From Candidatus Baldrarchaeota archaeon (GTDB lineage Archaea; Asgardarchaeota; Baldrarchaeia; Baldrarchaeales; DXJG01), in NCBI GenBank assembly GCA_016840485.1, contig JAEOSG010000002.1, positions 50,368 through 82,367 on the forward strand: 32,000 bases of DNA. Reading direction: 5' to 3'. Numbering within the stretch: the first letter of the stretch is position 1; every line of letters begins with the position of its first letter. Made by a program: the position numbers and the translations under genes. The notes beneath the pieces are model-generated. The model was not told the origin of the DNA, did not search any database, and saw only the letters and a list, made by a program, of their open reading frames with translations. Of this stretch, positions 1 through 32,000 are shown piece after piece.

Positions 1-755
1 TCTCTTATATCTCCTCTTAGAGCATATCTCGCATAAGGACACGGAGCAGAGAAAAAGTCTAATTCTCTAAGATATACGTAAAGAGAAACTTCATTTTCCG
101 GGACTTCCATTAAAGGTTTTACTCTGGGAACGAACTTTGGATGCACGATTGATTGAATGGGCTCAAGTCTAGCTAGTCTCTCTACATCTCCTCTTAAAAA
201 ATTAATGAGAATTGTTTGAGCTTCATCATCTAAGTTATGCGCAGTTGCAAGTTTACTGGCATTAACTTCTCTAGCAGCTAAATTCAATGCTTTCCTCCTT
301 AAAACTCCACAATAGGTACATGGGGCAAGCCTTATTTCTTTCTTTAAAGAACGTTCAAATATAGAATCCAAAGTATAGCCAAAAAGATCTTTAAAAGAAA
401 ACACGACGTGCTCAACATCTAGATCCTTTGCAATTTTTCTAGCAATTCTTAAACTTTCTTCTCTATAACCTTTTATTCCCTCATCAATAGTAATTGCAAT
501 TAGTTCAGACTTGGGAAATTCCCTCTCTATTTTACTAAGAATGTAAAGCAATGCAACACTATCTTTTCCACCTGAGACACCAACTGCAATTCGATCCTCT
601 TCCCTAAACATTTTAAATCTTGAAATAGTTCCCTTTACTCTGTTTTCGACGGATTCTAAAAAACATTTTTTACACAATTTTTCACCGGAATATTTCCTAA
701 AGAAAATCGCTGGACTTTTTTTACACTTAGTACATAGAGTTTGAAATTTCCCCAC
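1..755 (-). CDS. PP-loop ATPase, tRNA 2-thiolation family (TtuA/NcsA-like). The C-terminal part runs off the window.
   Basis: My minus-strand translation from GTG at 755 gives GKFQTLCTKCKK...CKKC...AVGVSGGKDSVALLYIL...APCTYCGVLRR...AHNLDDEAQT. It shows an N-terminal CxxC pair, the SGGKDS PP-loop and an internal CxxC. It is absent from the ORF track because it is truncated by the window edge. Confidence 0.8.
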   Translation of the reverse strand, partial: MGKFQTLCTKCKKSPAIFFRKYSGEKLCKKCFLESVENRVKGTISRFKMFREEDRIAVGVSGGKDSVALLYILSKIEREFPKSELIAITIDEGIKGYREESLRIARKIAKDLDVEHVVFSFKDLFGYTLDSIFERSLKKEIRLAPCTYCGVLRRKALNLAAREVNASKLATAHNLDDEAQTILINFLRGDVERLARLEPIQSIVHPKFVPRVKPLMEVPENEVSLYVYLRELDFFSAPCPYARYALRGDIR

Positions 756-769
756 GTAGATTCATCCAC

Positions 770-1939
770 CTAAGGAATTTTAAATCCAATCTTCAAAAAG
801 GTAAATACAAAATTTAAAATCAACAATGATATTGATAAGACGGCAAATCCAACTCTAAGGGTCTTCGGCATCTTTTCATCGATATTACGTTTTTTCGCCC
901 AGTGCCTTACCAAATCGCTGACAACTCTGTCTCCATCAAAAAAGGGTATGGGTAGCATGTTGAAAATTGCTAGGCTAAGTGAAAGCAGAAAGGTCCAATT
1001 TACAACCTCAAAAAGATAATACGGAACCATAACTCCTAGCATTTTACTAAACATATTTTTAGAAGGATAATAGTTAAACGTATACACACCTATATAGCCC
1101 CTGGAAGAATTCACAGGATGTCTTGCTGTTGTTAACCTGATAATTCCCTCACTTGTATTAAACACTAAAGTTTGATTTGGACTAACATTTACAAGATAAT
1201 TATGAAACTCTTCAACATTATGAACCATTGTACCATTTATTTCGAATATAACAACTCCAGGCTTGAAAACTTCAGAAGCAGGGGTTCCCTCTACAACATC
1301 GGTAATTAAGACACCAGCAGGGGCCGCATATAGGGGTAAAATCAGCAATTCAAAATTTATCAGCAAAATAAGAAAGAGCATTGCAACAATTAGATTAGCC
1401 ATTGATCCTGCGCTAAAAATTTTAAGTCTTTTCACGACGTCCTGTTTCTTCATTCTTTCTTCATCCAATTCCACAAATGCGCCCGGTATTAAAATAAATA
1501 GTAATGCGCCAGAGCTTCTCACAGGTATTTCTTCGGCTTCTGCTGCAAGTCCGTGGGCAAGTTCATGAGCAGTTACCGACACAGCAAGAGCGAAAAACAA
1601 ATAATACAATGTTTTGCCTGTGATGGTAATACCTGGCAAGACTGGGACAACAGACGCTGCTGTTGAGGGGTTCACAAAAAATTTTATTAGGTTAGTAAAT
1701 AAAAAATAAAATCCGTAAAATAGGGAAGCAATTCCTAAAGGTATGCCTATAAGCCATATCCTCTTCCAAAGCCAAGGGAATTTTTTTGCTATTTTCCTGA
1801 TAAAATTATTAAACTTCTTTGTTTTCCACAGAATTGCAAACGGAGAAATCTCTAATCCATATTTCTCAAGGTTTAAGTATCGACCAATAAGTGTAATCAT
1901 AAGCCAGAAAACCAATAAAGTCATAATTAACGAATTCAT
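770..1939 (-). CDS. Site-2 protease family (M50) membrane metalloprotease with a PDZ-like insert
   Basis: HELAHG (HExxH) lies in a transmembrane segment. NMLPIPFFDGDRV (NxxPxxxxDG) lies near the C-terminus. There are multiple hydrophobic helices. Confidence 0.85.
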   Translation of the reverse strand: MNSLIMTLLVFWLMITLIGRYLNLEKYGLEISPFAILWKTKKFNNFIRKIAKKFPWLWKRIWLIGIPLGIASLFYGFYFLFTNLIKFFVNPSTAASVVPVLPGITITGKTLYYLFFALAVSVTAHELAHGLAAEAEEIPVRSSGALLFILIPGAFVELDEERMKKQDVVKRLKIFSAGSMANLIVAMLFLILLINFELLILPLYAAPAGVLITDVVEGTPASEVFKPGVVIFEINGTMVHNVEEFHNYLVNVSPNQTLVFNTSEGIIRLTTARHPVNSSRGYIGVYTFNYYPSKNMFSKMLGVMVPYYLFEVVNWTFLLSLSLAIFNMLPIPFFDGDRVVSDLVRHWAKKRNIDEKMPKTLRVGFAVLSISLLILNFVFTFLKIGFKIP

Positions 1940-2131
1940 AGTTCATCCCATCACGTCAAACCAATTTTTACCTAAAAATTTTATGTCTGACAAAATTAAA
2001 TGAAAAACAATTCACTAGAGAAAGATAAAATTTCAATATAAAGCCATCGGTAACCAATATAAAGTGAATTTATAAATTAGAACGCGAGGTATTTGAAAAT
2101 TCAGTATAAAAAATATGAGGTTATAGGTTAA

Positions 2132-2851
2132 ATGGCAAGAAAGCCGATTAGAGTGAGAGATAAGATAGAAGTAATTTACACGGAGGAAAGATGGAAACTT
2201 CTAAAAGAGCTTAGAGAAAAAGCCTTGAGAATAATGGAATTACTGGCAAGATATAATATTCAGACAATTGCCCATGGTAGCATTGCAAGGGGGGATGTTA
2301 CACCTCAAAGTGACATAGACATAGTTATACCTCAGACAGTATCTCCTTTTCAGGTGGAATCGGTGTTGCATAGCGCTGGGTTCGATTTTTACTCTCGGCA
2401 AATAGTTCAAGCCACTCCCTGGCACTCTCTAAAGGCTCATATATATTTAGATGAAAAAACTGTAGTGACACTTCCACTTGTTAAGCTTAGGGAAAGGGAA
2501 TGGGAATTCTATAAGTTTGGTGGCCTAGTAACCATAAATGAACTCAGAAATAACATTAGAGTCCCAGGCGTCGACAAACGTTTAATACTTATTGAACCCA
2601 CAGTAAAAGGACACATCGAAAGTTCTATTATTGGCAGAGAATCTGAAGTAGCAAAAATTCTAGGAGTTAGTGTTGATATAATTGAAGAAAGAATAAACGT
2701 TCTGTTGAGAAGAGACAAAATAGGGAGGACTGGGGTTTACTTAAAAAGAGAGCTGTCACCACACGAAACTTTCGGTGAAGTCTTAAAAAAAGTTGCTGAC
2801 AGAGATCCTATCGTCAGAAGAAGAATTTTAGAGGACAAAGGAGTGAAATAG
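2132..2851 (+). CDS. Pol-beta superfamily nucleotidyltransferase domain protein
   Basis: GSIARGDVTPQSDIDIVI matches the GS...D.D minimal nucleotidyltransferase motif. The specific function is not assignable. Confidence 0.6.
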   Translation: MARKPIRVRDKIEVIYTEERWKLLKELREKALRIMELLARYNIQTIAHGSIARGDVTPQSDIDIVIPQTVSPFQVESVLHSAGFDFYSRQIVQATPWHSLKAHIYLDEKTVVTLPLVKLREREWEFYKFGGLVTINELRNNIRVPGVDKRLILIEPTVKGHIESSIIGRESEVAKILGVSVDIIEERINVLLRRDKIGRTGVYLKRELSPHETFGEVLKKVADRDPIVRRRILEDKGVK

Positions 2852-2854
2852 CGG

Positions 2855-3940
2855 ATGCGCGAAATAAAAGAAACTGCAGGTAGATCCTTAGTTGTAGGAA
2901 AACTTCCACGAGGCTGCGAACTCTGTATGGAAGGAGCTAAACTAGTTCTTTTCGTAACAGGCTTATGTCCTAGAAGGTGTTTTTACTGTCCACTGTCGGA
3001 GAAAAGGCGATGGAAAGATGTGATTTTTGCTAACGAACTAGAAGTAAGAAAGGATGGAGACATAATTAAAGAAGCTAGGCTGATGAATGCGCTTGGAGCG
3101 GGAATAACTGGAGGAGATCCTTTAATAAAACCAAAAAGAACAATTAGATACATCAAATTACTTAAGGAAACTTTTGGTCCAAACTTTCATCTTCATTTAT
3201 ACACCAGTGGTAGAACGGTTACTAAGAAACTCTTACGTGATTTATCTGAGGCAGGGCTGGACGAAATACGTTTTCATCCCAGCAAAAGTGATTGGAAAAA
3301 GATAGAATGGGCATTAGACACGGACATGGATGTAGGAGCTGAAATTCCCGCAATACCAGGAAAAGCTGACGAAATCAAGGTGTTTGCAAAATATCTTGAT
3401 GATATCGGAGCATCATTTCTTAATCTAAATGAACTAGAGTTTAGTGAGACAAATGCTCAAGAGCTTAGAAAACGAAACATTAAGCCCAAAAGCGGTACAT
3501 TAGCAGCTGCTGAAGGAAGCGAAGAAACCGCGCTTAATGTTTTAAAATGGGCAGCACGAAACTTAAAAATAACAGTTCACTATTGCCCATCAAGTCTTAA
3601 AGACAGCGTTCAGCTTAAAAATAGGCTTTTAAGGAGAGCAAAAATAGTAGCTAAACCCTATGAAGAGATTACAGAGGAAGGTTTGCTTGTCAAAGGAATA
3701 ATTCAGTTACCAAATAAGGGGTTAAATGACCTTAAACGATTAAAACTCATTCTAATAAGGCGATATGGCGTCCCTCAAAAACTGTTACATATAGACGAAA
3801 AGAATATGGTAATTGAAACGGCTTGGTACGTCGTTGAAGAATTATCAAAAGAATTAAAACGTAGATTTAATGCTGAAATTGGTATAGTTGAAGAATATCC
3901 AACAGCTGATAGAGTTAGAATTTCATATACACCTCTTTAA
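2855..3940 (+). CDS. Radical SAM protein (pyruvate-formate-lyase-activase-related family)
   Basis: It has the CPRRCFYCP (CxxxCxxC) cluster near the N-terminus. It starts 4 nt after the upstream stop, so the two genes are probably co-transcribed. Confidence 0.7.
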   Translation: MREIKETAGRSLVVGKLPRGCELCMEGAKLVLFVTGLCPRRCFYCPLSEKRRWKDVIFANELEVRKDGDIIKEARLMNALGAGITGGDPLIKPKRTIRYIKLLKETFGPNFHLHLYTSGRTVTKKLLRDLSEAGLDEIRFHPSKSDWKKIEWALDTDMDVGAEIPAIPGKADEIKVFAKYLDDIGASFLNLNELEFSETNAQELRKRNIKPKSGTLAAAEGSEETALNVLKWAARNLKITVHYCPSSLKDSVQLKNRLLRRAKIVAKPYEEITEEGLLVKGIIQLPNKGLNDLKRLKLILIRRYGVPQKLLHIDEKNMVIETAWYVVEELSKELKRRFNAEIGIVEEYPTADRVRISYTPL

Positions 3941-3958
3941 TCTTATATAATTGACCAC

Positions 3959-5053
3959 CTAACTGTCTGGGAGCCTGTATCTGAGTAAAGCTGCTATTCC
4001 ACCAAAATTTTCTAATTGTTTACCAGCTGGAGTATTTGCTGCAAAAATCATTACCTTTCCTCTTTTTTTCTCTGTTTCCCTTAACATTTCATCGAGTTTT
4101 TTTCTTTCTTCTTTTGATGATTCCCTAAGTTTTCTGTCAGTTACTAATATGGTATCTACCGCTCCTAAAATTACGGCTTTTTCTACGTTTTCCATTCCAT
4201 AAGTCACGGTACCACGTTCTTGACCTAGCCTTTTTAAGAATTCTTCTATAAGTTCAAGTTCCTCCTCAACGCGCATCTTCTCGGCGGCTTTTGAGATAAC
4301 ACCCCTACGAAGAACTTCATATACAGCGTTTTCGCCACCGCTACTGGCACTATCCACAACCACCTTACCTGAAAGTTCAGACATCTTTGAAACCAGATAT
4401 TCAGAAAAATGGTCTTTTACAAATCCAGGGCCAGCCACCACGATTACCGAAAAATTATTCGCTTTTCTAATGTTTTCTTCTACAACTTTAAAAACGTCAC
4501 TAAAAAATTTCTTAATTGCTTCATCGTGGTATTTCGAGTTTAATCTCTTACCTGGAATACTTTGAATAATTTGAGCCACTATTGTAATATCATAGTCACC
4601 AACTACTGCTATCGTTGCTTCGCCTTCTTCTATTGCTACTATAAGAGCCTTTGGCCTTCTAGCACTTTCTACAGCTTCTTTAATCCTCTTTAATATAAAA
4701 GTAGGCCATTCTTCCTTAATTATTTTTATTTGAGTACCAATATTAACGTTAATGGTATGATAGGATCCCAGTGCTCCTATATTATCGGGGGCCTCTATAA
4801 TTATTCCCTTAATTCTCAATCTATTTGTAAACTCATGAAAATCTACGCTTTCAACCTTTAAACCTAAATAAACAATTTTTTTCTCAACCTTTTTTCTTCT
4901 TTTCACTTCTTCGCCTCTTTCTATTTTTCGAAGAGTTTTTGCGTAAACGATGTCGCCTGGAGTAATAACGTTATAAAGATGCCATAAATCATCTAAATTC
5001 TCTGGAATAAGCGTAATTTCACCTCTTTTTAGATTTTTGTGAACAATTTTCAT
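3959..5053 (-). CDS. pelA: Pelota (Dom34) mRNA surveillance / ribosome rescue factor
   Basis: MKIVHKNLKRGEITLIPENLDDLWHLYNVI is a typical Pelota N-terminus, with an eRF1-like C-terminal domain. The start was moved to the MKIV methionine. Confidence 0.85.
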   Translation of the reverse strand: MKIVHKNLKRGEITLIPENLDDLWHLYNVITPGDIVYAKTLRKIERGEEVKRRKKVEKKIVYLGLKVESVDFHEFTNRLRIKGIIIEAPDNIGALGSYHTINVNIGTQIKIIKEEWPTFILKRIKEAVESARRPKALIVAIEEGEATIAVVGDYDITIVAQIIQSIPGKRLNSKYHDEAIKKFFSDVFKVVEENIRKANNFSVIVVAGPGFVKDHFSEYLVSKMSELSGKVVVDSASSGGENAVYEVLRRGVISKAAEKMRVEEELELIEEFLKRLGQERGTVTYGMENVEKAVILGAVDTILVTDRKLRESSKEERKKLDEMLRETEKKRGKVMIFAANTPAGKQLENFGGIAALLRYRLPDS

Positions 5054-5144
5054 CGATAGCACACTCGTATATCCTTTATGTACAATAAATTAAAGATAAC
5101 AACTTATTCATCATTATTTAAAGGCATGCAAATATATGCAATAA

Positions 5145-5633
5145 TTGAGGTCGAGGAGTTTGGAGTTTGACAAAAACACAAAAAAGGATATATCTAAAAA
5201 TATATTTATACGTTTGGTGCAAAGAACGGATCTGCGACGAATTTACGAAATAGAGATAGAATCTTTTAAAACTCCTTACTCTTTTTTTACTCTCCAAACG
5301 TTATTTTGGTTTAACAAAGAATATTTTTATGTTGCCGAAATAGATGGGAAAATAGTCGGGTACATAATAGGGGATGTAAGAAATAACCGTGGACACGTAG
5401 TTTCCATTGCTGTAGATTCGCAATATAGAGGAAAGGGTGTAGGAAAATGTTTAATGGAGGTTTTAATCAAGAAATTCAAGGAAACAAATATAAAAACGAT
5501 AAGACTAGAAGTTGCGGTCTCAAATCTGATTGCACAGACATTTTATAAGAAAATGGGATTTAGAGCTATTGGTCAAATCAAAAATTACTATAGAAATGGA
5601 GAGGATGCTTTTCTTATGGAAAAACGACTATAA
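5145..5633 (+). CDS. GNAT N-acetyltransferase, RimI/Ard1-like
   Basis: SIAVDSQYRGKGVGKCLM is an acetyl-CoA binding Q/RxxGxG motif in a GNAT-fold-sized protein. The true start may be downstream of the ORF-track start. Confidence 0.75.
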   Translation: MRSRSLEFDKNTKKDISKNIFIRLVQRTDLRRIYEIEIESFKTPYSFFTLQTLFWFNKEYFYVAEIDGKIVGYIIGDVRNNRGHVVSIAVDSQYRGKGVGKCLMEVLIKKFKETNIKTIRLEVAVSNLIAQTFYKKMGFRAIGQIKNYYRNGEDAFLMEKRL

Positions 5634-5735
5634 ACCAGCTTATGTACTAAGCTTTCTTACACTTTTAATATGCGATATTTTTAAGGGAAGTAACTAATCA
5701 TTTTAAATTTAGAGATATCGTAAAGAGGATAAACC

Positions 5736-8111
5736 ATGAAAATTAAATTTTGGCTTTTAGACATAGCTTACACTATTGGAAAGGGAAAACCACAAGTCGA
5801 ATTATGGGGAATAGATGAAAGAGGAAACCGTATATTAATAATAGATAAGATCTTTCGACCGTACTTTTACGCAATTCCGCGGAAAGACGCTAATATTGAT
5901 ACGTTAATTCAGCAGATTAAAAAATTATCGACTTCAAAATCACCAATCCTAAAAATAGAGAAAGTGGAGAGAAAATTTTTCGGAAAACCTTTAGCCGCTT
6001 TACGTCTCATGTGTCAGAATCCAAAAGATGTACCAGGATATAGAGATGCCGTGATAAAAATACGCGATATAGATTCATATCTAGAGGCCGACATCCGATA
6101 CTCTATTCGTTATCTTATCGACAACCAGTTAATACCTTGTGGATGGCATCTAGTCGATGTAGAAGAAATTCCTAATGACAAAAAATACCAAGTAGACAAG
6201 ATATACATTGCAAAAAAACCTCCAGTCCCCACTGGGGAGACGTTTTTCCCCGAACTAAGGATAATGTCCTTTGACATTGAATGTTATAATCCCAAAGGCG
6301 TACCAATACCTGATAGAGACCCTATTATTATAATATCGGTCGTTACAAGTAGCGGCATTAAAAAACAATTTTTGGCAGAAGACCATGGAGATGTCAACTT
6401 AATAACAGAATTTGTGAACTTTATCAAGGTGTTTGATCCCGATATAATTGTAGGGTACAATTCTAATCGCTTTGACTGGCCTTACCTAATGGAGAGAGCA
6501 GCACGACTCGGCGTGAAACTAGACATTGGAAGGAATAGAGGAGAACCTCATACCTCTGTTTATGGGCATATTTCCATAGCTGGTAGAGCAAATATGGATT
6601 TATTAGACTATGCTGAGGAACTATATGAAGTGAAAGTAAAAACTCTGGAAAACGTTGCCGAATATTTAGGAGTTATGAAAACAGAAGAAAGAACGATAAT
6701 AAATAAGCTAAAAATCGCCGAGTACTGGGATCATGAAGACAAAAGAAAAGAATTGTTGAAATATGCCATGGAAGATGCAGAAAGTACTTTTGGAATAGCG
6801 GAAGAAGCCTTACCCTTTGCTATGCAGCTATCATCTATCGTGGGACTACCCTTAGACCAGGTGCTAGCTGCAGCAGTAGGATTCAGAGTTGAATGGCATC
6901 TAATGCGGCATGCTTACCTAGACGGTGAGTTAGCACCTAATCGGGTGGAACGAAAACACATACCATACAAAGGTGGTTTAGTTTTAAAACCAAAAATGGG
7001 GATCCATGAAAACGTTATAGTTTACGACTTCAGCGCGCTTTATCCAAATCTCATGATAAGATACAATATTTCCCCTGATACATATGTTCCACCTGACGAA
7101 GATGTCCCATCAGAAGAGGTTTATGTAGCACCAGAAGTTAATCATCGTTTCCTAAAGAGTCCGCCCGGGTTATACAAACGCGCACTTACAAAACTTCTAA
7201 AAGCAAGAGAAGAAATAAGACAAAAAATGAAGCAGCTTGATCCAAGAAGCTTAGAATATAAATTGCTTGATAATCGTCAGAGAGCCATAAAGGTCATTGC
7301 AAATGCCACCTATGGATATGCAGGATGGATCGGAGCCAGATGGTACATTAAACCAGTAGCAGAAGCAACAACAGCATGGGGAAGAGAAACAATAAAGAAA
7401 ACCATCGAAATAGCCAAGAAACTAGGACTAACAGTAATATACGGAGATACCGACAGCGTTTTCTTAAAATATGAACCAGATAAGATCGAAAAATTTGAAA
7501 GAATGGTTGAAAAAGAATTAGGCTTAGATATCAAGCCAGACAAGATCTATAAGCGTGTTTTCTTTACTGAAGCTAAAAAGCGATATGCTGGTCTTCTAAA
7601 AGATGGGAGAATAGATGCCGTAGGCTTGGAAGTCGTTAGAGGAGACTGGAGTGAGATAGCTAGAGAAGTTCAAGAAAAAGTTATAGAAATAGTCTTAAAA
7701 GAAAAATCTCCAGAGAAAGCAGCCAACTATGTAAGGGACGTGATTAAACAACTGAAAGAGAAAAAGGTTCCTTACGAACAACTAGTTATATGGAAAACAT
7801 TAACTAGAAAACTTGAAGAATACAAAGTGGAAGCAGCGCATGTCATGGCTGCTAAAAAACTTTTAGAAGCTGGAGGAACACTAGAAGTTGGAGATAAGAT
7901 AGGATACGTCATAGTTAAGGGCGAAGGCAAATTAGCGGACAAAGCTGTACCACACAACATGGCAGACTATGATGATATAGATATAGAGTATTATATAAAC
8001 AAGCAAATAATTCCAGCAGCGCTTAGAATACTTGAGGGCTTTGGGTACGATGAAAAACAATTAAAAACAGGGGAAAGGCAGGTATCACTTTTTGATTTTT
8101 TGAAAAAATGA
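5736..8111 (+). CDS. polB: Family B DNA polymerase
   Basis: It shows Exo I FDIECY, motif A DFSALYPNLM, motif B KVIANATYGY and motif C YGDTDS. Confidence 0.95.
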   Translation: MKIKFWLLDIAYTIGKGKPQVELWGIDERGNRILIIDKIFRPYFYAIPRKDANIDTLIQQIKKLSTSKSPILKIEKVERKFFGKPLAALRLMCQNPKDVPGYRDAVIKIRDIDSYLEADIRYSIRYLIDNQLIPCGWHLVDVEEIPNDKKYQVDKIYIAKKPPVPTGETFFPELRIMSFDIECYNPKGVPIPDRDPIIIISVVTSSGIKKQFLAEDHGDVNLITEFVNFIKVFDPDIIVGYNSNRFDWPYLMERAARLGVKLDIGRNRGEPHTSVYGHISIAGRANMDLLDYAEELYEVKVKTLENVAEYLGVMKTEERTIINKLKIAEYWDHEDKRKELLKYAMEDAESTFGIAEEALPFAMQLSSIVGLPLDQVLAAAVGFRVEWHLMRHAYLDGELAPNRVERKHIPYKGGLVLKPKMGIHENVIVYDFSALYPNLMIRYNISPDTYVPPDEDVPSEEVYVAPEVNHRFLKSPPGLYKRALTKLLKAREEIRQKMKQLDPRSLEYKLLDNRQRAIKVIANATYGYAGWIGARWYIKPVAEATTAWGRETIKKTIEIAKKLGLTVIYGDTDSVFLKYEPDKIEKFERMVEKELGLDIKPDKIYKRVFFTEAKKRYAGLLKDGRIDAVGLEVVRGDWSEIAREVQEKVIEIVLKEKSPEKAANYVRDVIKQLKEKKVPYEQLVIWKTLTRKLEEYKVEAAHVMAAKKLLEAGGTLEVGDKIGYVIVKGEGKLADKAVPHNMADYDDIDIEYYINKQIIPAALRILEGFGYDEKQLKTGERQVSLFDFLKK

Positions 8112-8130
8112 GATAGAGGCTTTGAATAAA

Positions 8131-9390
8131 ATGTCGTATGATAAAGAAAAATTTGACAGATTTATGGAAGATATTAAAAAAGCAATAGAATCTTTGAGAG
8201 AAAATCTCACTCAAGAGGCCTTTCTTATTTATCATGATGATGCTGACGGAATAACTTCAGCAGCTATTCTCAAAGAAAGCTTAAAAAATATAGGCTTAGG
8301 AGTACGGATGATTTGCCTAGAAAAACTTTATCCTCAAGTTGTTCAAGATTTACATGCAAAAGGGGGTAGAATTTTTTTCTACGTAGATATTGCAGCAGCT
8401 CATGCAGAGTTTTTATCAAAGATAAATAAGAGCCGCAATTTAACAATTATATTGGATCATCACGATGCAGTACCCTCCAAGGATCCGCTTATTTACAATT
8501 TGGACCCTGAACTCTACGGTTTTAGTGGAGAAAGGGATGCCTCAGGAGCTACTACTACGTATCTTTTTGCAAAATGTTTAGATCAATCTAATGCAAAACT
8601 AGCTCATTTAGCCGTAATTGGAAGTGCTGAAATACCAGGTAACTTATCTGGATTGAATAAAATTCCTCTCAGTGATGCAATCAAACAAGGGAAGGTAGTC
8701 GTTTCAAAAAGAGGAGAAAAGGAACTATACTCAGTAAGGCTTAATGGAGGCACGTTTTCCCACACAGATTTATCAAAAAAGCTAACCATACTGGGATCGG
8801 TTGGATACTATAAAGGTGGTCCTGAAATCGCTGTAAGGGCATGTCTTCACGGAATAACTCCAGAAACGCTAGATAAAATCAAAGAATTAGAAAGCAAACG
8901 TAAGCAAGTAAATAAGAGACTTCTAAGTAAGCTCAGAATTAAGGGACTCAAAGAAATTGGTCACATTCAATATTTCCACGCCGAAGATGAGTTCAAAGGG
9001 ATGGGTGTTAAGGTAATAGGTACCTTTTGCTCCTATCTGAGTTATCAAAAATGGATAAAGCAAGACAAATATCTTGTAGGATTTATGAATATGCAGCCAC
9101 AAATACCAGGATATGGAGAGCTAAGAGGAAACTTTGTGAAAGTGTCTGTTAGAGTCCCTCAACTCTTAAAACAAAAAATTGAAAGGAACGAGGCGGTCCC
9201 GGTAAATGTGATTTTAATAGAAGCTTGCAAGAAACTTTCAGGATTTGCTGATGGTCACACAGTAGCAGCATCTGGAGTTGTACCAAAAGGAACCGAACTA
9301 AAACTCATAAATGAAATGAACAAAGAAATAACTAAGAGAAAAAATACAGGTAGGAAGGGGACGCTCGATTTTTTCTTAAAAACTACGTAA
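8131..9390 (+). CDS. DHH-family phosphoesterase, RecJ/Cdc45 (GAN)-like
   Basis: It shows HDDADGITSAAIL (DHH motifs I/II) and ILDHHD (the DHH motif). It lies immediately downstream of polB. ATG 8131 is preceded by GAGG, and the ORF-track start at 8122 is a TTG. Confidence 0.7.
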   Translation: MSYDKEKFDRFMEDIKKAIESLRENLTQEAFLIYHDDADGITSAAILKESLKNIGLGVRMICLEKLYPQVVQDLHAKGGRIFFYVDIAAAHAEFLSKINKSRNLTIILDHHDAVPSKDPLIYNLDPELYGFSGERDASGATTTYLFAKCLDQSNAKLAHLAVIGSAEIPGNLSGLNKIPLSDAIKQGKVVVSKRGEKELYSVRLNGGTFSHTDLSKKLTILGSVGYYKGGPEIAVRACLHGITPETLDKIKELESKRKQVNKRLLSKLRIKGLKEIGHIQYFHAEDEFKGMGVKVIGTFCSYLSYQKWIKQDKYLVGFMNMQPQIPGYGELRGNFVKVSVRVPQLLKQKIERNEAVPVNVILIEACKKLSGFADGHTVAASGVVPKGTELKLINEMNKEITKRKNTGRKGTLDFFLKTT

Positions 9391-9401
9391 TTTCTCTAAT
9401 A

Positions 9402-10577
9402 TTAGCCTACTTCCTCAAAAGTGAGAACGGAAAGATCGACTGGGCACTTGGTTACGCCTCTTCTAACAGCACCAATAATATACTCGACTCCCTTTTCACC
9501 CGCAACGTCTACAAGTCTCTGAGTAATAACGCCGTCAAAGACTATAGCTCTTACGTTGTCCAATTTTTGTAGTGTCTCTGCTAGCTCACCAACTGAGGTC
9601 CTCTTTATAACCTTAAAACCATTTCCATATATTATTGCTTCACCTTTTCCACGTACTTCATCTATTCCCCTTAATATTTGTTCAGGAACTTTTACTTTCA
9701 CTTCTTCTCTAACAGCTTTCTGTTCTTCAACTCTAACCTTAACAGGTTGAATTTTCTTTAATTCTTCCTTTCTTCTTTCTACTGTAAATTGTTCAACCGG
9801 AAGTTTACTTCTTAACGCCTTAACTATTTCTTTCCTAGTTAATTCCTCTACTTCCCTTCCTGGAGGAGCCCTTGCAATATAATCGATATCAGCTACTTGT
9901 AGAAGTTCCTTAAGTATAAGTTCTCCTCCTCTATCTCCATCAACAAAAGCTATAACATTCTTTTTACGACTTAGCTCAATTATCGTCTTTGGAATGTTAG
10001 TTCCTTCAACAGCTATAACGTTCCTAAAACCATGTTTAAGAAGATTAATGACATCTGCTCTCCCTTCAACAACTATGATCGTATCGGCATCATCAATATT
10101 TGGCCCAGCTGGCAAACCCTCAGGACCGTATCTGATCAACTCACCGGTTCTTACAGCTCTCATAACCTGCTCTGTGATCTCCTGACTTTCAGGAACTACT
10201 TCTTCCTCCCATTTCCTTAAAATTTCTACAGCTCTTTCTACAATTCTCTTTCTTTTCTCCTCACGCACATCTTCAATTTTCTCTAAAGTAACCCTGGCTG
10301 TACACGGACCCACTCTATCAACAGTTTCAAGTGTAGCTGCTAAAATAGCAGTTTCTATCCTATCAAGGCTAGATGGAACTATTATCGTTCCTGTTGACTT
10401 TCCTCCCCTAGTTTCTAAATTAACTCTTATTCTACCTATTCTACCTGTCTTTTGCAATTCTCTTAAATCGAGTTCTTCACCTAATAATCCTTCAGTTTGA
10501 CCAAATATTGCTCCTACAACATCAGATTTTTCAACAACGCCATCTATTTCTATTCTCGCCTTAATAACATATTTCAT
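9402..10577 (-). CDS. dnaG: Archaeal DnaG primase-like Toprim protein (exosome-associated)
   Basis: MKYVIKARIEIDGVVEKSDVVGAIFGQTEGLLGE is a typical archaeal DnaG N-terminus. The Toprim core is IIVVEGRADV...FVDGDRGG. The start was moved to MKYV. Confidence 0.85.
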   Translation of the reverse strand: MKYVIKARIEIDGVVEKSDVVGAIFGQTEGLLGEELDLRELQKTGRIGRIRVNLETRGGKSTGTIIVPSSLDRIETAILAATLETVDRVGPCTARVTLEKIEDVREEKRKRIVERAVEILRKWEEEVVPESQEITEQVMRAVRTGELIRYGPEGLPAGPNIDDADTIIVVEGRADVINLLKHGFRNVIAVEGTNIPKTIIELSRKKNVIAFVDGDRGGELILKELLQVADIDYIARAPPGREVEELTRKEIVKALRSKLPVEQFTVERRKEELKKIQPVKVRVEEQKAVREEVKVKVPEQILRGIDEVRGKGEAIIYGNGFKVIKRTSVGELAETLQKLDNVRAIVFDGVITQRLVDVAGEKGVEYIIGAVRRGVTKCPVDLSVLTFEEVG

Positions 10578-10587
10578 CGTGTCATAT

Positions 10588-11010
10588 TCACTTTTTCCTA
10601 CCAAATTTGACACCTCCAAATGTTAAGTCTCTTCTATTCAGTCTCAGAAGAGTTTTCTTAATGCCTTCAATGCAGGATACTTGTCCTGCTAAGGCATGTT
10701 TAAGTTCGTTTCTCATTTCATGTAAAGGAATGGTTCCCCCTATTTCAAGAAGAGACGAAAGGGTTTTTGCTATTTTTTCCCCTTTTTCGTCAAAATCTGT
10801 AAGTATAAGAACTCTTCTACAGCCATATAATTGGTCAATTAGCGTGTTTAAACTTTGCTGAGATACTTTAATTATTCTTCCTTCTACCCCGAGAGTCCGA
10901 AGGACTTCTTCGTCCTTTTTCCCTTCAACCAGTATGGGAACGCCTTCGCTGGCTATTTCCCTTATTTTTTCAAGAGTCCTTTCTATTCTTTCTACTATTT
11001 CTTCTTTCAT
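10588..11010 (-). CDS. Small Toprim-domain protein (RNase M5 / small primase-like family)
   Basis: It shows PILVEGKKDEEVL and VLILTDFDEKGEKIA (the Toprim E and DxD motifs). Confidence 0.7.
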   Translation of the reverse strand: MKEEIVERIERTLEKIREIASEGVPILVEGKKDEEVLRTLGVEGRIIKVSQQSLNTLIDQLYGCRRVLILTDFDEKGEKIAKTLSSLLEIGGTIPLHEMRNELKHALAGQVSCIEGIKKTLLRLNRRDLTFGGVKFGRKK

Positions 11011-11189
11011 TGAGATGTCCTCTTTTTGTAGGTATTTATGCCTCTGAATGCAAGTAAAGCTATAATTAACTCTCTAATCTCTAAACGAAGATACAACTTA
11101 ATACTTTTATTTCTTCTAATTTAAAGTATCGACTGACAAATTTATCGATGTTTAAAATGTAAATATATCGATAGCTAGCGTTTTTTCCC

Positions 11190-12059
11190 TTATTTAATTT
11201 TTACGTCTACCACCACGTGAACAAGTCCAGGTCCGTAACTTTTGACAATACGTCTATGAGTTATTCGTTCGACTTCACGGCTACTTTTTATAGCAGCAGA
11301 TTTTACTTCGCTAATTGGTTTTTGAAATATGTCATTTGTCTTGTAAATATTATGGTAGTGAATAATTCCACCTTCAGCCTTAACACCCATCATTGCTGCT
11401 TCAAGAAATTCTTGAGTTCTCTCCACATAACCCATGACTATTCTATCAGCCTTATGTCTCAAAAGTTTCGGAACAATTTCCTTAGAATCCCCTTGAATTG
11501 GATAAACTATATGATCAACGTTATTCAAAAAAACATTCTCTAAAAGGTATTTATATGCCAAAGGGTTTAATTCGATAGAAAATATTCTCCTTGGCCGACA
11601 ATGAACAGCTATAGGAATAGAAAATTGACCTATACCAGCAAACATATCAATGACTACCTCATCTGAAAAAACAATTTTAGACATTCTTAACCGCTCATGC
11701 TGATTCCCAAGACAGAACATAAGTCTTTTTGCGTCCAATTTAAATTGGCACTCATTCTCAATTATCATCGTCTCCGTATTCATGTCACCAGCAATTACTT
11801 CAACTTTTGGTTCTCTAAAAACCCCTTGAATACCTTCGACAAGATTTAAAACACTTTTAACACGAGGGTCATTCTTCAAAATTATCCTGCCTATTTCCTT
11901 CTTTAGGTGCGAGAATTCATCTGGTAGTTTAATAATGGCTAAATCGCCTAGGACCTTATATTTTGCTGGCAGTTTATTCAACTCGTCTGTAGATAAACCT
12001 AACTCTCTTCTTAACATATCTTTTAACTTTGGAACCTTTTTAATCAACAGTAACACCAT
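11190..12059 (-). CDS. trm5: Trm5/Taw22-like tRNA (guanine37-N1) methyltransferase (Met-10+ family)
   Basis: VIDMFAGIGQFSIPIA is a SAM-binding motif characteristic of Trm5/TYW2 proteins, and the size fits. Confidence 0.7.
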   Translation of the reverse strand: MVLLLIKKVPKLKDMLRRELGLSTDELNKLPAKYKVLGDLAIIKLPDEFSHLKKEIGRIILKNDPRVKSVLNLVEGIQGVFREPKVEVIAGDMNTETMIIENECQFKLDAKRLMFCLGNQHERLRMSKIVFSDEVVIDMFAGIGQFSIPIAVHCRPRRIFSIELNPLAYKYLLENVFLNNVDHIVYPIQGDSKEIVPKLLRHKADRIVMGYVERTQEFLEAAMMGVKAEGGIIHYHNIYKTNDIFQKPISEVKSAAIKSSREVERITHRRIVKSYGPGLVHVVVDVKIK

Positions 12060-12078
12060 CTCTTAACACTATAGCTTT

Positions 12079-12298
12079 AAAAAAAAGATGCGTTGAAGCG
12101 CATGTGGCCTGAGCAGTAACACTCGGCTTCATAGAGAGGCAAACGCCTCTTCTTGGCCGAGCTCTCTTTGCCAGGCCCTTAGGGCGCTTCAACTTCTGGC
12201 CCACCTGTCCCGTACCTGGGTTGGCTCCACGTACATCGTAAGCGGTGACGCACCGCTCTTCACGCGCAGAGCCCATCGCGTACGGATTACCGGTGGGC
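12079..12298 (-). ncRNA. GC-rich structured RNA of about 220 nt, identity unassigned. SRP/7S-like is only a tentative guess.
   Basis: It is a sharp GC-rich island in an AT-rich context. A TTTATAAA box lies about 24 nt upstream and a T8 run lies at the 3' end. Long-range helices: UGGCCCACC/GGUGGGCCA, CCGUAC/GUACGG, GUUGAAGCG/CGCUUCAAC, GGCCUG/CAGGCC, GCUCGGC/GCCGAGU. Hairpins: AGCGGUG-CGU-CACCGCU and AGAGGC-GUUU-GCCUCU. Confidence 0.6.
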
Positions 12299-12307
12299 CA
12301 AGTAATC

Positions 12308-12826
12308 CTAAGTAGAGATTTGTTTATAAATCTGTCTTTGAGAAGTTTTTCTTAGGACTTTACCATTCCTATTTATTTCACCACTTCTAATTCTATGGGA
12401 AGAAATTGGTTTTCCATTTTCTGCGAGAAGTAACGGTATAACAAAAATGATTAAAGGATGCATGCCTTTTGAAACTCTTATTCTGTTAATTTCAAGAGCT
12501 CTTCCTAAGGTTTCCTCACTAACAACAAGTCCCTCAATACTTTCATCTATGGTGGTAGGACCATAGACATCATTAAGAGGGAGTATTTTACATCTACTTA
12601 ATAACCCTTTATCCTCCAGAAATTCTTTAAGTTCCTTCAGTCTTTCATCGAAACTTAATATTTCTTTTCCTAAAAACTTATTTTTCACCATATTGTCCGT
12701 TGTTAGGCCAATAATAACCTCATCACCGACTTCAAAAGCCTTCAAAATAAGTTTTTTATGACCACGATGCAAACGATCAAAAGTTCCCCCAACAGCTACA
12801 AGTTTCAGTTTCAAGTTAAACACCAT
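12308..12826 (-). CDS. Archaeal phosphopantetheine adenylyltransferase (cytidylyltransferase-like fold)
   Basis: It shows VAVGGTFDRLHRGHKKLI (GxFxxxHxGH) and a C-terminal ISSHRIR motif. The size and layout fit the archaeal PPAT family. Confidence 0.75.
   Translation of the reverse strand: MVFNLKLKLVAVGGTFDRLHRGHKKLILKAFEVGDEVIIGLTTDNMVKNKFLGKEILSFDERLKELKEFLEDKGLLSRCKILPLNDVYGPTTIDESIEGLVVSEETLGRALEINRIRVSKGMHPLIIFVIPLLLAENGKPISSHRIRSGEINRNGKVLRKTSQRQIYKQIST
12323..12330 (-). promoter_or_regulatory. TATA box (TTTATAAA) for the unassigned ncRNA, embedded in the 3' end of the upstream CDS
   Basis: It is a consensus-like archaeal box A roughly 24 nt upstream of the start of the GC-rich block. 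Confidence 0.5.
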
Positions 12827-12846
12827 TTAAAAAAGAAATTAGATTA

Positions 12847-13518
12847 TTAAAACTCTATTTCCTCGCCAGGCTTTAATATAACAACTCTTACCTCGGGGGT
12901 TCTTTGTTTAACAAGTTCTGCAAACCTATTGGGATCCTGCCTAATTACAGGAAACGTGTTATAGTGCATGGGGATCACGGTCTTAGGTTTTAAAAACTCT
13001 GTTGCCAAAGCTGCTTCTTCAGGTCCCATTGTATAATATCCTGAAATAGGTAGCAAAGCATAGTCTGGCTTATATAATTCTCCTATAATTTTCATATCCC
13101 CAAAAACTTGAGTATCACCTGCATGGTAGATGGATGCGCCCGGGACATGTATGACAAATCCTACGGGAGACCCGCGTGTAGCGCTATGAAACGCTTTAAC
13201 CATAGTGATTTTTACCCCTTTTATGTCTGTAGTGCCACCAATGTTCATTCCTTCAACTTTCTCTACGCCTTGTTCTTGAAGATATACGGCAAGGTCATAG
13301 ATCGCAACCAAAGTGGCACCAGTTCTTTTACAAATATCTACGGCATCACCTACATGGTCGCCATGGTCATGAGTTACAAGTACAATATCACAATCTTTTA
13401 TATCGGAAGCTTTAATGGGAGCTAAAGGGTTCTCTGTTAGAAAAGGGTCTATGAGAATTTTCACCTCTTCAGTCTCTATTTTAAATGCGGCATGACCCAA
13501 AAATACTATTTTTCCCAT
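12847..13518 (-). CDS. Metallo-beta-lactamase superfamily hydrolase (UPF0173-like)
   Basis: It shows VLVTHDHGDH (HxHxDH), and the N-terminus MGKIVFLGHAAFKIE is typical of this family. Confidence 0.75.
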   Translation of the reverse strand: MGKIVFLGHAAFKIETEEVKILIDPFLTENPLAPIKASDIKDCDIVLVTHDHGDHVGDAVDICKRTGATLVAIYDLAVYLQEQGVEKVEGMNIGGTTDIKGVKITMVKAFHSATRGSPVGFVIHVPGASIYHAGDTQVFGDMKIIGELYKPDYALLPISGYYTMGPEEAALATEFLKPKTVIPMHYNTFPVIRQDPNRFAELVKQRTPEVRVVILKPGEEIEF

Positions 13519-13523
13519 CTTTC

Positions 13524-13895
13524 CTACCTCCCTTTTGTTTCTCCCATCTTTCGTGGGGGAACAACATAAATATCATCGATATAAAGATTACCTGAGCATT
13601 TTCCACAAGTTCCTACTTGCTTAAAAATATAGTCTCCACGTTGAAATTTTCTTTCCTCTTTGTAATCGCAATTTTCACACTTAATAACAGTTACTGTATG
13701 ATATTTTTCCACTTCTAACATCTCCTCTCTAGGTTGAGTTCTCAACGCGAAGAGAACAATTAAAACTATGAGTAATAGGTATACTAACCAGAAGTTTTTG
13801 AAACCGTATTTTAAGTAAAGCAAGTAAAAAACAAGAAATACGACGAATGTTATTGCTGTTATAACCAAATTCATTAATATCTTCGATTTTTTCAA
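13524..13895 (-). CDS. Membrane protein with a C-terminal zinc-ribbon
   Basis: It has two N-terminal hydrophobic helices, then CENCDY...CGKCSG (CxxC...CxxC). Confidence 0.5.
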   Translation of the reverse strand: MKKSKILMNLVITAITFVVFLVFYLLYLKYGFKNFWLVYLLLIVLIVLFALRTQPREEMLEVEKYHTVTVIKCENCDYKEERKFQRGDYIFKQVGTCGKCSGNLYIDDIYVVPPRKMGETKGR

Positions 13896-13906
13896 GATTA
13901 TCCCCT

Positions 13907-15043
13907 TTAGTAACCTATGCCTATCGTATTTCCAATACCCGCAACGAGAATAACGTCACCTGGTTTAGTTCTTTCATTTATTATCCTCTTTATTCTTTCT
14001 ACAACTTTTCTAGTTGCTTCTGCAATCTCTCTTCTCATTGGGGAAACAGCTTCTTCAATAGATTCCTTAATAATAATGGCATCTAGTGGTACTTTATATT
14101 TTGTTGCTACTTCTTCAATCTTGTATTTATCGATGCCAATCCCTCCGATAGCGGCGCCAACGCCTTCCATTATTCCTCCAGTTTTTTCACCTTCCAATTT
14201 AATACCAGCATCTATCATAATTATTCTATCGATTTTAAGTTTTCTTTCTTCAAAAAGTTTTCTAATGGCTTCTCCTGGTTTACCAACTGTACCTCCTGGT
14301 CCTCGTGCACGCACCGCAATTACAGTTCTATCATCTATCTTTGTTTGAGCAATTACAGTGTCTTTTACTATTTCTTCATATTGTTCCTTACCAACCACAC
14401 CGTGTTCTCTTAGCAATCTGGTCACGGAAAGAACACCTGCTCCGTCACCAATTGGCTTTCCGTCAACAAAAGCTTTCAAAGCATCAAAATAAGCGTTCGC
14501 ATATTTCATAATTTCTGGAAGCTGCATTTGAAGTTGAAGAATTAAAATATAACTTTTAGTTTTTTCCCCTAATATAAGAAAATGTCTAACAATCCTATAA
14601 ATGAAATTCAAAGCGATAATTGCCTCCAACACATTTTCCAAATTAGCAGCCTGATCCCTACTTACATTTGGCGCCAACTCAGCTACAATATGTTCAAACC
14701 TCTCATCTCTAACATTAACTAAGTGTTCCAACTTATACATAATGCCGGACGGATCTCTATCAACAGGCTCTATCATAAAGAACTCTAAAAAATCATTTAT
14801 TCTAGAAACAATATTTGCATCTGAATTTCCAACATCTCTAAACGCTTTAATGGTAATTTCCTTTCCCTTGCGAACCATGTATTCAAGTTTTTGTAATGCT
14901 CGCTTAATCTGCCTAACCCAAATACTTACTTGCAAGCGTTGTCCATAGAACATATATACCAAAAGTAACAACAACCAAATCCAGTTTATAATCCAATTCC
15001 AACTTTCTTGCTGCCACGGGAACTGCACAACAACCAACCTCAT
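13907..15043 (-). CDS. Conserved archaeal membrane-anchored protein of unknown function (possibly DUF1512-like)
   Basis: It is a long intact ORF with a Trp-rich N-terminal transmembrane helix. The family name comes from memory of its overall appearance only. Confidence 0.45.
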   Translation of the reverse strand: MRLVVVQFPWQQESWNWIINWIWLLLLLVYMFYGQRLQVSIWVRQIKRALQKLEYMVRKGKEITIKAFRDVGNSDANIVSRINDFLEFFMIEPVDRDPSGIMYKLEHLVNVRDERFEHIVAELAPNVSRDQAANLENVLEAIIALNFIYRIVRHFLILGEKTKSYILILQLQMQLPEIMKYANAYFDALKAFVDGKPIGDGAGVLSVTRLLREHGVVGKEQYEEIVKDTVIAQTKIDDRTVIAVRARGPGGTVGKPGEAIRKLFEERKLKIDRIIMIDAGIKLEGEKTGGIMEGVGAAIGGIGIDKYKIEEVATKYKVPLDAIIIKESIEEAVSPMRREIAEATRKVVERIKRIINERTKPGDVILVAGIGNTIGIGY

Positions 15044-15301
15044 ATCGATCTATGTACTATCACAAAAGCAATCAAAATAAATAAGAACATTACGGTTAGA
15101 GTTAAAAACAACAAATTTTCTTATAAAACGGAAAACAAGAATTACAGCATGTTATTTAAATAACAAACGCCACTACTCTATACATCTTCGATTGCTAGTT
15201 CAACAAACAAAAGCAACGTGCAAAATCAAATTAAAGCAATTTCCACCCCAGCAATAAGATAAATAAATTAGGAATTGAATGTGAAAAACTAGCTAATTAA
15301 C

Positions 15302-15457
15302 GGTGCGGCATCCTTCCGTGTTCGGAATGGGAACGGGTATTTCCCTCCGCACTATGGCCGCCTGCCGAAGCAGGCAGCTTCCCAGTTTCCCATCCCCTCG
15401 CGGAGGATAGTACTCCTGGGAACGTGCGGAGGCTTGACTTTCACGGGATGCCGCACC
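15302..15457 (-). rRNA. Circularly permuted 5S rRNA gene (3' half - UUCG - 5' half) enclosed by a bulge-helix-bulge processing stem. The predicted excised unit is 15315..15439 (125 nt).
   Basis: The minus strand contains GCAGGCGGCCAUAGUGCGGAGGGAAAUACCCGUUCCCAUUCCGAACACGGAAG (the 5S 5' half). This lies downstream of GUCAAGCCUCCGCACGUUCCCAGGAGUACUAUCCUCCGCGAGGGGAUGGGAAACUGGGAAGCUGCCUGC (the 5S 3' half). The flanks GGUGCGGCAUCC/GGAUGCCGCACC are perfectly complementary. Confidence 0.85.
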
Positions 15458-15478
15458 ACTTCTATCACAATCACCAAC

Positions 15479-15488
15479 CATATAAAAA
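15479..15488 (-). promoter_or_regulatory. TATA box (minus strand TTTTTATATG) upstream of the permuted 5S unit
   Basis: It is a box A-like element about 20-25 nt upstream of the first nucleotide of the flanking helix. A T5 run follows the unit on the minus strand (about 15283-15287). Confidence 0.5.
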
Positions 15489-15709
15489 CATTATCCTAAG
15501 AAAATTATAAAATAAAATGTTAAAGTAACTATCAAATTAAAAATCAATTAATTCGTTTAAAACGAGTTATTATGGTAGATAGCTTGTTCACTAATAACCC
15601 GCCCTCGCCACTCTGAAAAACCTTCCCTCATTAATAAACTATAATCATAATATTAAATATTAGCCGAAAAATTTATCAAACGAGAAAATACTAATAAAAA
15701 TAGGATGTA

Positions 15710-15882
15710 GGGGCCGTAGCCTAGCCAGGTGAGGGATTAGCACGAAACTAGGCCCCCTTAGGGGCGACGGGCTCCAGAAGCCCATACGACGGGTTTGTTG
15801 ACCGAAGTGGGATGAAGAACTTCTGGAGCGGTGAATTGAAGAAACCCGTTGGTCGAGGGTTCAAATCCCTCCGGCCCCACCA
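15710..15882 (+). tRNA. tRNA-Trp(CCA) with two introns: D-arm about 15733-15761 and canonical 37/38 at 15778-15843. CCA is encoded.
   Basis: Hand-folded. Acceptor GGGGCCG/CGGCCCC, D stem GCCU/GGGC, anticodon stem ACGGG/CCCGU, loop CUCCAGA, T arm GAGGG-UUCAAAU-CCCUC, A73. The exons sum to 78 nt. Confidence 0.8.
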
Positions 15883-16312
15883 ACTTTCCTTAAACTATAT
15901 TTTTTGAAACCACAAACCATCAGTTAACTCTACCAATTTACTTTTTACATTATTTAACCGCAATTCAAAGGTTAACAAACATAGCAATTTAATAATCAAC
16001 AACGTCAAAAACATAAATGGTTTAAAACAAGGTTATTGACCAAATACAAAATTTTAATGTATTACATCGCATCGTATCTGTAGGAAAATACTCTTCATAA
16101 AATCATTCAACACAATTTTCTATAAAATAAACGAAATGCATCCCATGCATCGTGCTTCGCATATTACTCCCATTTTAAGTCTCACATTGCAAAAATATAC
16201 ATTAAAGATAATATTATCCCTGTCCCATAAGAAACCTAAAATATAGCAGCAAACTTAAGTAAGGAACAAAATAATAACTAACATTGAAATGTTTGCGGAA
16301 TCTTCTAGAGGT

Positions 16313-16479
16313 GCCGGGGTAGCTCAGCCTGGTTGGAGCGCCGGACTAAAAACACACTACCAAGGGCGAAACTCATAGGGTACAGAAATTTATAGTCCCT
16401 TCCTGTGACATCCGGAGGTCCCGGGTTCGAATTGCCTAGACTTGCTGGTCTGGGCACGAAAATCCCGGCCCCGGCACCA
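16313..16479 (+). tRNA. tRNA, most likely elongator Met(CAT), with three introns: about 16348-16373, 16378-16409 and a T-loop intron about 16433-16463. CCA is encoded.
   Basis: Acceptor GCCGGGG/CCCCGGC, D arm GCUC-AGCCUGGUUG-GAGC, anticodon stem CCGGA/UCCGG, T arm CCGGG-UUCGAAU-CCCGG. Only the assembly CU+CAUA+A gives a legal anticodon loop (CUCAUAA). The exons sum to exactly 78 nt. Confidence 0.65.
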
Positions 16480-16650
16480 AAACACATCGGTTCTTGATCT
16501 TTATATTTAAGCTGTAGACAGTGTCAACTTAGTTCTTGCGTCAAACTAAAATCCTTTATATTCAACTTCACGATTTAAAGTAAAATGGTTTTTATTACGG
16601 AGCCCCTTTAAATCCGACATAAATACATGAACGATGAAGAGGGGTAAGAA

Positions 16651-17880
16651 TTGCATGAATTCGAATTTCTAACACTAGACGACGTTGAGGTATCGGGGAA
16701 AAAAGTGCTTCTCAGGGTTGACATAAATTCTCCTATAGACCCGGAAACATTAACGATTTTAGACGATTCAAGAATAAAAGCCATACTCACCACTCTCAAA
16801 GACCTAGAAGATGCAGCAGTAGTTTTAATGTCCCATCAAAGCAGACCAGGGAAAAAAGATTTTACCTCACTTGAACCTCATGTACGAATACTAAAAAAAT
16901 ATCTGGGTGACCGAGTAAAATTTATAGATGACATATTTGGCCCAGCAGCCAGAAAAGAAATAAGAAAACTGCCACCAGGAAAAATATTAGTCTTAGAAAA
17001 CGTTAGATTCTATTCGGAAGAAAACATCGAAGCTCCACCAAAAGTCCTTGCAAGAACCCATCTTGTCAGAAAACTAGCACACTTCTTCGATCTATTCGTA
17101 AACGACGCTTTCGCAGCCATACACAGATCCCAACCATCACTTGTAGGCTTCGCAGAAGTACTACCAACCGTTGCTGGAAGGCTTATGGAAAAAGAACTAA
17201 AAGCACTAAAAAAAGTATTACAAAACCCAGAAAAACCCTGCGTATTCTTCCTAGGGGGAGCAAAAGTACCAGACAAAATGGAAATAATGCTAACAGCACT
17301 CAAAAAAGGAAAAGCAGACAAAATACTACTGGGAGGGTTACTCGCAAACGTTTTCCTAGAGGCAGCAGGATACAACATTGGAGAAGAAAACAGAAAACCT
17401 CTACCGGATTTCGAAAAGCTAAAAAACAAAGCAAAAACCATACTAGAAAAATACAGAGACGCAATAGAACTGCCAAAAGACGTAGCAGTAGAAATAAACA
17501 ACGAAAGAATGGAAGTGCCCATAGACAAACTACCAGTAAAAGGACAAATAAAAGACATAGGAATAAACACAATCATACACTACTCAAAAATACTATCAAA
17601 CGCAGCAACCATAGTAGCAAACGGACCAGCAGGAATATTCGAAGAAAGACAATACGCCATAGGAACAACAGAAATCCTACACTCAATAGCAAACTCAAAA
17701 GCCTACAAAGTAATAGGAGGAGGACACCTAGGAGCCATAGCAAACATACTAAACCTAAACACAAAAATCAACCACATATCCACAGGCGGAGGAGCAGCTT
17801 TGTCGCTACTTGCAGGACAAAAACTACCAGTAATAGAAGCTCTAACAAAAGCAGCAAAGAGACACAAAACCTATCACTAG
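16651..17880 (+). CDS. pgk: Phosphoglycerate kinase
   Basis: It shows VLLRVDINSPI, MSHQSRPG and a C-terminal ISTGGGA motif. The length fits archaeal PGK. It has a TTG start. Confidence 0.9.
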   Translation: MHEFEFLTLDDVEVSGKKVLLRVDINSPIDPETLTILDDSRIKAILTTLKDLEDAAVVLMSHQSRPGKKDFTSLEPHVRILKKYLGDRVKFIDDIFGPAARKEIRKLPPGKILVLENVRFYSEENIEAPPKVLARTHLVRKLAHFFDLFVNDAFAAIHRSQPSLVGFAEVLPTVAGRLMEKELKALKKVLQNPEKPCVFFLGGAKVPDKMEIMLTALKKGKADKILLGGLLANVFLEAAGYNIGEENRKPLPDFEKLKNKAKTILEKYRDAIELPKDVAVEINNERMEVPIDKLPVKGQIKDIGINTIIHYSKILSNAATIVANGPAGIFEERQYAIGTTEILHSIANSKAYKVIGGGHLGAIANILNLNTKINHISTGGGAALSLLAGQKLPVIEALTKAAKRHKTYH

Positions 17881-18075
17881 CAACAAACTCCCATAACTCC
17901 TTAAAAACATTGTAAATCGCACGGCAACGCTTTGACACTAACTTTAAATACACAAAACCATTAAAAGGCCTAAACACCTAACAACCATAGGAAATTCCTA
18001 GAAAGGGATCAAAGGTAACGACAAACTTATATTTACTTATTAAAGAAAATACCTATGGAGAAAACTGAAAAGGAA

Positions 18076-18202
18076 GCCGCCGTAGCTCAGCCGGTAGAGG
18101 AAAACAAGCGCCGAAAGCGGCGGACTTGTAAATTTGAGGCTATAGAGCCTTGTAAGTCGAGAGATCCGCTGGTCGCGGGTTCAAATCCCGCCGGCGGCTC
18201 CA
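18076..18202 (+). tRNA. tRNA-Thr(TGT) with two introns: D-arm 18099-18116 and 37/38 at 18131-18163. CCA is encoded.
   Basis: Acceptor GCCGCCG/CGGCGGC, U73, anticodon stem GCGGA/UCCGC, loop CUUGUAA, T arm GCGGG-UUCAAAU-CCCGC. The exons sum to 76 nt. Confidence 0.8.
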
Positions 18203-18300
18203 CTAATTTGTTTTTGTAGTTTTTGATGTTGTTTTATATGGTGGTTGCTATTGGGTGGAATTCGAGTTTGTGTTTGTATTTTTTGTTTAGTGTTTTTATT
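18203..18300 (+). repeat. T/G-rich low-complexity tract immediately 3' of tRNA-Thr(TGT)
   Basis: It has almost no A or C on the plus strand and contains TTTTTGATGTTGTTTTAT. Related tracts lie at 25268 and 29206. Confidence 0.6.
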
Positions 18301-19135
18301 GCGTTTTTGTTGGGTAGTGTTTTTCTTTTACAAATTCTATGCCTTCTACTTCTCTTAGATATTTTTCAAAGATATCCCAGACGTTGGTGAACCATTTTAA
18401 GTTGTTTTTCTTGGCGTAGTTGTATAGATTTTCTTCGACGTACTCATGAAATATTTTTGCGATGGCTAATTCCTTTTCTGAAAGTTCTTCTTCCCAAGGG
18501 AGGGGTGAACCGTGGGCTTCTGCGTCAAAATTTACGAAGTCTATCCAGTTTGCTTCGCTTCTTAACCATTTTTCAACAACATATAAAGATACTTTGTAAA
18601 AGAAGAGTTGTTCTCCTTCTAGCTTTACAACTTTTATTCTTTCGCTGTATTGCTTGAGTTCTTCATGTATGTCGAACATGTGCTCGGATGAAATTGTGGA
18701 TATTACGCGTCCCTTAACTATCTTTTCAATATTATCTCTGTGTTTTTTGTCTTCTAGCATTTTTTTGCGCATTTTCTGAAAGTTATCCAGCGCCTTTTTG
18801 CAGCATTTGCTTTCTGGCTTCTTATTGAAAATAATCGTGTTGTAACAGCACTCTTTTGGACATTTCCAACCTGCAATATTTCTTTCTTCTTCGGTGTAGG
18901 GTTCTTCGTTGTAATCTGTTGGATATTCTATGCCTATAAGGGATCTTTTGCAGTCTCTCTCATCAAGGTGTAAAGTGAAGGTTATTTTGGGTTCTATGGT
19001 GTCTATTAAACCTTTTTTCATCATTTCTTCGATAATATATATCATTATGATGTAAATTGTATCAATAATATAGTAGTGGTTTATTTCTTGTATCATGTGG
19101 AACATCCATTCTTCGTTTTCGGGAAGTTTCGTCAT
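18296..19135 (-). CDS. Hypothetical protein with no recognisable family (cytosolic, Cys cluster CPKECC...CCKK). Last gene of the orphan operon.
   Basis: It is an intact 279-aa ORF with GGGGG 7 nt upstream of the ATG. It is tightly packed behind the upstream gene. Confidence 0.6.
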   Translation of the reverse strand: MTKLPENEEWMFHMIQEINHYYIIDTIYIIMIYIIEEMMKKGLIDTIEPKITFTLHLDERDCKRSLIGIEYPTDYNEEPYTEEERNIAGWKCPKECCYNTIIFNKKPESKCCKKALDNFQKMRKKMLEDKKHRDNIEKIVKGRVISTISSEHMFDIHEELKQYSERIKVVKLEGEQLFFYKVSLYVVEKWLRSEANWIDFVNFDAEAHGSPLPWEEELSEKELAIAKIFHEYVEENLYNYAKKNNLKWFTNVWDIFEKYLREVEGIEFVKEKHYPTKTQ

Positions 19136-19148
19136 AACATGCCCCCTA

Positions 19149-20894
19149 TTATATTATTTGTTGCAGTATTTGTGTTGTAATGGTTCCTATGGCTATTCCT
19201 AGTAGGTATGTTGTGGGACCTCCGTTGGCGAATATTTGTATTGATGTGTCGATGGTTGGCCATATGATTTTTTCAAAGATCCATGCGTTGTTGCCGAATA
19301 GGGTTCTGGCGATGTATGGGATGGCTTGAGCGGCAAGAATCACGTTGTTTCCCTCTATTAGCATTTGTAGGAGCATGCCGTTTAGGATGCTTCCCAGAAA
19401 TGTTTGTAGTAAGACTTTTACCATGTCCTTTAAGCTCCCGTCATTGTTTTTGTTTGTTAGTAGGTTTGAGAAGTCTTGGTAGTCGTCGATGTTCATTAGA
19501 GCGTAGCTTATTAATGCTAGGATTACGTAAACTTTAATTTTCCCTTTTCCAGCTTTTAGAGTTCCTTTGAAGTTTTCTGGGAGTTTAACGTATACTTCCA
19601 TTCCTATCCTCGTTCCAAGGAAGCACGTTGATGCAAATAGAGCTATGCAAAGTACGCTTGTCTTGGACAAATCCGGTTTACTCAACGTCTTTTGGAGTAA
19701 GCTTTTGAATGTGCCGCTGACTTTTCCCTTTGTACATGTGTATTTTTCCCAGTTTATTTTCTTGGATTTGCCTTCAATTATTTTCTGGGTTATTTCGTTT
19801 GGTAGTTTTCTGTTTTCGTCGAAGTGCCATGAAAATGTTTCGTCGTCGATGAGGGCTAATGTTGCAGCTCTCATTACGTGTCCCCAAACGTCTCCTTCGT
19901 TGAGAACATTTTTTGCTGGTGGTATTGATAGGTATTCCCAACAAACTTTCCTAAGATTATCTTTGGCTATCAATCCTTCTAAAATAGTTCCATAAATTTT
20001 TTCTTTAGCTGTGACTTTAAATTCGTGTAAATTATATTTTGCTTCGTCTAGAGCTACAAAATTTATTGCTTCACTTTTTTCACGCCACTTCGAAACTCCT
20101 GTAAATCTTTTTTCTCGTCCTAAATAATCATTTTCCTCTATGAACTTTGTGTAGGAGTTATGTAGTAATTTGTAGTTTTCGTTTAGTATTTTTGTTAATT
20201 CGAGTTTGATGTTTTCAATTTTTGATGCTTCTGTATCTAGTCCTTCGCTTCTTAGTCTCTCTGCGGTGTCTTCTAGTATCCATTTGGTGGCAACTAATCC
20301 CAAGTGTGGTTCGCGGAGGAAAGGTGGGTCTGCTGAAATAATTACTCCCCGAATCTTTCCTTCAAATATAGTTGGATGCGCATCGAAAGTTGTTTGTGAA
20401 ATTAATTCGAAAAGCGAGGGGTCTGTTCCTTTGGATTCTCTATATAATTTTCTAATTTCATTCCAAACTTTAGCTTGTTCTAACACTAAATGCTTGACTT
20501 TACCTAGATGTTCTTTCCATTTTTCGTTTAATTTACATTTATCAAATCTGTATAATGCGTTTTTTACTCGATCTCCTTGTCTTCCTTTTACTATTGATGC
20601 CACTTTTCCATAATTGTCTTTAAATTGTCTTTCTCTGGGGTTTACTCCTATTAATATTCTGAAGCCCGTGAGCGTGTAGTCCCTTGCTTCAACTCTGTAT
20701 TCTACGAAATCGCTTATCAAGATAGATTTCTCATATCGTTTGTTTGTGAAATTTTCTTCGAACTTCTTTTTTCCATCTTGAAATTTCTCAATAGGATTTT
20801 CTTCAGGGTCCGTGAACTGATTTAGGTAGCCCTCCCAAATGACTGCAAAGACGACATGTTCTCCATCTATAAATGTGTGAATTGTTTGAACCAT
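19149..20894 (-). CDS. Hypothetical large protein: soluble N-terminal part of about 400 aa plus a C-terminal region of about 170 aa with several predicted transmembrane helices
   Basis: It is an intact 581-aa ORF. Its ATG lies 2 nt after the upstream stop (TAAGGATG). Hydrophobic stretches include VLCIALFASTCFLG, VYVILALISYALM and LLGIAIGTITTQIL. Confidence 0.65.
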   Translation of the reverse strand: MVQTIHTFIDGEHVVFAVIWEGYLNQFTDPEENPIEKFQDGKKKFEENFTNKRYEKSILISDFVEYRVEARDYTLTGFRILIGVNPRERQFKDNYGKVASIVKGRQGDRVKNALYRFDKCKLNEKWKEHLGKVKHLVLEQAKVWNEIRKLYRESKGTDPSLFELISQTTFDAHPTIFEGKIRGVIISADPPFLREPHLGLVATKWILEDTAERLRSEGLDTEASKIENIKLELTKILNENYKLLHNSYTKFIEENDYLGREKRFTGVSKWREKSEAINFVALDEAKYNLHEFKVTAKEKIYGTILEGLIAKDNLRKVCWEYLSIPPAKNVLNEGDVWGHVMRAATLALIDDETFSWHFDENRKLPNEITQKIIEGKSKKINWEKYTCTKGKVSGTFKSLLQKTLSKPDLSKTSVLCIALFASTCFLGTRIGMEVYVKLPENFKGTLKAGKGKIKVYVILALISYALMNIDDYQDFSNLLTNKNNDGSLKDMVKVLLQTFLGSILNGMLLQMLIEGNNVILAAQAIPYIARTLFGNNAWIFEKIIWPTIDTSIQIFANGGPTTYLLGIAIGTITTQILQQII

Positions 20895-20896
20895 CC

Positions 20897-21658
20897 TTAT
20901 TTCGCCAAAAATCTATAATAATGACTGGTAACTTTACCCTTACTTACAGTTTTTCTGTAATCCATGATTATCATCGAAATTTTTCCGTTTTTATCAAATT
21001 TAACAAGATCCTTACATCTGATATCCTTATTACTAACTATTTTATCGATTTTATCGACCAGATTTCTGGTTATCAACGCGTCATACCAGCTTTCCCTTGT
21101 CCAACCTTCCCGTACAACTAAGTATATATCGTCAGTTCTTACAAAGTTCATCTTTTTAACCAGATCAGAACTTCCGAGAACTTCGTATAGATATTTGAAA
21201 ACCTTCTCCTGATCCCTACTTGTAAAAGAACCGTAAGCCATTATGTTGGTCTTTGTTTTATCTCTCCCGGCCCATGGCCATTTGATTATACCTGATAGTA
21301 TTCCTGATATTAGCCAGGCATTGTATATTTTTATCCAGGATTTTAACTGGATTTCTAAGGGTTGTAAACCGATTATAAAGTTCAGTATTTTATTTACTGT
21401 TTTCATGAAGAGGTTCACTATTTTTTTGGGTATTCTTCCTTCAGCTACAAGTTCAGATAAAAGATAAACCAAGCCTAAATAACTGTCAACTGAAAAATTC
21501 ACAAAGTTAAACCAAACTTCCTCAAAAATACCCTTTATCTTATCCCAAACGTTGTTAAAGGGCTTAACTAAAGTATCTGTAAGCTTTTTAACAGCAGACT
21601 TAAAAGTTACCTCACTATAAGCAACAGCATTATCTAAGAACCTTACACTTGGATCCAC
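20897..21658 (-). CDS. Hypothetical membrane-associated protein
   Basis: It is an intact 253-aa ORF with a GTG start and hydrophobic segments YLGLVYLLSELVA and AWLISGILSGIIKWPW. No family is recognised. Confidence 0.55.
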   Translation of the reverse strand: MDPSVRFLDNAVAYSEVTFKSAVKKLTDTLVKPFNNVWDKIKGIFEEVWFNFVNFSVDSYLGLVYLLSELVAEGRIPKKIVNLFMKTVNKILNFIIGLQPLEIQLKSWIKIYNAWLISGILSGIIKWPWAGRDKTKTNIMAYGSFTSRDQEKVFKYLYEVLGSSDLVKKMNFVRTDDIYLVVREGWTRESWYDALITRNLVDKIDKIVSNKDIRCKDLVKFDKNGKISMIIMDYRKTVSKGKVTSHYYRFLAK

Positions 21659-21682
21659 CCAACCATCTAAAATCTTCTTAAC

Positions 21683-22735
21683 TCAACTCAAATCTACACC
21701 TAAAACTTTCGACAATACCCCTAGAAGTTTATCCATTGTCCAAGAGAAATATTTCAATATTCCTCGTGCACACTTCGCTATCGCAGCAATTATTAAAGCA
21801 GCGACAAGCCCGCTAAGAGCTTTACCAGCCTTAACCATAGAATAAGCTACAGAAACAATCGTCTTCAAATATCGCTTAGCAAAACTTATTACAAAGTTTG
21901 CACCGCGAAAAACGGTGTTATCTAGGGTTGTTTTTACTGGGCTTCGTATCCACTTGTTCCACGGGGCATTAAATGTTTCATCAATCCACCTATAAACCGC
22001 AGATTTAATATCATAATAATATTTGTAAATTGTATCGAAAATTTCATCGACAAGCAAAATTACCTTTCTAACTTCAACAACACTAGCCTCAATCTTCCCC
22101 GTAACACCATCTCCAAAACATTTCCTCTCGTTTTTTGGTGGTTTCCAAAATCTTCCAGCGACAACAGGTATACCCCTAGATTCATATTTATGTTTGAAAC
22201 TTATTTTTGAACCTCTGGCACCGAATGTTTCACGTTTTGACACGACTTCGTAACTTACATGTTTAACCCTTCTCTTTACATAGCTTTTCGGAGGATCTCC
22301 GCGATGAATCACAACCTTAACATTTTTCCTATGAAGTGTGACCTTATAAGCCCGCCTAGAAACAACTCTCCTCTTAAATCTAGATCTTAATCCCAGAGTT
22401 ACATTGTCATTGCCATCGTAAATTTCATAGGGGTTAATTGTCGAATTTGTTTCCTCAATTTTATCTACAACTCTAAATTCTATATATCCTTCTACTATTT
22501 CGCCAGTAAAATTATCGATGATCTCAACGGGTAGATATACATGTTCCTCAATCAACTCGTAGGTTCCAGCTGATAAAACTGATTGAACAGAAGCAATATA
22601 ATCTCCATTTAAATAAGTTTCTCCCTCATAAGTTAATATTTGTGCATCGCTAAATTTTTCGAAGAAAGCAACCACGGAACTATTACCGTAAATTTCTTTT
22701 TTCCCTACCCATGTTACAAAATGGCAAATAAACAA
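21683..22735 (-). CDS. Hypothetical protein, third frame-segment of a probably single F-E-D gene. It has a very basic middle region and a hydrophobic C-terminal anchor.
   Basis: The ORF opens only 2 codons after an in-frame TAA. It has a TTG start and no RBS. It overlaps the end of the upstream segment across an A6 run. C-terminus: LSGLVAALIIAAIAKCA. Confidence 0.55.
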   Translation of the reverse strand: MFICHFVTWVGKKEIYGNSSVVAFFEKFSDAQILTYEGETYLNGDYIASVQSVLSAGTYELIEEHVYLPVEIIDNFTGEIVEGYIEFRVVDKIEETNSTINPYEIYDGNDNVTLGLRSRFKRRVVSRRAYKVTLHRKNVKVVIHRGDPPKSYVKRRVKHVSYEVVSKRETFGARGSKISFKHKYESRGIPVVAGRFWKPPKNERKCFGDGVTGKIEASVVEVRKVILLVDEIFDTIYKYYYDIKSAVYRWIDETFNAPWNKWIRSPVKTTLDNTVFRGANFVISFAKRYLKTIVSVAYSMVKAGKALSGLVAALIIAAIAKCARGILKYFSWTMDKLLGVLSKVLGVDLS

Positions 22736-23267
22736 ATTTTAGTCTGTTTAGATACTCTATTCTTAATTTTTTTGCTAAGTGTTCTAATGTTTTTCCGTTA
22801 ACAACAGCTACGTTGTTTTCTCCATGCATTAGCATACCGTGTATCTGCAAAGTTTCATTTAGAACTCCATGAGCCAAAATTACTAGGTAAACTTCACTTG
22901 CTCTTCGATCCTCCTCAGCTAACCACAACAAATACACCAGGTTCATCGCAGTACAATAATTTCCTGTTAGAATTATTGATGCATCTCCAACCTCCTCAGC
23001 AAACCTCAAAATCTCATCAACAACAATCCGCGTACGCTCATCACAAAACAACGATTCATTCAATATCTCGATATCAGTAGATAAAAACGCTAAAACAAGC
23101 ACACCTGTATTATTAATATTCTCCACAGATTTCAGAAAAATTTCTTTGGTATCTTCACTCAGCCTACCGGTTGCATCTATTCCAGTAACCCAGTCTTCCC
23201 TTATGCTAGAGTTTAATACAATACCCTGACCAATGTTTGAGGCTTTACTAGTCGGAGAAATCACCAC
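22683..23267 (-). CDS. Hypothetical protein, second frame-segment of the F-E-D gene
   Basis: It has a GTG start and no RBS, and overlaps both neighbours. It contains VYLVILAHG ... FVYLPFCNMG (a His-Gly / Cys pair, each after a hydrophobic strand). Confidence 0.5.
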   Translation of the reverse strand: MVISPTSKASNIGQGIVLNSSIREDWVTGIDATGRLSEDTKEIFLKSVENINNTGVLVLAFLSTDIEILNESLFCDERTRIVVDEILRFAEEVGDASIILTGNYCTAMNLVYLLWLAEEDRRASEVYLVILAHGVLNETLQIHGMLMHGENNVAVVNGKTLEHLAKKLRIEYLNRLKFVYLPFCNMGREKRNLR

Positions 23268-23484
23268 CCTGCTGACCAGTTTTTTCTTCCCAAACAGTTA
23301 TTGGTGAACCATTAGTAAACCCACGGAAATGCGGGTCAAAACTATCAATGTAGATTTCTGGCTTTTTAACTCTAGTTAATTCACCTAAGATCGTACCATC
23401 GTTTGTTGCTATTAGTCTACTAGTTGAAACCTCCAATAATAAAACTATTAAAATCAATATCCCCGCTACAAGCTTATTTTTCAC
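23248..23484 (-). CDS. Hypothetical secreted or membrane N-terminal segment (signal peptide or TM) of the F-E-D gene
   Basis: A strong RBS GGAGGGUGA lies 3 nt upstream of GTG 23484. The N-terminus is MKNKLVAGILILIVLLL. Confidence 0.6.
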   Translation of the reverse strand: MKNKLVAGILILIVLLLEVSTSRLIATNDGTILGELTRVKKPEIYIDSFDPHFRGFTNGSPITVWEEKTGQQGGDFSD

Positions 23485-23503
23485 ATTTCACCCTCCTAAT
23501 TCC

Positions 23504-23514
23504 TAAATAAAAAT
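23504..23514 (-). promoter_or_regulatory. Candidate TATA box (minus strand ATTTTTATTTA) for the orphan operon
   Basis: It is an AT-rich box A-like element about 20 nt upstream of the GGAGGGUGA RBS of the first ORF. Confidence 0.4.
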
Positions 23515-23980
23515 CGGCGGCAAGGTTTAAATAGCCCGATGTGAACAGGTTCAAAAACATGACAAAATACTTCATAACCTAAAATAACAACCGATTAAAA
23601 AATTAAAATACAAAAATATGTATCTTTTAACTAAATGTACCTCATGTCCTAATCTCGATCTTTTTTAATTATTTGACGAATGTCGATAGCGAGGACAAAA
23701 TTTAGGTATAACACTGTTAAGATGATACTTTCTTTAGCAAATTTTTATAAATCACTTATAAGTACGGTACCTAAAAACCACTGATTGTGGCATGTTTCTA
23801 GCTATTTACAAAAATAAATTTTTAATAATAAGATTAGGAAAATTATTATCTAAATTAACTCAATGTCTTTTTACAAAATATTCAATGTCTTGTTAAATTT
23901 TCGACTGCTTTTAACTTTTTAAATACTTTTCAGCAAAAATTATCGATAAGTTCTAATGTTCTTTCATAAGGGAACTTATT

Positions 23981-24172
23981 TCATTTCTTTTTCTCTATGA
24001 TTAGTCTTTTTCCGTGTATGTCTATTTTTACTATGACTTCTTCTCTATGTTTGAAGGGAAAAGCCGTATCGTTTGCAACTTGGCTTGGAATGTAAATCCA
24101 TGTCTTTTTGTATTTTTTGTTTTTTGTTTTTGTTTCTCTGACGATGATGCGTCCTAGGCCTTCTTTAGCCAT
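23981..24172 (-). CDS. Small basic AbrB/SpoVT-like DNA-binding protein (candidate regulator)
   Basis: It has 63 aa. WIYIPSQVANDTAFPFKHREEVIVKIDIHGKRLIIEK resembles the swapped-hairpin pattern (xIPxxhxxxh.h..Gd.v.h....g..hhh.k). The N-terminal half is Lys-rich. Confidence 0.5.
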   Translation of the reverse strand: MAKEGLGRIIVRETKTKNKKYKKTWIYIPSQVANDTAFPFKHREEVIVKIDIHGKRLIIEKKK

Positions 24173-24365
24173 TATTTCATTCCTCTTGGTAAAAATGTAT
24201 ATTCATTTTATTGGATAACCAATTTAGTTCTTTTTGAAGACCAAAAGGGTCTACCACTTTGGTGAACTAACATTTATAAGTTCTTCCCACAATAATTGGT
24301 ATACCAACAATGAGCAAGATGCCCAGCAATCATTTAAACCCTAAAAATGACGGAGGATAAAGAAA

Positions 24366-24623
24366 TTGAGTGAAATGAAACTGAAATGCCGCTTTTATTT
24401 GGAGAAAAAACATAGATGCCTGATTAGTGGAGCCATATGTGCTTTTCCGGTTTCTTTTGGGAAAGAAAAATACTGTGATACGTATAGATTTGATTTCGAA
24501 AAGTGGTTCGAAGACATTGTCTTGGAATTGGCAAGAAAAAATAGTATTTTGGAATACTACGACGAGTCATCATGTTGCTTTTCGCGTGATGATGCAACTG
24601 ATGGGCACAGAAATAGATCGTAG
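24366..24623 (+). CDS. Hypothetical small Cys-rich protein (uncertain; may continue in the overlapping 24427-24711 frame)
   Basis: Two overlapping plus-strand ORFs cover 24366-24711. Neither has a recognisable family. Confidence 0.3.
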   Translation: MSEMKLKCRFYLEKKHRCLISGAICAFPVSFGKEKYCDTYRFDFEKWFEDIVLELARKNSILEYYDESSCCFSRDDATDGHRNRS

Positions 24624-24934
24624 AGTAGATTATACCTATGAGGACATTCACAGAATTGTGGAGAAAAACTGGAGAGAATTAGTTAAAACTAGTATAGTCC
24701 ATAAGATCTAAAAATGGCGTAGTGCATGCTTGACATTTTCTTCTTACTTCATATAATGTGATTTCTTTCTTATTTGTGGGTTGTAAGGGTGTGATGAGGT
24801 ATGTTCTTTATGTGTTGTTATTTTTAGGTTTGATTTATTAATAAATCCATAAGTCTTTTATTGCTTTTTACTAAAGCTATGTTAGAAAACTATTTAAAGC
24901 AGATATTGTTCACCCTTTATGCAGTTACTATCTA

Positions 24935-25072
24935 GGGGCCGTGGTCTAGGGATAGGCAGACCAAACCTGCTTATCGGAGAACTTGGTATGATGCTGGGTT
25001 TGGGACCCAGTGGACTAGCAGAGTTTTCTCTGCTAGGCTGAATCCCGGGTTCAAATCCCGGCGGCCCCACCA
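24935..25072 (+). tRNA. tRNA-Pro(TGG) with two introns: between D stem and anticodon stem about 24962-24992, and in the variable loop about 25013-25041. CCA is encoded.
   Basis: Acceptor GGGGCCG/CGGCCCC, D arm GUCU-AGGGAUAGGC-AGAC, anticodon arm CUGGG-UUUGGGA-CCCAG, T arm CCGGG-UUCAAAU-CCCGG. The second intron holds a perfect 9-bp hairpin CUAGCAGAG-UUUU-CUCUGCUAG. The exons sum to 78 nt. Confidence 0.75.
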
Positions 25073-25130
25073 AAACCATGCAAAATAAACCTTAAGTAAA
25101 AACAAGTTACTCGTATATAATTATCAGACT

Positions 25131-25267
25131 GCGGGGGTGGCCGAGACCGCCAAAAACTATAATAGCGGCGGAAACCAGGACAAAGGGGCTGGATTCCGTT
25201 AAAAGGCGCCGGACTTAAGATCCGGTGGCGTAGGCCTGCGTGGGTTCGAATCCCACCCCCCGCACCA
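25131..25267 (+). tRNA. tRNA-Leu(TAA) with two D-arm introns (about 25146-25173 and 25187-25206). CCA is encoded.
   Basis: Acceptor GCGGGGG/CCCCCGC, anticodon arm CCGGA-CUUAAGA-UCCGG, long variable arm UGGCGUAGGCCUGC, T arm GUGGG-UUCGAAU-CCCAC. Confidence 0.8.
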
Positions 25268-25350
25268 ATTTGTTTTGATGTTATTTTTGTTTTGTGTTTC
25301 TTGCGTGTTTTTAGTTGATTGTTTGTTTGAGTTAATGTTTATTTGTTTGT
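25268..25350 (+). repeat. T/G-rich low-complexity tract immediately 3' of tRNA-Leu
   Basis: ATTTGTTTTGATGTTATTTTTGTTTTGTG... is nearly devoid of A and C. It shares TTTTGATGTT with the 18203 tract. Confidence 0.6.
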
Positions 25351-25364
25351 GGGTTAAAAGGTGT

Positions 25365-25778
25365 ATGGGGGTTGTGTTGGTGTTATTGGATCATGTTGGG
25401 GTGGTTGTGAGGGATCTTGATAGTGCTGTGAGGTTTTTTACGGAGGTTGTCGGTTTAAGATTTGAGGGTTATGAGGTTGTAGAGGAACAAGGGGTGAAGA
25501 TTGCTTTTTTGTCTGCTGGGAATGTTGAGGTGGAGTTGATTGCACCGCTGAGTAGTGCGAGTCCAGTGGCAAAGTTTTTGGAAAAGAGAGGCGAAGGTTT
25601 TCATCATCTTGCTTTTCGCGTCAAGGATCTTTCAGATACGTTAAAACGTTTGAAAGCTGAGGGATTACGATTAATAGATGATAAGCCGCGTAAAGGTGCA
25701 AGAGGTAGAAAAATCGTATTTGTTCACCCGAAAAGTGTATATGGAATTTTACTGGAACTATGTGAAGATGAAGGTTAG
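25365..25778 (+). CDS. mce: Methylmalonyl-CoA epimerase (VOC/glyoxalase fold)
   Basis: It shows LDHVGVVVRDLDSAVRFF...VELIAPL...FLEKRGEGFHHLAF...FVHPKS. ATG 25365 is preceded by AAGGUG. The ORF-track N-terminal extension is translated T/G-rich tract. Confidence 0.85.
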   Translation: MGVVLVLLDHVGVVVRDLDSAVRFFTEVVGLRFEGYEVVEEQGVKIAFLSAGNVEVELIAPLSSASPVAKFLEKRGEGFHHLAFRVKDLSDTLKRLKAEGLRLIDDKPRKGARGRKIVFVHPKSVYGILLELCEDEG

Positions 25779-26043
25779 GATAGTATTTGAAACAGTTTGT
25801 ACATAGTAACTACGACTGACTGTTTTTCTTATGCAAAATATAATGTGTAAACTGAGTTTTGGATCAAGTAGATTGAAATTCTAGAATATTATGATGTTAC
25901 GTTTCGATACCACGTTTTCGATTACTAGATTAGGGTAGGGAAAGTAGATTTTAACTACGTTTTCTATAAAGGAAGAATGGAAAAATATAAAAGTTTTTTT
26001 AACAAATAGTTTTTAAGTAGACAAATTGGGGGATGGGTTGGTT

Positions 26044-27204
26044 ATGGTAGACTTTAGTTTTACTCCTGAGCAGGAAGCCTTAAGGGAACTTGCACGTAAA
26101 TTTGCCGAAGAGGAAGTAGAACCGAAAGTAAAATGGATGGATGAAAAAGATGAAGTTCCAATGGATTTGATAAAAAGAATGGGAGAACTTGGTTTTATGT
26201 CAGTGCTTATACCTCGAAAGTACGCTGAAGACGTCCCTCATGCTGGCATGGGCCATGTTGCAAGAACAATAATATTGGAAGAATTAGGAAGGGTTTCCCC
26301 TGCCTTATCCCAAGCTCTCCAAATATTTCACTTAGGTCACGCACCGATAATATATTTTGGAACAGAGGAACAGAAGGAAAGATGGCTGCCAGATTTAGCA
26401 ACCGGTAAGAAACTATCCACTCTTGCGATGACTGAGCCTTGGGGTGGTTCCGATCCAATTGGCTCCATAAAGATGACAGCTAAACGTGAGGGGGATGAAT
26501 ACGTTTTAAATGGGGTAAAGGTTTGGATAACAAATGCTCATATTGCCGATGTTATAGGGGTTGTGGCAAGAACAGGTGAGGGGCCCAAAGGATTTTCAGT
26601 TTTCATAGTGGAGAAAGGTATGAAGGGCTTCAAGCATGGTGCCATTAACAAGGGAATAGGACTTAGAGGGTGTAATGTCGGCGGGATAGTTCTCAAAGAT
26701 TGCAGAGTTCCCGTAGAAAATAGAATCGGGGAAGAAGGAGAAGGGTTAAAAATAGCTTTACATGCAGTCAGCAATGTCGGAAGGCCCGGTGTAGCGGCAA
26801 CAGCATTAGGCATTGTACGCAGATGTCTTGAAGAAGCTGCTAAGTACTCTAAACAGCGAGTACTGTACGGTAAACCTATAGCCGAACTTCAGGCTATTCA
26901 ATGGCATTTAACCGATATTTACATGGATTATCAAATTAGTCGACTTCTACTATACTATTCAGCATGGCTTAGAGATATGGGTAAGAGGGCCGATGCTGAA
27001 AATGCTATGGGAAAATTCTGGGCCACTGAATCGGCGGTTAGATGTGCAAGAAAACTCGTAGATATTTACGGTGCTTGGGGGAACGCTGTAGACAAAATAC
27101 CGCAGCGGCTTCTAAGAGATGCTATTCCACTTATAGCAGCGGCAGGAACTAATGAGATAATGCGACTAGTAATGGTTAGAAAAATATTGAAAGAATTAAC
27201 TTGA
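26044..27204 (+). CDS. Acyl-CoA dehydrogenase
   Basis: It shows FSFTPEQEALRELARKFAEEEV, MTEPWGGSDP and a C-terminal GTNEIMRLV motif. The size fits the ACAD family. Confidence 0.9.
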   Translation: MVDFSFTPEQEALRELARKFAEEEVEPKVKWMDEKDEVPMDLIKRMGELGFMSVLIPRKYAEDVPHAGMGHVARTIILEELGRVSPALSQALQIFHLGHAPIIYFGTEEQKERWLPDLATGKKLSTLAMTEPWGGSDPIGSIKMTAKREGDEYVLNGVKVWITNAHIADVIGVVARTGEGPKGFSVFIVEKGMKGFKHGAINKGIGLRGCNVGGIVLKDCRVPVENRIGEEGEGLKIALHAVSNVGRPGVAATALGIVRRCLEEAAKYSKQRVLYGKPIAELQAIQWHLTDIYMDYQISRLLLYYSAWLRDMGKRADAENAMGKFWATESAVRCARKLVDIYGAWGNAVDKIPQRLLRDAIPLIAAAGTNEIMRLVMVRKILKELT

Positions 27205-27243
27205 CTTCCATAAAACTAATCTTTTTTATTCGGTGAAATCGTT

Positions 27244-28911
27244 TTAAAATACTGTTGGAGCTTTGTATTCTCCGAAAACGTCTCTTAAGACATCGCAGAT
27301 TTCTCCGATTGTTGCATAAGATTTAACAGCATCTATAGTGATTGGTAGTATGTTCTCATCGCTCTCGGCAATTTCCCTCATTTTTTGAAGAACCTTCTTA
27401 ACCTTACTGTTATCTCTAGTGGCCTTCAATTTTCTAACGTGTTCTATCTGTTTTCTCTCAACTTCGGGATTAACTTTAAGAATTTCGTAGGAAATCTCTT
27501 CTTCTACAACGTACTTATTAACTCCAACAACACAACGATCTCCGGTTTCTATTTCTTTCTGATTTCTGTAAGCGTTATCAGCAATTTCTCTTTGAATATA
27601 TCCAGATTTAATTGCAGCAACAGCGCCTCCCATCTTTTCTATTTTCTCTATATATCTTAGAGCTCTGTCCTCGATTTCATTTGTTAGCCATTCAACGTAA
27701 TATGAGCCGCCAAGAGGATCCACTGTATTTGTAACACCAGTTTCCTCAGCAATAATTTGCTGGGTACGTAACGCTATACGAACTGCTTTTTCAGTTGGTA
27801 AACAAAGAGCTTCATCGTAGGAATTTGTGTGAAGAGATTGAGCACCACCAAGAACAGCGGCCAAAGCTTGAATAGCAACTCTAACAATATTTATCTCCGA
27901 TTGTTGAGCGGTTAAAGTAGATCCACAGGTCTGTACATGAAATCTAAGACGCATGGATCGGGGATTCTTTGCATCAAACTTCTCCCTCATTATCCGTGTC
28001 CATAATCTTCTAGCAGCTCTAAATTTTGCTATCTCCTCAAAAAAGTCGTTATGCACTCCAAAGAAAAAGGAAATCCTAGGAGCAAACTCGTCAACATCAA
28101 GACCTCTATTAATAGCCGCTCTGACATATTCTATTGCATTAGCAAAAGTAAAAGCAACTTCCTGAACAGCGTTGCATCCCGCTTCACGCATATGATATCC
28201 ACTCACGCTAATAAAATTCCATCTAGGCATATTTTTACAACTATACTCAATAATATCCACAACCAATCTCATAGAAGGCTCAGGAGGAAAAATATACTGC
28301 CCCCTCGCAACATATTCTTTCAAAATATCGTTCTGCACTGTACCGCTTAAATCCTTTAAAGAAACTCCCTGCATTTGACCTACCGCAATGTACATCGCTT
28401 GAAGAATATGTGCCGTGGCATTAATAGTCATAGAAGTAGATACTTTCTCCAAGGGAATACCGTCAAAAAGCCGTTCCATATCTTTAAGTGTTGGTACAGA
28501 GACCCCGACACGCCCAACCTCACCTATTGCCAAAGGATGGTCAGGATCGATTCCCATCTGCGTAGGGAGATCAAACGCCACACTCAAACCGGTTTGTCCT
28601 AATTCAAGAAGATACTTAAATCGCCTATTCGTCTCCTCAGCAGTTCCGTAGCCAGCATATTGTCGCATAGTCCAAAGACGACCCCTATACATATTATAAT
28701 ATACGCCCCGAGTATATGGGGGGGTTCCAGGGAAACCAAGATCCCTAAGATAGTCAAAACCCTCTAGATCAAGGGGAGTATACAGTCGTTTCACAGGGAT
28801 ACCCGAGGAAGTCGTAAAATTCTGCCTTCTCTCGCCGAAACGAGAAGCATCACGATCCCACTTATTCTTCTCCTTCCTTAATAACTTCATATATTTCTTA
28901 TCAAAGCTCAT
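27244..28911 (-). CDS. mcmA: Methylmalonyl-CoA mutase, large (catalytic) subunit
   Basis: It shows [42 protein letters not shown] and NDILKEY. The length of about 555 aa fits a split archaeal mutase that lacks the B12 domain. Confidence 0.9.
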
Positions 28912-29099
28912 AACAAACACCAAATCGATTGCTGCTGATAACCTCAACGAACATCCCTTATACTAACACACTTATCAAAACACCCCAAATTAAAATTATG
29001 TCACTCTGATAAACAAATAGAACCAAGCTAATAAACAAACTTGATGGGACGTAGCAAAATCGTATCTTTAAGCAAAACAAAATGTATAATGAAGTAGAG

Positions 29100-29203
29100 T
29101 GGAGCCGCCGGCGGGATTTGAACCCGCGACCCCGTCCTTACCAAGGACGTGCTTTGGCCCGTTTTTATTTCTGCTTTGTCTGACCAGGCTGAGCTACGGC
29201 GGC
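29100..29203 (-). tRNA. tRNA-Thr(GGT) with one D-arm intron (29153-29178). CCA is encoded.
   Basis: The minus strand reads GCCGCCG-UA-GCUC-AGCCUGGUCA-GA[26 nt]GC-A-CGUCC-UUGGUAA-GGACG-GGGUC-GCGGG-UUCAAAU-CCCGC-CGGCGGC-U-CCA. Confidence 0.8.
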
Positions 29204-29205
29204 AT

Positions 29206-29345
29206 CTTTTGTTTTGGTTTTGTTATATCTTGTTATTTGACATCATGGGTTTTTTGATCGTGTTGTTTGTTTTATTTTTGTTTTTTATATTTTTGTTTGT
29301 TTGGTTTTATTTGTTTTTTGGTTTGTTTGTTGAGTTGTCTTTTTT
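29206..29345 (+). repeat. T/G-rich low-complexity tract adjacent to tRNA-Thr(GGT), on the 5' side of that minus-strand gene
   Basis: It consists of (T3-6 G1-2)n-like sequence, e.g. TTTTTTGATCGTGTTGTTTGTTTTATTTTTG, almost free of A and C for about 140 nt. Confidence 0.6.
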
Positions 29346-29417
29346 GTAACAAGGTTTTACTGTTGTTATAGTAGGTCTTATAAGTAAATTGGTGATATTG
29401 TTAGTTGATGGTGGGTT

Positions 29418-30182
29418 ATGATGATTACTGATACCGTCTGGATGTTTATTTCTTATCTGTTGGGTTTAGTTGATAGCTTATTTTTGTTATTTGACGGTGT
29501 TAGAGGGATAATTTCTGGTTTTCTAGGAGTTAATGTTACTGTTGAGGCTTGGTTTGCGTTTTGGTTGTTTGTTGCGTTAGCAGTTTCGACCTATGTTTTG
29601 TCTTCTAAGCGGGGGGTTGTTGAGCCGGCTACCGTTCCTGCTGAGGTTGGTCCTGATTCGATTATTACATTTAAGGCTGAGAAGGTTGCAGTAGAGTCGG
29701 CATTAGAATTTTTACAAGATGCTTTTAGGAAAGGTGAGATTTCGGAGCAGTTGTACGCTAGATTAAAGTCTTTCTATTCAGATAAGTTGGAGAGAGTCAA
29801 TGAAAGACTTGCTAGCTTAAGTAGAGTTGAAGAGTTTAGAGGTATCGAGTTCGAGCTTGAAGAAGCTAAGCGTGAGTTCCTAGAGAGGTTAAAGGCTCCG
29901 ACAATTACTGAGGAAGCTAAGGTTGAAGAGCCAGTTGTTAAAAAACCAATTGTCGGTAGGGAGGTCGTTCCCAAGCAAGTTCCTGAGCCAATCTCTAGAG
30001 AGGTTACGAGCCCTAGGATTGAAGAGCCCAAGGTTGAAGTTGTCAGGGAAACTAAGGTTGAAGTCAAGCCTACTTCTCCACCTCGGTCCCCACCGAAAGG
30101 GGAAACACTTGTTCAAGTATTAAGAGATGAAATGTTGAAGGAACTCCGCAGATTGAAGGAAATTATCGAAAAATCTAGTTAA
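29418..30182 (+). CDS. Hypothetical membrane-anchored coiled-coil protein with a P/E/V/K-rich tail
   Basis: It has two N-terminal hydrophobic helices, a heptad-like middle (LERVNERLASLSRVEEF) and PEVK-like repeats (EEPKVEVVRETKVEVKPTSPP). Confidence 0.55.
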   Translation: MMITDTVWMFISYLLGLVDSLFLLFDGVRGIISGFLGVNVTVEAWFAFWLFVALAVSTYVLSSKRGVVEPATVPAEVGPDSIITFKAEKVAVESALEFLQDAFRKGEISEQLYARLKSFYSDKLERVNERLASLSRVEEFRGIEFELEEAKREFLERLKAPTITEEAKVEEPVVKKPIVGREVVPKQVPEPISREVTSPRIEEPKVEVVRETKVEVKPTSPPRSPPKGETLVQVLRDEMLKELRRLKEIIEKSS

Positions 30183-30195
30183 CAACGGTTCAGAG

Positions 30196-30909
30196 ATGAG
30201 TGTTATGCCCGCTAGTTCTGAAAAAGAGGCTGCTAAGTTCAACGCCGCTGAAGCAGCTGTTAAGTTAGTGAAGGATGGGCATGTTATCGGAATTGGAAGT
30301 GGATCTACTGTTGAGTATTTTGTCAAATTACTAGGCAAGCGTATTAAGGACGAGGAGCTGGAGATCTATGGGGTTCCTTCCTCTTTTCAATCGTATTTTC
30401 TTGCGCTAAGTAACGGTATTCGTGTTGTTAGCTTGGACGAGTTTAATGTGCTTGATTTGGCGATTGATGGTGCTGATGAAGCGGATTCTAAGTTAAATTT
30501 AATCAAGGGTGGTGGGGGGGCTCTTACAAGAGAGAAAATTGTTGATTCTGCGGCAAAAAATTTTGTTGTGATTGTTGACTGGACTAAGAAGGTTTCTCAT
30601 CTTGGTGAAAGGTTTCCGGTTCCTGTAGAGGTCTTGCCCTTTGCATATGGTTACGTTTGCCGTAGATTGAGAGAGTTTGGTGGAGATCCGGTTCTTAGAG
30701 AAGCTAAGTCTAAGTTGGGCCCTATCATATCTGATAATGGTAATTTTATTGTCGATGTAAAATTTCAACGAATAGATGATGCTAAAAAGTTGGAAAAGGA
30801 AATAAACAATATCCCTGGTGTTATTGAAAACGGTATTTTTCCATCGAGTCTAGTTGATATGGTTTATGTGGGGTATAGTGATAAGGTCGAAGTGTTAAAA
30901 CGGAAATGA
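30196..30909 (+). CDS. rpiA: Ribose-5-phosphate isomerase A
   Basis: It shows GIGSGSTV, AIDGADE and KGGGGALTREK motifs. Confidence 0.9.
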   Translation: MSVMPASSEKEAAKFNAAEAAVKLVKDGHVIGIGSGSTVEYFVKLLGKRIKDEELEIYGVPSSFQSYFLALSNGIRVVSLDEFNVLDLAIDGADEADSKLNLIKGGGGALTREKIVDSAAKNFVVIVDWTKKVSHLGERFPVPVEVLPFAYGYVCRRLREFGGDPVLREAKSKLGPIISDNGNFIVDVKFQRIDDAKKLEKEINNIPGVIENGIFPSSLVDMVYVGYSDKVEVLKRK

Positions 30910-30913
30910 GTTT

Positions 30914-32000
30914 TTATTCAGCGTATATTCTTCTTCCAAGTTTTAGAGCTTCTTCAAGTATTTTCCCATAGTTGCTGGTTTTTCTAATTTTTACTTCTCC
31001 ACGTTTTCCAGCTCTTACTGTGAATAGTAAGTCTTCGTCGGCATAGAAGTTTACTAGCTTTCTTGCTAATGCTGGTGGGACAAATAAAATATAATGTTTC
31101 CGAGTTGTCTCTATTTCTACAGGAATCTTCTCCCTTTTAGTAACTTCTCTTTTTCTTCTTTTTTCTCCCTTCACTTCCTTTACTGGCGCAACAACTACTT
31201 GTTCTCCAAAAACGTATATTTCGTACTCTAGTTCTCCTCTTTCAAAATCTCTGACTTCAATAACTGGTCGTGCCAAGTCTCTTTCGGTCATACCAGTTGG
31301 TACCTTCACTGTAAGATTGAGGGAGTACACTTTTTCTATTTCTCCCCCTTTAATGAAAATTACTGTATCTACAACTCTGCTGATTAAACCTAGGTCTACT
31401 CTTCCAATGAAACGCTGTATTGCATCTATTGCTTGTGTAGCATGAACAACACCTATCATACCTACTCCAGCGAATCTTAGATCTGCGAAAATTTTGAAAT
31501 CTCTGGTTTTCCTCAGTTCGTCAAAAATACAGTAATCGGGTCTTACAAGTAGCAATACGTCAGCTGTTCTTTCTAAACTGCCTCTTAAAGCAGTATATTG
31601 TGTTATATCTGGGCCAACTTGTAAATCTCTTGGTTTTTCTATGGTTTTTACTATTTTGTTCATACTGCTATAAAATTCGGCGAGTGCTGATGCAAAAGTG
31701 CTTTTCCCTGCACCAGGTGGACCTGCTATTAGTATGCCCTCTGCTCTTTCTCTTAATCGTTTTAAAAGTTTATCTGAAACATTATAATCGTTTATTGTCA
31801 TCTTCACGAGAGGTCTTACGGCTGTTATTTCCATTCCGTCTGAGAAGGGCGGCCTCGCGATAGCAATTCTATAGTCCCTCATTTGTATGACCGTGGCTCC
31901 AGGCTCGTCTATTTCTATAAAAGAGTCTTTTTCGCTTCTTGTTCTTTCTATTATGTCCATGGCAATACTTTGCAATTCTTCAAGAGTCATAGGTTCTTCC
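30914..32000 (-). CDS. P-loop ATPase of the PIN/PilT-N plus KH type (PhoH-like core). The N-terminal part probably lies beyond the window.
   Basis: It has a GILIAGPPGAGKSTFASALAEFY Walker A motif. The reading frame stays open upstream of the ATG at 31990 up to the window edge. Confidence 0.6.
   Translation of the reverse strand, partial: EEPMTLEELQSIAMDIIERTRSEKDSFIEIDEPGATVIQMRDYRIAIARPPFSDGMEITAVRPLVKMTINDYNVSDKLLKRLRERAEGILIAGPPGAGKSTFASALAEFYSSMNKIVKTIEKPRDLQVGPDITQYTALRGSLERTADVLLLVRPDYCIFDELRKTRDFKIFADLRFAGVGMIGVVHATQAIDAIQRFIGRVDLGLISRVVDTVIFIKGGEIEKVYSLNLTVKVPTGMTERDLARPVIEVRDFERGELEYEIYVFGEQVVVAPVKEVKGEKRRKREVTKREKIPVEIETTRKHYILFVPPALARKLVNFYADEDLLFTVRAGKRGEVKIRKTSNYGKILEEALKLGRRIYAE

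What the first reader, a model, noticed from the sequence alone, without database searches (positions are those of the whole stretch)
14900..32000. Sharp keto/amino (G+T vs A+C) strand-composition switches that coincide with tRNA genes and reshape synonymous codon usage
By eye the plus strand is strongly A+C-rich from about 14900 to 18075. This region covers spacers and the 3' half of pgk. At tRNA-Thr(TGT) it flips to G+T-rich (18203 to about 20600), then drifts back to C/A-rich (about 20900-23500). It is G+T-rich again from about 24200 through the epimerase gene, A+C-rich at about 28600-29100, and flips again at tRNA-Thr(GGT) to G+T-rich from 29206 to the window end.

The effect sits at synonymous sites. 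The pgk 3' half uses GCA/GGA/GUA/AAA/CUA/AAC, while rpiA, also on the plus strand, uses GCU/GGU/GUU/AAG/UUG/GAU. The effect also follows the DNA strand rather than gene orientation. The minus-strand ATPase gene at 30914-32000 has A/C-ending codons, so the plus strand stays G/T-rich there. Antisense ORFs full of Leu/Phe/Cys opposite pgk are a by-product.

Every AC-to-GT switch has the polarity expected when the strand running 5'-3' away from the point spends more time single-stranded. This occurs at replication-origin-like points, in strand-displacement synthesis, or in persistent R-loops. Cytosine and adenine deamination then enrich that strand in T and G. Three such points within 11 kb, each at a tRNA gene, is not what a single chromosomal origin would give.
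Basis: seen in the sequence. Interest (0 to 1): 0.65.

Follow-up and report, generated by a model that had tools for sequence, protein, structure and literature searches.

The report
Strand-composition sawtooth anchored at tRNA genes
In this uncultured archaeon the DNA on either side of a few tRNA genes is strongly biased, so that the strand running away from the tRNA gene is G+T-rich for 1-5 kb whichever way the genes point; this looks like the footprint of a local process, not yet described, that repeatedly leaves that strand single-stranded.

Summary
The plus-strand keto skew, (G+T-A-C)/n, runs from -0.41 to +0.56 in 400-nt windows. The maximum in 1.17 Mb of control archaeal DNA is 0.395.

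The three largest upward (AC to GT) jumps in a 50-kb composite lie inside tRNA-Thr(GGT), inside tRNA-Thr(TGT), and 1 nt after tRNA-Leu(TAA).

The bias sits at synonymous sites. In pgk, 93 consecutive codons end in A or C. Pyrimidine-ending two-fold codons are C:T = 47:4 in the last two-thirds of pgk, against 351:783 in background genes. The bias forms gradients that cross gene boundaries and orientations. In a related species it goes smoothly from -0.14 to -0.87, jumps to +0.79 at tRNA-Thr(GGT), then decays to 0.

The pattern is conserved in six lineages of one clade. It is absent from a Baldrarchaeia relative and from 135 control tRNA loci.

The base changes (C to T, A to G, and apparently G to T on the outward-running strand) fit damage to single-stranded DNA. 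The process that exposes the strand cannot be decided from sequence. Candidates are R-loop or strand-displacement events nucleated at stable-RNA genes, read-through transcription, and fork processing.

One arm, right of tRNA-Thr(TGT), lies in a strain-variable island.

The parts
14400..18075 (.). A+C-rich (plus strand) arm left of tRNA-Thr(TGT). It covers the 5' half of the DUF1512 gene, the 5S gene, two tRNA genes, the spacers and pgk, and is steepest in the 3' two-thirds of pgk.
   Evidence: Keto skew is -0.14 to -0.41. Third-position skew goes from -0.25 to -1.00 within pgk. The arm is conserved in L010, L011, L094, L098 and L099.
15296..15478 (-). Circularly permuted 5S rRNA gene: the 3' half comes first, then the 5' half, with complementary flanks. 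Downstream of it (to the left), the 5' half of the DUF1512 gene is G+T-rich on the minus strand.
   Evidence: Two half-matches to Rfam 5S in swapped order. Third-position skew is -0.36 to -0.42 at 14474-15041.
15710..15882 (+). Intron-containing tRNA gene with encoded CCA. It lies inside the A+C-rich arm and has no switch of its own.
   Evidence: ARAGORN with introns allowed; Rfam clan hit; flank difference -0.07.
16312..16478 (+). Multi-intron tRNA gene with encoded CCA; isotype not determined. No switch of its own.
   Evidence: Read by eye. Its ends match other tRNA ends (D6 and I5). It is conserved in L010 and L011.
16651..17880 (+). Phosphoglycerate kinase gene. It carries the strongest synonymous bias: 93 consecutive codons end in A or C.
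   Evidence: Pfam PGK. The Baldrarchaeia ortholog has a third-position skew of about 0.
18076..18199 (+). tRNA-Thr(TGT) with two introns: switch point C1.
   Evidence: Rfam tRNA, 47.5 bits. It is the second-largest upward jump in 50 kb (+0.66).
18200..20894 (.). G+T-rich arm right of C1. It covers two minus-strand genes of unknown family and ends abruptly at a gene boundary.
   Evidence: Keto skew is +0.15 to +0.29. Third-position skew is +0.16 to +0.69. This DNA is absent from L010, L011 and L099.
18215..24822 (.). Strain-variable island between tRNA-Thr(TGT) and the next tRNA gene. All its genes lack family matches, and no integrase was found.
   Evidence: A 310-nt stretch replaces it in L010 and a WbsX-type gene in L011. 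Positions 20041-24539 are deleted in L094. No significant Pfam or PHROG match. Nothing in viral contigs.
24935..25072 (+). Intron-containing tRNA gene with encoded CCA.
   Evidence: ARAGORN with introns allowed; Rfam clan hit.
25182..25267 (+). tRNA-Leu(TAA): a switch point with a downstream arm only.
   Evidence: ARAGORN. The third-largest upward jump is at 25268, 1 nt after its 3' end.
25268..25650 (.). G+T-rich arm downstream of tRNA-Leu, covering the spacer and the first two-thirds of the methylmalonyl-CoA epimerase gene.
   Evidence: The spacer has keto skew +0.69, with 2 C in 97 nt. Third-position skew is +0.70 and +0.57. The arm is present in L010 and L098 and absent in L011 and L099.
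27800..29098 (.). A+C-rich (plus strand) arm left of tRNA-Thr(GGT), covering the 5' 60% of the minus-strand methylmalonyl-CoA mutase gene. In L099 it extends 4.7 kb through plus-strand genes as well.
   Evidence: Third-position skew is -0.19 to -0.58. The L099 gradient runs from -0.14 to -0.87, with Spearman -0.84.
29099..29206 (-). tRNA-Thr(GGT) with an intron: switch point C2, the sharpest one. Its 3' 34 nt are a perfect inverted copy of the 3' end of tRNA-Thr(TGT).
   Evidence: It is the largest upward jump (+0.72). Inverted repeat I2. Conserved in L098 and L099.
29207..32000 (.). G+T-rich arm right of C2. It covers the spacer, a gene for a 254-aa protein of unknown family (+), rpiA (+) and the PINA ATPase gene (-). 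It continues to about 32600, outside the window.
   Evidence: The spacer has keto skew +0.64, with 8 C in 211 nt. Third-position skew is +0.57 falling to about +0.2-0.3, across both orientations. The end of the arm is seen in L096. The same arm is present in L098 and L099.

Best explanation
The pattern is a local, strand-asymmetric mutation pressure, not selection on codons.

Around particular stable-RNA genes, the DNA strand that runs 5' to 3' away from the gene has accumulated C to T and A to G changes. Four-fold sites suggest G to T changes as well. The genes concerned are the two tRNA-Thr genes above all, and more weakly tRNA-Leu(TAA), a tRNA-Arg gene and the 5S gene. The pressure is strongest at the gene border and fades over 1-5 kb. 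It has driven synonymous sites, spacers and partly amino-acid composition toward G+T on that strand and A+C on its partner.

The most likely cause is that this strand is recurrently single-stranded in a thermophile, where deamination of single-stranded DNA is fast. My preferred mechanism has two steps. RNA-DNA hybrids (R-loops) form at these very heavily transcribed genes. They are then extended, by spreading of the hybrid or by short tracts of strand-displacement DNA synthesis primed from it, in one or both directions. The displaced outward strand is left exposed.

Shown: the polarity, the gradients, the synonymous-site signature, the anchoring at RNA genes, conservation within one clade and absence outside it.

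Inferred: single-strandedness, R-loops and any DNA synthesis.
For: Anchoring at RNA genes:
- The top three upward jumps in 50 kb lie in, or 1 nt from, tRNA genes. Seven of the top 12 lie within 50 nt of an RNA gene, against 1 of the top 12 downward jumps. Nine of 10 RNA genes have a positive right-minus-left difference.

The bias follows the strand, not the gene:
- Orientation gives R2 = 0.012.
- In L099 the third-position gradient runs unbroken through ACAD(+), ETFb(+), ETFa(+) and mutase(-). On the other side it runs through the unknown-family gene(+), rpiA(+), PINA(-) and EndA(-). Spearman is -0.84 and -0.89.

The signature fits a mutational origin:
- Two-fold purine and two-fold pyrimidine codons shift together along the keto/amino axis, C/T more than A/G.
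- Spacers next to the switch points are as biased as third positions: +0.62, +0.69 and +0.64.
- First and second codon positions of pgk are also shifted relative to the Baldrarchaeia ortholog.

A gradient inside one conserved gene, pgk from -0.25 to -1.00, rules out whole-gene causes.

The pattern is maintained across six lineages that differ by about 15% in DNA, so it is a standing pressure and not one burst.

It is lineage-specific:
- Absent from Baldrarchaeia locus L012, which has six tRNA genes next to pgk.
- Absent from 135 control tRNA loci: mean jump +0.01, SD 0.074.
- 115 unrelated tRNA-Thr loci show only a weak trend of the same sign, -0.048 upstream and +0.030 downstream.

The 160 nt between the 5' end of tRNA-Thr(GGT) and the next promoter are fully biased. 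So the arm starts at the tRNA border, not at a mapped transcription start.
Against: - There is no direct evidence for single-stranded DNA, R-loops or DNA synthesis.
- Two tRNA genes (15710, 16312) have no switch of their own.
- At tRNA-Thr(TGT), only the upstream (pgk) arm is conserved.
- No transcript or primer is known that would displace the minus strand over pgk, which is the most extreme arm.
- pgk third positions (to -1.00) are more biased than the adjacent 195-nt spacer (-0.33). That spacer holds a terminator and a promoter, so the comparison is not clean.
- Divergence between strains is not raised in the biased segments (small counts).
- Four-fold sites need a transversion component beyond deamination.
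- The arm at 18200-20894 stops at a gene boundary rather than fading, and it belongs to an island.
Confidence: 0.4

Rival explanations
1. Pure transcription-associated mutagenesis. Very strong promoters of the stable-RNA genes, and divergent promoters beside them, drive read-through RNA outward for kilobases. The non-template strand is exposed in the transcription bubble and accumulates deamination. No DNA synthesis is involved.
For: - Most arms lie downstream of an RNA gene in its own sense direction and start at its 3' end: tRNA-Thr(TGT), tRNA-Leu, tRNA-Thr(GGT), 5S, and tRNA-Arg in L006.
- Arms are present or absent one at a time between lineages, as expected of separate transcription units.
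- The right arm of C2 begins with the sense-transcribed unknown-family gene and rpiA, and ends near the PINA/EndA promoters.
- tRNA flanks are known mutational hot spots with a deamination-type spectrum in eukaryotes (PMC6130373).
Against: - The outward strand carries about 10 runs of five or more T per kb, twice the background, and the first lies 12-44 nt from the tRNA end. By established knowledge such tracts terminate archaeal RNA polymerase, so kilobase read-through is unlikely.
- The pgk arm would need a strong antisense transcript with no gene or conserved element to make it; only the tRNA promoter block is conserved.
- The untranscribed 160 nt upstream of both promoters at C2 is fully biased.
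- The RNA polymerase operon and other presumably well-expressed genes show no bias.
- pgk, the island genes, PINA, ETF and ACAD are biased opposite to what their own transcription would give.
- The known effect at tRNA flanks spans tens of bases, not kilobases.
Confidence: 0.25
2. Replication forks stall at these tRNA genes from both sides. The newly made leading strand is degraded backward for a few kilobases, exposing its parental template. That template is the strand running 5' to 3' away from the tRNA gene, and it is damaged before resynthesis.
For: - The polarity fits on both sides (inference from strand geometry).
- Decay over kilobases would reflect the lengths of degradation tracts.
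- By established knowledge from yeast and bacteria, tRNA genes are replication barriers.
- Contigs of several assemblies break at these tRNA genes, and the locus is a hot spot of insertion, deletion and recombination.
Against: - Barriers are usually polar (head-on). Yet the conserved, strongest arm at tRNA-Thr(TGT) is on the co-directional side.
- Two neighbouring tRNA genes show no effect.
- Nothing here is directly tested.
- Such processing would have to happen in a large share of cell cycles to outweigh ordinary mutation.
Confidence: 0.1
3. One or more of the switch points are true chromosomal replication origins, and the skew is ordinary leading/lagging-strand asymmetry.
For: Each switch has origin-type polarity. 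Archaea can have several origins (established knowledge).
Against: - The arms return to about zero within 1-5 kb instead of persisting. The 14 kb to the left and the 8 kb to the right of the biased region have a skew near zero of the same sign.
- There are three centres within 11 kb.
- No Orc1/Cdc6 gene appears in the gene tables covering about 50 kb.
- No origin-box-like repeat family appears near the switches; the only repeats there are tRNA-derived or low-complexity T/G tracts.
Confidence: 0.05
4. Selection rather than mutation. For example, codon preference tied to expression, avoidance of RNA structure near tRNA precursors, or arrays of T-run terminators that stop read-through from RNA genes.
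For: - pgk third positions are more extreme than the neighbouring spacer.
- T runs are enriched on the outward strand.
- The G+T-rich spacer at C2 aligns well between species, but it is low-complexity sequence.
Against: - The gradients cross from plus-strand to minus-strand genes without a break, so no property of the mRNA or of codon choice can be the target.
- Non-coding spacers are as biased as third positions at three switch points.
- G rises along with T, and A to G shifts accompany C to T shifts, which terminator selection does not predict.
- Two housekeeping genes on the same strand have opposite codon usage.
Confidence: 0.05
5. A mosaic of horizontally acquired or inverted blocks with different native composition, joined at tRNA integration sites.
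For: - The segment 18215-24822 is a strain-variable island next to the 3' end of a tRNA gene. Its first two genes have their own uniform bias, which ends at a gene boundary.
- Gene order around the tRNA cluster differs from that of Baldrarchaeia.
- Strain divergence is mosaic: 1% in some segments against 13% in others.
Against: - There are smooth monotonic gradients inside single conserved housekeeping genes and across several of them.
- The pgk and tRNA-Thr(GGT) arms are conserved in syntenic relatives.
- Background genes of the same genome show no strong genome-wide skew that inversion could reveal.
Confidence: 0.05

Closest known systems
Strand-displacement gradient of animal mitochondrial DNA (time the heavy strand spends single-stranded; light-strand origin inside a tRNA cluster). 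From established knowledge.
   Same: The exposed strand is enriched in G+T at synonymous sites through C to T and A to G changes. There is a monotonic gradient with distance from an initiation point. A discontinuity sits at a tRNA-associated site. The coding strand becomes A+C-rich, and G is nearly absent from third positions.
   Different: - Here the DNA is an archaeal chromosome, not an organelle genome.
- The gradients span 1-5 kb, not a whole genome.
- There are several centres within 11 kb.
- Arms occur on both sides of a centre.
- The local magnitude is at least as strong: third-position skew reaches -1.0.
- No replication mode is known for this organism.
Skew switch at bacterial and archaeal replication origins, and the sharp upward skew jumps with gradual decline between them ('N-domains') in mammalian genomes. 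From established knowledge.
   Same: The polarity is the same: A+C-rich to the left and G+T-rich to the right of the point. The sawtooth shape, with sharp rises and gradual falls, is also shared.
   Different: - The scale is hundreds to thousands of times smaller.
- The arms fade to zero rather than reaching the next centre.
- No origin-recognition gene or origin-box repeats were found.
- The amplitude is far larger than replication skews in the control archaea.
Transcription-associated mutagenesis at tRNA genes and their flanks in eukaryotes (Thornlow et al. 2018, PMC6130373).
   Same: tRNA loci are the focus. A deamination-type spectrum is attributed to exposure of one strand during very heavy transcription.
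   Different: - There the excess divergence is reported for the inner flanks (20 bases upstream) and outer flanks (to 40 bases), and is seen as raised divergence. Here it is a compositional equilibrium over kilobases.
- Here neighbouring protein genes are biased against the direction expected from their own transcription.
- Here the organism is an archaeon.
R-loop-primed DNA synthesis: ColE1 plasmid origins, and constitutive stable DNA replication in E. coli lacking RNase H. From established knowledge.
   Same: A hybrid formed at a heavily transcribed site displaces one strand and can prime DNA synthesis that moves away from the site. This gives the polarity seen here.
   Different: It has not been shown in any archaeon at tRNA genes. 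Nothing here tests it. In E. coli it is a mutant phenotype, not a standing feature that shapes base composition.
Extreme GC skew of the mitochondrial genome of the thermoacidophilic red alga Galdieria sulphuraria (PMC4316638; seen only as a search hit).
   Same: An unusually strong strand asymmetry in a heat-loving organism.
   Different: It is an organelle-wide, single-direction skew. I did not read the paper beyond its title and the start of its abstract.

Membership tests
Chromosomal replication origin (skew switch type) | A+C-rich to G+T-rich switch on the reference strand at the point | tested here: met
   All strong jumps have this polarity.
Chromosomal replication origin (skew switch type) | The asymmetry persists over the whole replication arm (tens to hundreds of kb) | tested here: not met
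   The arms return to about 0 within 1-5 kb. The flanks at 1-14 kb and beyond 32.6 kb are near zero.
Chromosomal replication origin (skew switch type) | Adjacent initiator gene (Orc1/Cdc6) and repeated origin-recognition boxes flanking an A+T-rich unwinding element | tested here: not met
   No such Pfam family appears among the called genes over about 50 kb. The only repeats near the switches are tRNA-derived or low-complexity T/G tracts. The test is limited: no archaeal origin-box model was available.
Chromosomal replication origin (skew switch type) | Copy-number peak in growing cells | not testable with these tools
   This needs read-depth or marker-frequency data.
Mitochondrial-type single-strand exposure gradient | G+T enrichment of one strand at synonymous sites by C to T and A to G changes | tested here: met
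   Two-fold codon tests give an NNY C:T odds ratio of 26 and an NNR A:G odds ratio of 6.8 in pgk, with the reverse in the epimerase gene, the unknown-family gene, rpiA and the mutase gene.
Mitochondrial-type single-strand exposure gradient | Monotonic change of the bias with distance from the initiation site, independent of gene orientation | tested here: met
   The L099 arms have Spearman -0.84 and -0.89 across genes of both orientations. The pgk gradient is seen in six lineages.
Mitochondrial-type single-strand exposure gradient | Demonstrated asynchronous (strand-displacement) DNA synthesis | not testable with these tools
   This needs analysis of replication intermediates.
Transcription-associated mutational asymmetry | The non-template (coding) strand of the transcribed unit is the G+T-enriched one | tested here: inconclusive
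   This holds for the epimerase gene, the 5' part of the mutase gene, the unknown-family gene, rpiA and the 5' part of the DUF1512 gene. It is reversed for pgk, the two island genes, PINA, DUF2110 and TFE, and for ETF and ACAD in L099. The reversed cases could be rescued only by unobserved outward transcripts.
Transcription-associated mutational asymmetry | Confined to the transcribed region and its immediate flanks | tested here: not met
   The arms are 1-5 kb long. One includes about 160 nt upstream of both promoters at tRNA-Thr(GGT). For tRNA genes the known flank effect spans tens of bases.
Gene-orientation (coding-strand) compositional bias | The sign of the skew tracks the coding strand | tested here: not met
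   R2 = 0.012. Mean plus-strand third-position skew is -0.01 for plus genes and +0.08 for minus genes.
Integrated mobile element at a tRNA gene (applies only to 18215-24822) | Present or absent between close relatives, and abutting the 3' end of a tRNA gene | tested here: met
Integrated mobile element at a tRNA gene (applies only to 18215-24822) | An integrase gene, and a direct repeat of the tRNA 3' end at the far border | tested here: not met
   No integrase or any other significant family was found. No direct copy of the tRNA-Thr 3' end lies at the far border; the only copy is the inverted one in tRNA-Thr(GGT).

The most novel reading that the evidence does not exclude
In this clade of thermophilic archaea, a few tRNA genes act as dispersed start sites for short tracts of DNA synthesis. 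The clade's nearest named relatives by PGK and RpiA similarity are Baldrarchaeia and Odinarchaeia. The synthesis would be primed from R-loops, independently of an origin, and would proceed by strand displacement in one or both directions. It would occur often enough in every generation to impose a mitochondrial-type mutation gradient on the neighbouring chromosome. That would be a mode of DNA metabolism not described for any cellular chromosome, and it could be read directly from base composition.
Probability: 0.2. Interest if true: 0.9.

Novelty: new variant of a known kind. Interest (0 to 1): 0.72.

Why it matters
Strand asymmetry of base composition is normally a genome-scale, weak signal of replication direction, or a gene-scale signal of transcription. 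Here it is a kilobase-scale sawtooth of near-maximal strength, pinned to tRNA genes. It rewrites the synonymous codon usage of housekeeping genes, and partly their amino-acid content, according to where they sit.

If the cause is recurrent single-strandedness nucleated at tRNA genes, three things follow.

1. Composition alone would give a map of R-loop or strand-displacement activity in an uncultured archaeon.
2. It would be a natural case of position-dependent mutation bias strong enough to mislead codon-usage, horizontal-transfer and phylogenetic analyses.
3. It may open a view of how origin-independent DNA synthesis starts in archaea related to the eukaryotic stem.

The questions become testable with metatranscriptomes, read-depth profiles and variant spectra from the same hot-spring samples.

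Tried and rejected
Explanations rejected:
- Gene orientation: R2 = 0.012.
- Whole-gene codon bias or expression level: there are gradients inside pgk and across genes, and the RNA polymerase operon is unbiased.
- Assembly artefact: four independent assemblies are identical.
- A general property of archaeal tRNA loci: 135 control tRNA loci have a mean jump of +0.01 and a maximum of 0.28.
- A double-strand break at the tRNA gene followed by 5'-to-3' resection. This exposes the strand ending 3' at the break and predicts the opposite polarity (geometric inference).
- Uncoupling ahead of a stalled leading-strand polymerase. This also predicts the opposite polarity.
- Breaks at mid-domain with resection toward the tRNA gene. 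This predicts the strongest bias far from the tRNA gene, the reverse of what is seen.

Steps that led nowhere:
It returned only relatives with 57% identity or less, not the source genome, so no genome-wide test was possible. The 80 loci served as controls instead.
- A look-up of the PINA protein failed because the gene runs off the window.
- Look-ups of the 237-aa rpiA reading frame and the 254-aa neighbouring frame, as read from the window, reached only a 2.7-kb contig. The 234-aa rpiA start worked.
- The island proteins have no Pfam or PHROG family and no relatives in viral contigs. The tRNA-Thr 3' half is absent from viral contigs.
- Divergence between strains is mosaic because of recombination and is not raised in the biased arms. 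It therefore gave no handle on local mutation rate.
- Alignment of the spacer upstream of tRNA-Thr(TGT) in six lineages showed only the tRNA promoter block conserved. No hidden minus-strand RNA gene appeared that could drive antisense transcription of pgk.
- The fourth-largest upward jump, at 23818 inside the island, has no RNA gene and no obvious feature.
- Full-text searches of the paper library found no description of such a pattern in archaea.

Full report
**What the window is.** The window is low-G+C (about 37%) archaeal DNA.
- It is 100% identical, over the stretches compared, to JGI contigs (L006 from Ga0309840_100012, and L008). It is 99.9% identical to ENA ERZ650341 NODE_34. Near-identical pieces occur in an NCBI MAG and in Logan assemblies. 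The sequence is therefore not an assembly artefact.
- Its PGK and RpiA proteins are closest, among named sequences, to Baldrarchaeia (64%) and Odinarchaeia (about 60%). Sources' names for the window's own proteins are not shown, so I do not name the organism.
- The second half of the window is rich in stable-RNA genes that the default tRNA scan missed because they carry introns. They are:
  - a 5S gene on the minus strand at about 15296-15478;
  - tRNA genes at 15710-15882 (+), 16312-16478 (+) and 24935-25072 (+);
  - tRNA-Thr(TGT) at 18076-18199 (+);
  - tRNA-Leu(TAA) at 25182-25267 (+);
  - tRNA-Thr(GGT) at 29099-29206 (-).

**Checking the observation.**
- It stays between about -0.15 and +0.07 through the first 14 kb.
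- It is -0.14 to -0.41 from 14.4 to 18.07 kb, and jumps to +0.29 directly after tRNA-Thr(TGT).
- It fades to zero by 20.9 kb and is weakly negative to 23.8 kb.
- It is positive to 25.8 kb, with a peak of +0.41 right after tRNA-Leu.
- It is near zero to 27.8 kb and negative to 29.1 kb.
- It jumps to +0.56 directly after tRNA-Thr(GGT) and stays positive to the window end.

In 1.17 Mb of control DNA (80 archaeal pgk loci) the same statistic has SD 0.075 and never exceeds 0.395. The second half of this window has SD 0.18.

**The bias is at synonymous sites.**
- Third-position keto skew is -0.64 for pgk, and -0.40 and -0.44 on the coding strand of the two genes right of tRNA-Thr(TGT).
- It is +0.45 for the reading frame containing the epimerase gene, +0.32 for the 254-aa gene of unknown family, and +0.39 for rpiA.
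- It is -0.30 on the coding strand of the minus-strand PINA ATPase gene, which is +0.30 on the plus strand. In all 14 genes between 770 and 15043 it is at most 0.23 in size.
- Inside pgk it rises from -0.25 at the 5' end to -1.00. There are 93 consecutive codons with A or C in third place, P about 6e-27 at the background frequency.
- Codon families that isolate transitions give the cleanest picture. In 18 background genes, purine-ending two-fold codons are A:G = 871:354 and pyrimidine-ending ones are C:T = 351:783. The last two-thirds of pgk have 50:3 and 47:4. The first two-thirds of the epimerase gene have 4:10 and 0:17. The unknown-family gene, rpiA and the 5' part of the mutase gene shift the same way as the epimerase gene. 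The island genes, PINA, DUF2110 and TFE shift the same way as pgk.

**It follows the strand and the distance, not the gene.**
- Gene orientation explains 1% of the variance of binned plus-strand third-position skew between 13.9 and 32 kb. A crude predictor, the signed exponential decay from three centres, explains about 58%.
- The clearest case is a related species, L099 (RpiA 79% identical; NCBI GCA_019056805.1), which is syntenic from pgk to the RNA polymerase operon.
  - Its plus-strand third-position skew falls smoothly from -0.14 to -0.87 over 4.7 kb, through three plus-strand genes (ACAD, ETF-beta, ETF-alpha) and the minus-strand mutase gene.
  - It jumps to +0.79 across tRNA-Thr(GGT).
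  - It then declines through the unknown-family gene (+), rpiA (+), PINA (-) and EndA (-) to zero about 4 kb away. Spearman is -0.84 and -0.89.
  - The transitions from plus-strand to minus-strand genes leave no step in the curve.

**The switch points are RNA genes.** I joined the window to about 9 kb of the same contig on each side and scored every position for the difference between its right and left 400 nt.
- The three largest upward jumps lie inside tRNA-Thr(GGT) (+0.72), inside tRNA-Thr(TGT) (+0.66) and 1 nt after tRNA-Leu (+0.49).
- Seven of the 12 largest upward jumps are within 50 nt of an RNA gene, against one of the 12 largest downward jumps.
- RNA genes with a 50-nt margin cover about 5% of the sequence.
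- Nine of 10 RNA genes have a positive right-minus-left difference.
- The pattern is invariant under reverse complementation, so the orientation of the tRNA gene does not matter. In the tRNA's own frame, the sense strand is A+C-rich upstream and G+T-rich downstream.

**Who has it.**
- The pgk arm is present in all six lineages sampled. These are the window, L094 (87% DNA identity in this segment), L010 and L011 (PGK 93% and 90% identical to the window's), and L098 and L099 (RpiA 82% and 79%).
- Both arms at tRNA-Thr(GGT) are present in the window, L098 and L099.
- The arm after tRNA-Leu is present in the window, L010 and L098, but absent in L011 and L099.
- A Baldrarchaeia locus with six tRNA genes next to pgk, and with the same neighbours (PINA, rpiA, the unknown-family gene), has no window beyond 0.15.
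- In the control loci, 135 tRNA genes have a mean jump of +0.01, SD 0.074 and maximum 0.28.
- A scan of JGI metagenomes for the shared 3' half of the tRNA-Thr genes returned 120 loci from many lineages. The 115 matches outside the clade show only a weak trend of the same sign over 1 kb: -0.048 upstream and +0.030 downstream, with SD 0.083 and 0.059. The clade's own loci show -0.31 and +0.26 to +0.34.
- One unrelated lineage (L154 and L217, 47% G+C) has a comparable 1.2-kb arm.
- So this is an extreme, lineage-restricted form of what may be a faint general tendency.

**A correction to the simple picture.** The G+T-rich arm right of tRNA-Thr(TGT), 18200-20894, lies in a 6.6-kb segment (18215-24822) that varies between strains.
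- L010 has 310 nt there, L011 has a different gene, L099 has no protein-coding gene there, and L094 lacks 20041-24539.
- In relatives without these genes, the skew right of tRNA-Thr(TGT) is near zero.
- In the window the bias of the two genes is fairly uniform and stops at a gene boundary.
- The island proteins match no family, and there is no integrase.
- So this switch is conserved on its left side only. More generally, the arms behave as separate units that can be present or absent.

**What kind of change made it.**
- The shifts run along the keto/amino axis, not the G+C axis or the purine axis. On the strand that runs away from the RNA gene, C has been replaced by T and A by G.
- The pyrimidine shift is stronger: the odds ratio is 26 against 6.8 in pgk. 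By established chemistry, cytosine deaminates faster than adenine.
- At four-fold sites the A+C-rich strand is mostly A (0.73 against 0.13 C). The G+T-rich strand is mostly T (0.56-0.62 against 0.17-0.20 G in the unknown-family gene and rpiA). This needs a transversion flow, which I read as G to T on the exposed strand. That reading is an inference.
- Spacers next to the switches are as biased as third positions: +0.62, +0.69 and +0.64, with 2 C in 97 nt and 8 C in 211 nt.
- First and second positions of pgk are shifted by about 0.15-0.2 relative to the Baldrarchaeia ortholog in the 3' part of the gene only.
- All this points to mutation pressure, not codon selection. Because the pattern persists across lineages that differ by about 15% in DNA, the pressure is standing and not a single burst.

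**Mechanism.** The polarity requires that the strand running 5' to 3' away from the centre be the damaged one. That excludes, by geometry, a break at the tRNA gene with 5'-to-3' resection, and uncoupling ahead of a stalled leading-strand polymerase. Three processes remain.
1. The displaced strand of an R-loop, or of strand-displacement synthesis moving outward.
2. The non-template strand of outward transcription.
3. The leading-strand template behind forks that stall at the tRNA gene and lose their nascent leading strand.

*Against plain read-through transcription:*
- The outward strand has about 10 runs of five or more T per kb, starting 12-44 nt from the tRNA ends. Such tracts terminate archaeal RNA polymerase (established knowledge).
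- The strongest arm, pgk, would need an antisense transcript, yet the only conserved element in the 90-200-nt spacer is the tRNA promoter.
- About 160 nt upstream of both promoters at tRNA-Thr(GGT) are fully biased.
- The RNA polymerase operon is unbiased.

*Against a symmetric replication bubble:*
- tRNA-Thr(TGT) has one conserved arm only, and tRNA-Leu has only a downstream arm.

*Against true chromosomal origins:*
- The arms fade within 5 kb.
- There are three centres within 11 kb.
- No initiator gene or origin-box repeats are nearby.

I therefore commit, at 0.4, to events nucleated at heavily transcribed stable-RNA genes that displace the outward strand. These would be R-loops that spread, or that prime short tracts of strand-displacement synthesis. 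A G-rich displaced strand stabilises the hybrid, and this feedback could explain both the extreme values and the all-or-none differences between lineages; that last step is speculation. Pure transcription-associated mutagenesis gets 0.25, fork processing 0.1, and the rest 0.05 each.

**Comparison with what is known.**
- The closest analogue in form is the mitochondrial gradient set by the time the heavy strand spends single-stranded, with its discontinuity at an origin inside a tRNA cluster.
- The closest in locus is transcription-associated mutagenesis at eukaryotic tRNA genes. That effect is reported for flanks of tens of bases and is seen as divergence, not as a compositional equilibrium.
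- Full-text searches found no report of kilobase-scale skew gradients anchored at tRNA genes in an archaeal chromosome.
- I class it as a new variant of a known kind: mutational strand asymmetry from single-strand exposure. It has a new anchor, a new scale and a new magnitude.

**Limits.**
- Only about 50 kb of this genome and about 20 kb of each of two relatives could be read. The reference-genome scan did not return the source genome. The genome-wide claim is therefore untested.
- The isotype of the tRNA gene at 16312-16478 and the borders of tRNA-Thr(GGT) rest on reading by eye, supported by the repeat matches.

Noticed in passing
window 15296-15478, minus strand: The 5S rRNA gene is circularly permuted. 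On the minus strand, the 3' half of 5S (Rfam model positions from about 50 to 120) comes first. It is joined through a short UUCG-type link to the 5' half (model positions from 1 to about 58). The whole is bracketed by complementary 12-nt flanks (GGUGCGGCAUCC / GGAUGCCGCACC) that could bring the new ends together for cutting and ligation. Rfam's gathering scan finds no 5S gene. The segment is conserved in L010, L011 and L098. A literature search found permuted 5S described only in organelles.
   Followed up: partly
window 15710-15882, 16312-16478, 18076-18199, 24935-25072, 29099-29206: Five of the six tRNA genes carry one or more introns, some at non-canonical positions (D-arm, T-loop). Three of the five encode the CCA end. 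The default tRNA scan found only the intron-less tRNA-Leu.
   Followed up: partly
window 18171-18204 and 29098-29131: The two tRNA-Thr genes share a 34-nt perfect inverted repeat at their 3' ends and a 24-nt, 92% repeat at their 5' ends. These bracket the 11-kb segment between the two strongest switch points. No inversion of the segment was seen among the six lineages.
   Followed up: partly
window 18215-24822: This is a hypervariable island of genes with no family match and no integrase. They include a 581-aa and a 350-aa protein, and a 63-aa protein that by eye resembles an AbrB-type fold. The island has different content or deletions in every lineage examined. Contigs of several assemblies end at the flanking tRNA genes.
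   Followed up: partly
L094 against the window: window 15760-20041, 24539-34000, and about 34000-40400 in extended coordinates: Strains with identical RpiA protein are 1% divergent in some segments and 5-13% divergent in others. This suggests frequent recombination between lineages about 10% apart.
   Followed up: no
L217 300-1500 (also L154): An unrelated archaeal lineage (47% G+C) has a 1.2-kb G+T-rich arm upstream of a minus-strand tRNA-Thr gene, running through a gene whose product looks like a CBS-domain protein (not tested). The phenomenon may therefore have arisen more than once.
   Followed up: partly
L017 1600-2600, L020 6000-7000, L022 6800-8200: Soil Bathyarchaeota loci have a stretch of about 1 kb upstream of pgk with a keto skew of about -0.33 to -0.35. 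This is the strongest signal in the control set apart from L040 (0.395). I did not examine which gene lies there or whether the three stretches correspond.
   Followed up: no
window 29418-30182; L012 6812-7543: A protein of about 250 aa with no family match lies next to rpiA and the PINA ATPase gene in both this clade and Baldrarchaeia. It has a hydrophobic N-terminus, a Glu/Lys-rich middle and a Pro-rich tail. Its N-terminal codons are almost entirely G/T-rich, so local base composition may be shaping its sequence.
   Followed up: no
window 23818: The fourth-largest upward jump (+0.35) lies in an A+T-rich 500-nt spacer inside the island, with no RNA gene or repeat that I could see.
   Followed up: partly

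What the first reader, a model, noticed from the sequence alone, without database searches (positions are those of the whole stretch)
15302..15457. Circularly permuted 5S rRNA gene inside a bulge-helix-bulge motif that would restore a canonical 5S as a 125-nt circle
The minus strand reads 5'-GGUGCGGCAUCC CGUG AAA GUCAAGCCUCCGCACGUUCCCAGGAGUACUAUCCUCCGCGAGGGGAUGGGAAACUGGGAAGCUGCCUGC UUCG GCAGGCGGCCAUAGUGCGGAGGGAAAUACCCGUUCCCAUUCCGAACACG GAA GGAUGCCGCACC-3'.

The block after UUCG is an unmistakable 5S 5' half. It has the helix I strand GCAGGCGGC, helix II GUGCGGAGG, and the helix III/loop C motif CCCGUUCCCAUUCCGAACACGG. The block before UUCG is the 3' half. It has the helix II return strand CCUCCGCAC, helix V UUCCCAG/CUGGGAA, the loop E GAGUA region, helix IV AUCCUC-CGCGA-GGGGAU, and the helix I return strand GCUGCCUGC. 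So the gene order is 3' half then 5' half, with the natural ends fused by a UUCG tetraloop on a 9-bp helix I.

The new ends fall in the helix III region. They are held by a perfect 12-bp helix, then a 3-nt bulge (GAA), a 4-bp helix (CGUG/CACG) and a second 3-nt bulge (AAA) on the other strand. This is the geometry recognised by the archaeal splicing endonuclease, although the inner helix is weak, giving a relaxed BHB form.

Apply the tRNA-intron rule of cleavage after the second bulge nucleotide on each strand, then ligate. This excises 15439..15315 and creates the junction ...AACACGGA|AGUCAAGCC.... That is exactly the conserved GGAAGU(U/C)AAGCC of normal 5S rRNA.

BHB excision and circularisation is established for archaeal 16S/23S precursors and tRNA introns. 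Permuted genes repaired this way are, as far as I recall, known for tRNAs (Cyanidioschyzon) and for Thermoproteus SRP RNA. I am not aware of a natural permuted 5S rRNA gene in an archaeon. It is open whether the mature species stays circular or is reopened at the UUCG cap.
Basis: partly seen in the sequence, partly recalled or inferred. Interest (0 to 1): 0.92.

Follow-up and report, generated by a model that had tools for sequence, protein, structure and literature searches.

The report
Permuted 5S rRNA gene, splice-repaired
This archaeon's 5S ribosomal RNA gene is written back-to-front (3' half before 5' half) inside a conserved tRNA-intron-type splicing motif that should cut it out and join its ends into a normal, probably circular, 5S RNA; the same arrangement occurs in several Asgard archaeal lineages and probably explains why standard annotation finds no 5S gene there.

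Summary
Window 15457..15302 (minus strand) holds the 3' half of a 5S rRNA, a UUCG cap, then the 5' half. A 12-bp (extendable to 15-bp) leader/trailer helix, a 4-bp helix and two 3-nt bulges enclose it. Cutting by the tRNA-intron rule and ligating gives a 125-nt circle with junction CACGGA|AGUCAAGCC, the canonical 5S sequence.

It is not an artefact. The same locus occurs in at least 8 independent assemblies. Homologous permuted genes occur in genomes labelled Baldr-, Odin-, Jord- and Heimdallarchaeota and in unassigned archaeal MAGs. The leader/trailer helix has unrelated sequences in different lineages but always pairs (99% of cells against 60% in shuffles; 10 of 11 pairs covary). Two splice registers, one base apart, both restore CGGAAGUY. 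Re-linearised sequences align collinearly with canonical archaeal 5S, with compensatory changes in helices II-V.

Rfam's curated threshold misses these genes. A published paper reports that no 5S gene could be predicted in closed Heimdallarchaeum genomes.

No paper describing this was found. I rate it a new variant of a known kind (BHB repair of permuted RNA genes, known for tRNA and Thermoproteus SRP RNA). RNA-level proof, and whether the RNA stays circular, remain open.

The parts
15480..15486 (-). TATA-like box TTTATAT, 26 nt upstream of the first base of the extended leader helix (inferred archaeal promoter)
   Evidence: Sequence. The same TTTATAT box lies 26-32 nt upstream of the helix in the Baldr, Odin, Jord and S9B3 homologues. 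Its function is inferred, not shown.
15446..15457 (-). Leader: 5' strand of the outer helix, GGUGCGGCAUCC (pairing can extend to 15460)
   Evidence: In the structural alignment, 100% of cells in the 7 pairs nearest the bulge are paired and all 7 pairs have changes on both sides.
15442..15445 (-). 5' strand of the central 4-bp helix of the BHB (CGUG)
   Evidence: 97.5% of cells are paired across lineages and 3 of 4 pairs covary.
15439..15441 (-). 5' bulge AAA. Predicted cleavage is between 15440 and 15439, and 15439 becomes the first base of the excised RNA
   Evidence: The cleavage position comes from the established tRNA-intron rule and is inferred.
15370..15439 (-). 3' half of the 5S rRNA: AGUCAAGCC, helix II 3' strand, helix V, loop E GAGUA region, helix IV with its loop, and helix I 3' strand GCUGCCUGC
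   Evidence: Rfam half-match to model positions about 56-120. Collinear alignment with canonical 5S after re-permutation. Compensatory pairs in helices II, IV and V.
15366..15369 (-). UUCG tetraloop that caps helix I where a normal 5S has its 5' and 3' ends
   Evidence: Cap loops in the homologues are UUCG, UACG, CUCG and CACG, with AAUUA in one lineage. The 7 cap-helix pairs are 100% paired and all covary.
15315..15365 (-). 5' half of the 5S rRNA: helix I 5' strand GCAGGCGGC, loop A CAUAG, helix II 5' strand, and helix III/loop C CCCGUUCCCAUUCCGAACACGGA
   Evidence: Rfam half-match to model positions 1 to about 55. Alignment and consensus fold.
15317..15320 (-). 3' strand of the central 4-bp helix (CACG). 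The same bases form part of helix III in the mature fold, so the BHB and helix III are alternative pairings
   Evidence: The BHB-constrained fold is only 3.4 kcal/mol above the MFE.
15314..15316 (-). 3' bulge GAA. Predicted cleavage is between 15315 and 15314, and 15315 is the last base of the excised RNA
   Evidence: The cleavage position is inferred from the tRNA-intron rule.
15302..15313 (-). Trailer: 3' strand of the outer helix, GGAUGCCGCACC (pairing can extend to 15299)
15284..15288 (-). T-run (TTTTT) 11 nt after the extended helix (inferred archaeal terminator)
   Evidence: T-runs follow the helix within 1-31 nt in most homologues. Its function is inferred.

Best explanation
This is the functional 5S rRNA gene of a Baldrarchaeia-like Asgard archaeon, encoded in circularly permuted order.

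Proposed pathway:
1. A short independent transcript starts a few bases before 15457-15460 and ends at the T-run near 15284.
2. Its leader and trailer pair into a 12-15 bp helix that stacks on a 4-bp helix. This presents two 3-nt bulges on opposite strands, a relaxed bulge-helix-bulge motif.
3. The tRNA-splicing endonuclease (EndA) cuts after the second base of each bulge.
4. The RtcB-type ligase joins the 2',3'-cyclic phosphate and 5'-OH ends of the inner fragment. This creates the junction GGA|AGU and a 125-nt covalently closed RNA.
5. The RNA refolds. The CACG strand leaves the BHB and forms helix III. The result is a canonical three-way-junction 5S rRNA whose helix I is closed by a UUCG tetraloop.
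6. It most likely enters the 50S subunit as a circle.

Shown here: the gene anatomy, its conservation and covariation, the in-silico junction, and the canonical fold.

Inferred: the transcription limits, EndA/RtcB action, circular persistence, and ribosome incorporation.
For: Anatomy:
- The anatomy is exact.
- The re-linearised 121-nt sequence folds into helix I (9 bp), helix II, helix V and helix IV.
- It aligns end to end with canonical Desulfurococcales and Halorussus 5S genes.
- RNAalifold gives 27 consensus pairs, 20 of them with compensatory changes. The body is therefore under selection for 5S structure.

Distribution:
- Homologous permuted genes with the same break point occur in genomes labelled Baldrarchaeota, Odinarchaeota/Odinarchaeia (two), Jordarchaeia (three) and Heimdallarchaeota (two).
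- They also occur in 'archaeon Dive96_bin2.176' (four copies) and in four unassigned lineages.

BHB conservation:
- Outer helices are 7-15 bp with unrelated sequences: GGUGCGGCAUCC, GGUGGCAUCG, GGUAGUAUCG, GGGCGCCAUGA, CUGGGCACCGUGG, ACCGCCGUGA, GAUCCUG, GAUCCCCCAAGAA, GACCCUAGGAA.
- 99.1% of cells are paired against 60.4% in shuffles (0 of 500 shuffles reach the observed value). 10 of 11 pairs change on both sides. Sliding the partner by 1-3 columns gives 29-38% paired.
- Cognate flanks give 7-15 contiguous bp. Non-cognate flanks give a mean of 1.06.
- There are two registers. One has bulges AAA/GAA or AAA/GAU around CGUG/CACG. The other has bulges AAG/AAA around CCGY or CUGG paired with GCGG, CCGG or ACGG. 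Both give CGGAAGUY after the cut-after-base-2 rule.
- The BHB conformer is only 0.7-5.9 kcal/mol above the MFE.

Transcription unit: a TATA-like box lies 26-32 nt upstream and a T-run lies downstream.

Cap: the loops are YNCG-type tetraloops in all but one lineage. That argues for a permanent structural cap.

Support from outside the sequence:
- Linking the native 5S ends with a 4-nt connector is compatible with functional E. coli ribosomes (PMC7283268).
- The organism relies heavily on BHB splicing: three multi-intron tRNA genes lie within 3 kb.
- Rfam at its curated threshold finds no 5S at these loci but finds the canonical controls.
- The locus is identical or near-identical in at least 8 independent assemblies.
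Against: - There are no RNA data. Cleavage, ligation and circularity are inferred.
- The motif lacks a helix on the inner side of the 5' bulge (0-2 bp). It is a relaxed BHB/BHL form that strict homotetramer- or homodimer-type EndA enzymes reportedly handle poorly. The EndA type of this organism was not determined.
- One lineage (S9B3/Ga0180301) has a G/A mismatch in the 4-bp helix.
- The central helix competes with helix III, and the plain MFE does not form it.
- Whole genomes could not be scanned, so a second collinear 5S gene elsewhere is not excluded.
- A recent survey states that archaeal 5S processing, unlike that of 16S and 23S, does not involve excision and circularisation (PMC12918454).
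Confidence: 0.8

Rival explanations
1. Same pathway up to the circle, but the circle is only an intermediate. It is re-opened at or near the UUCG cap, which gives a conventional linear 5S rRNA with normal helix I ends. Permuted tRNA genes work this way: the circle is re-linearised to restore normal ends.
For: Permuted tRNA precursors are circularised and then linearised (summary in PMC7758197). Archaeal circular 16S and 23S precursors are classically thought to be re-linearised (PMC12918454). One lineage (SRP239594) has a non-tetraloop AAUUA cap.
Against: The connector is only 4 nt. It is a thermostable YNCG-type tetraloop in all but one lineage, closed by a fully paired and covarying helix. 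That looks like selection for a permanent cap rather than for a nuclease site. No spacer or RNase P/Z-type processing signal is present. The Thermoproteus permuted SRP RNA stays circular. Circular 23S is reported within mature archaeal ribosomes (PMC12918454). A 4-nt connector on helix I is tolerated in E. coli ribosomes.
Confidence: 0.1
2. A linear permuted 5S rRNA. Either the precursor is not processed at all, and the leader/trailer helix stays as an extra arm emerging from the loop B/helix III region. Or it is cut by EndA but not ligated, so the mature molecule has its ends at GGA/AGU and is held together by helices II and III. This would resemble the structurally permuted mitochondrial 5S rRNAs.
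For: Naturally permuted linear 5S rRNAs exist in organelles (PMC4267664). A conserved terminal helix alone could serve simply to hold the two ends together.
Against: A simple clamp does not explain the invariant 3-nt + 4-bp + 3-nt geometry. It also does not explain why two registers, one base apart, both reconstitute exactly CGGAAGUY when cut by the tRNA-intron rule. The 4-bp helix uses bases that must form helix III in a working 5S, so an unprocessed precursor could not adopt the conserved fold. EndA products in archaea are generally ligated and circularised (established knowledge).
Confidence: 0.06
3. A non-functional relic or an artefact: a rearranged 5S pseudogene, or a mis-assembly of a tandem 5S array. 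The real 5S would be encoded elsewhere.
For: Whole genomes were not scanned. Tandem 5S arrays do produce matches to the search pattern in Clostridia.
Against: The arrangement is identical in independent assemblies from ENA, Logan, JGI and NCBI. It is conserved across lineages whose flanking DUF1512 protein (encoded by the neighbouring gene) is only 57% identical. All helices show compensatory changes, and the promoter and terminator are conserved. Neither flank carries the missing halves that a tandem array would show. No canonical-order ORF was found in 5.8 billion proteins.
Confidence: 0.02

Closest known systems
Circularly permuted SRP RNA gene of Thermoproteus (Plagens et al. 2015, as summarised in PMC7758197)
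   Same: The gene is rearranged at the DNA level. A short leader and trailer form a BHB. Processing by the tRNA-splicing machinery is proposed to give a covalently closed, functional, universally conserved ribonucleoprotein RNA. This is the closest mechanistic analogue.
   Different: The RNA is different (5S rRNA, a ribosome component) and so is the clade (several Asgard lineages rather than two Thermoproteus species).
Circularly permuted tRNA genes (Cyanidioschyzon merolae and other algae; one archaeon) (Soma 2014, cited in PMC7758197)
   Same: [quoted passage not shown] A BHB-like motif forms at the new ends, and circularisation is by the tRNA-splicing enzymes.
   Different: tRNA circles are re-linearised at an intervening sequence to regenerate the acceptor ends. 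Here the connector is a 4-nt tetraloop with no obvious processing signal, so the circle is probably the end product.
BHB-dependent excision and circularisation of archaeal 16S/23S pre-rRNA, circular 23S in mature ribosomes, and the circularly permuted 23S rRNA of Pyrococcus/Thermococcus
   Same: EndA-type BHB processing of ribosomal RNA that gives circular species (PMC12918454, PMC7758197, bioRxiv 10.64898/2026.03.23.713588).
   Different: Those genes are collinear, and any permutation arises at the RNA level. The 5S rRNA is explicitly described as not following this route. Here the permutation is in the DNA and splicing is needed to create a contiguous conserved sequence.
Low-abundance circular 5S species in Sulfolobus solfataricus and Pyrococcus abyssi
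   Same: Circular forms of the 5S rRNA have been seen in archaea (mentioned).
   Different: Those come from collinear genes without a BHB. They join the natural ends and are rare intermediates or by-products. They are not a required repair of a permuted gene.
Permuted mitochondrial 5S rRNAs (Valach et al. 2014, PMC4267664; Rfam mtPerm-5S)
   Same: A naturally permuted 5S in which the usual ends are closed and new ends lie elsewhere.
   Different: They are organellar, there is no BHB or ligation, and the molecule stays linear and structurally permuted. The Asgard genes are predicted to regenerate an unpermuted sequence.
Engineered cp5S rRNA in E. coli (Huang et al. 2020, PMC7283268)
   Same: The native 5' and 3' ends of the 5S are linked by a 4-nt connector, and the ribosomes are functional.
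   Different: It is artificial, bacterial, opened in loop C or D, and fused into the 23S rRNA.

Membership tests
5S rRNA (Rfam RF00001) | Three-way junction with helices I-V, loop A (CAUAG), loop C (CCCAUNCCGAAC), GGAAGUYAAGC, and the loop E region | tested here: met
   The re-permuted sequence folds into helices I, II, V and IV. It aligns collinearly with two canonical archaeal 5S genes, with these motifs invariant. The consensus fold has 20 of 27 pairs with compensatory changes.
5S rRNA (Rfam RF00001) | Score at or above Rfam's gathering threshold (38 bits) on the genomic sequence | tested here: not met
   24.5 and 23.7 bits for the two halves. There is no call at gathering in the window or at the permuted homologues, apart from a marginal 38.4-bit mis-placed call in L020. 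This is what a permuted gene is expected to give.
5S rRNA (Rfam RF00001) | Score of the re-permuted (spliced) sequence against the Rfam model | not testable with these tools
   The Rfam search accepts only the window and fetched loci, not an edited sequence.
5S rRNA (Rfam RF00001) | Presence in the 50S subunit | not testable with these tools
   This needs ribosome purification or cryo-EM.
Bulge-helix-bulge (hBHBh') substrate of the archaeal splicing endonuclease | Two 3-nt bulges on opposite strands separated by a 4-bp helix | tested here: met
   Window: AAA / CGUG-CACG / GAA. The feature is conserved in all 12 precursor variants compared. The central helix is 46 of 48 cells paired and 3 of 4 pairs covary.
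Bulge-helix-bulge (hBHBh') substrate of the archaeal splicing endonuclease | Helix flanking the motif on the outer side | tested here: met
   12-15 bp in the window and 7-15 bp elsewhere. 100% of cells are paired and 7 of 7 pairs covary.
Bulge-helix-bulge (hBHBh') substrate of the archaeal splicing endonuclease | Helix flanking the motif on the inner side (h') | tested here: not met
   Only U-A and C-G are possible after the 5' bulge in register 1, and none in register 2 (read). The motif is therefore a relaxed hBH-loop form.
Bulge-helix-bulge (hBHBh') substrate of the archaeal splicing endonuclease | Actual cleavage by EndA and ligation by RtcB | not testable with these tools
   An enzyme assay or RNA sequencing is needed. 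An EndA gene (PF02778+PF01974) is present on locus L071 next to another permuted 5S, but none lies in the window.
Permuted RNA genes repaired by BHB circularisation (Thermoproteus SRP RNA, permuted tRNAs) | 3' half upstream of 5' half within one transcription unit | tested here: met
   The order of the halves is shown. A single TATA-like box upstream and a T-run downstream, with only 4 nt between the halves, are shown. The transcription limits themselves are inferred.
Permuted RNA genes repaired by BHB circularisation (Thermoproteus SRP RNA, permuted tRNAs) | Splicing at the BHB regenerates the conserved contiguous sequence | tested here: met
   The junction is CGGA|AGUY or CGGAA|GUY in every lineage. 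Canonical genes read CGGAAGUY.
Permuted RNA genes repaired by BHB circularisation (Thermoproteus SRP RNA, permuted tRNAs) | No collinear copy of the gene in the genome | tested here: inconclusive
   None was found in the window, in 20 related loci, or as junction-spanning ORFs. Closed Heimdallarchaeum genomes have no predictable 5S. Complete genomes of the carriers could not be scanned.
Permuted RNA genes repaired by BHB circularisation (Thermoproteus SRP RNA, permuted tRNAs) | Detection of the circular RNA | not testable with these tools
   No transcriptome data are accessible.

The most novel reading that the evidence does not exclude
In several Asgard lineages (Baldr-, Odin-, Jord- and Heimdallarchaeia, plus unassigned relatives), the only 5S rRNA genes are circularly permuted. 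The ribosomal 5S rRNA is then a covalently closed circle made by the tRNA-splicing endonuclease and ligase. That would make tRNA-splicing enzymes essential for building the large ribosomal subunit. It would also explain the 'missing' 5S genes in closed Asgard genomes.
Probability: 0.6. Interest if true: 0.9.

Novelty: new variant of a known kind. Interest (0 to 1): 0.85.

Why it matters
The 5S rRNA is universal. Its gene is treated as trivially recognisable, and it is one of the three rRNAs required by the MIMAG 'high-quality' genome standard.

If this reading is right:
1. A whole group of Asgard archaea, the closest archaeal relatives of eukaryotes, encode 5S in a form that standard tools (Rfam/Infernal, RNAmmer, barrnap) miss or mis-place. 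[quoted passage not shown]
2. Ribosome biogenesis in these organisms would depend on the tRNA-splicing endonuclease and ligase for a third class of essential RNA.
3. The mature 5S would probably be a natural circular rRNA. It would extend recent findings of circular 23S rRNA and would be directly testable by RNase R sequencing or cryo-EM.
4. A shared break point with a one-base register shift gives a clean system for studying how permuted RNA genes arise and how BHB motifs drift while the product is preserved.

Tried and rejected
- **Assembly artefact: rejected.** The locus is identical in a Logan assembly of SRR14699971, in ENA ERZ27248308, and in four further samples.
- **Tandem canonical 5S arrays: rejected for the archaeal loci.** The genome-collection pattern scan found many arrays in Clostridia and Bacillus, recognisable by CGG directly before AAGT and AAGT after CGG. 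The archaeal permuted loci lack both.
- **Chance left anchors: set aside.** Hits upstream of canonical 5S genes (L029, L043, L046, L050, and the Gastranaerophilales and cyanobacterial hits) were set aside.
- **Scoring the spliced sequence with Rfam: not possible.** I used alignment to canonical genes and RNAalifold instead.
- **Junction-spanning ORFs: weak negative.** I searched 5.8 billion predicted proteins for an ORF that crosses the predicted junction. Such an ORF would reveal a collinear gene or an RNA-derived contig. Only the genomic-order ORFs P0241 and P0242 were found.
- **Taxonomic placement of the L065/L071 lineage through its methionine aminopeptidase: unresolved.** The nearest named hit is a 'Crenarchaeota archaeon' MAG at 48% identity. 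A 56%-identical relative (L070) carries Arf/Ras-family genes but has no 5S at the syntenic site. Whether the trait extends outside Asgard is therefore undecided. The 'Thermoproteota archaeon S9B3_HD70' label sits on a Jord-like 5S sequence.
- **The metagenome scan gave only 5 loci**.
- **The sigma-70 promoter/terminator scanner was not used,** because it does not cover archaeal promoters. The TATA box and T-runs were located by script.
- **Literature:** eight literature searches in all; the seven aimed at prior reports found no paper on a permuted or BHB-processed archaeal 5S rRNA. The library lacks most subscription-journal papers, so prior description cannot be excluded.
Full report
**1. The observation**

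Its parts are:
- Outer helix: GGUGCGGCAUCC (15457-15446) pairs perfectly with GGAUGCCGCACC (15313-15302). Pairing can extend to 15 bp, 15460-15299.
- Central helix: CGUG (15445-15442) pairs with CACG (15320-15317).
- Bulges: AAA (15441-15439) sits on the 5' strand and GAA (15316-15314) on the 3' strand.
- Body: between the bulges lie AGUCAAGCC...GCUGCCUGC, then UUCG (15369-15366), then GCAGGCGGCCAUAG...CCGAACACGGA.

Rfam at its curated threshold reports no 5S anywhere in the 32-kb window. In E-value mode it reports two sub-threshold 5S matches. The first (24.5 bits) aligns well only to model positions 1 to about 55 at 15365..15312. The second (23.7 bits) aligns well only to positions about 56-120 at about 15440..15369. 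So the gene order is 3' half, cap, 5' half.

The 162-nt precursor folds at -88.7 kcal/mol, z = -7.16, and no shuffle folds as well.

Cutting after the second base of each bulge excises 15439..15315 (125 nt) with junction AACACGGA|AGUCAAGCC. Opened at the cap, the 121-nt sequence folds into helix I (9 bp), helix II, helix V and helix IV.

The bulge-after-helix order on both strands is the same as in a canonical pre-tRNA. There, positions 32-35 form the 4-bp helix, 36-37 plus the first intron base form the 5' bulge, and the last two intron bases plus 38 form the 3' bulge. That comparison rests on established knowledge. The geometry is therefore the genuine one and not a mirror image.

**2. It is real, and the organism is an Asgard archaeon**

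The neighbouring DUF1512 protein gene led to a Logan assembly of SRR14699971 whose 5S region is identical over 401 aligned bases. It also led to an ENA contig that is 96% identical over 10.8 kb and has an identical precursor.

A spurious 62-aa ORF that gene callers place across the precursor led to four more samples: SRR25925499, ERZ27248307, JGI 3300021493 and JGI 3300005099.

The window is syntenic with a contig of 'Candidatus Baldrarchaeota archaeon MAG_95' (PGK gene 87.6% nucleotide identity) and with a Guaymas Basin contig. The surrounding genes are ordinary chromosomal housekeeping genes: PolB, eRF1-like, primase, TYW2, PGK and methylmalonyl-CoA mutase.

**3. Relatives**

A contig of a Ca. 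Odinarchaeia MAG has a DUF1512 protein only 57% identical to the window's. It carries a 75%-identical copy in the same permuted order.

One scan of 185,579 species genomes used a pattern that requires AAGUYAAGC 80-110 nt upstream of CYCAUNYCGAACNCGG. It returned 55 loci. The bacterial ones are tandem canonical 5S arrays or chance matches.

The archaeal ones are permuted genes in:
- Baldrarchaeota;
- Odinarchaeota;
- three Jordarchaeia genomes;
- two Heimdallarchaeota genomes;
- 'archaeon Dive96_bin2.176', with four copies, all at contig ends;
- 'Thermoproteota archaeon S9B3_HD70', which has a Jord-like sequence;
- an uncultured archaeon.

A metagenome scan added a further lineage (L065). A synteny walk added its relative L071.

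Rfam at gathering calls none of these, apart from one marginal, mis-placed 38.4-bit call. It does call the canonical controls in the same batch at 57-94 bits.

**4. Comparative anatomy**

Sixteen loci were tabulated. Twelve precursor variants were compared pair by pair, and ten of them went into the formal pair count. In every complete precursor the flanks form:
- an outer helix of 7-15 bp that directly abuts a 4-bp helix;
- a 3-nt bulge on each strand.

The outer helices have unrelated sequences between lineages. On a structural alignment of the 7 + 4 pairs:
- 99.1% of cells form standard pairs, against 60.4% in shuffles (0 of 500 shuffles reach this);
- 10 of 11 pairs have changes on both sides;
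- sliding the 3' partner by 1-3 columns drops pairing to 29-38%.

Cognate flanks give 7-15 contiguous pairs. Flanks from different lineages give 1.06 on average.

Two registers exist.
- Baldr, Odin and Jord use CGUG/CACG with bulges AAA and GAA (or GAU). The cuts are AA|A and GA|A.
- Heimdall, L049, S9B3 and L065 use CCGY or CUGG on the 5' strand, paired with GCGG, CCGG or ACGG. The bulges are AAG and AAA, and the cuts are AA|G and AA|A.

Both registers give CGGAAGUY, the sequence found contiguously in canonical genes. This is hard to explain unless the tRNA-intron rule is what selection sees.

The BHB conformer costs only 0.7-5.9 kcal/mol over the MFE.

The motif lacks a helix on the inner side of the 5' bulge. 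Its 3' strand CACG is also the helix III strand of the mature fold. So the precursor must refold after ligation. Both points are inferences.

**5. The body is a 5S under selection**

Eleven re-linearised sequences align end to end with canonical Desulfurococcales and Halorussus 5S genes. Loop A, loop C, GGAAGUYAAGC and the loop E region are invariant. RNAalifold recovers helices II, III, V and IV. Of 27 pairs, 20 carry compensatory changes.

The helix I cap is fully paired: 84 of 84 cells, with 7 of 7 pairs covarying. Its loop is UUCG, UACG, CUCG or CACG in all but one lineage.

**6. Transcription unit**

A TTTATAT box lies 26-32 nt upstream of the first helix base in the Baldr, Odin, Jord and S9B3 lineages. 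T-runs follow the helix. This fits an archaeal promoter that fires at the foot of the helix, followed by an oligo-T terminator. That reading is an inference.

**7. Mechanism and rivals**

The best-supported reading is: transcription, BHB formation, EndA cleavage, RtcB ligation, a 125-nt circle, refolding into a canonical 5S with a tetraloop-capped helix I, and incorporation into the 50S subunit.

I favour a persistently circular product for four reasons:
- The connector is a conserved thermostable tetraloop with no processing signal.
- The permuted Thermoproteus SRP RNA stays circular.
- Circular 23S rRNA is reported in mature archaeal ribosomes.
- A 4-nt connector across the 5S ends is compatible with functional E. 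coli ribosomes.

Re-opening at the cap, a linear unligated or unprocessed permuted 5S, and a pseudogene or artefact are the rivals. Reasons are given in the rival section.

The organism clearly relies on BHB splicing. Three tRNA genes within 3 kb carry two or more inserts, including inserts in the D-loop and T-loop.

**8. Is it the only 5S?**

This is not settled.
- No collinear copy is in the window or in 20 related loci.
- No ORF spanning a collinear junction exists among 5.8 billion proteins. This is a weak negative.
- Wu et al. [quoted passage not shown] That is what a permuted sole copy would produce.
- Several permuted copies sit at contig ends, and one MAG has four. This suggests multi-copy genes.

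**9. Known or new?**

Searches of the held literature found:
- permuted mitochondrial 5S;
- permuted tRNA and SRP RNA genes;
- circular and permuted 23S rRNA;
- rare circular 5S by-products.

No report of a permuted or BHB-processed archaeal 5S gene was found. A 2026 survey states that 5S, unlike 16S and 23S, is not processed by excision and circularisation.

The library misses most subscription journals, so prior description cannot be excluded.

I class this as a new variant of a known kind. The mechanism is that of the Thermoproteus SRP RNA and the permuted tRNAs. Here it applies to a ribosomal RNA and is spread across several Asgard lineages.

**10. Verdict**

Confidence in the splice-repair mechanism is 0.8. 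The probability that permuted genes are the sole source and that the mature RNA is circular is about 0.6. Interest is 0.85.

Noticed in passing
window 15710-15882 (+): Probable tRNA gene (GGGGCCG...CGGCCCC-A-CCA, with encoded CCA) carrying about 100 nt of extra sequence, presumably several introns. ARAGORN misses it. Rfam sees it only as a sub-threshold tmRNA-clan hit (27.6 bits).
   Followed up: partly
window 16313-16479 (+): Probable tRNA gene (GCCGGGG...CCCCGGC-A-CCA). It has one insert after the anticodon-loop region and a second insert inside the T-loop (GGTTCGAAT | ~30 nt | TCCCGG). No tool detected it.
   Followed up: no
window 18076-18199 (+): tRNA (Rfam 47.5 bits) with a 20-nt insert in the D-loop and a 35-nt insert at the anticodon loop. 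ARAGORN misses it. Together with the two genes above, it shows heavy use of non-canonical introns next to the permuted 5S.
   Followed up: partly
window 18205-24884, and 29098-29131 (-): About 6.7 kb immediately downstream of the tRNA at 18076-18199 is absent from the syntenic Baldrarchaeota contig L047 (217 nt there). L004 has 1.8 kb at that place. The six ORFs of this stretch that were scanned against Pfam (18296-23267, minus strand) have no hit. This may be an integrated mobile element. A 34-nt exact copy of the tRNA 3' end also lies inverted at 29098-29131.
   Followed up: partly
L076 24-217 (JGI 3300005099): A strain-level variant of the window's precursor has a 4-nt duplication (CTGC) in the helix I 3' strand next to the UUCG cap. 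That would bulge helix I. It may be real variation or a sequencing or assembly slip.
   Followed up: no
L071 1676-2230 and 3663-3809 (GCA_027016435.1): Another permuted 5S (outer helix GACCCUAGGAA/UUCCUAGGGUC, cap CUCG) lies 1.4 kb from a tRNA-splicing endonuclease gene (PF02778+PF01974, 184 aa). The proximity is probably coincidental, but it gives an EndA sequence from a carrier lineage.
   Followed up: no
L010, L011, L012, L020, L024, L045/L064, L047: Many permuted 5S copies sit at or within a few bases of contig ends, and one MAG (Dive96_bin2.176) has four. This suggests the gene is multi-copy and breaks short-read assemblies.
   Followed up: partly
L020 77-196: Rfam at the gathering threshold calls a full-length 5S (38.4 bits; threshold 38). 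The call starts at the 5' half and runs into the trailer and downstream DNA. It shows how annotation pipelines can mis-place these genes.
   Followed up: yes
window 15293-15481 (-): Gene callers place a spurious 62-aa ORF across the whole precursor (cluster P0241 in JGI, ENA and Logan data). It is a handy exact-match handle for finding the locus in protein-indexed collections. The 125-nt circle read three times round has only one stop codon.
   Followed up: yes

Follow-up and report, generated by a model that had tools for sequence, protein, structure and literature searches.

A decaying gene of an Asgard giant membrane protein family in a tRNA-flanked slot of a Candidatus Baldrarchaeota genome

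Within the window, the whole 32,000-nucleotide stretch of DNA that was analysed, the minus-strand region 19149-23484 holds one gene, not five, and this gene is the local copy of a Baldr/Odinarchaeia-type Asgard family of proteins of about 1,450 residues. It is a pseudogene caught mid-decay. The initial annotation had described a minus-strand operon of six ORFs, of which the positions stood and the six separate genes did not, as F, E, D, C and B form a single gene that is intact in related MAGs. Five pieces of one gene and an orphan in a variable slot thus amount to a decaying accessory gene, and not to a new multi-protein system. Taken as a whole, this reading (a broken single gene, the orphan gene A, a variable tRNA slot and decay) is very probably the best explanation of the block, whose features are the following.

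18076-18202, plus strand: tRNA-Thr(TGT) with an intron, left edge of the variable slot (Rfam match at 18076-18199, 47.5 bits)
18203-24934, no strand: whole accessory block; 220-300 bp in its place in L023 and L021, an unrelated 1.8-kb gene in L024
18296-19135, minus strand: gene A, 279 aa, separate lineage-restricted orphan gene
19149-23484, minus strand: pseudogene of the ~1,450-aa Asgard-specific giant membrane protein (F+E+D+C+B), by reconstruction and colinear tiling
19149-20894, minus strand: ORF and fragment B, 581 aa, C-terminal 40% of the protein including a polytopic hydrophobic block
20897-21658, minus strand: ORF C, 253 aa
20897-21682, minus strand: fragment C, helical, amphipathic region; weak PHROG tape-measure matches are located here
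20907-20911, minus strand: frameshift 3, in a T5 run where C meets B; one extra T restores the frame
21683-21685, minus strand: in-frame TGA between D and C; L005 and every intact homologue have TGG (Trp) here (DLSWVKKIL)
21683-22735, minus strand: ORF D, 350 aa
21686-22696, minus strand: fragment D, a beta-rich stretch plus a basic linker and the first helical/hydrophobic segment
22683-23267, minus strand: ORF and fragment E, 194 aa, alpha/beta domain with an invariant His-Gly (VILAHG) and Cys (FVYLPFCNMG)
22697-22702, minus strand: frameshift 2, A6 run; strain L018/P0004 has A5 and a fusion of E with D
23248-23484, minus strand: ORF and fragment F, 78 aa, GTG start, signal peptide or N-terminal anchor; ancestral residues 1 to ~67
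23280-23285, minus strand: frameshift 1, A6 run; one A fewer restores the F-to-E frame
23488-23497, minus strand: Shine-Dalgarno-like AGGAGGGTGA, directly 5′ of the GTG start at 23484, read from the sequence
23981-24172, minus strand: 63-aa orphan ORF, earlier called AbrB-like
24366-24711, plus strand: divergent small gene spread over two overlapping reading frames of 85 and 94 aa, apparently frameshifted
24935-25072, plus strand: tRNA-Pro(TGG) with a long intron, right edge of the slot (anticodon loop UGG); scored under the tmRNA model, which is of the same clan as tRNA, Pro being read from the sequence
25182-25267: tRNA-Leu(TAA)

One gene read as five

For the reconstruction of F-E-D-C, one A was dropped from each of the two A6 runs and the TGA was read as Trp, which gave a product of 861 aa with 53-61% identity at 98-100% coverage to P0003 and P0005-P0008 (1,447-1,484 aa). 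Fragment B matched the C-terminal 40% of the intact homologues with 38-48% identity. All five pieces tile colinearly, end to end, on the 1,447-1,484-aa proteins, and each ORF boundary from F to B lies inside one continuous protein in six homologues. When the ORFs were checked for conservation as separate genes, every homologue had them joined, and close strains had them joined in varying combinations. With its three frameshifts and one TGA, the window copy has no single uninterrupted reading frame, and the gaps and overlaps of 2-25 nt at the F/E, E/D, D/C and C/B junctions are the scars of these lesions within one gene.

The restored sequences follow those of the relatives. The repaired F/E junction (...VWEEK|LVSRVVISP...) agrees with ...WEEEIIxRVxVSP in the homologues; across the site of frameshift 2, P0004 reads ...CNMGREKEIYGNSS... 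and L018 is without the A at 22702; and the frame restored at frameshift 3, ...HYYRFFGEIRMVQTIHTFIDG, agrees with ...RWLGEIxxVQVIHTHIDG. In this strain four lesions inactivate the giant gene and produce the five apparent ORFs, F to B: an extra nucleotide (+1) in each of two A runs, the TGG>TGA nonsense mutation and the loss of one nucleotide (-1) from a T run. Fragment B retains an ATG start and the entire membrane block, and individual fragments may keep residual function. The strong ribosome-binding site that had been placed upstream of F was located at 23497-23488, before the GTG.

Gene A is a separate, lineage-restricted orphan gene and the only second gene of the block. L001, L003 and L005 have it at a length of 300 aa, and its 279 aa here result from a 1-nt deletion at ~18308 that changes the last ~20 residues; in L015-L017 and L026 the gene is split. 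Its omega is 0.15, and a search of 5.8 billion gave only 3 clusters for it. The 63-aa ORF and the small frameshifted upstream gene, the latter without its 5′ half in the haplotype with the 4.5-kb deletion (see below), are further orphans. The 63-aa ORF was found in near-identical strains only, and the AT-rich spacer (GC 0.30-0.32) that separates it from the block is as first described. Its assignment to AbrB/SpoVT is unsupported: the comparison with AbrB/MazE/SpoVT yielded 0 Pfam families (E≤1), 0 NCBIfam families and 0 PDB sequences (E≤10). Neither gene A nor the 63-aa ORF is linked to the giant family outside this locus.

A variable slot and a gene in decay

The 6.7-kb block occupies a variable slot between tRNA-Thr(TGT) and tRNA-Pro(TGG) that is empty or otherwise filled in relatives. 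A comparison of presence and absence, as had been suggested, set its edges: homology with relatives stops at 18204-18219 and returns at 24822-24885. In L021 and L023 (about 85-88% DNA identity) the block is missing, and the distance from tRNA-Thr to tRNA-Pro is about 300 bp and about 218 bp, respectively; in L024 the slot is filled by another gene, which encodes a membrane-anchored protein of 478 aa. The flanking tRNA genes named in the initial annotation were recovered (tRNA-Thr(TGT) on the left, tRNA-Pro(UGG) and tRNA-Leu(TAA) on the right), and its view of the block as accessory cargo is borne out by the slots of L021, L023 and L024 and by other haplotypes in which the block is mostly deleted. 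Matches to housekeeping families, or a block kept in place in every relative, would have argued the other way, and neither was found. The suggestion of a degenerate viral module fared worse, as no relatives were found in viral contigs.

The decay can be followed in the population, where strains that are 99.7-99.9% identical differ in which of the lesions they bear. Frameshift 2 is absent from P0004/L018, but a new 1-nt deletion is present there at 21430, and L005 has TGG instead of TGA, which results in a 592-aa fusion of D and C. In the 90%-identity cluster that contains C and D, the products range from 114 to 592 aa. Larger losses are seen as well: a 4.5-kb deletion (24539|20041) at a CAAAATA microhomology is common to L004 and L015-L017, and L026, a 5.5-kb deletion haplotype, is without 19239-24766. 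The long-term omega of the B half against the L004 allele is 0.155, which means that the gene was functional until recently. Among near-identical long haplotypes the SNPs were 9 nonsynonymous to 6 synonymous, sites too few to prove relaxed selection. In this species the block is in the course of being lost, through point lesions that vary among near-identical strains and through microhomology-mediated deletions.

Other explanations of the fragmented frames can be weighed against these data. A true operon of five or six genes for secreted and membrane proteins, forming the undescribed multi-protein system of the initial annotation, would fit the co-orientation and tight packing of the ORFs, the one Shine-Dalgarno-like site and the lack of a known family; it is nevertheless extremely improbable, since the ORFs are fused in the homologues, and their boundaries are homopolymer indels or the TGG>TGA change and vary among the near-identical strains. 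Just as improbable is that the frameshifts, all of them in homopolymers, are sequencing or assembly errors in a gene that is really intact. The same sequence with identical lesions was recovered in assemblies made independently, from different samples and with different pipelines (ENA ERZ650341 and ERZ27227314, JGI 3300028891 and 3300014911, Logan SRR14699971), one lesion is a substitution, and nearby housekeeping genes that have similar runs remain intact. That the gene is functionally split or switchable (by phase variation, programmed frameshifting or fragments that serve as subunits) deserves slightly more credit but is still very unlikely. All three frameshifts fall within A or T runs and vary across the population, phase variation usually targets surface proteins such as this one, and the omega of the B half is low; that value, however, reflects the long history before the breaks. 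Moreover, four independent lesions would have to revert together, the runs are just 5-6 nt long, the nonsense substitution involves no slippage, F to E and E to D need +1 shifts where -1 would be expected at A_AAA_AAC, and the 4.5-kb and 5.5-kb deletions in other haplotypes are irreversible.

The parent family

The parent family is uncharacterised and essentially restricted to Asgard archaea. Only 20 proteins in 1.84 billion representatives matched at E≤1e-3, and the named full-length members come from Baldr-, Odin- and Heimdallarchaeota; examples are the hypothetical proteins J7J30_01860 (Ca. Odinarchaeota archaeon) and Q6368_003120 (Ca. Baldrarchaeota archaeon). In agreement with the initial annotation, no known family was recognised in Pfam, PHROGs, NCBIfam, PADLOC or PDB sequences. 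The signal-peptide or transmembrane start noted for F, the hydrophobic helices and the C-terminal multi-TM block have their counterparts in the intact homologues, which share an N-terminal hydrophobic start (a segment at residues ~7-25 in all of them), a mid helix and a C-terminal hydrophobic block. Across 12 sequences with identities as low as 21-29%, H113, G114 and C164 are invariant, and both motifs, VILAHG and FVYLPFCNMG, are kept in fragment E. In an AF2 model of the 99%-identical P0004, the alpha/beta domain alone is confident (pLDDT 75-94), and 60% of the model is low-confidence.

Tentatively, the parent may be a Sec-exported, membrane-anchored surface protein whose N-terminal domain, with its invariant His-Gly...Cys pair, would act as a cysteine hydrolase like those of clan CD (caspase type), although we regard this as somewhat unlikely. 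The alpha/beta domain would then be tethered through a long helical region and the C-terminal polytopic anchor.

Around the intact copies, four of the five distinct contexts have a tRNA at most 0.8 kb away from the giant gene or from the unit that it forms with its downstream partner; no tRNA was detected within 6 kb of the intact homologue L039. From this distribution we infer that the giant family moves as accessory cargo carried at variable loci next to tRNAs. A search of the block (ORF list, Pfam and repeats) turned up neither an integrase nor a transposase nor an att duplication, and the tRNA-like repeats in it are confined to the T-arms of the other tRNAs.

Comparison with known systems

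With the ~1,450-aa Baldr/Odinarchaeia proteins the window copy is colinear over the full length, including the signal peptide, the His-Gly...Cys alpha/beta domain, the mid helix and the C-terminal hydrophobic block; it differs in its locus and in being broken by three frameshifts and one stop. The intact genes of L006, L010, L012, L014 and L038 are followed downstream by a HEAT-repeat-like partner of 439-492 aa, whereas the window copy is followed by the orphan A. Two giant surface proteins with LamG domains from Heimdallarchaeota also share the N-terminal His-Gly...Cys domain: P0076 (2,661 aa; profile match at E 6.6e-16) and P0078 (1,988 aa; E 1.4e-11). They are much longer, carry Laminin_G_3 lectin domains and are unrelated in the remainder.

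The likeness to clan CD (caspase, metacaspase, legumain and CHAT type) lies in the alpha/beta fold class, in the order beta-strand-(S/T)HG, hairpin, helix, beta-strand-x-C, and in an "AT..N(L/I)" helix before the His strand. In the AF2 model, the conserved His and Cys follow the predicted strands E124-130 and E175-180, and hhalign aligned the invariant His with His121 of caspase-3 at a probability of 0.2-0.5%. Pfam gave no match to the clan, nor did a PDB profile search at E≤10. A Foldseek search with the mostly low-confidence model returned chains of caspase-7, caspase-9 and an ancestral caspase at E 0.2-0.6 and TM ≤0.42 (target-normalised); the top matches were Ku vWA-like domains at E 4e-3, with none at E≤1e-3. 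The domain thus differs from clan CD in that no sequence or structure match is statistically significant, and in its setting here as the putative extracellular head of a giant membrane protein.

Aloposons of Ca. Heimdallarchaeum are reported to carry giant genes and to integrate at tRNA sites downstream of them, with tandem genes of 3,000-6,000 aa and four upstream genes that include a MinD/ParA-like ATPase; fragmented and truncated copies of the giant genes were also reported (Wu et al. 2022; PMC8813620). By description, the block resembles them in its Asgard host, its very large orphan gene and the tRNA downstream of that gene. That it is the remnant of such a self-mobile, tRNA-targeting element, and not passive cargo of a recombination hotspot, is unlikely. 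In its favour, gene A is followed after about 30-95 bp by tRNA-Thr(TGT), an arrangement also found in L006/L012 and L010, where a tRNA is just downstream of the giant gene and its partner; tRNAs lie upstream in L008/L009/L013 and L010/L014/L038, the genomic contexts differ, and empty sites exist. Against it, the block has neither an integrase nor a transposase nor a MinD/ParA-like gene, tRNA sequence is not directly repeated, and viral contigs gave no match; one gene of ~1,450 aa stands in place of the tandem genes, and upstream there are only the 63-aa ORF and the small frameshifted gene, both without family matches. A broader proposal, which we consider unlikely, is that the family represents a new Asgard-restricted class of giant surface proteins with a highly divergent caspase-type (His/Cys) hydrolase as exported N-terminal domain, carried from genome to genome at tRNA-adjacent variable loci and possibly a small relative of the aloposons; if so, the window would show one copy being purged from the population.

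A giant gene for a predicted surface protein, in fragments

All six ORFs listed in the initial annotation, A to F, were found on the minus strand. The sequence AGGAGGGTGA lies at 23497-23488, immediately 5′ of the GTG start at 23484.

Open reading frames of the block
23248-23484, minus strand, F, 78 aa
22683-23267, minus strand, E, 194 aa
21683-22735, minus strand, D, 350 aa
20897-21658, minus strand, C, 253 aa
19149-20894, minus strand, B, 581 aa
18296-19135, minus strand, A, 279 aa
23981-24172, 63-aa ORF, past a spacer of GC 0.30-0.32

These ORFs had been read as an operon of secreted and membrane proteins, a reading that had to be abandoned, as F, E, D, C and B align as one continuous protein of ~1,450 aa. 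Three-frame translation across F to C showed that the transition from F to E crosses an A6 run and that from E to D a second A6 run, and that C and D share one frame, parted by a TGA alone. When one A was deleted per A6 run and the TGA was read as Trp, an 861-aa protein was reconstructed, which is 53-61% identical, over 98-100% of its length, to proteins of 1,447-1,484 aa from Baldrarchaeia and Odinarchaeia MAGs. In a multiple alignment, the five fragments cover these intact homologues end to end, with B forming the C-terminal 40%; C meets B at a T5 run, where the addition of one T yields ...HYYRFFGEIRMVQTIHTFIDG, matching the homologues' ...RWLGEIxxVQVIHTHIDG. A search with B only retrieved nothing beyond near-identical sequences, a narrowness attributed to the word prefilter limit and not to B being an independent orphan.

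Lesions in the giant gene
23280-23285, A run, frameshift 1, +1 nt
22697-22702, A run, frameshift 2, +1 nt
21683-21685, nonsense, TGG>TGA
20907-20911, T run, frameshift 3, -1 nt

The window contains a giant gene in decay, one that encodes an uncharacterised, predicted surface protein restricted to Asgard archaea, and not a new multi-protein system. This removes a false "six-gene orphan system" from the annotation and illustrates that a giant gene with homopolymer frameshifts can be mistaken for an operon of novel proteins.

The sixth ORF, A, is or was a real gene, since its omega relative to the allele of the related contig L004 is 0.15 (dS 1.25). It occurs in three clusters only among 5.8 billion, gave no match in family scans or in PDB sequence and profile searches, and is broken in L015-L017 and L026; in the window alone, an A nucleotide at ~18308 is absent, which alters its C-terminus (279 aa versus a 300-aa form). 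The gene that follows the intact homologues in L006, L010, L012, L014 and L038 is HEAT-repeat-like (439-492 aa), and a relationship of A to these partners was rejected after BLASTP and hhalign found nothing. The 63-aa ORF is confined to near-identical strains, and the AbrB/SpoVT label it had been given found no support in Pfam, NCBIfam or PDB searches. A small plus-strand gene (24366-24711), with two overlapping frames of 85 and 94 aa, is apparently also frameshifted. Elsewhere in the window, a Toprim/primase-like gene (9402-11010, minus strand) consists of two overlapping ORFs (140 aa; 400-405 aa) in all strains examined; the split is either natural or due to one more frameshift.

Decay within the population

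A JGI metagenome contig (L002) is 100% identical to the window, and contigs from other samples are 99.7-99.9% identical. PGK and PolB belong to 90%-identity clusters with members labelled Candidatus Odinarchaeota or Baldrarchaeia at NCBI, which places the organism among the Asgard archaea. The lesions are not artefacts, and identical ones recur in independent assemblies. The lesion haplotypes number at least five, two of which, a long and a deleted one, share the sample JGI 3300014911. In the 99.7% identical contig L018, frameshift 2 carries an A5 run, resulting in an E-D fusion of 526 aa (P0004), and there is an additional 1-nt deletion at 21430, within C. In L005, TGG is found instead of TGA, giving a D-C fusion of 592 aa, together with a 27-nt in-frame insertion within B. 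Contigs from four samples (L004, L015, L016 and L017) form a second haplotype with a 4.5-kb deletion, whose ends, 24539 and 20041, meet in a CAAAATA microhomology. The deletion takes out the 63-aa ORF, the promoter region and the N-terminal 60% of the giant gene, and it cuts the small plus-strand gene at 24539; a third haplotype, L026, lacks 19239-24766.

Between long and deleted haplotypes, the surviving B half has an omega of 0.155 at a dS of 0.36, so that purifying selection acted on the giant gene over most of this divergence. Among near-identical long haplotypes, the SNPs in the giant gene number 9 nonsynonymous to 6 synonymous, a ratio compatible with relaxed constraint, with too few sites for proof.

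Phase variation or programmed frameshifting of the giant gene, instead of simple decay, is unlikely: four lesions would have to be bypassed simultaneously, one of them is a substitution, the shifts needed are +1 and not -1, and the deletions in other haplotypes are irreversible. Programmed -1 frameshifting at A_AAA_AAC was ruled out because the downstream frame is +1. The in-frame TGA was also considered as a selenocysteine codon, which was rejected on account of the Trp that the homologues have at this position and the TGG of L005. The locus is a record of ongoing gene loss in an uncultured Asgard population.

A variable slot between tRNA genes

The block is flanked by housekeeping genes (PGK, methylmalonyl-CoA epimerase and mutase, acyl-CoA dehydrogenase). 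ARAGORN detected only a tRNA-Leu(TAA) at 25182-25267 in the window; Rfam added an intron-bearing tRNA with anticodon TGT (Thr) at 18076-18199 and, at a relaxed threshold, a tRNA-shaped match at 24935-25072 whose anticodon loop reads UGG (Pro). A second tRNA-Thr, with anticodon GGT and an insertion in the D region (29101-29205, minus strand), was missed by ARAGORN and by Rfam at its gathering threshold. The 1.6 kb of 15043-16651, without any ORF of at least 110 aa, probably harbour clustered RNA genes that include intron-bearing tRNAs; relaxed Rfam searches gave a plus-strand tRNA-shaped match at 15710-15882, scored under tmRNA as for the intron-bearing tRNA-Pro, and two sub-threshold 5S rRNA matches on the minus strand (15246-15365 and 15369-15478).

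Metagenome contigs anchored on PGK were used to compare the slot. In relatives at ~85-88% DNA identity, the gap between tRNA-Thr(TGT) and tRNA-Pro(TGG) is only ~218 bp (L023) or ~300 bp (L021), and in L024 it holds an unrelated 478-aa membrane-anchored gene; homology of the window with the relatives ends at 18204-18219 and restarts at 24822-24885. The accessory nature proposed for the block is borne out by these near-empty or differently occupied slots. The slot protein of L024 (3884-5657, minus strand) shows, by eye, glycoside-hydrolase-like motifs (YYPWY, ISWWG).

Between the long haplotype and L004, dS rises towards the slot, from 0.02 in acyl-CoA dehydrogenase to 0.20 in PGK, 0.36 in B and 1.25 in A; over the PGK 3′ end, tRNA-Thr, A and B (16500-20041 versus 10101-15192 of L004) divergence is 10-30%, and in the right flank 1-2%. 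So steep a rise indicates that the region around the slot has recombined with divergent alleles, the tract being an imported divergent allele and not a product of local fast evolution. Searches for direct and inverted repeats revealed neither att sites nor terminal repeats for the block, and domain, repeat and viral searches turned up no integrase, transposase or partition ATPase, no att duplication and no viral relative. A 34-nt match (18171-18204 / 29098-31), considered as an att pair, is actually the common 3′ half of the two inverted tRNA-Thr isoacceptor genes.

The intact homologues lie in unrelated neighbourhoods, nearly always adjoining a tRNA gene.

tRNA genes near intact homologues
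L006, L012: intron-bearing tRNA, 55 bp downstream of the partner gene
L010, L014, L038: tRNA-Gly(TCC), about 460-490 bp upstream of the giant gene
L010: intron-bearing tRNA-Gly(GCC), downstream of the giant gene
L008, L009, L013: tRNA-Ala(TGC), about 780 bp upstream of the giant gene
L039: no neighbouring tRNA detected

A tRNA lies at most 0.8 kb away in four of the five independent contexts, which, at an assumed density of roughly 45-50 tRNA genes per ~2 Mb genome, has a chance probability of ~1e-5; the behaviour of the giant family is therefore that of cargo carried at variable loci with flanking tRNAs. The cassette of tRNA-Gly(TCC), giant gene and HEAT-like gene has opposite orientations in L010 (9435-16240) and L038 (5470-12230) between the same flanking genes (NTP transferase/S3Ae on one side, DUF362/LUD on the other), and two tRNA-Gly genes in inverted orientation frame it in L010, a layout suggestive of a tRNA-mediated inversion. 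Near intact homologues, NOV_C, SACS, PLDc_2, HEPN and Mrr_cat were observed (L006 2407-7122, L010 16618-20836, L039 2095-3823), gene types typical of defence or variable islands.

Reach of the family and likeness to known systems

Every intact member has a hydrophobic stretch at the N-terminus (signal or anchor), a second one as a helix around residue 560 and, within the last ~180 residues, several more. An exhaustive profile search with the E-D region among 1.84 billion representatives retrieved only 20 proteins at E<=1e-3, the named ones from Baldrarchaeia, Odinarchaeota and Heimdallarchaeota and a few being short-contig fragments with other labels; two of the 20 are giant LamG-domain proteins (1,988 and 2,661 aa). 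The region common to the matches is an alpha/beta domain, and even at 21-29% identity Asn89, His113-Gly114, Gly124 and Cys164 do not vary. For E-D, the AF2 model is confident over the first ~210 residues only, with the alpha/beta domain at pLDDT 75-94 and elements in the order strand, helix, strand, helix, strand-HG, hairpin, helix, strand-x-C; the model of fragment B (mean pLDDT 41) was unusable.

Scans of the fragments, A, the 63-aa ORF and the intact homologues against Pfam, PHROGs, NCBIfam and PADLOC gave nothing significant. Weak matches of fragment C to PHROG tape-measure proteins (E 1e-3 to 1.5e-2) were dismissed as helical, hydrophobic low-complexity similarity, no other viral signal being present. 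Nothing in the PDB matched the full family, the N-domain alignment, the 63-aa ORF or A in sequence and profile searches, and Foldseek with the E-D model returned nothing at E<=1e-3 from PDB or BFVD.

Clan CD (caspase-type) peptidases have the same element order and the same His-before-Cys arrangement as the alpha/beta domain. In the intact protein, predicted to be a membrane-anchored surface protein, the exported N-terminal domain might act as a caspase-type cysteine hydrolase, which is the most likely mechanism, put forward tentatively and not as a finding. With hhalign, the invariant His fell on His121 of human caspase-3 at a probability <1%, which is not significant, and Foldseek placed caspases at E 0.2-0.6, below Ku vWA-like domains.

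What emerges is an uncharacterised family nearly exclusive to Asgard archaea, with a conserved His/Cys head domain and recurrent tRNA-flanked variable sites. Little is known of the cell surface and mobile elements of Asgard archaea, and so it is the intact homologues (P0003, P0005-P0008, P0069), and not the window, that merit follow-up. Among described elements, the aloposons of Heimdallarchaeum come nearest; they are giant orphan genes followed by a tRNA, and fragmented copies have been reported (PMC8813620). Their defining tandem genes of 3,000-6,000 aa and upstream MinD/ParA module are absent from the window, where there are instead a giant gene copy in decay, a small number of orphan ORFs and a variable slot with tRNAs on either side.
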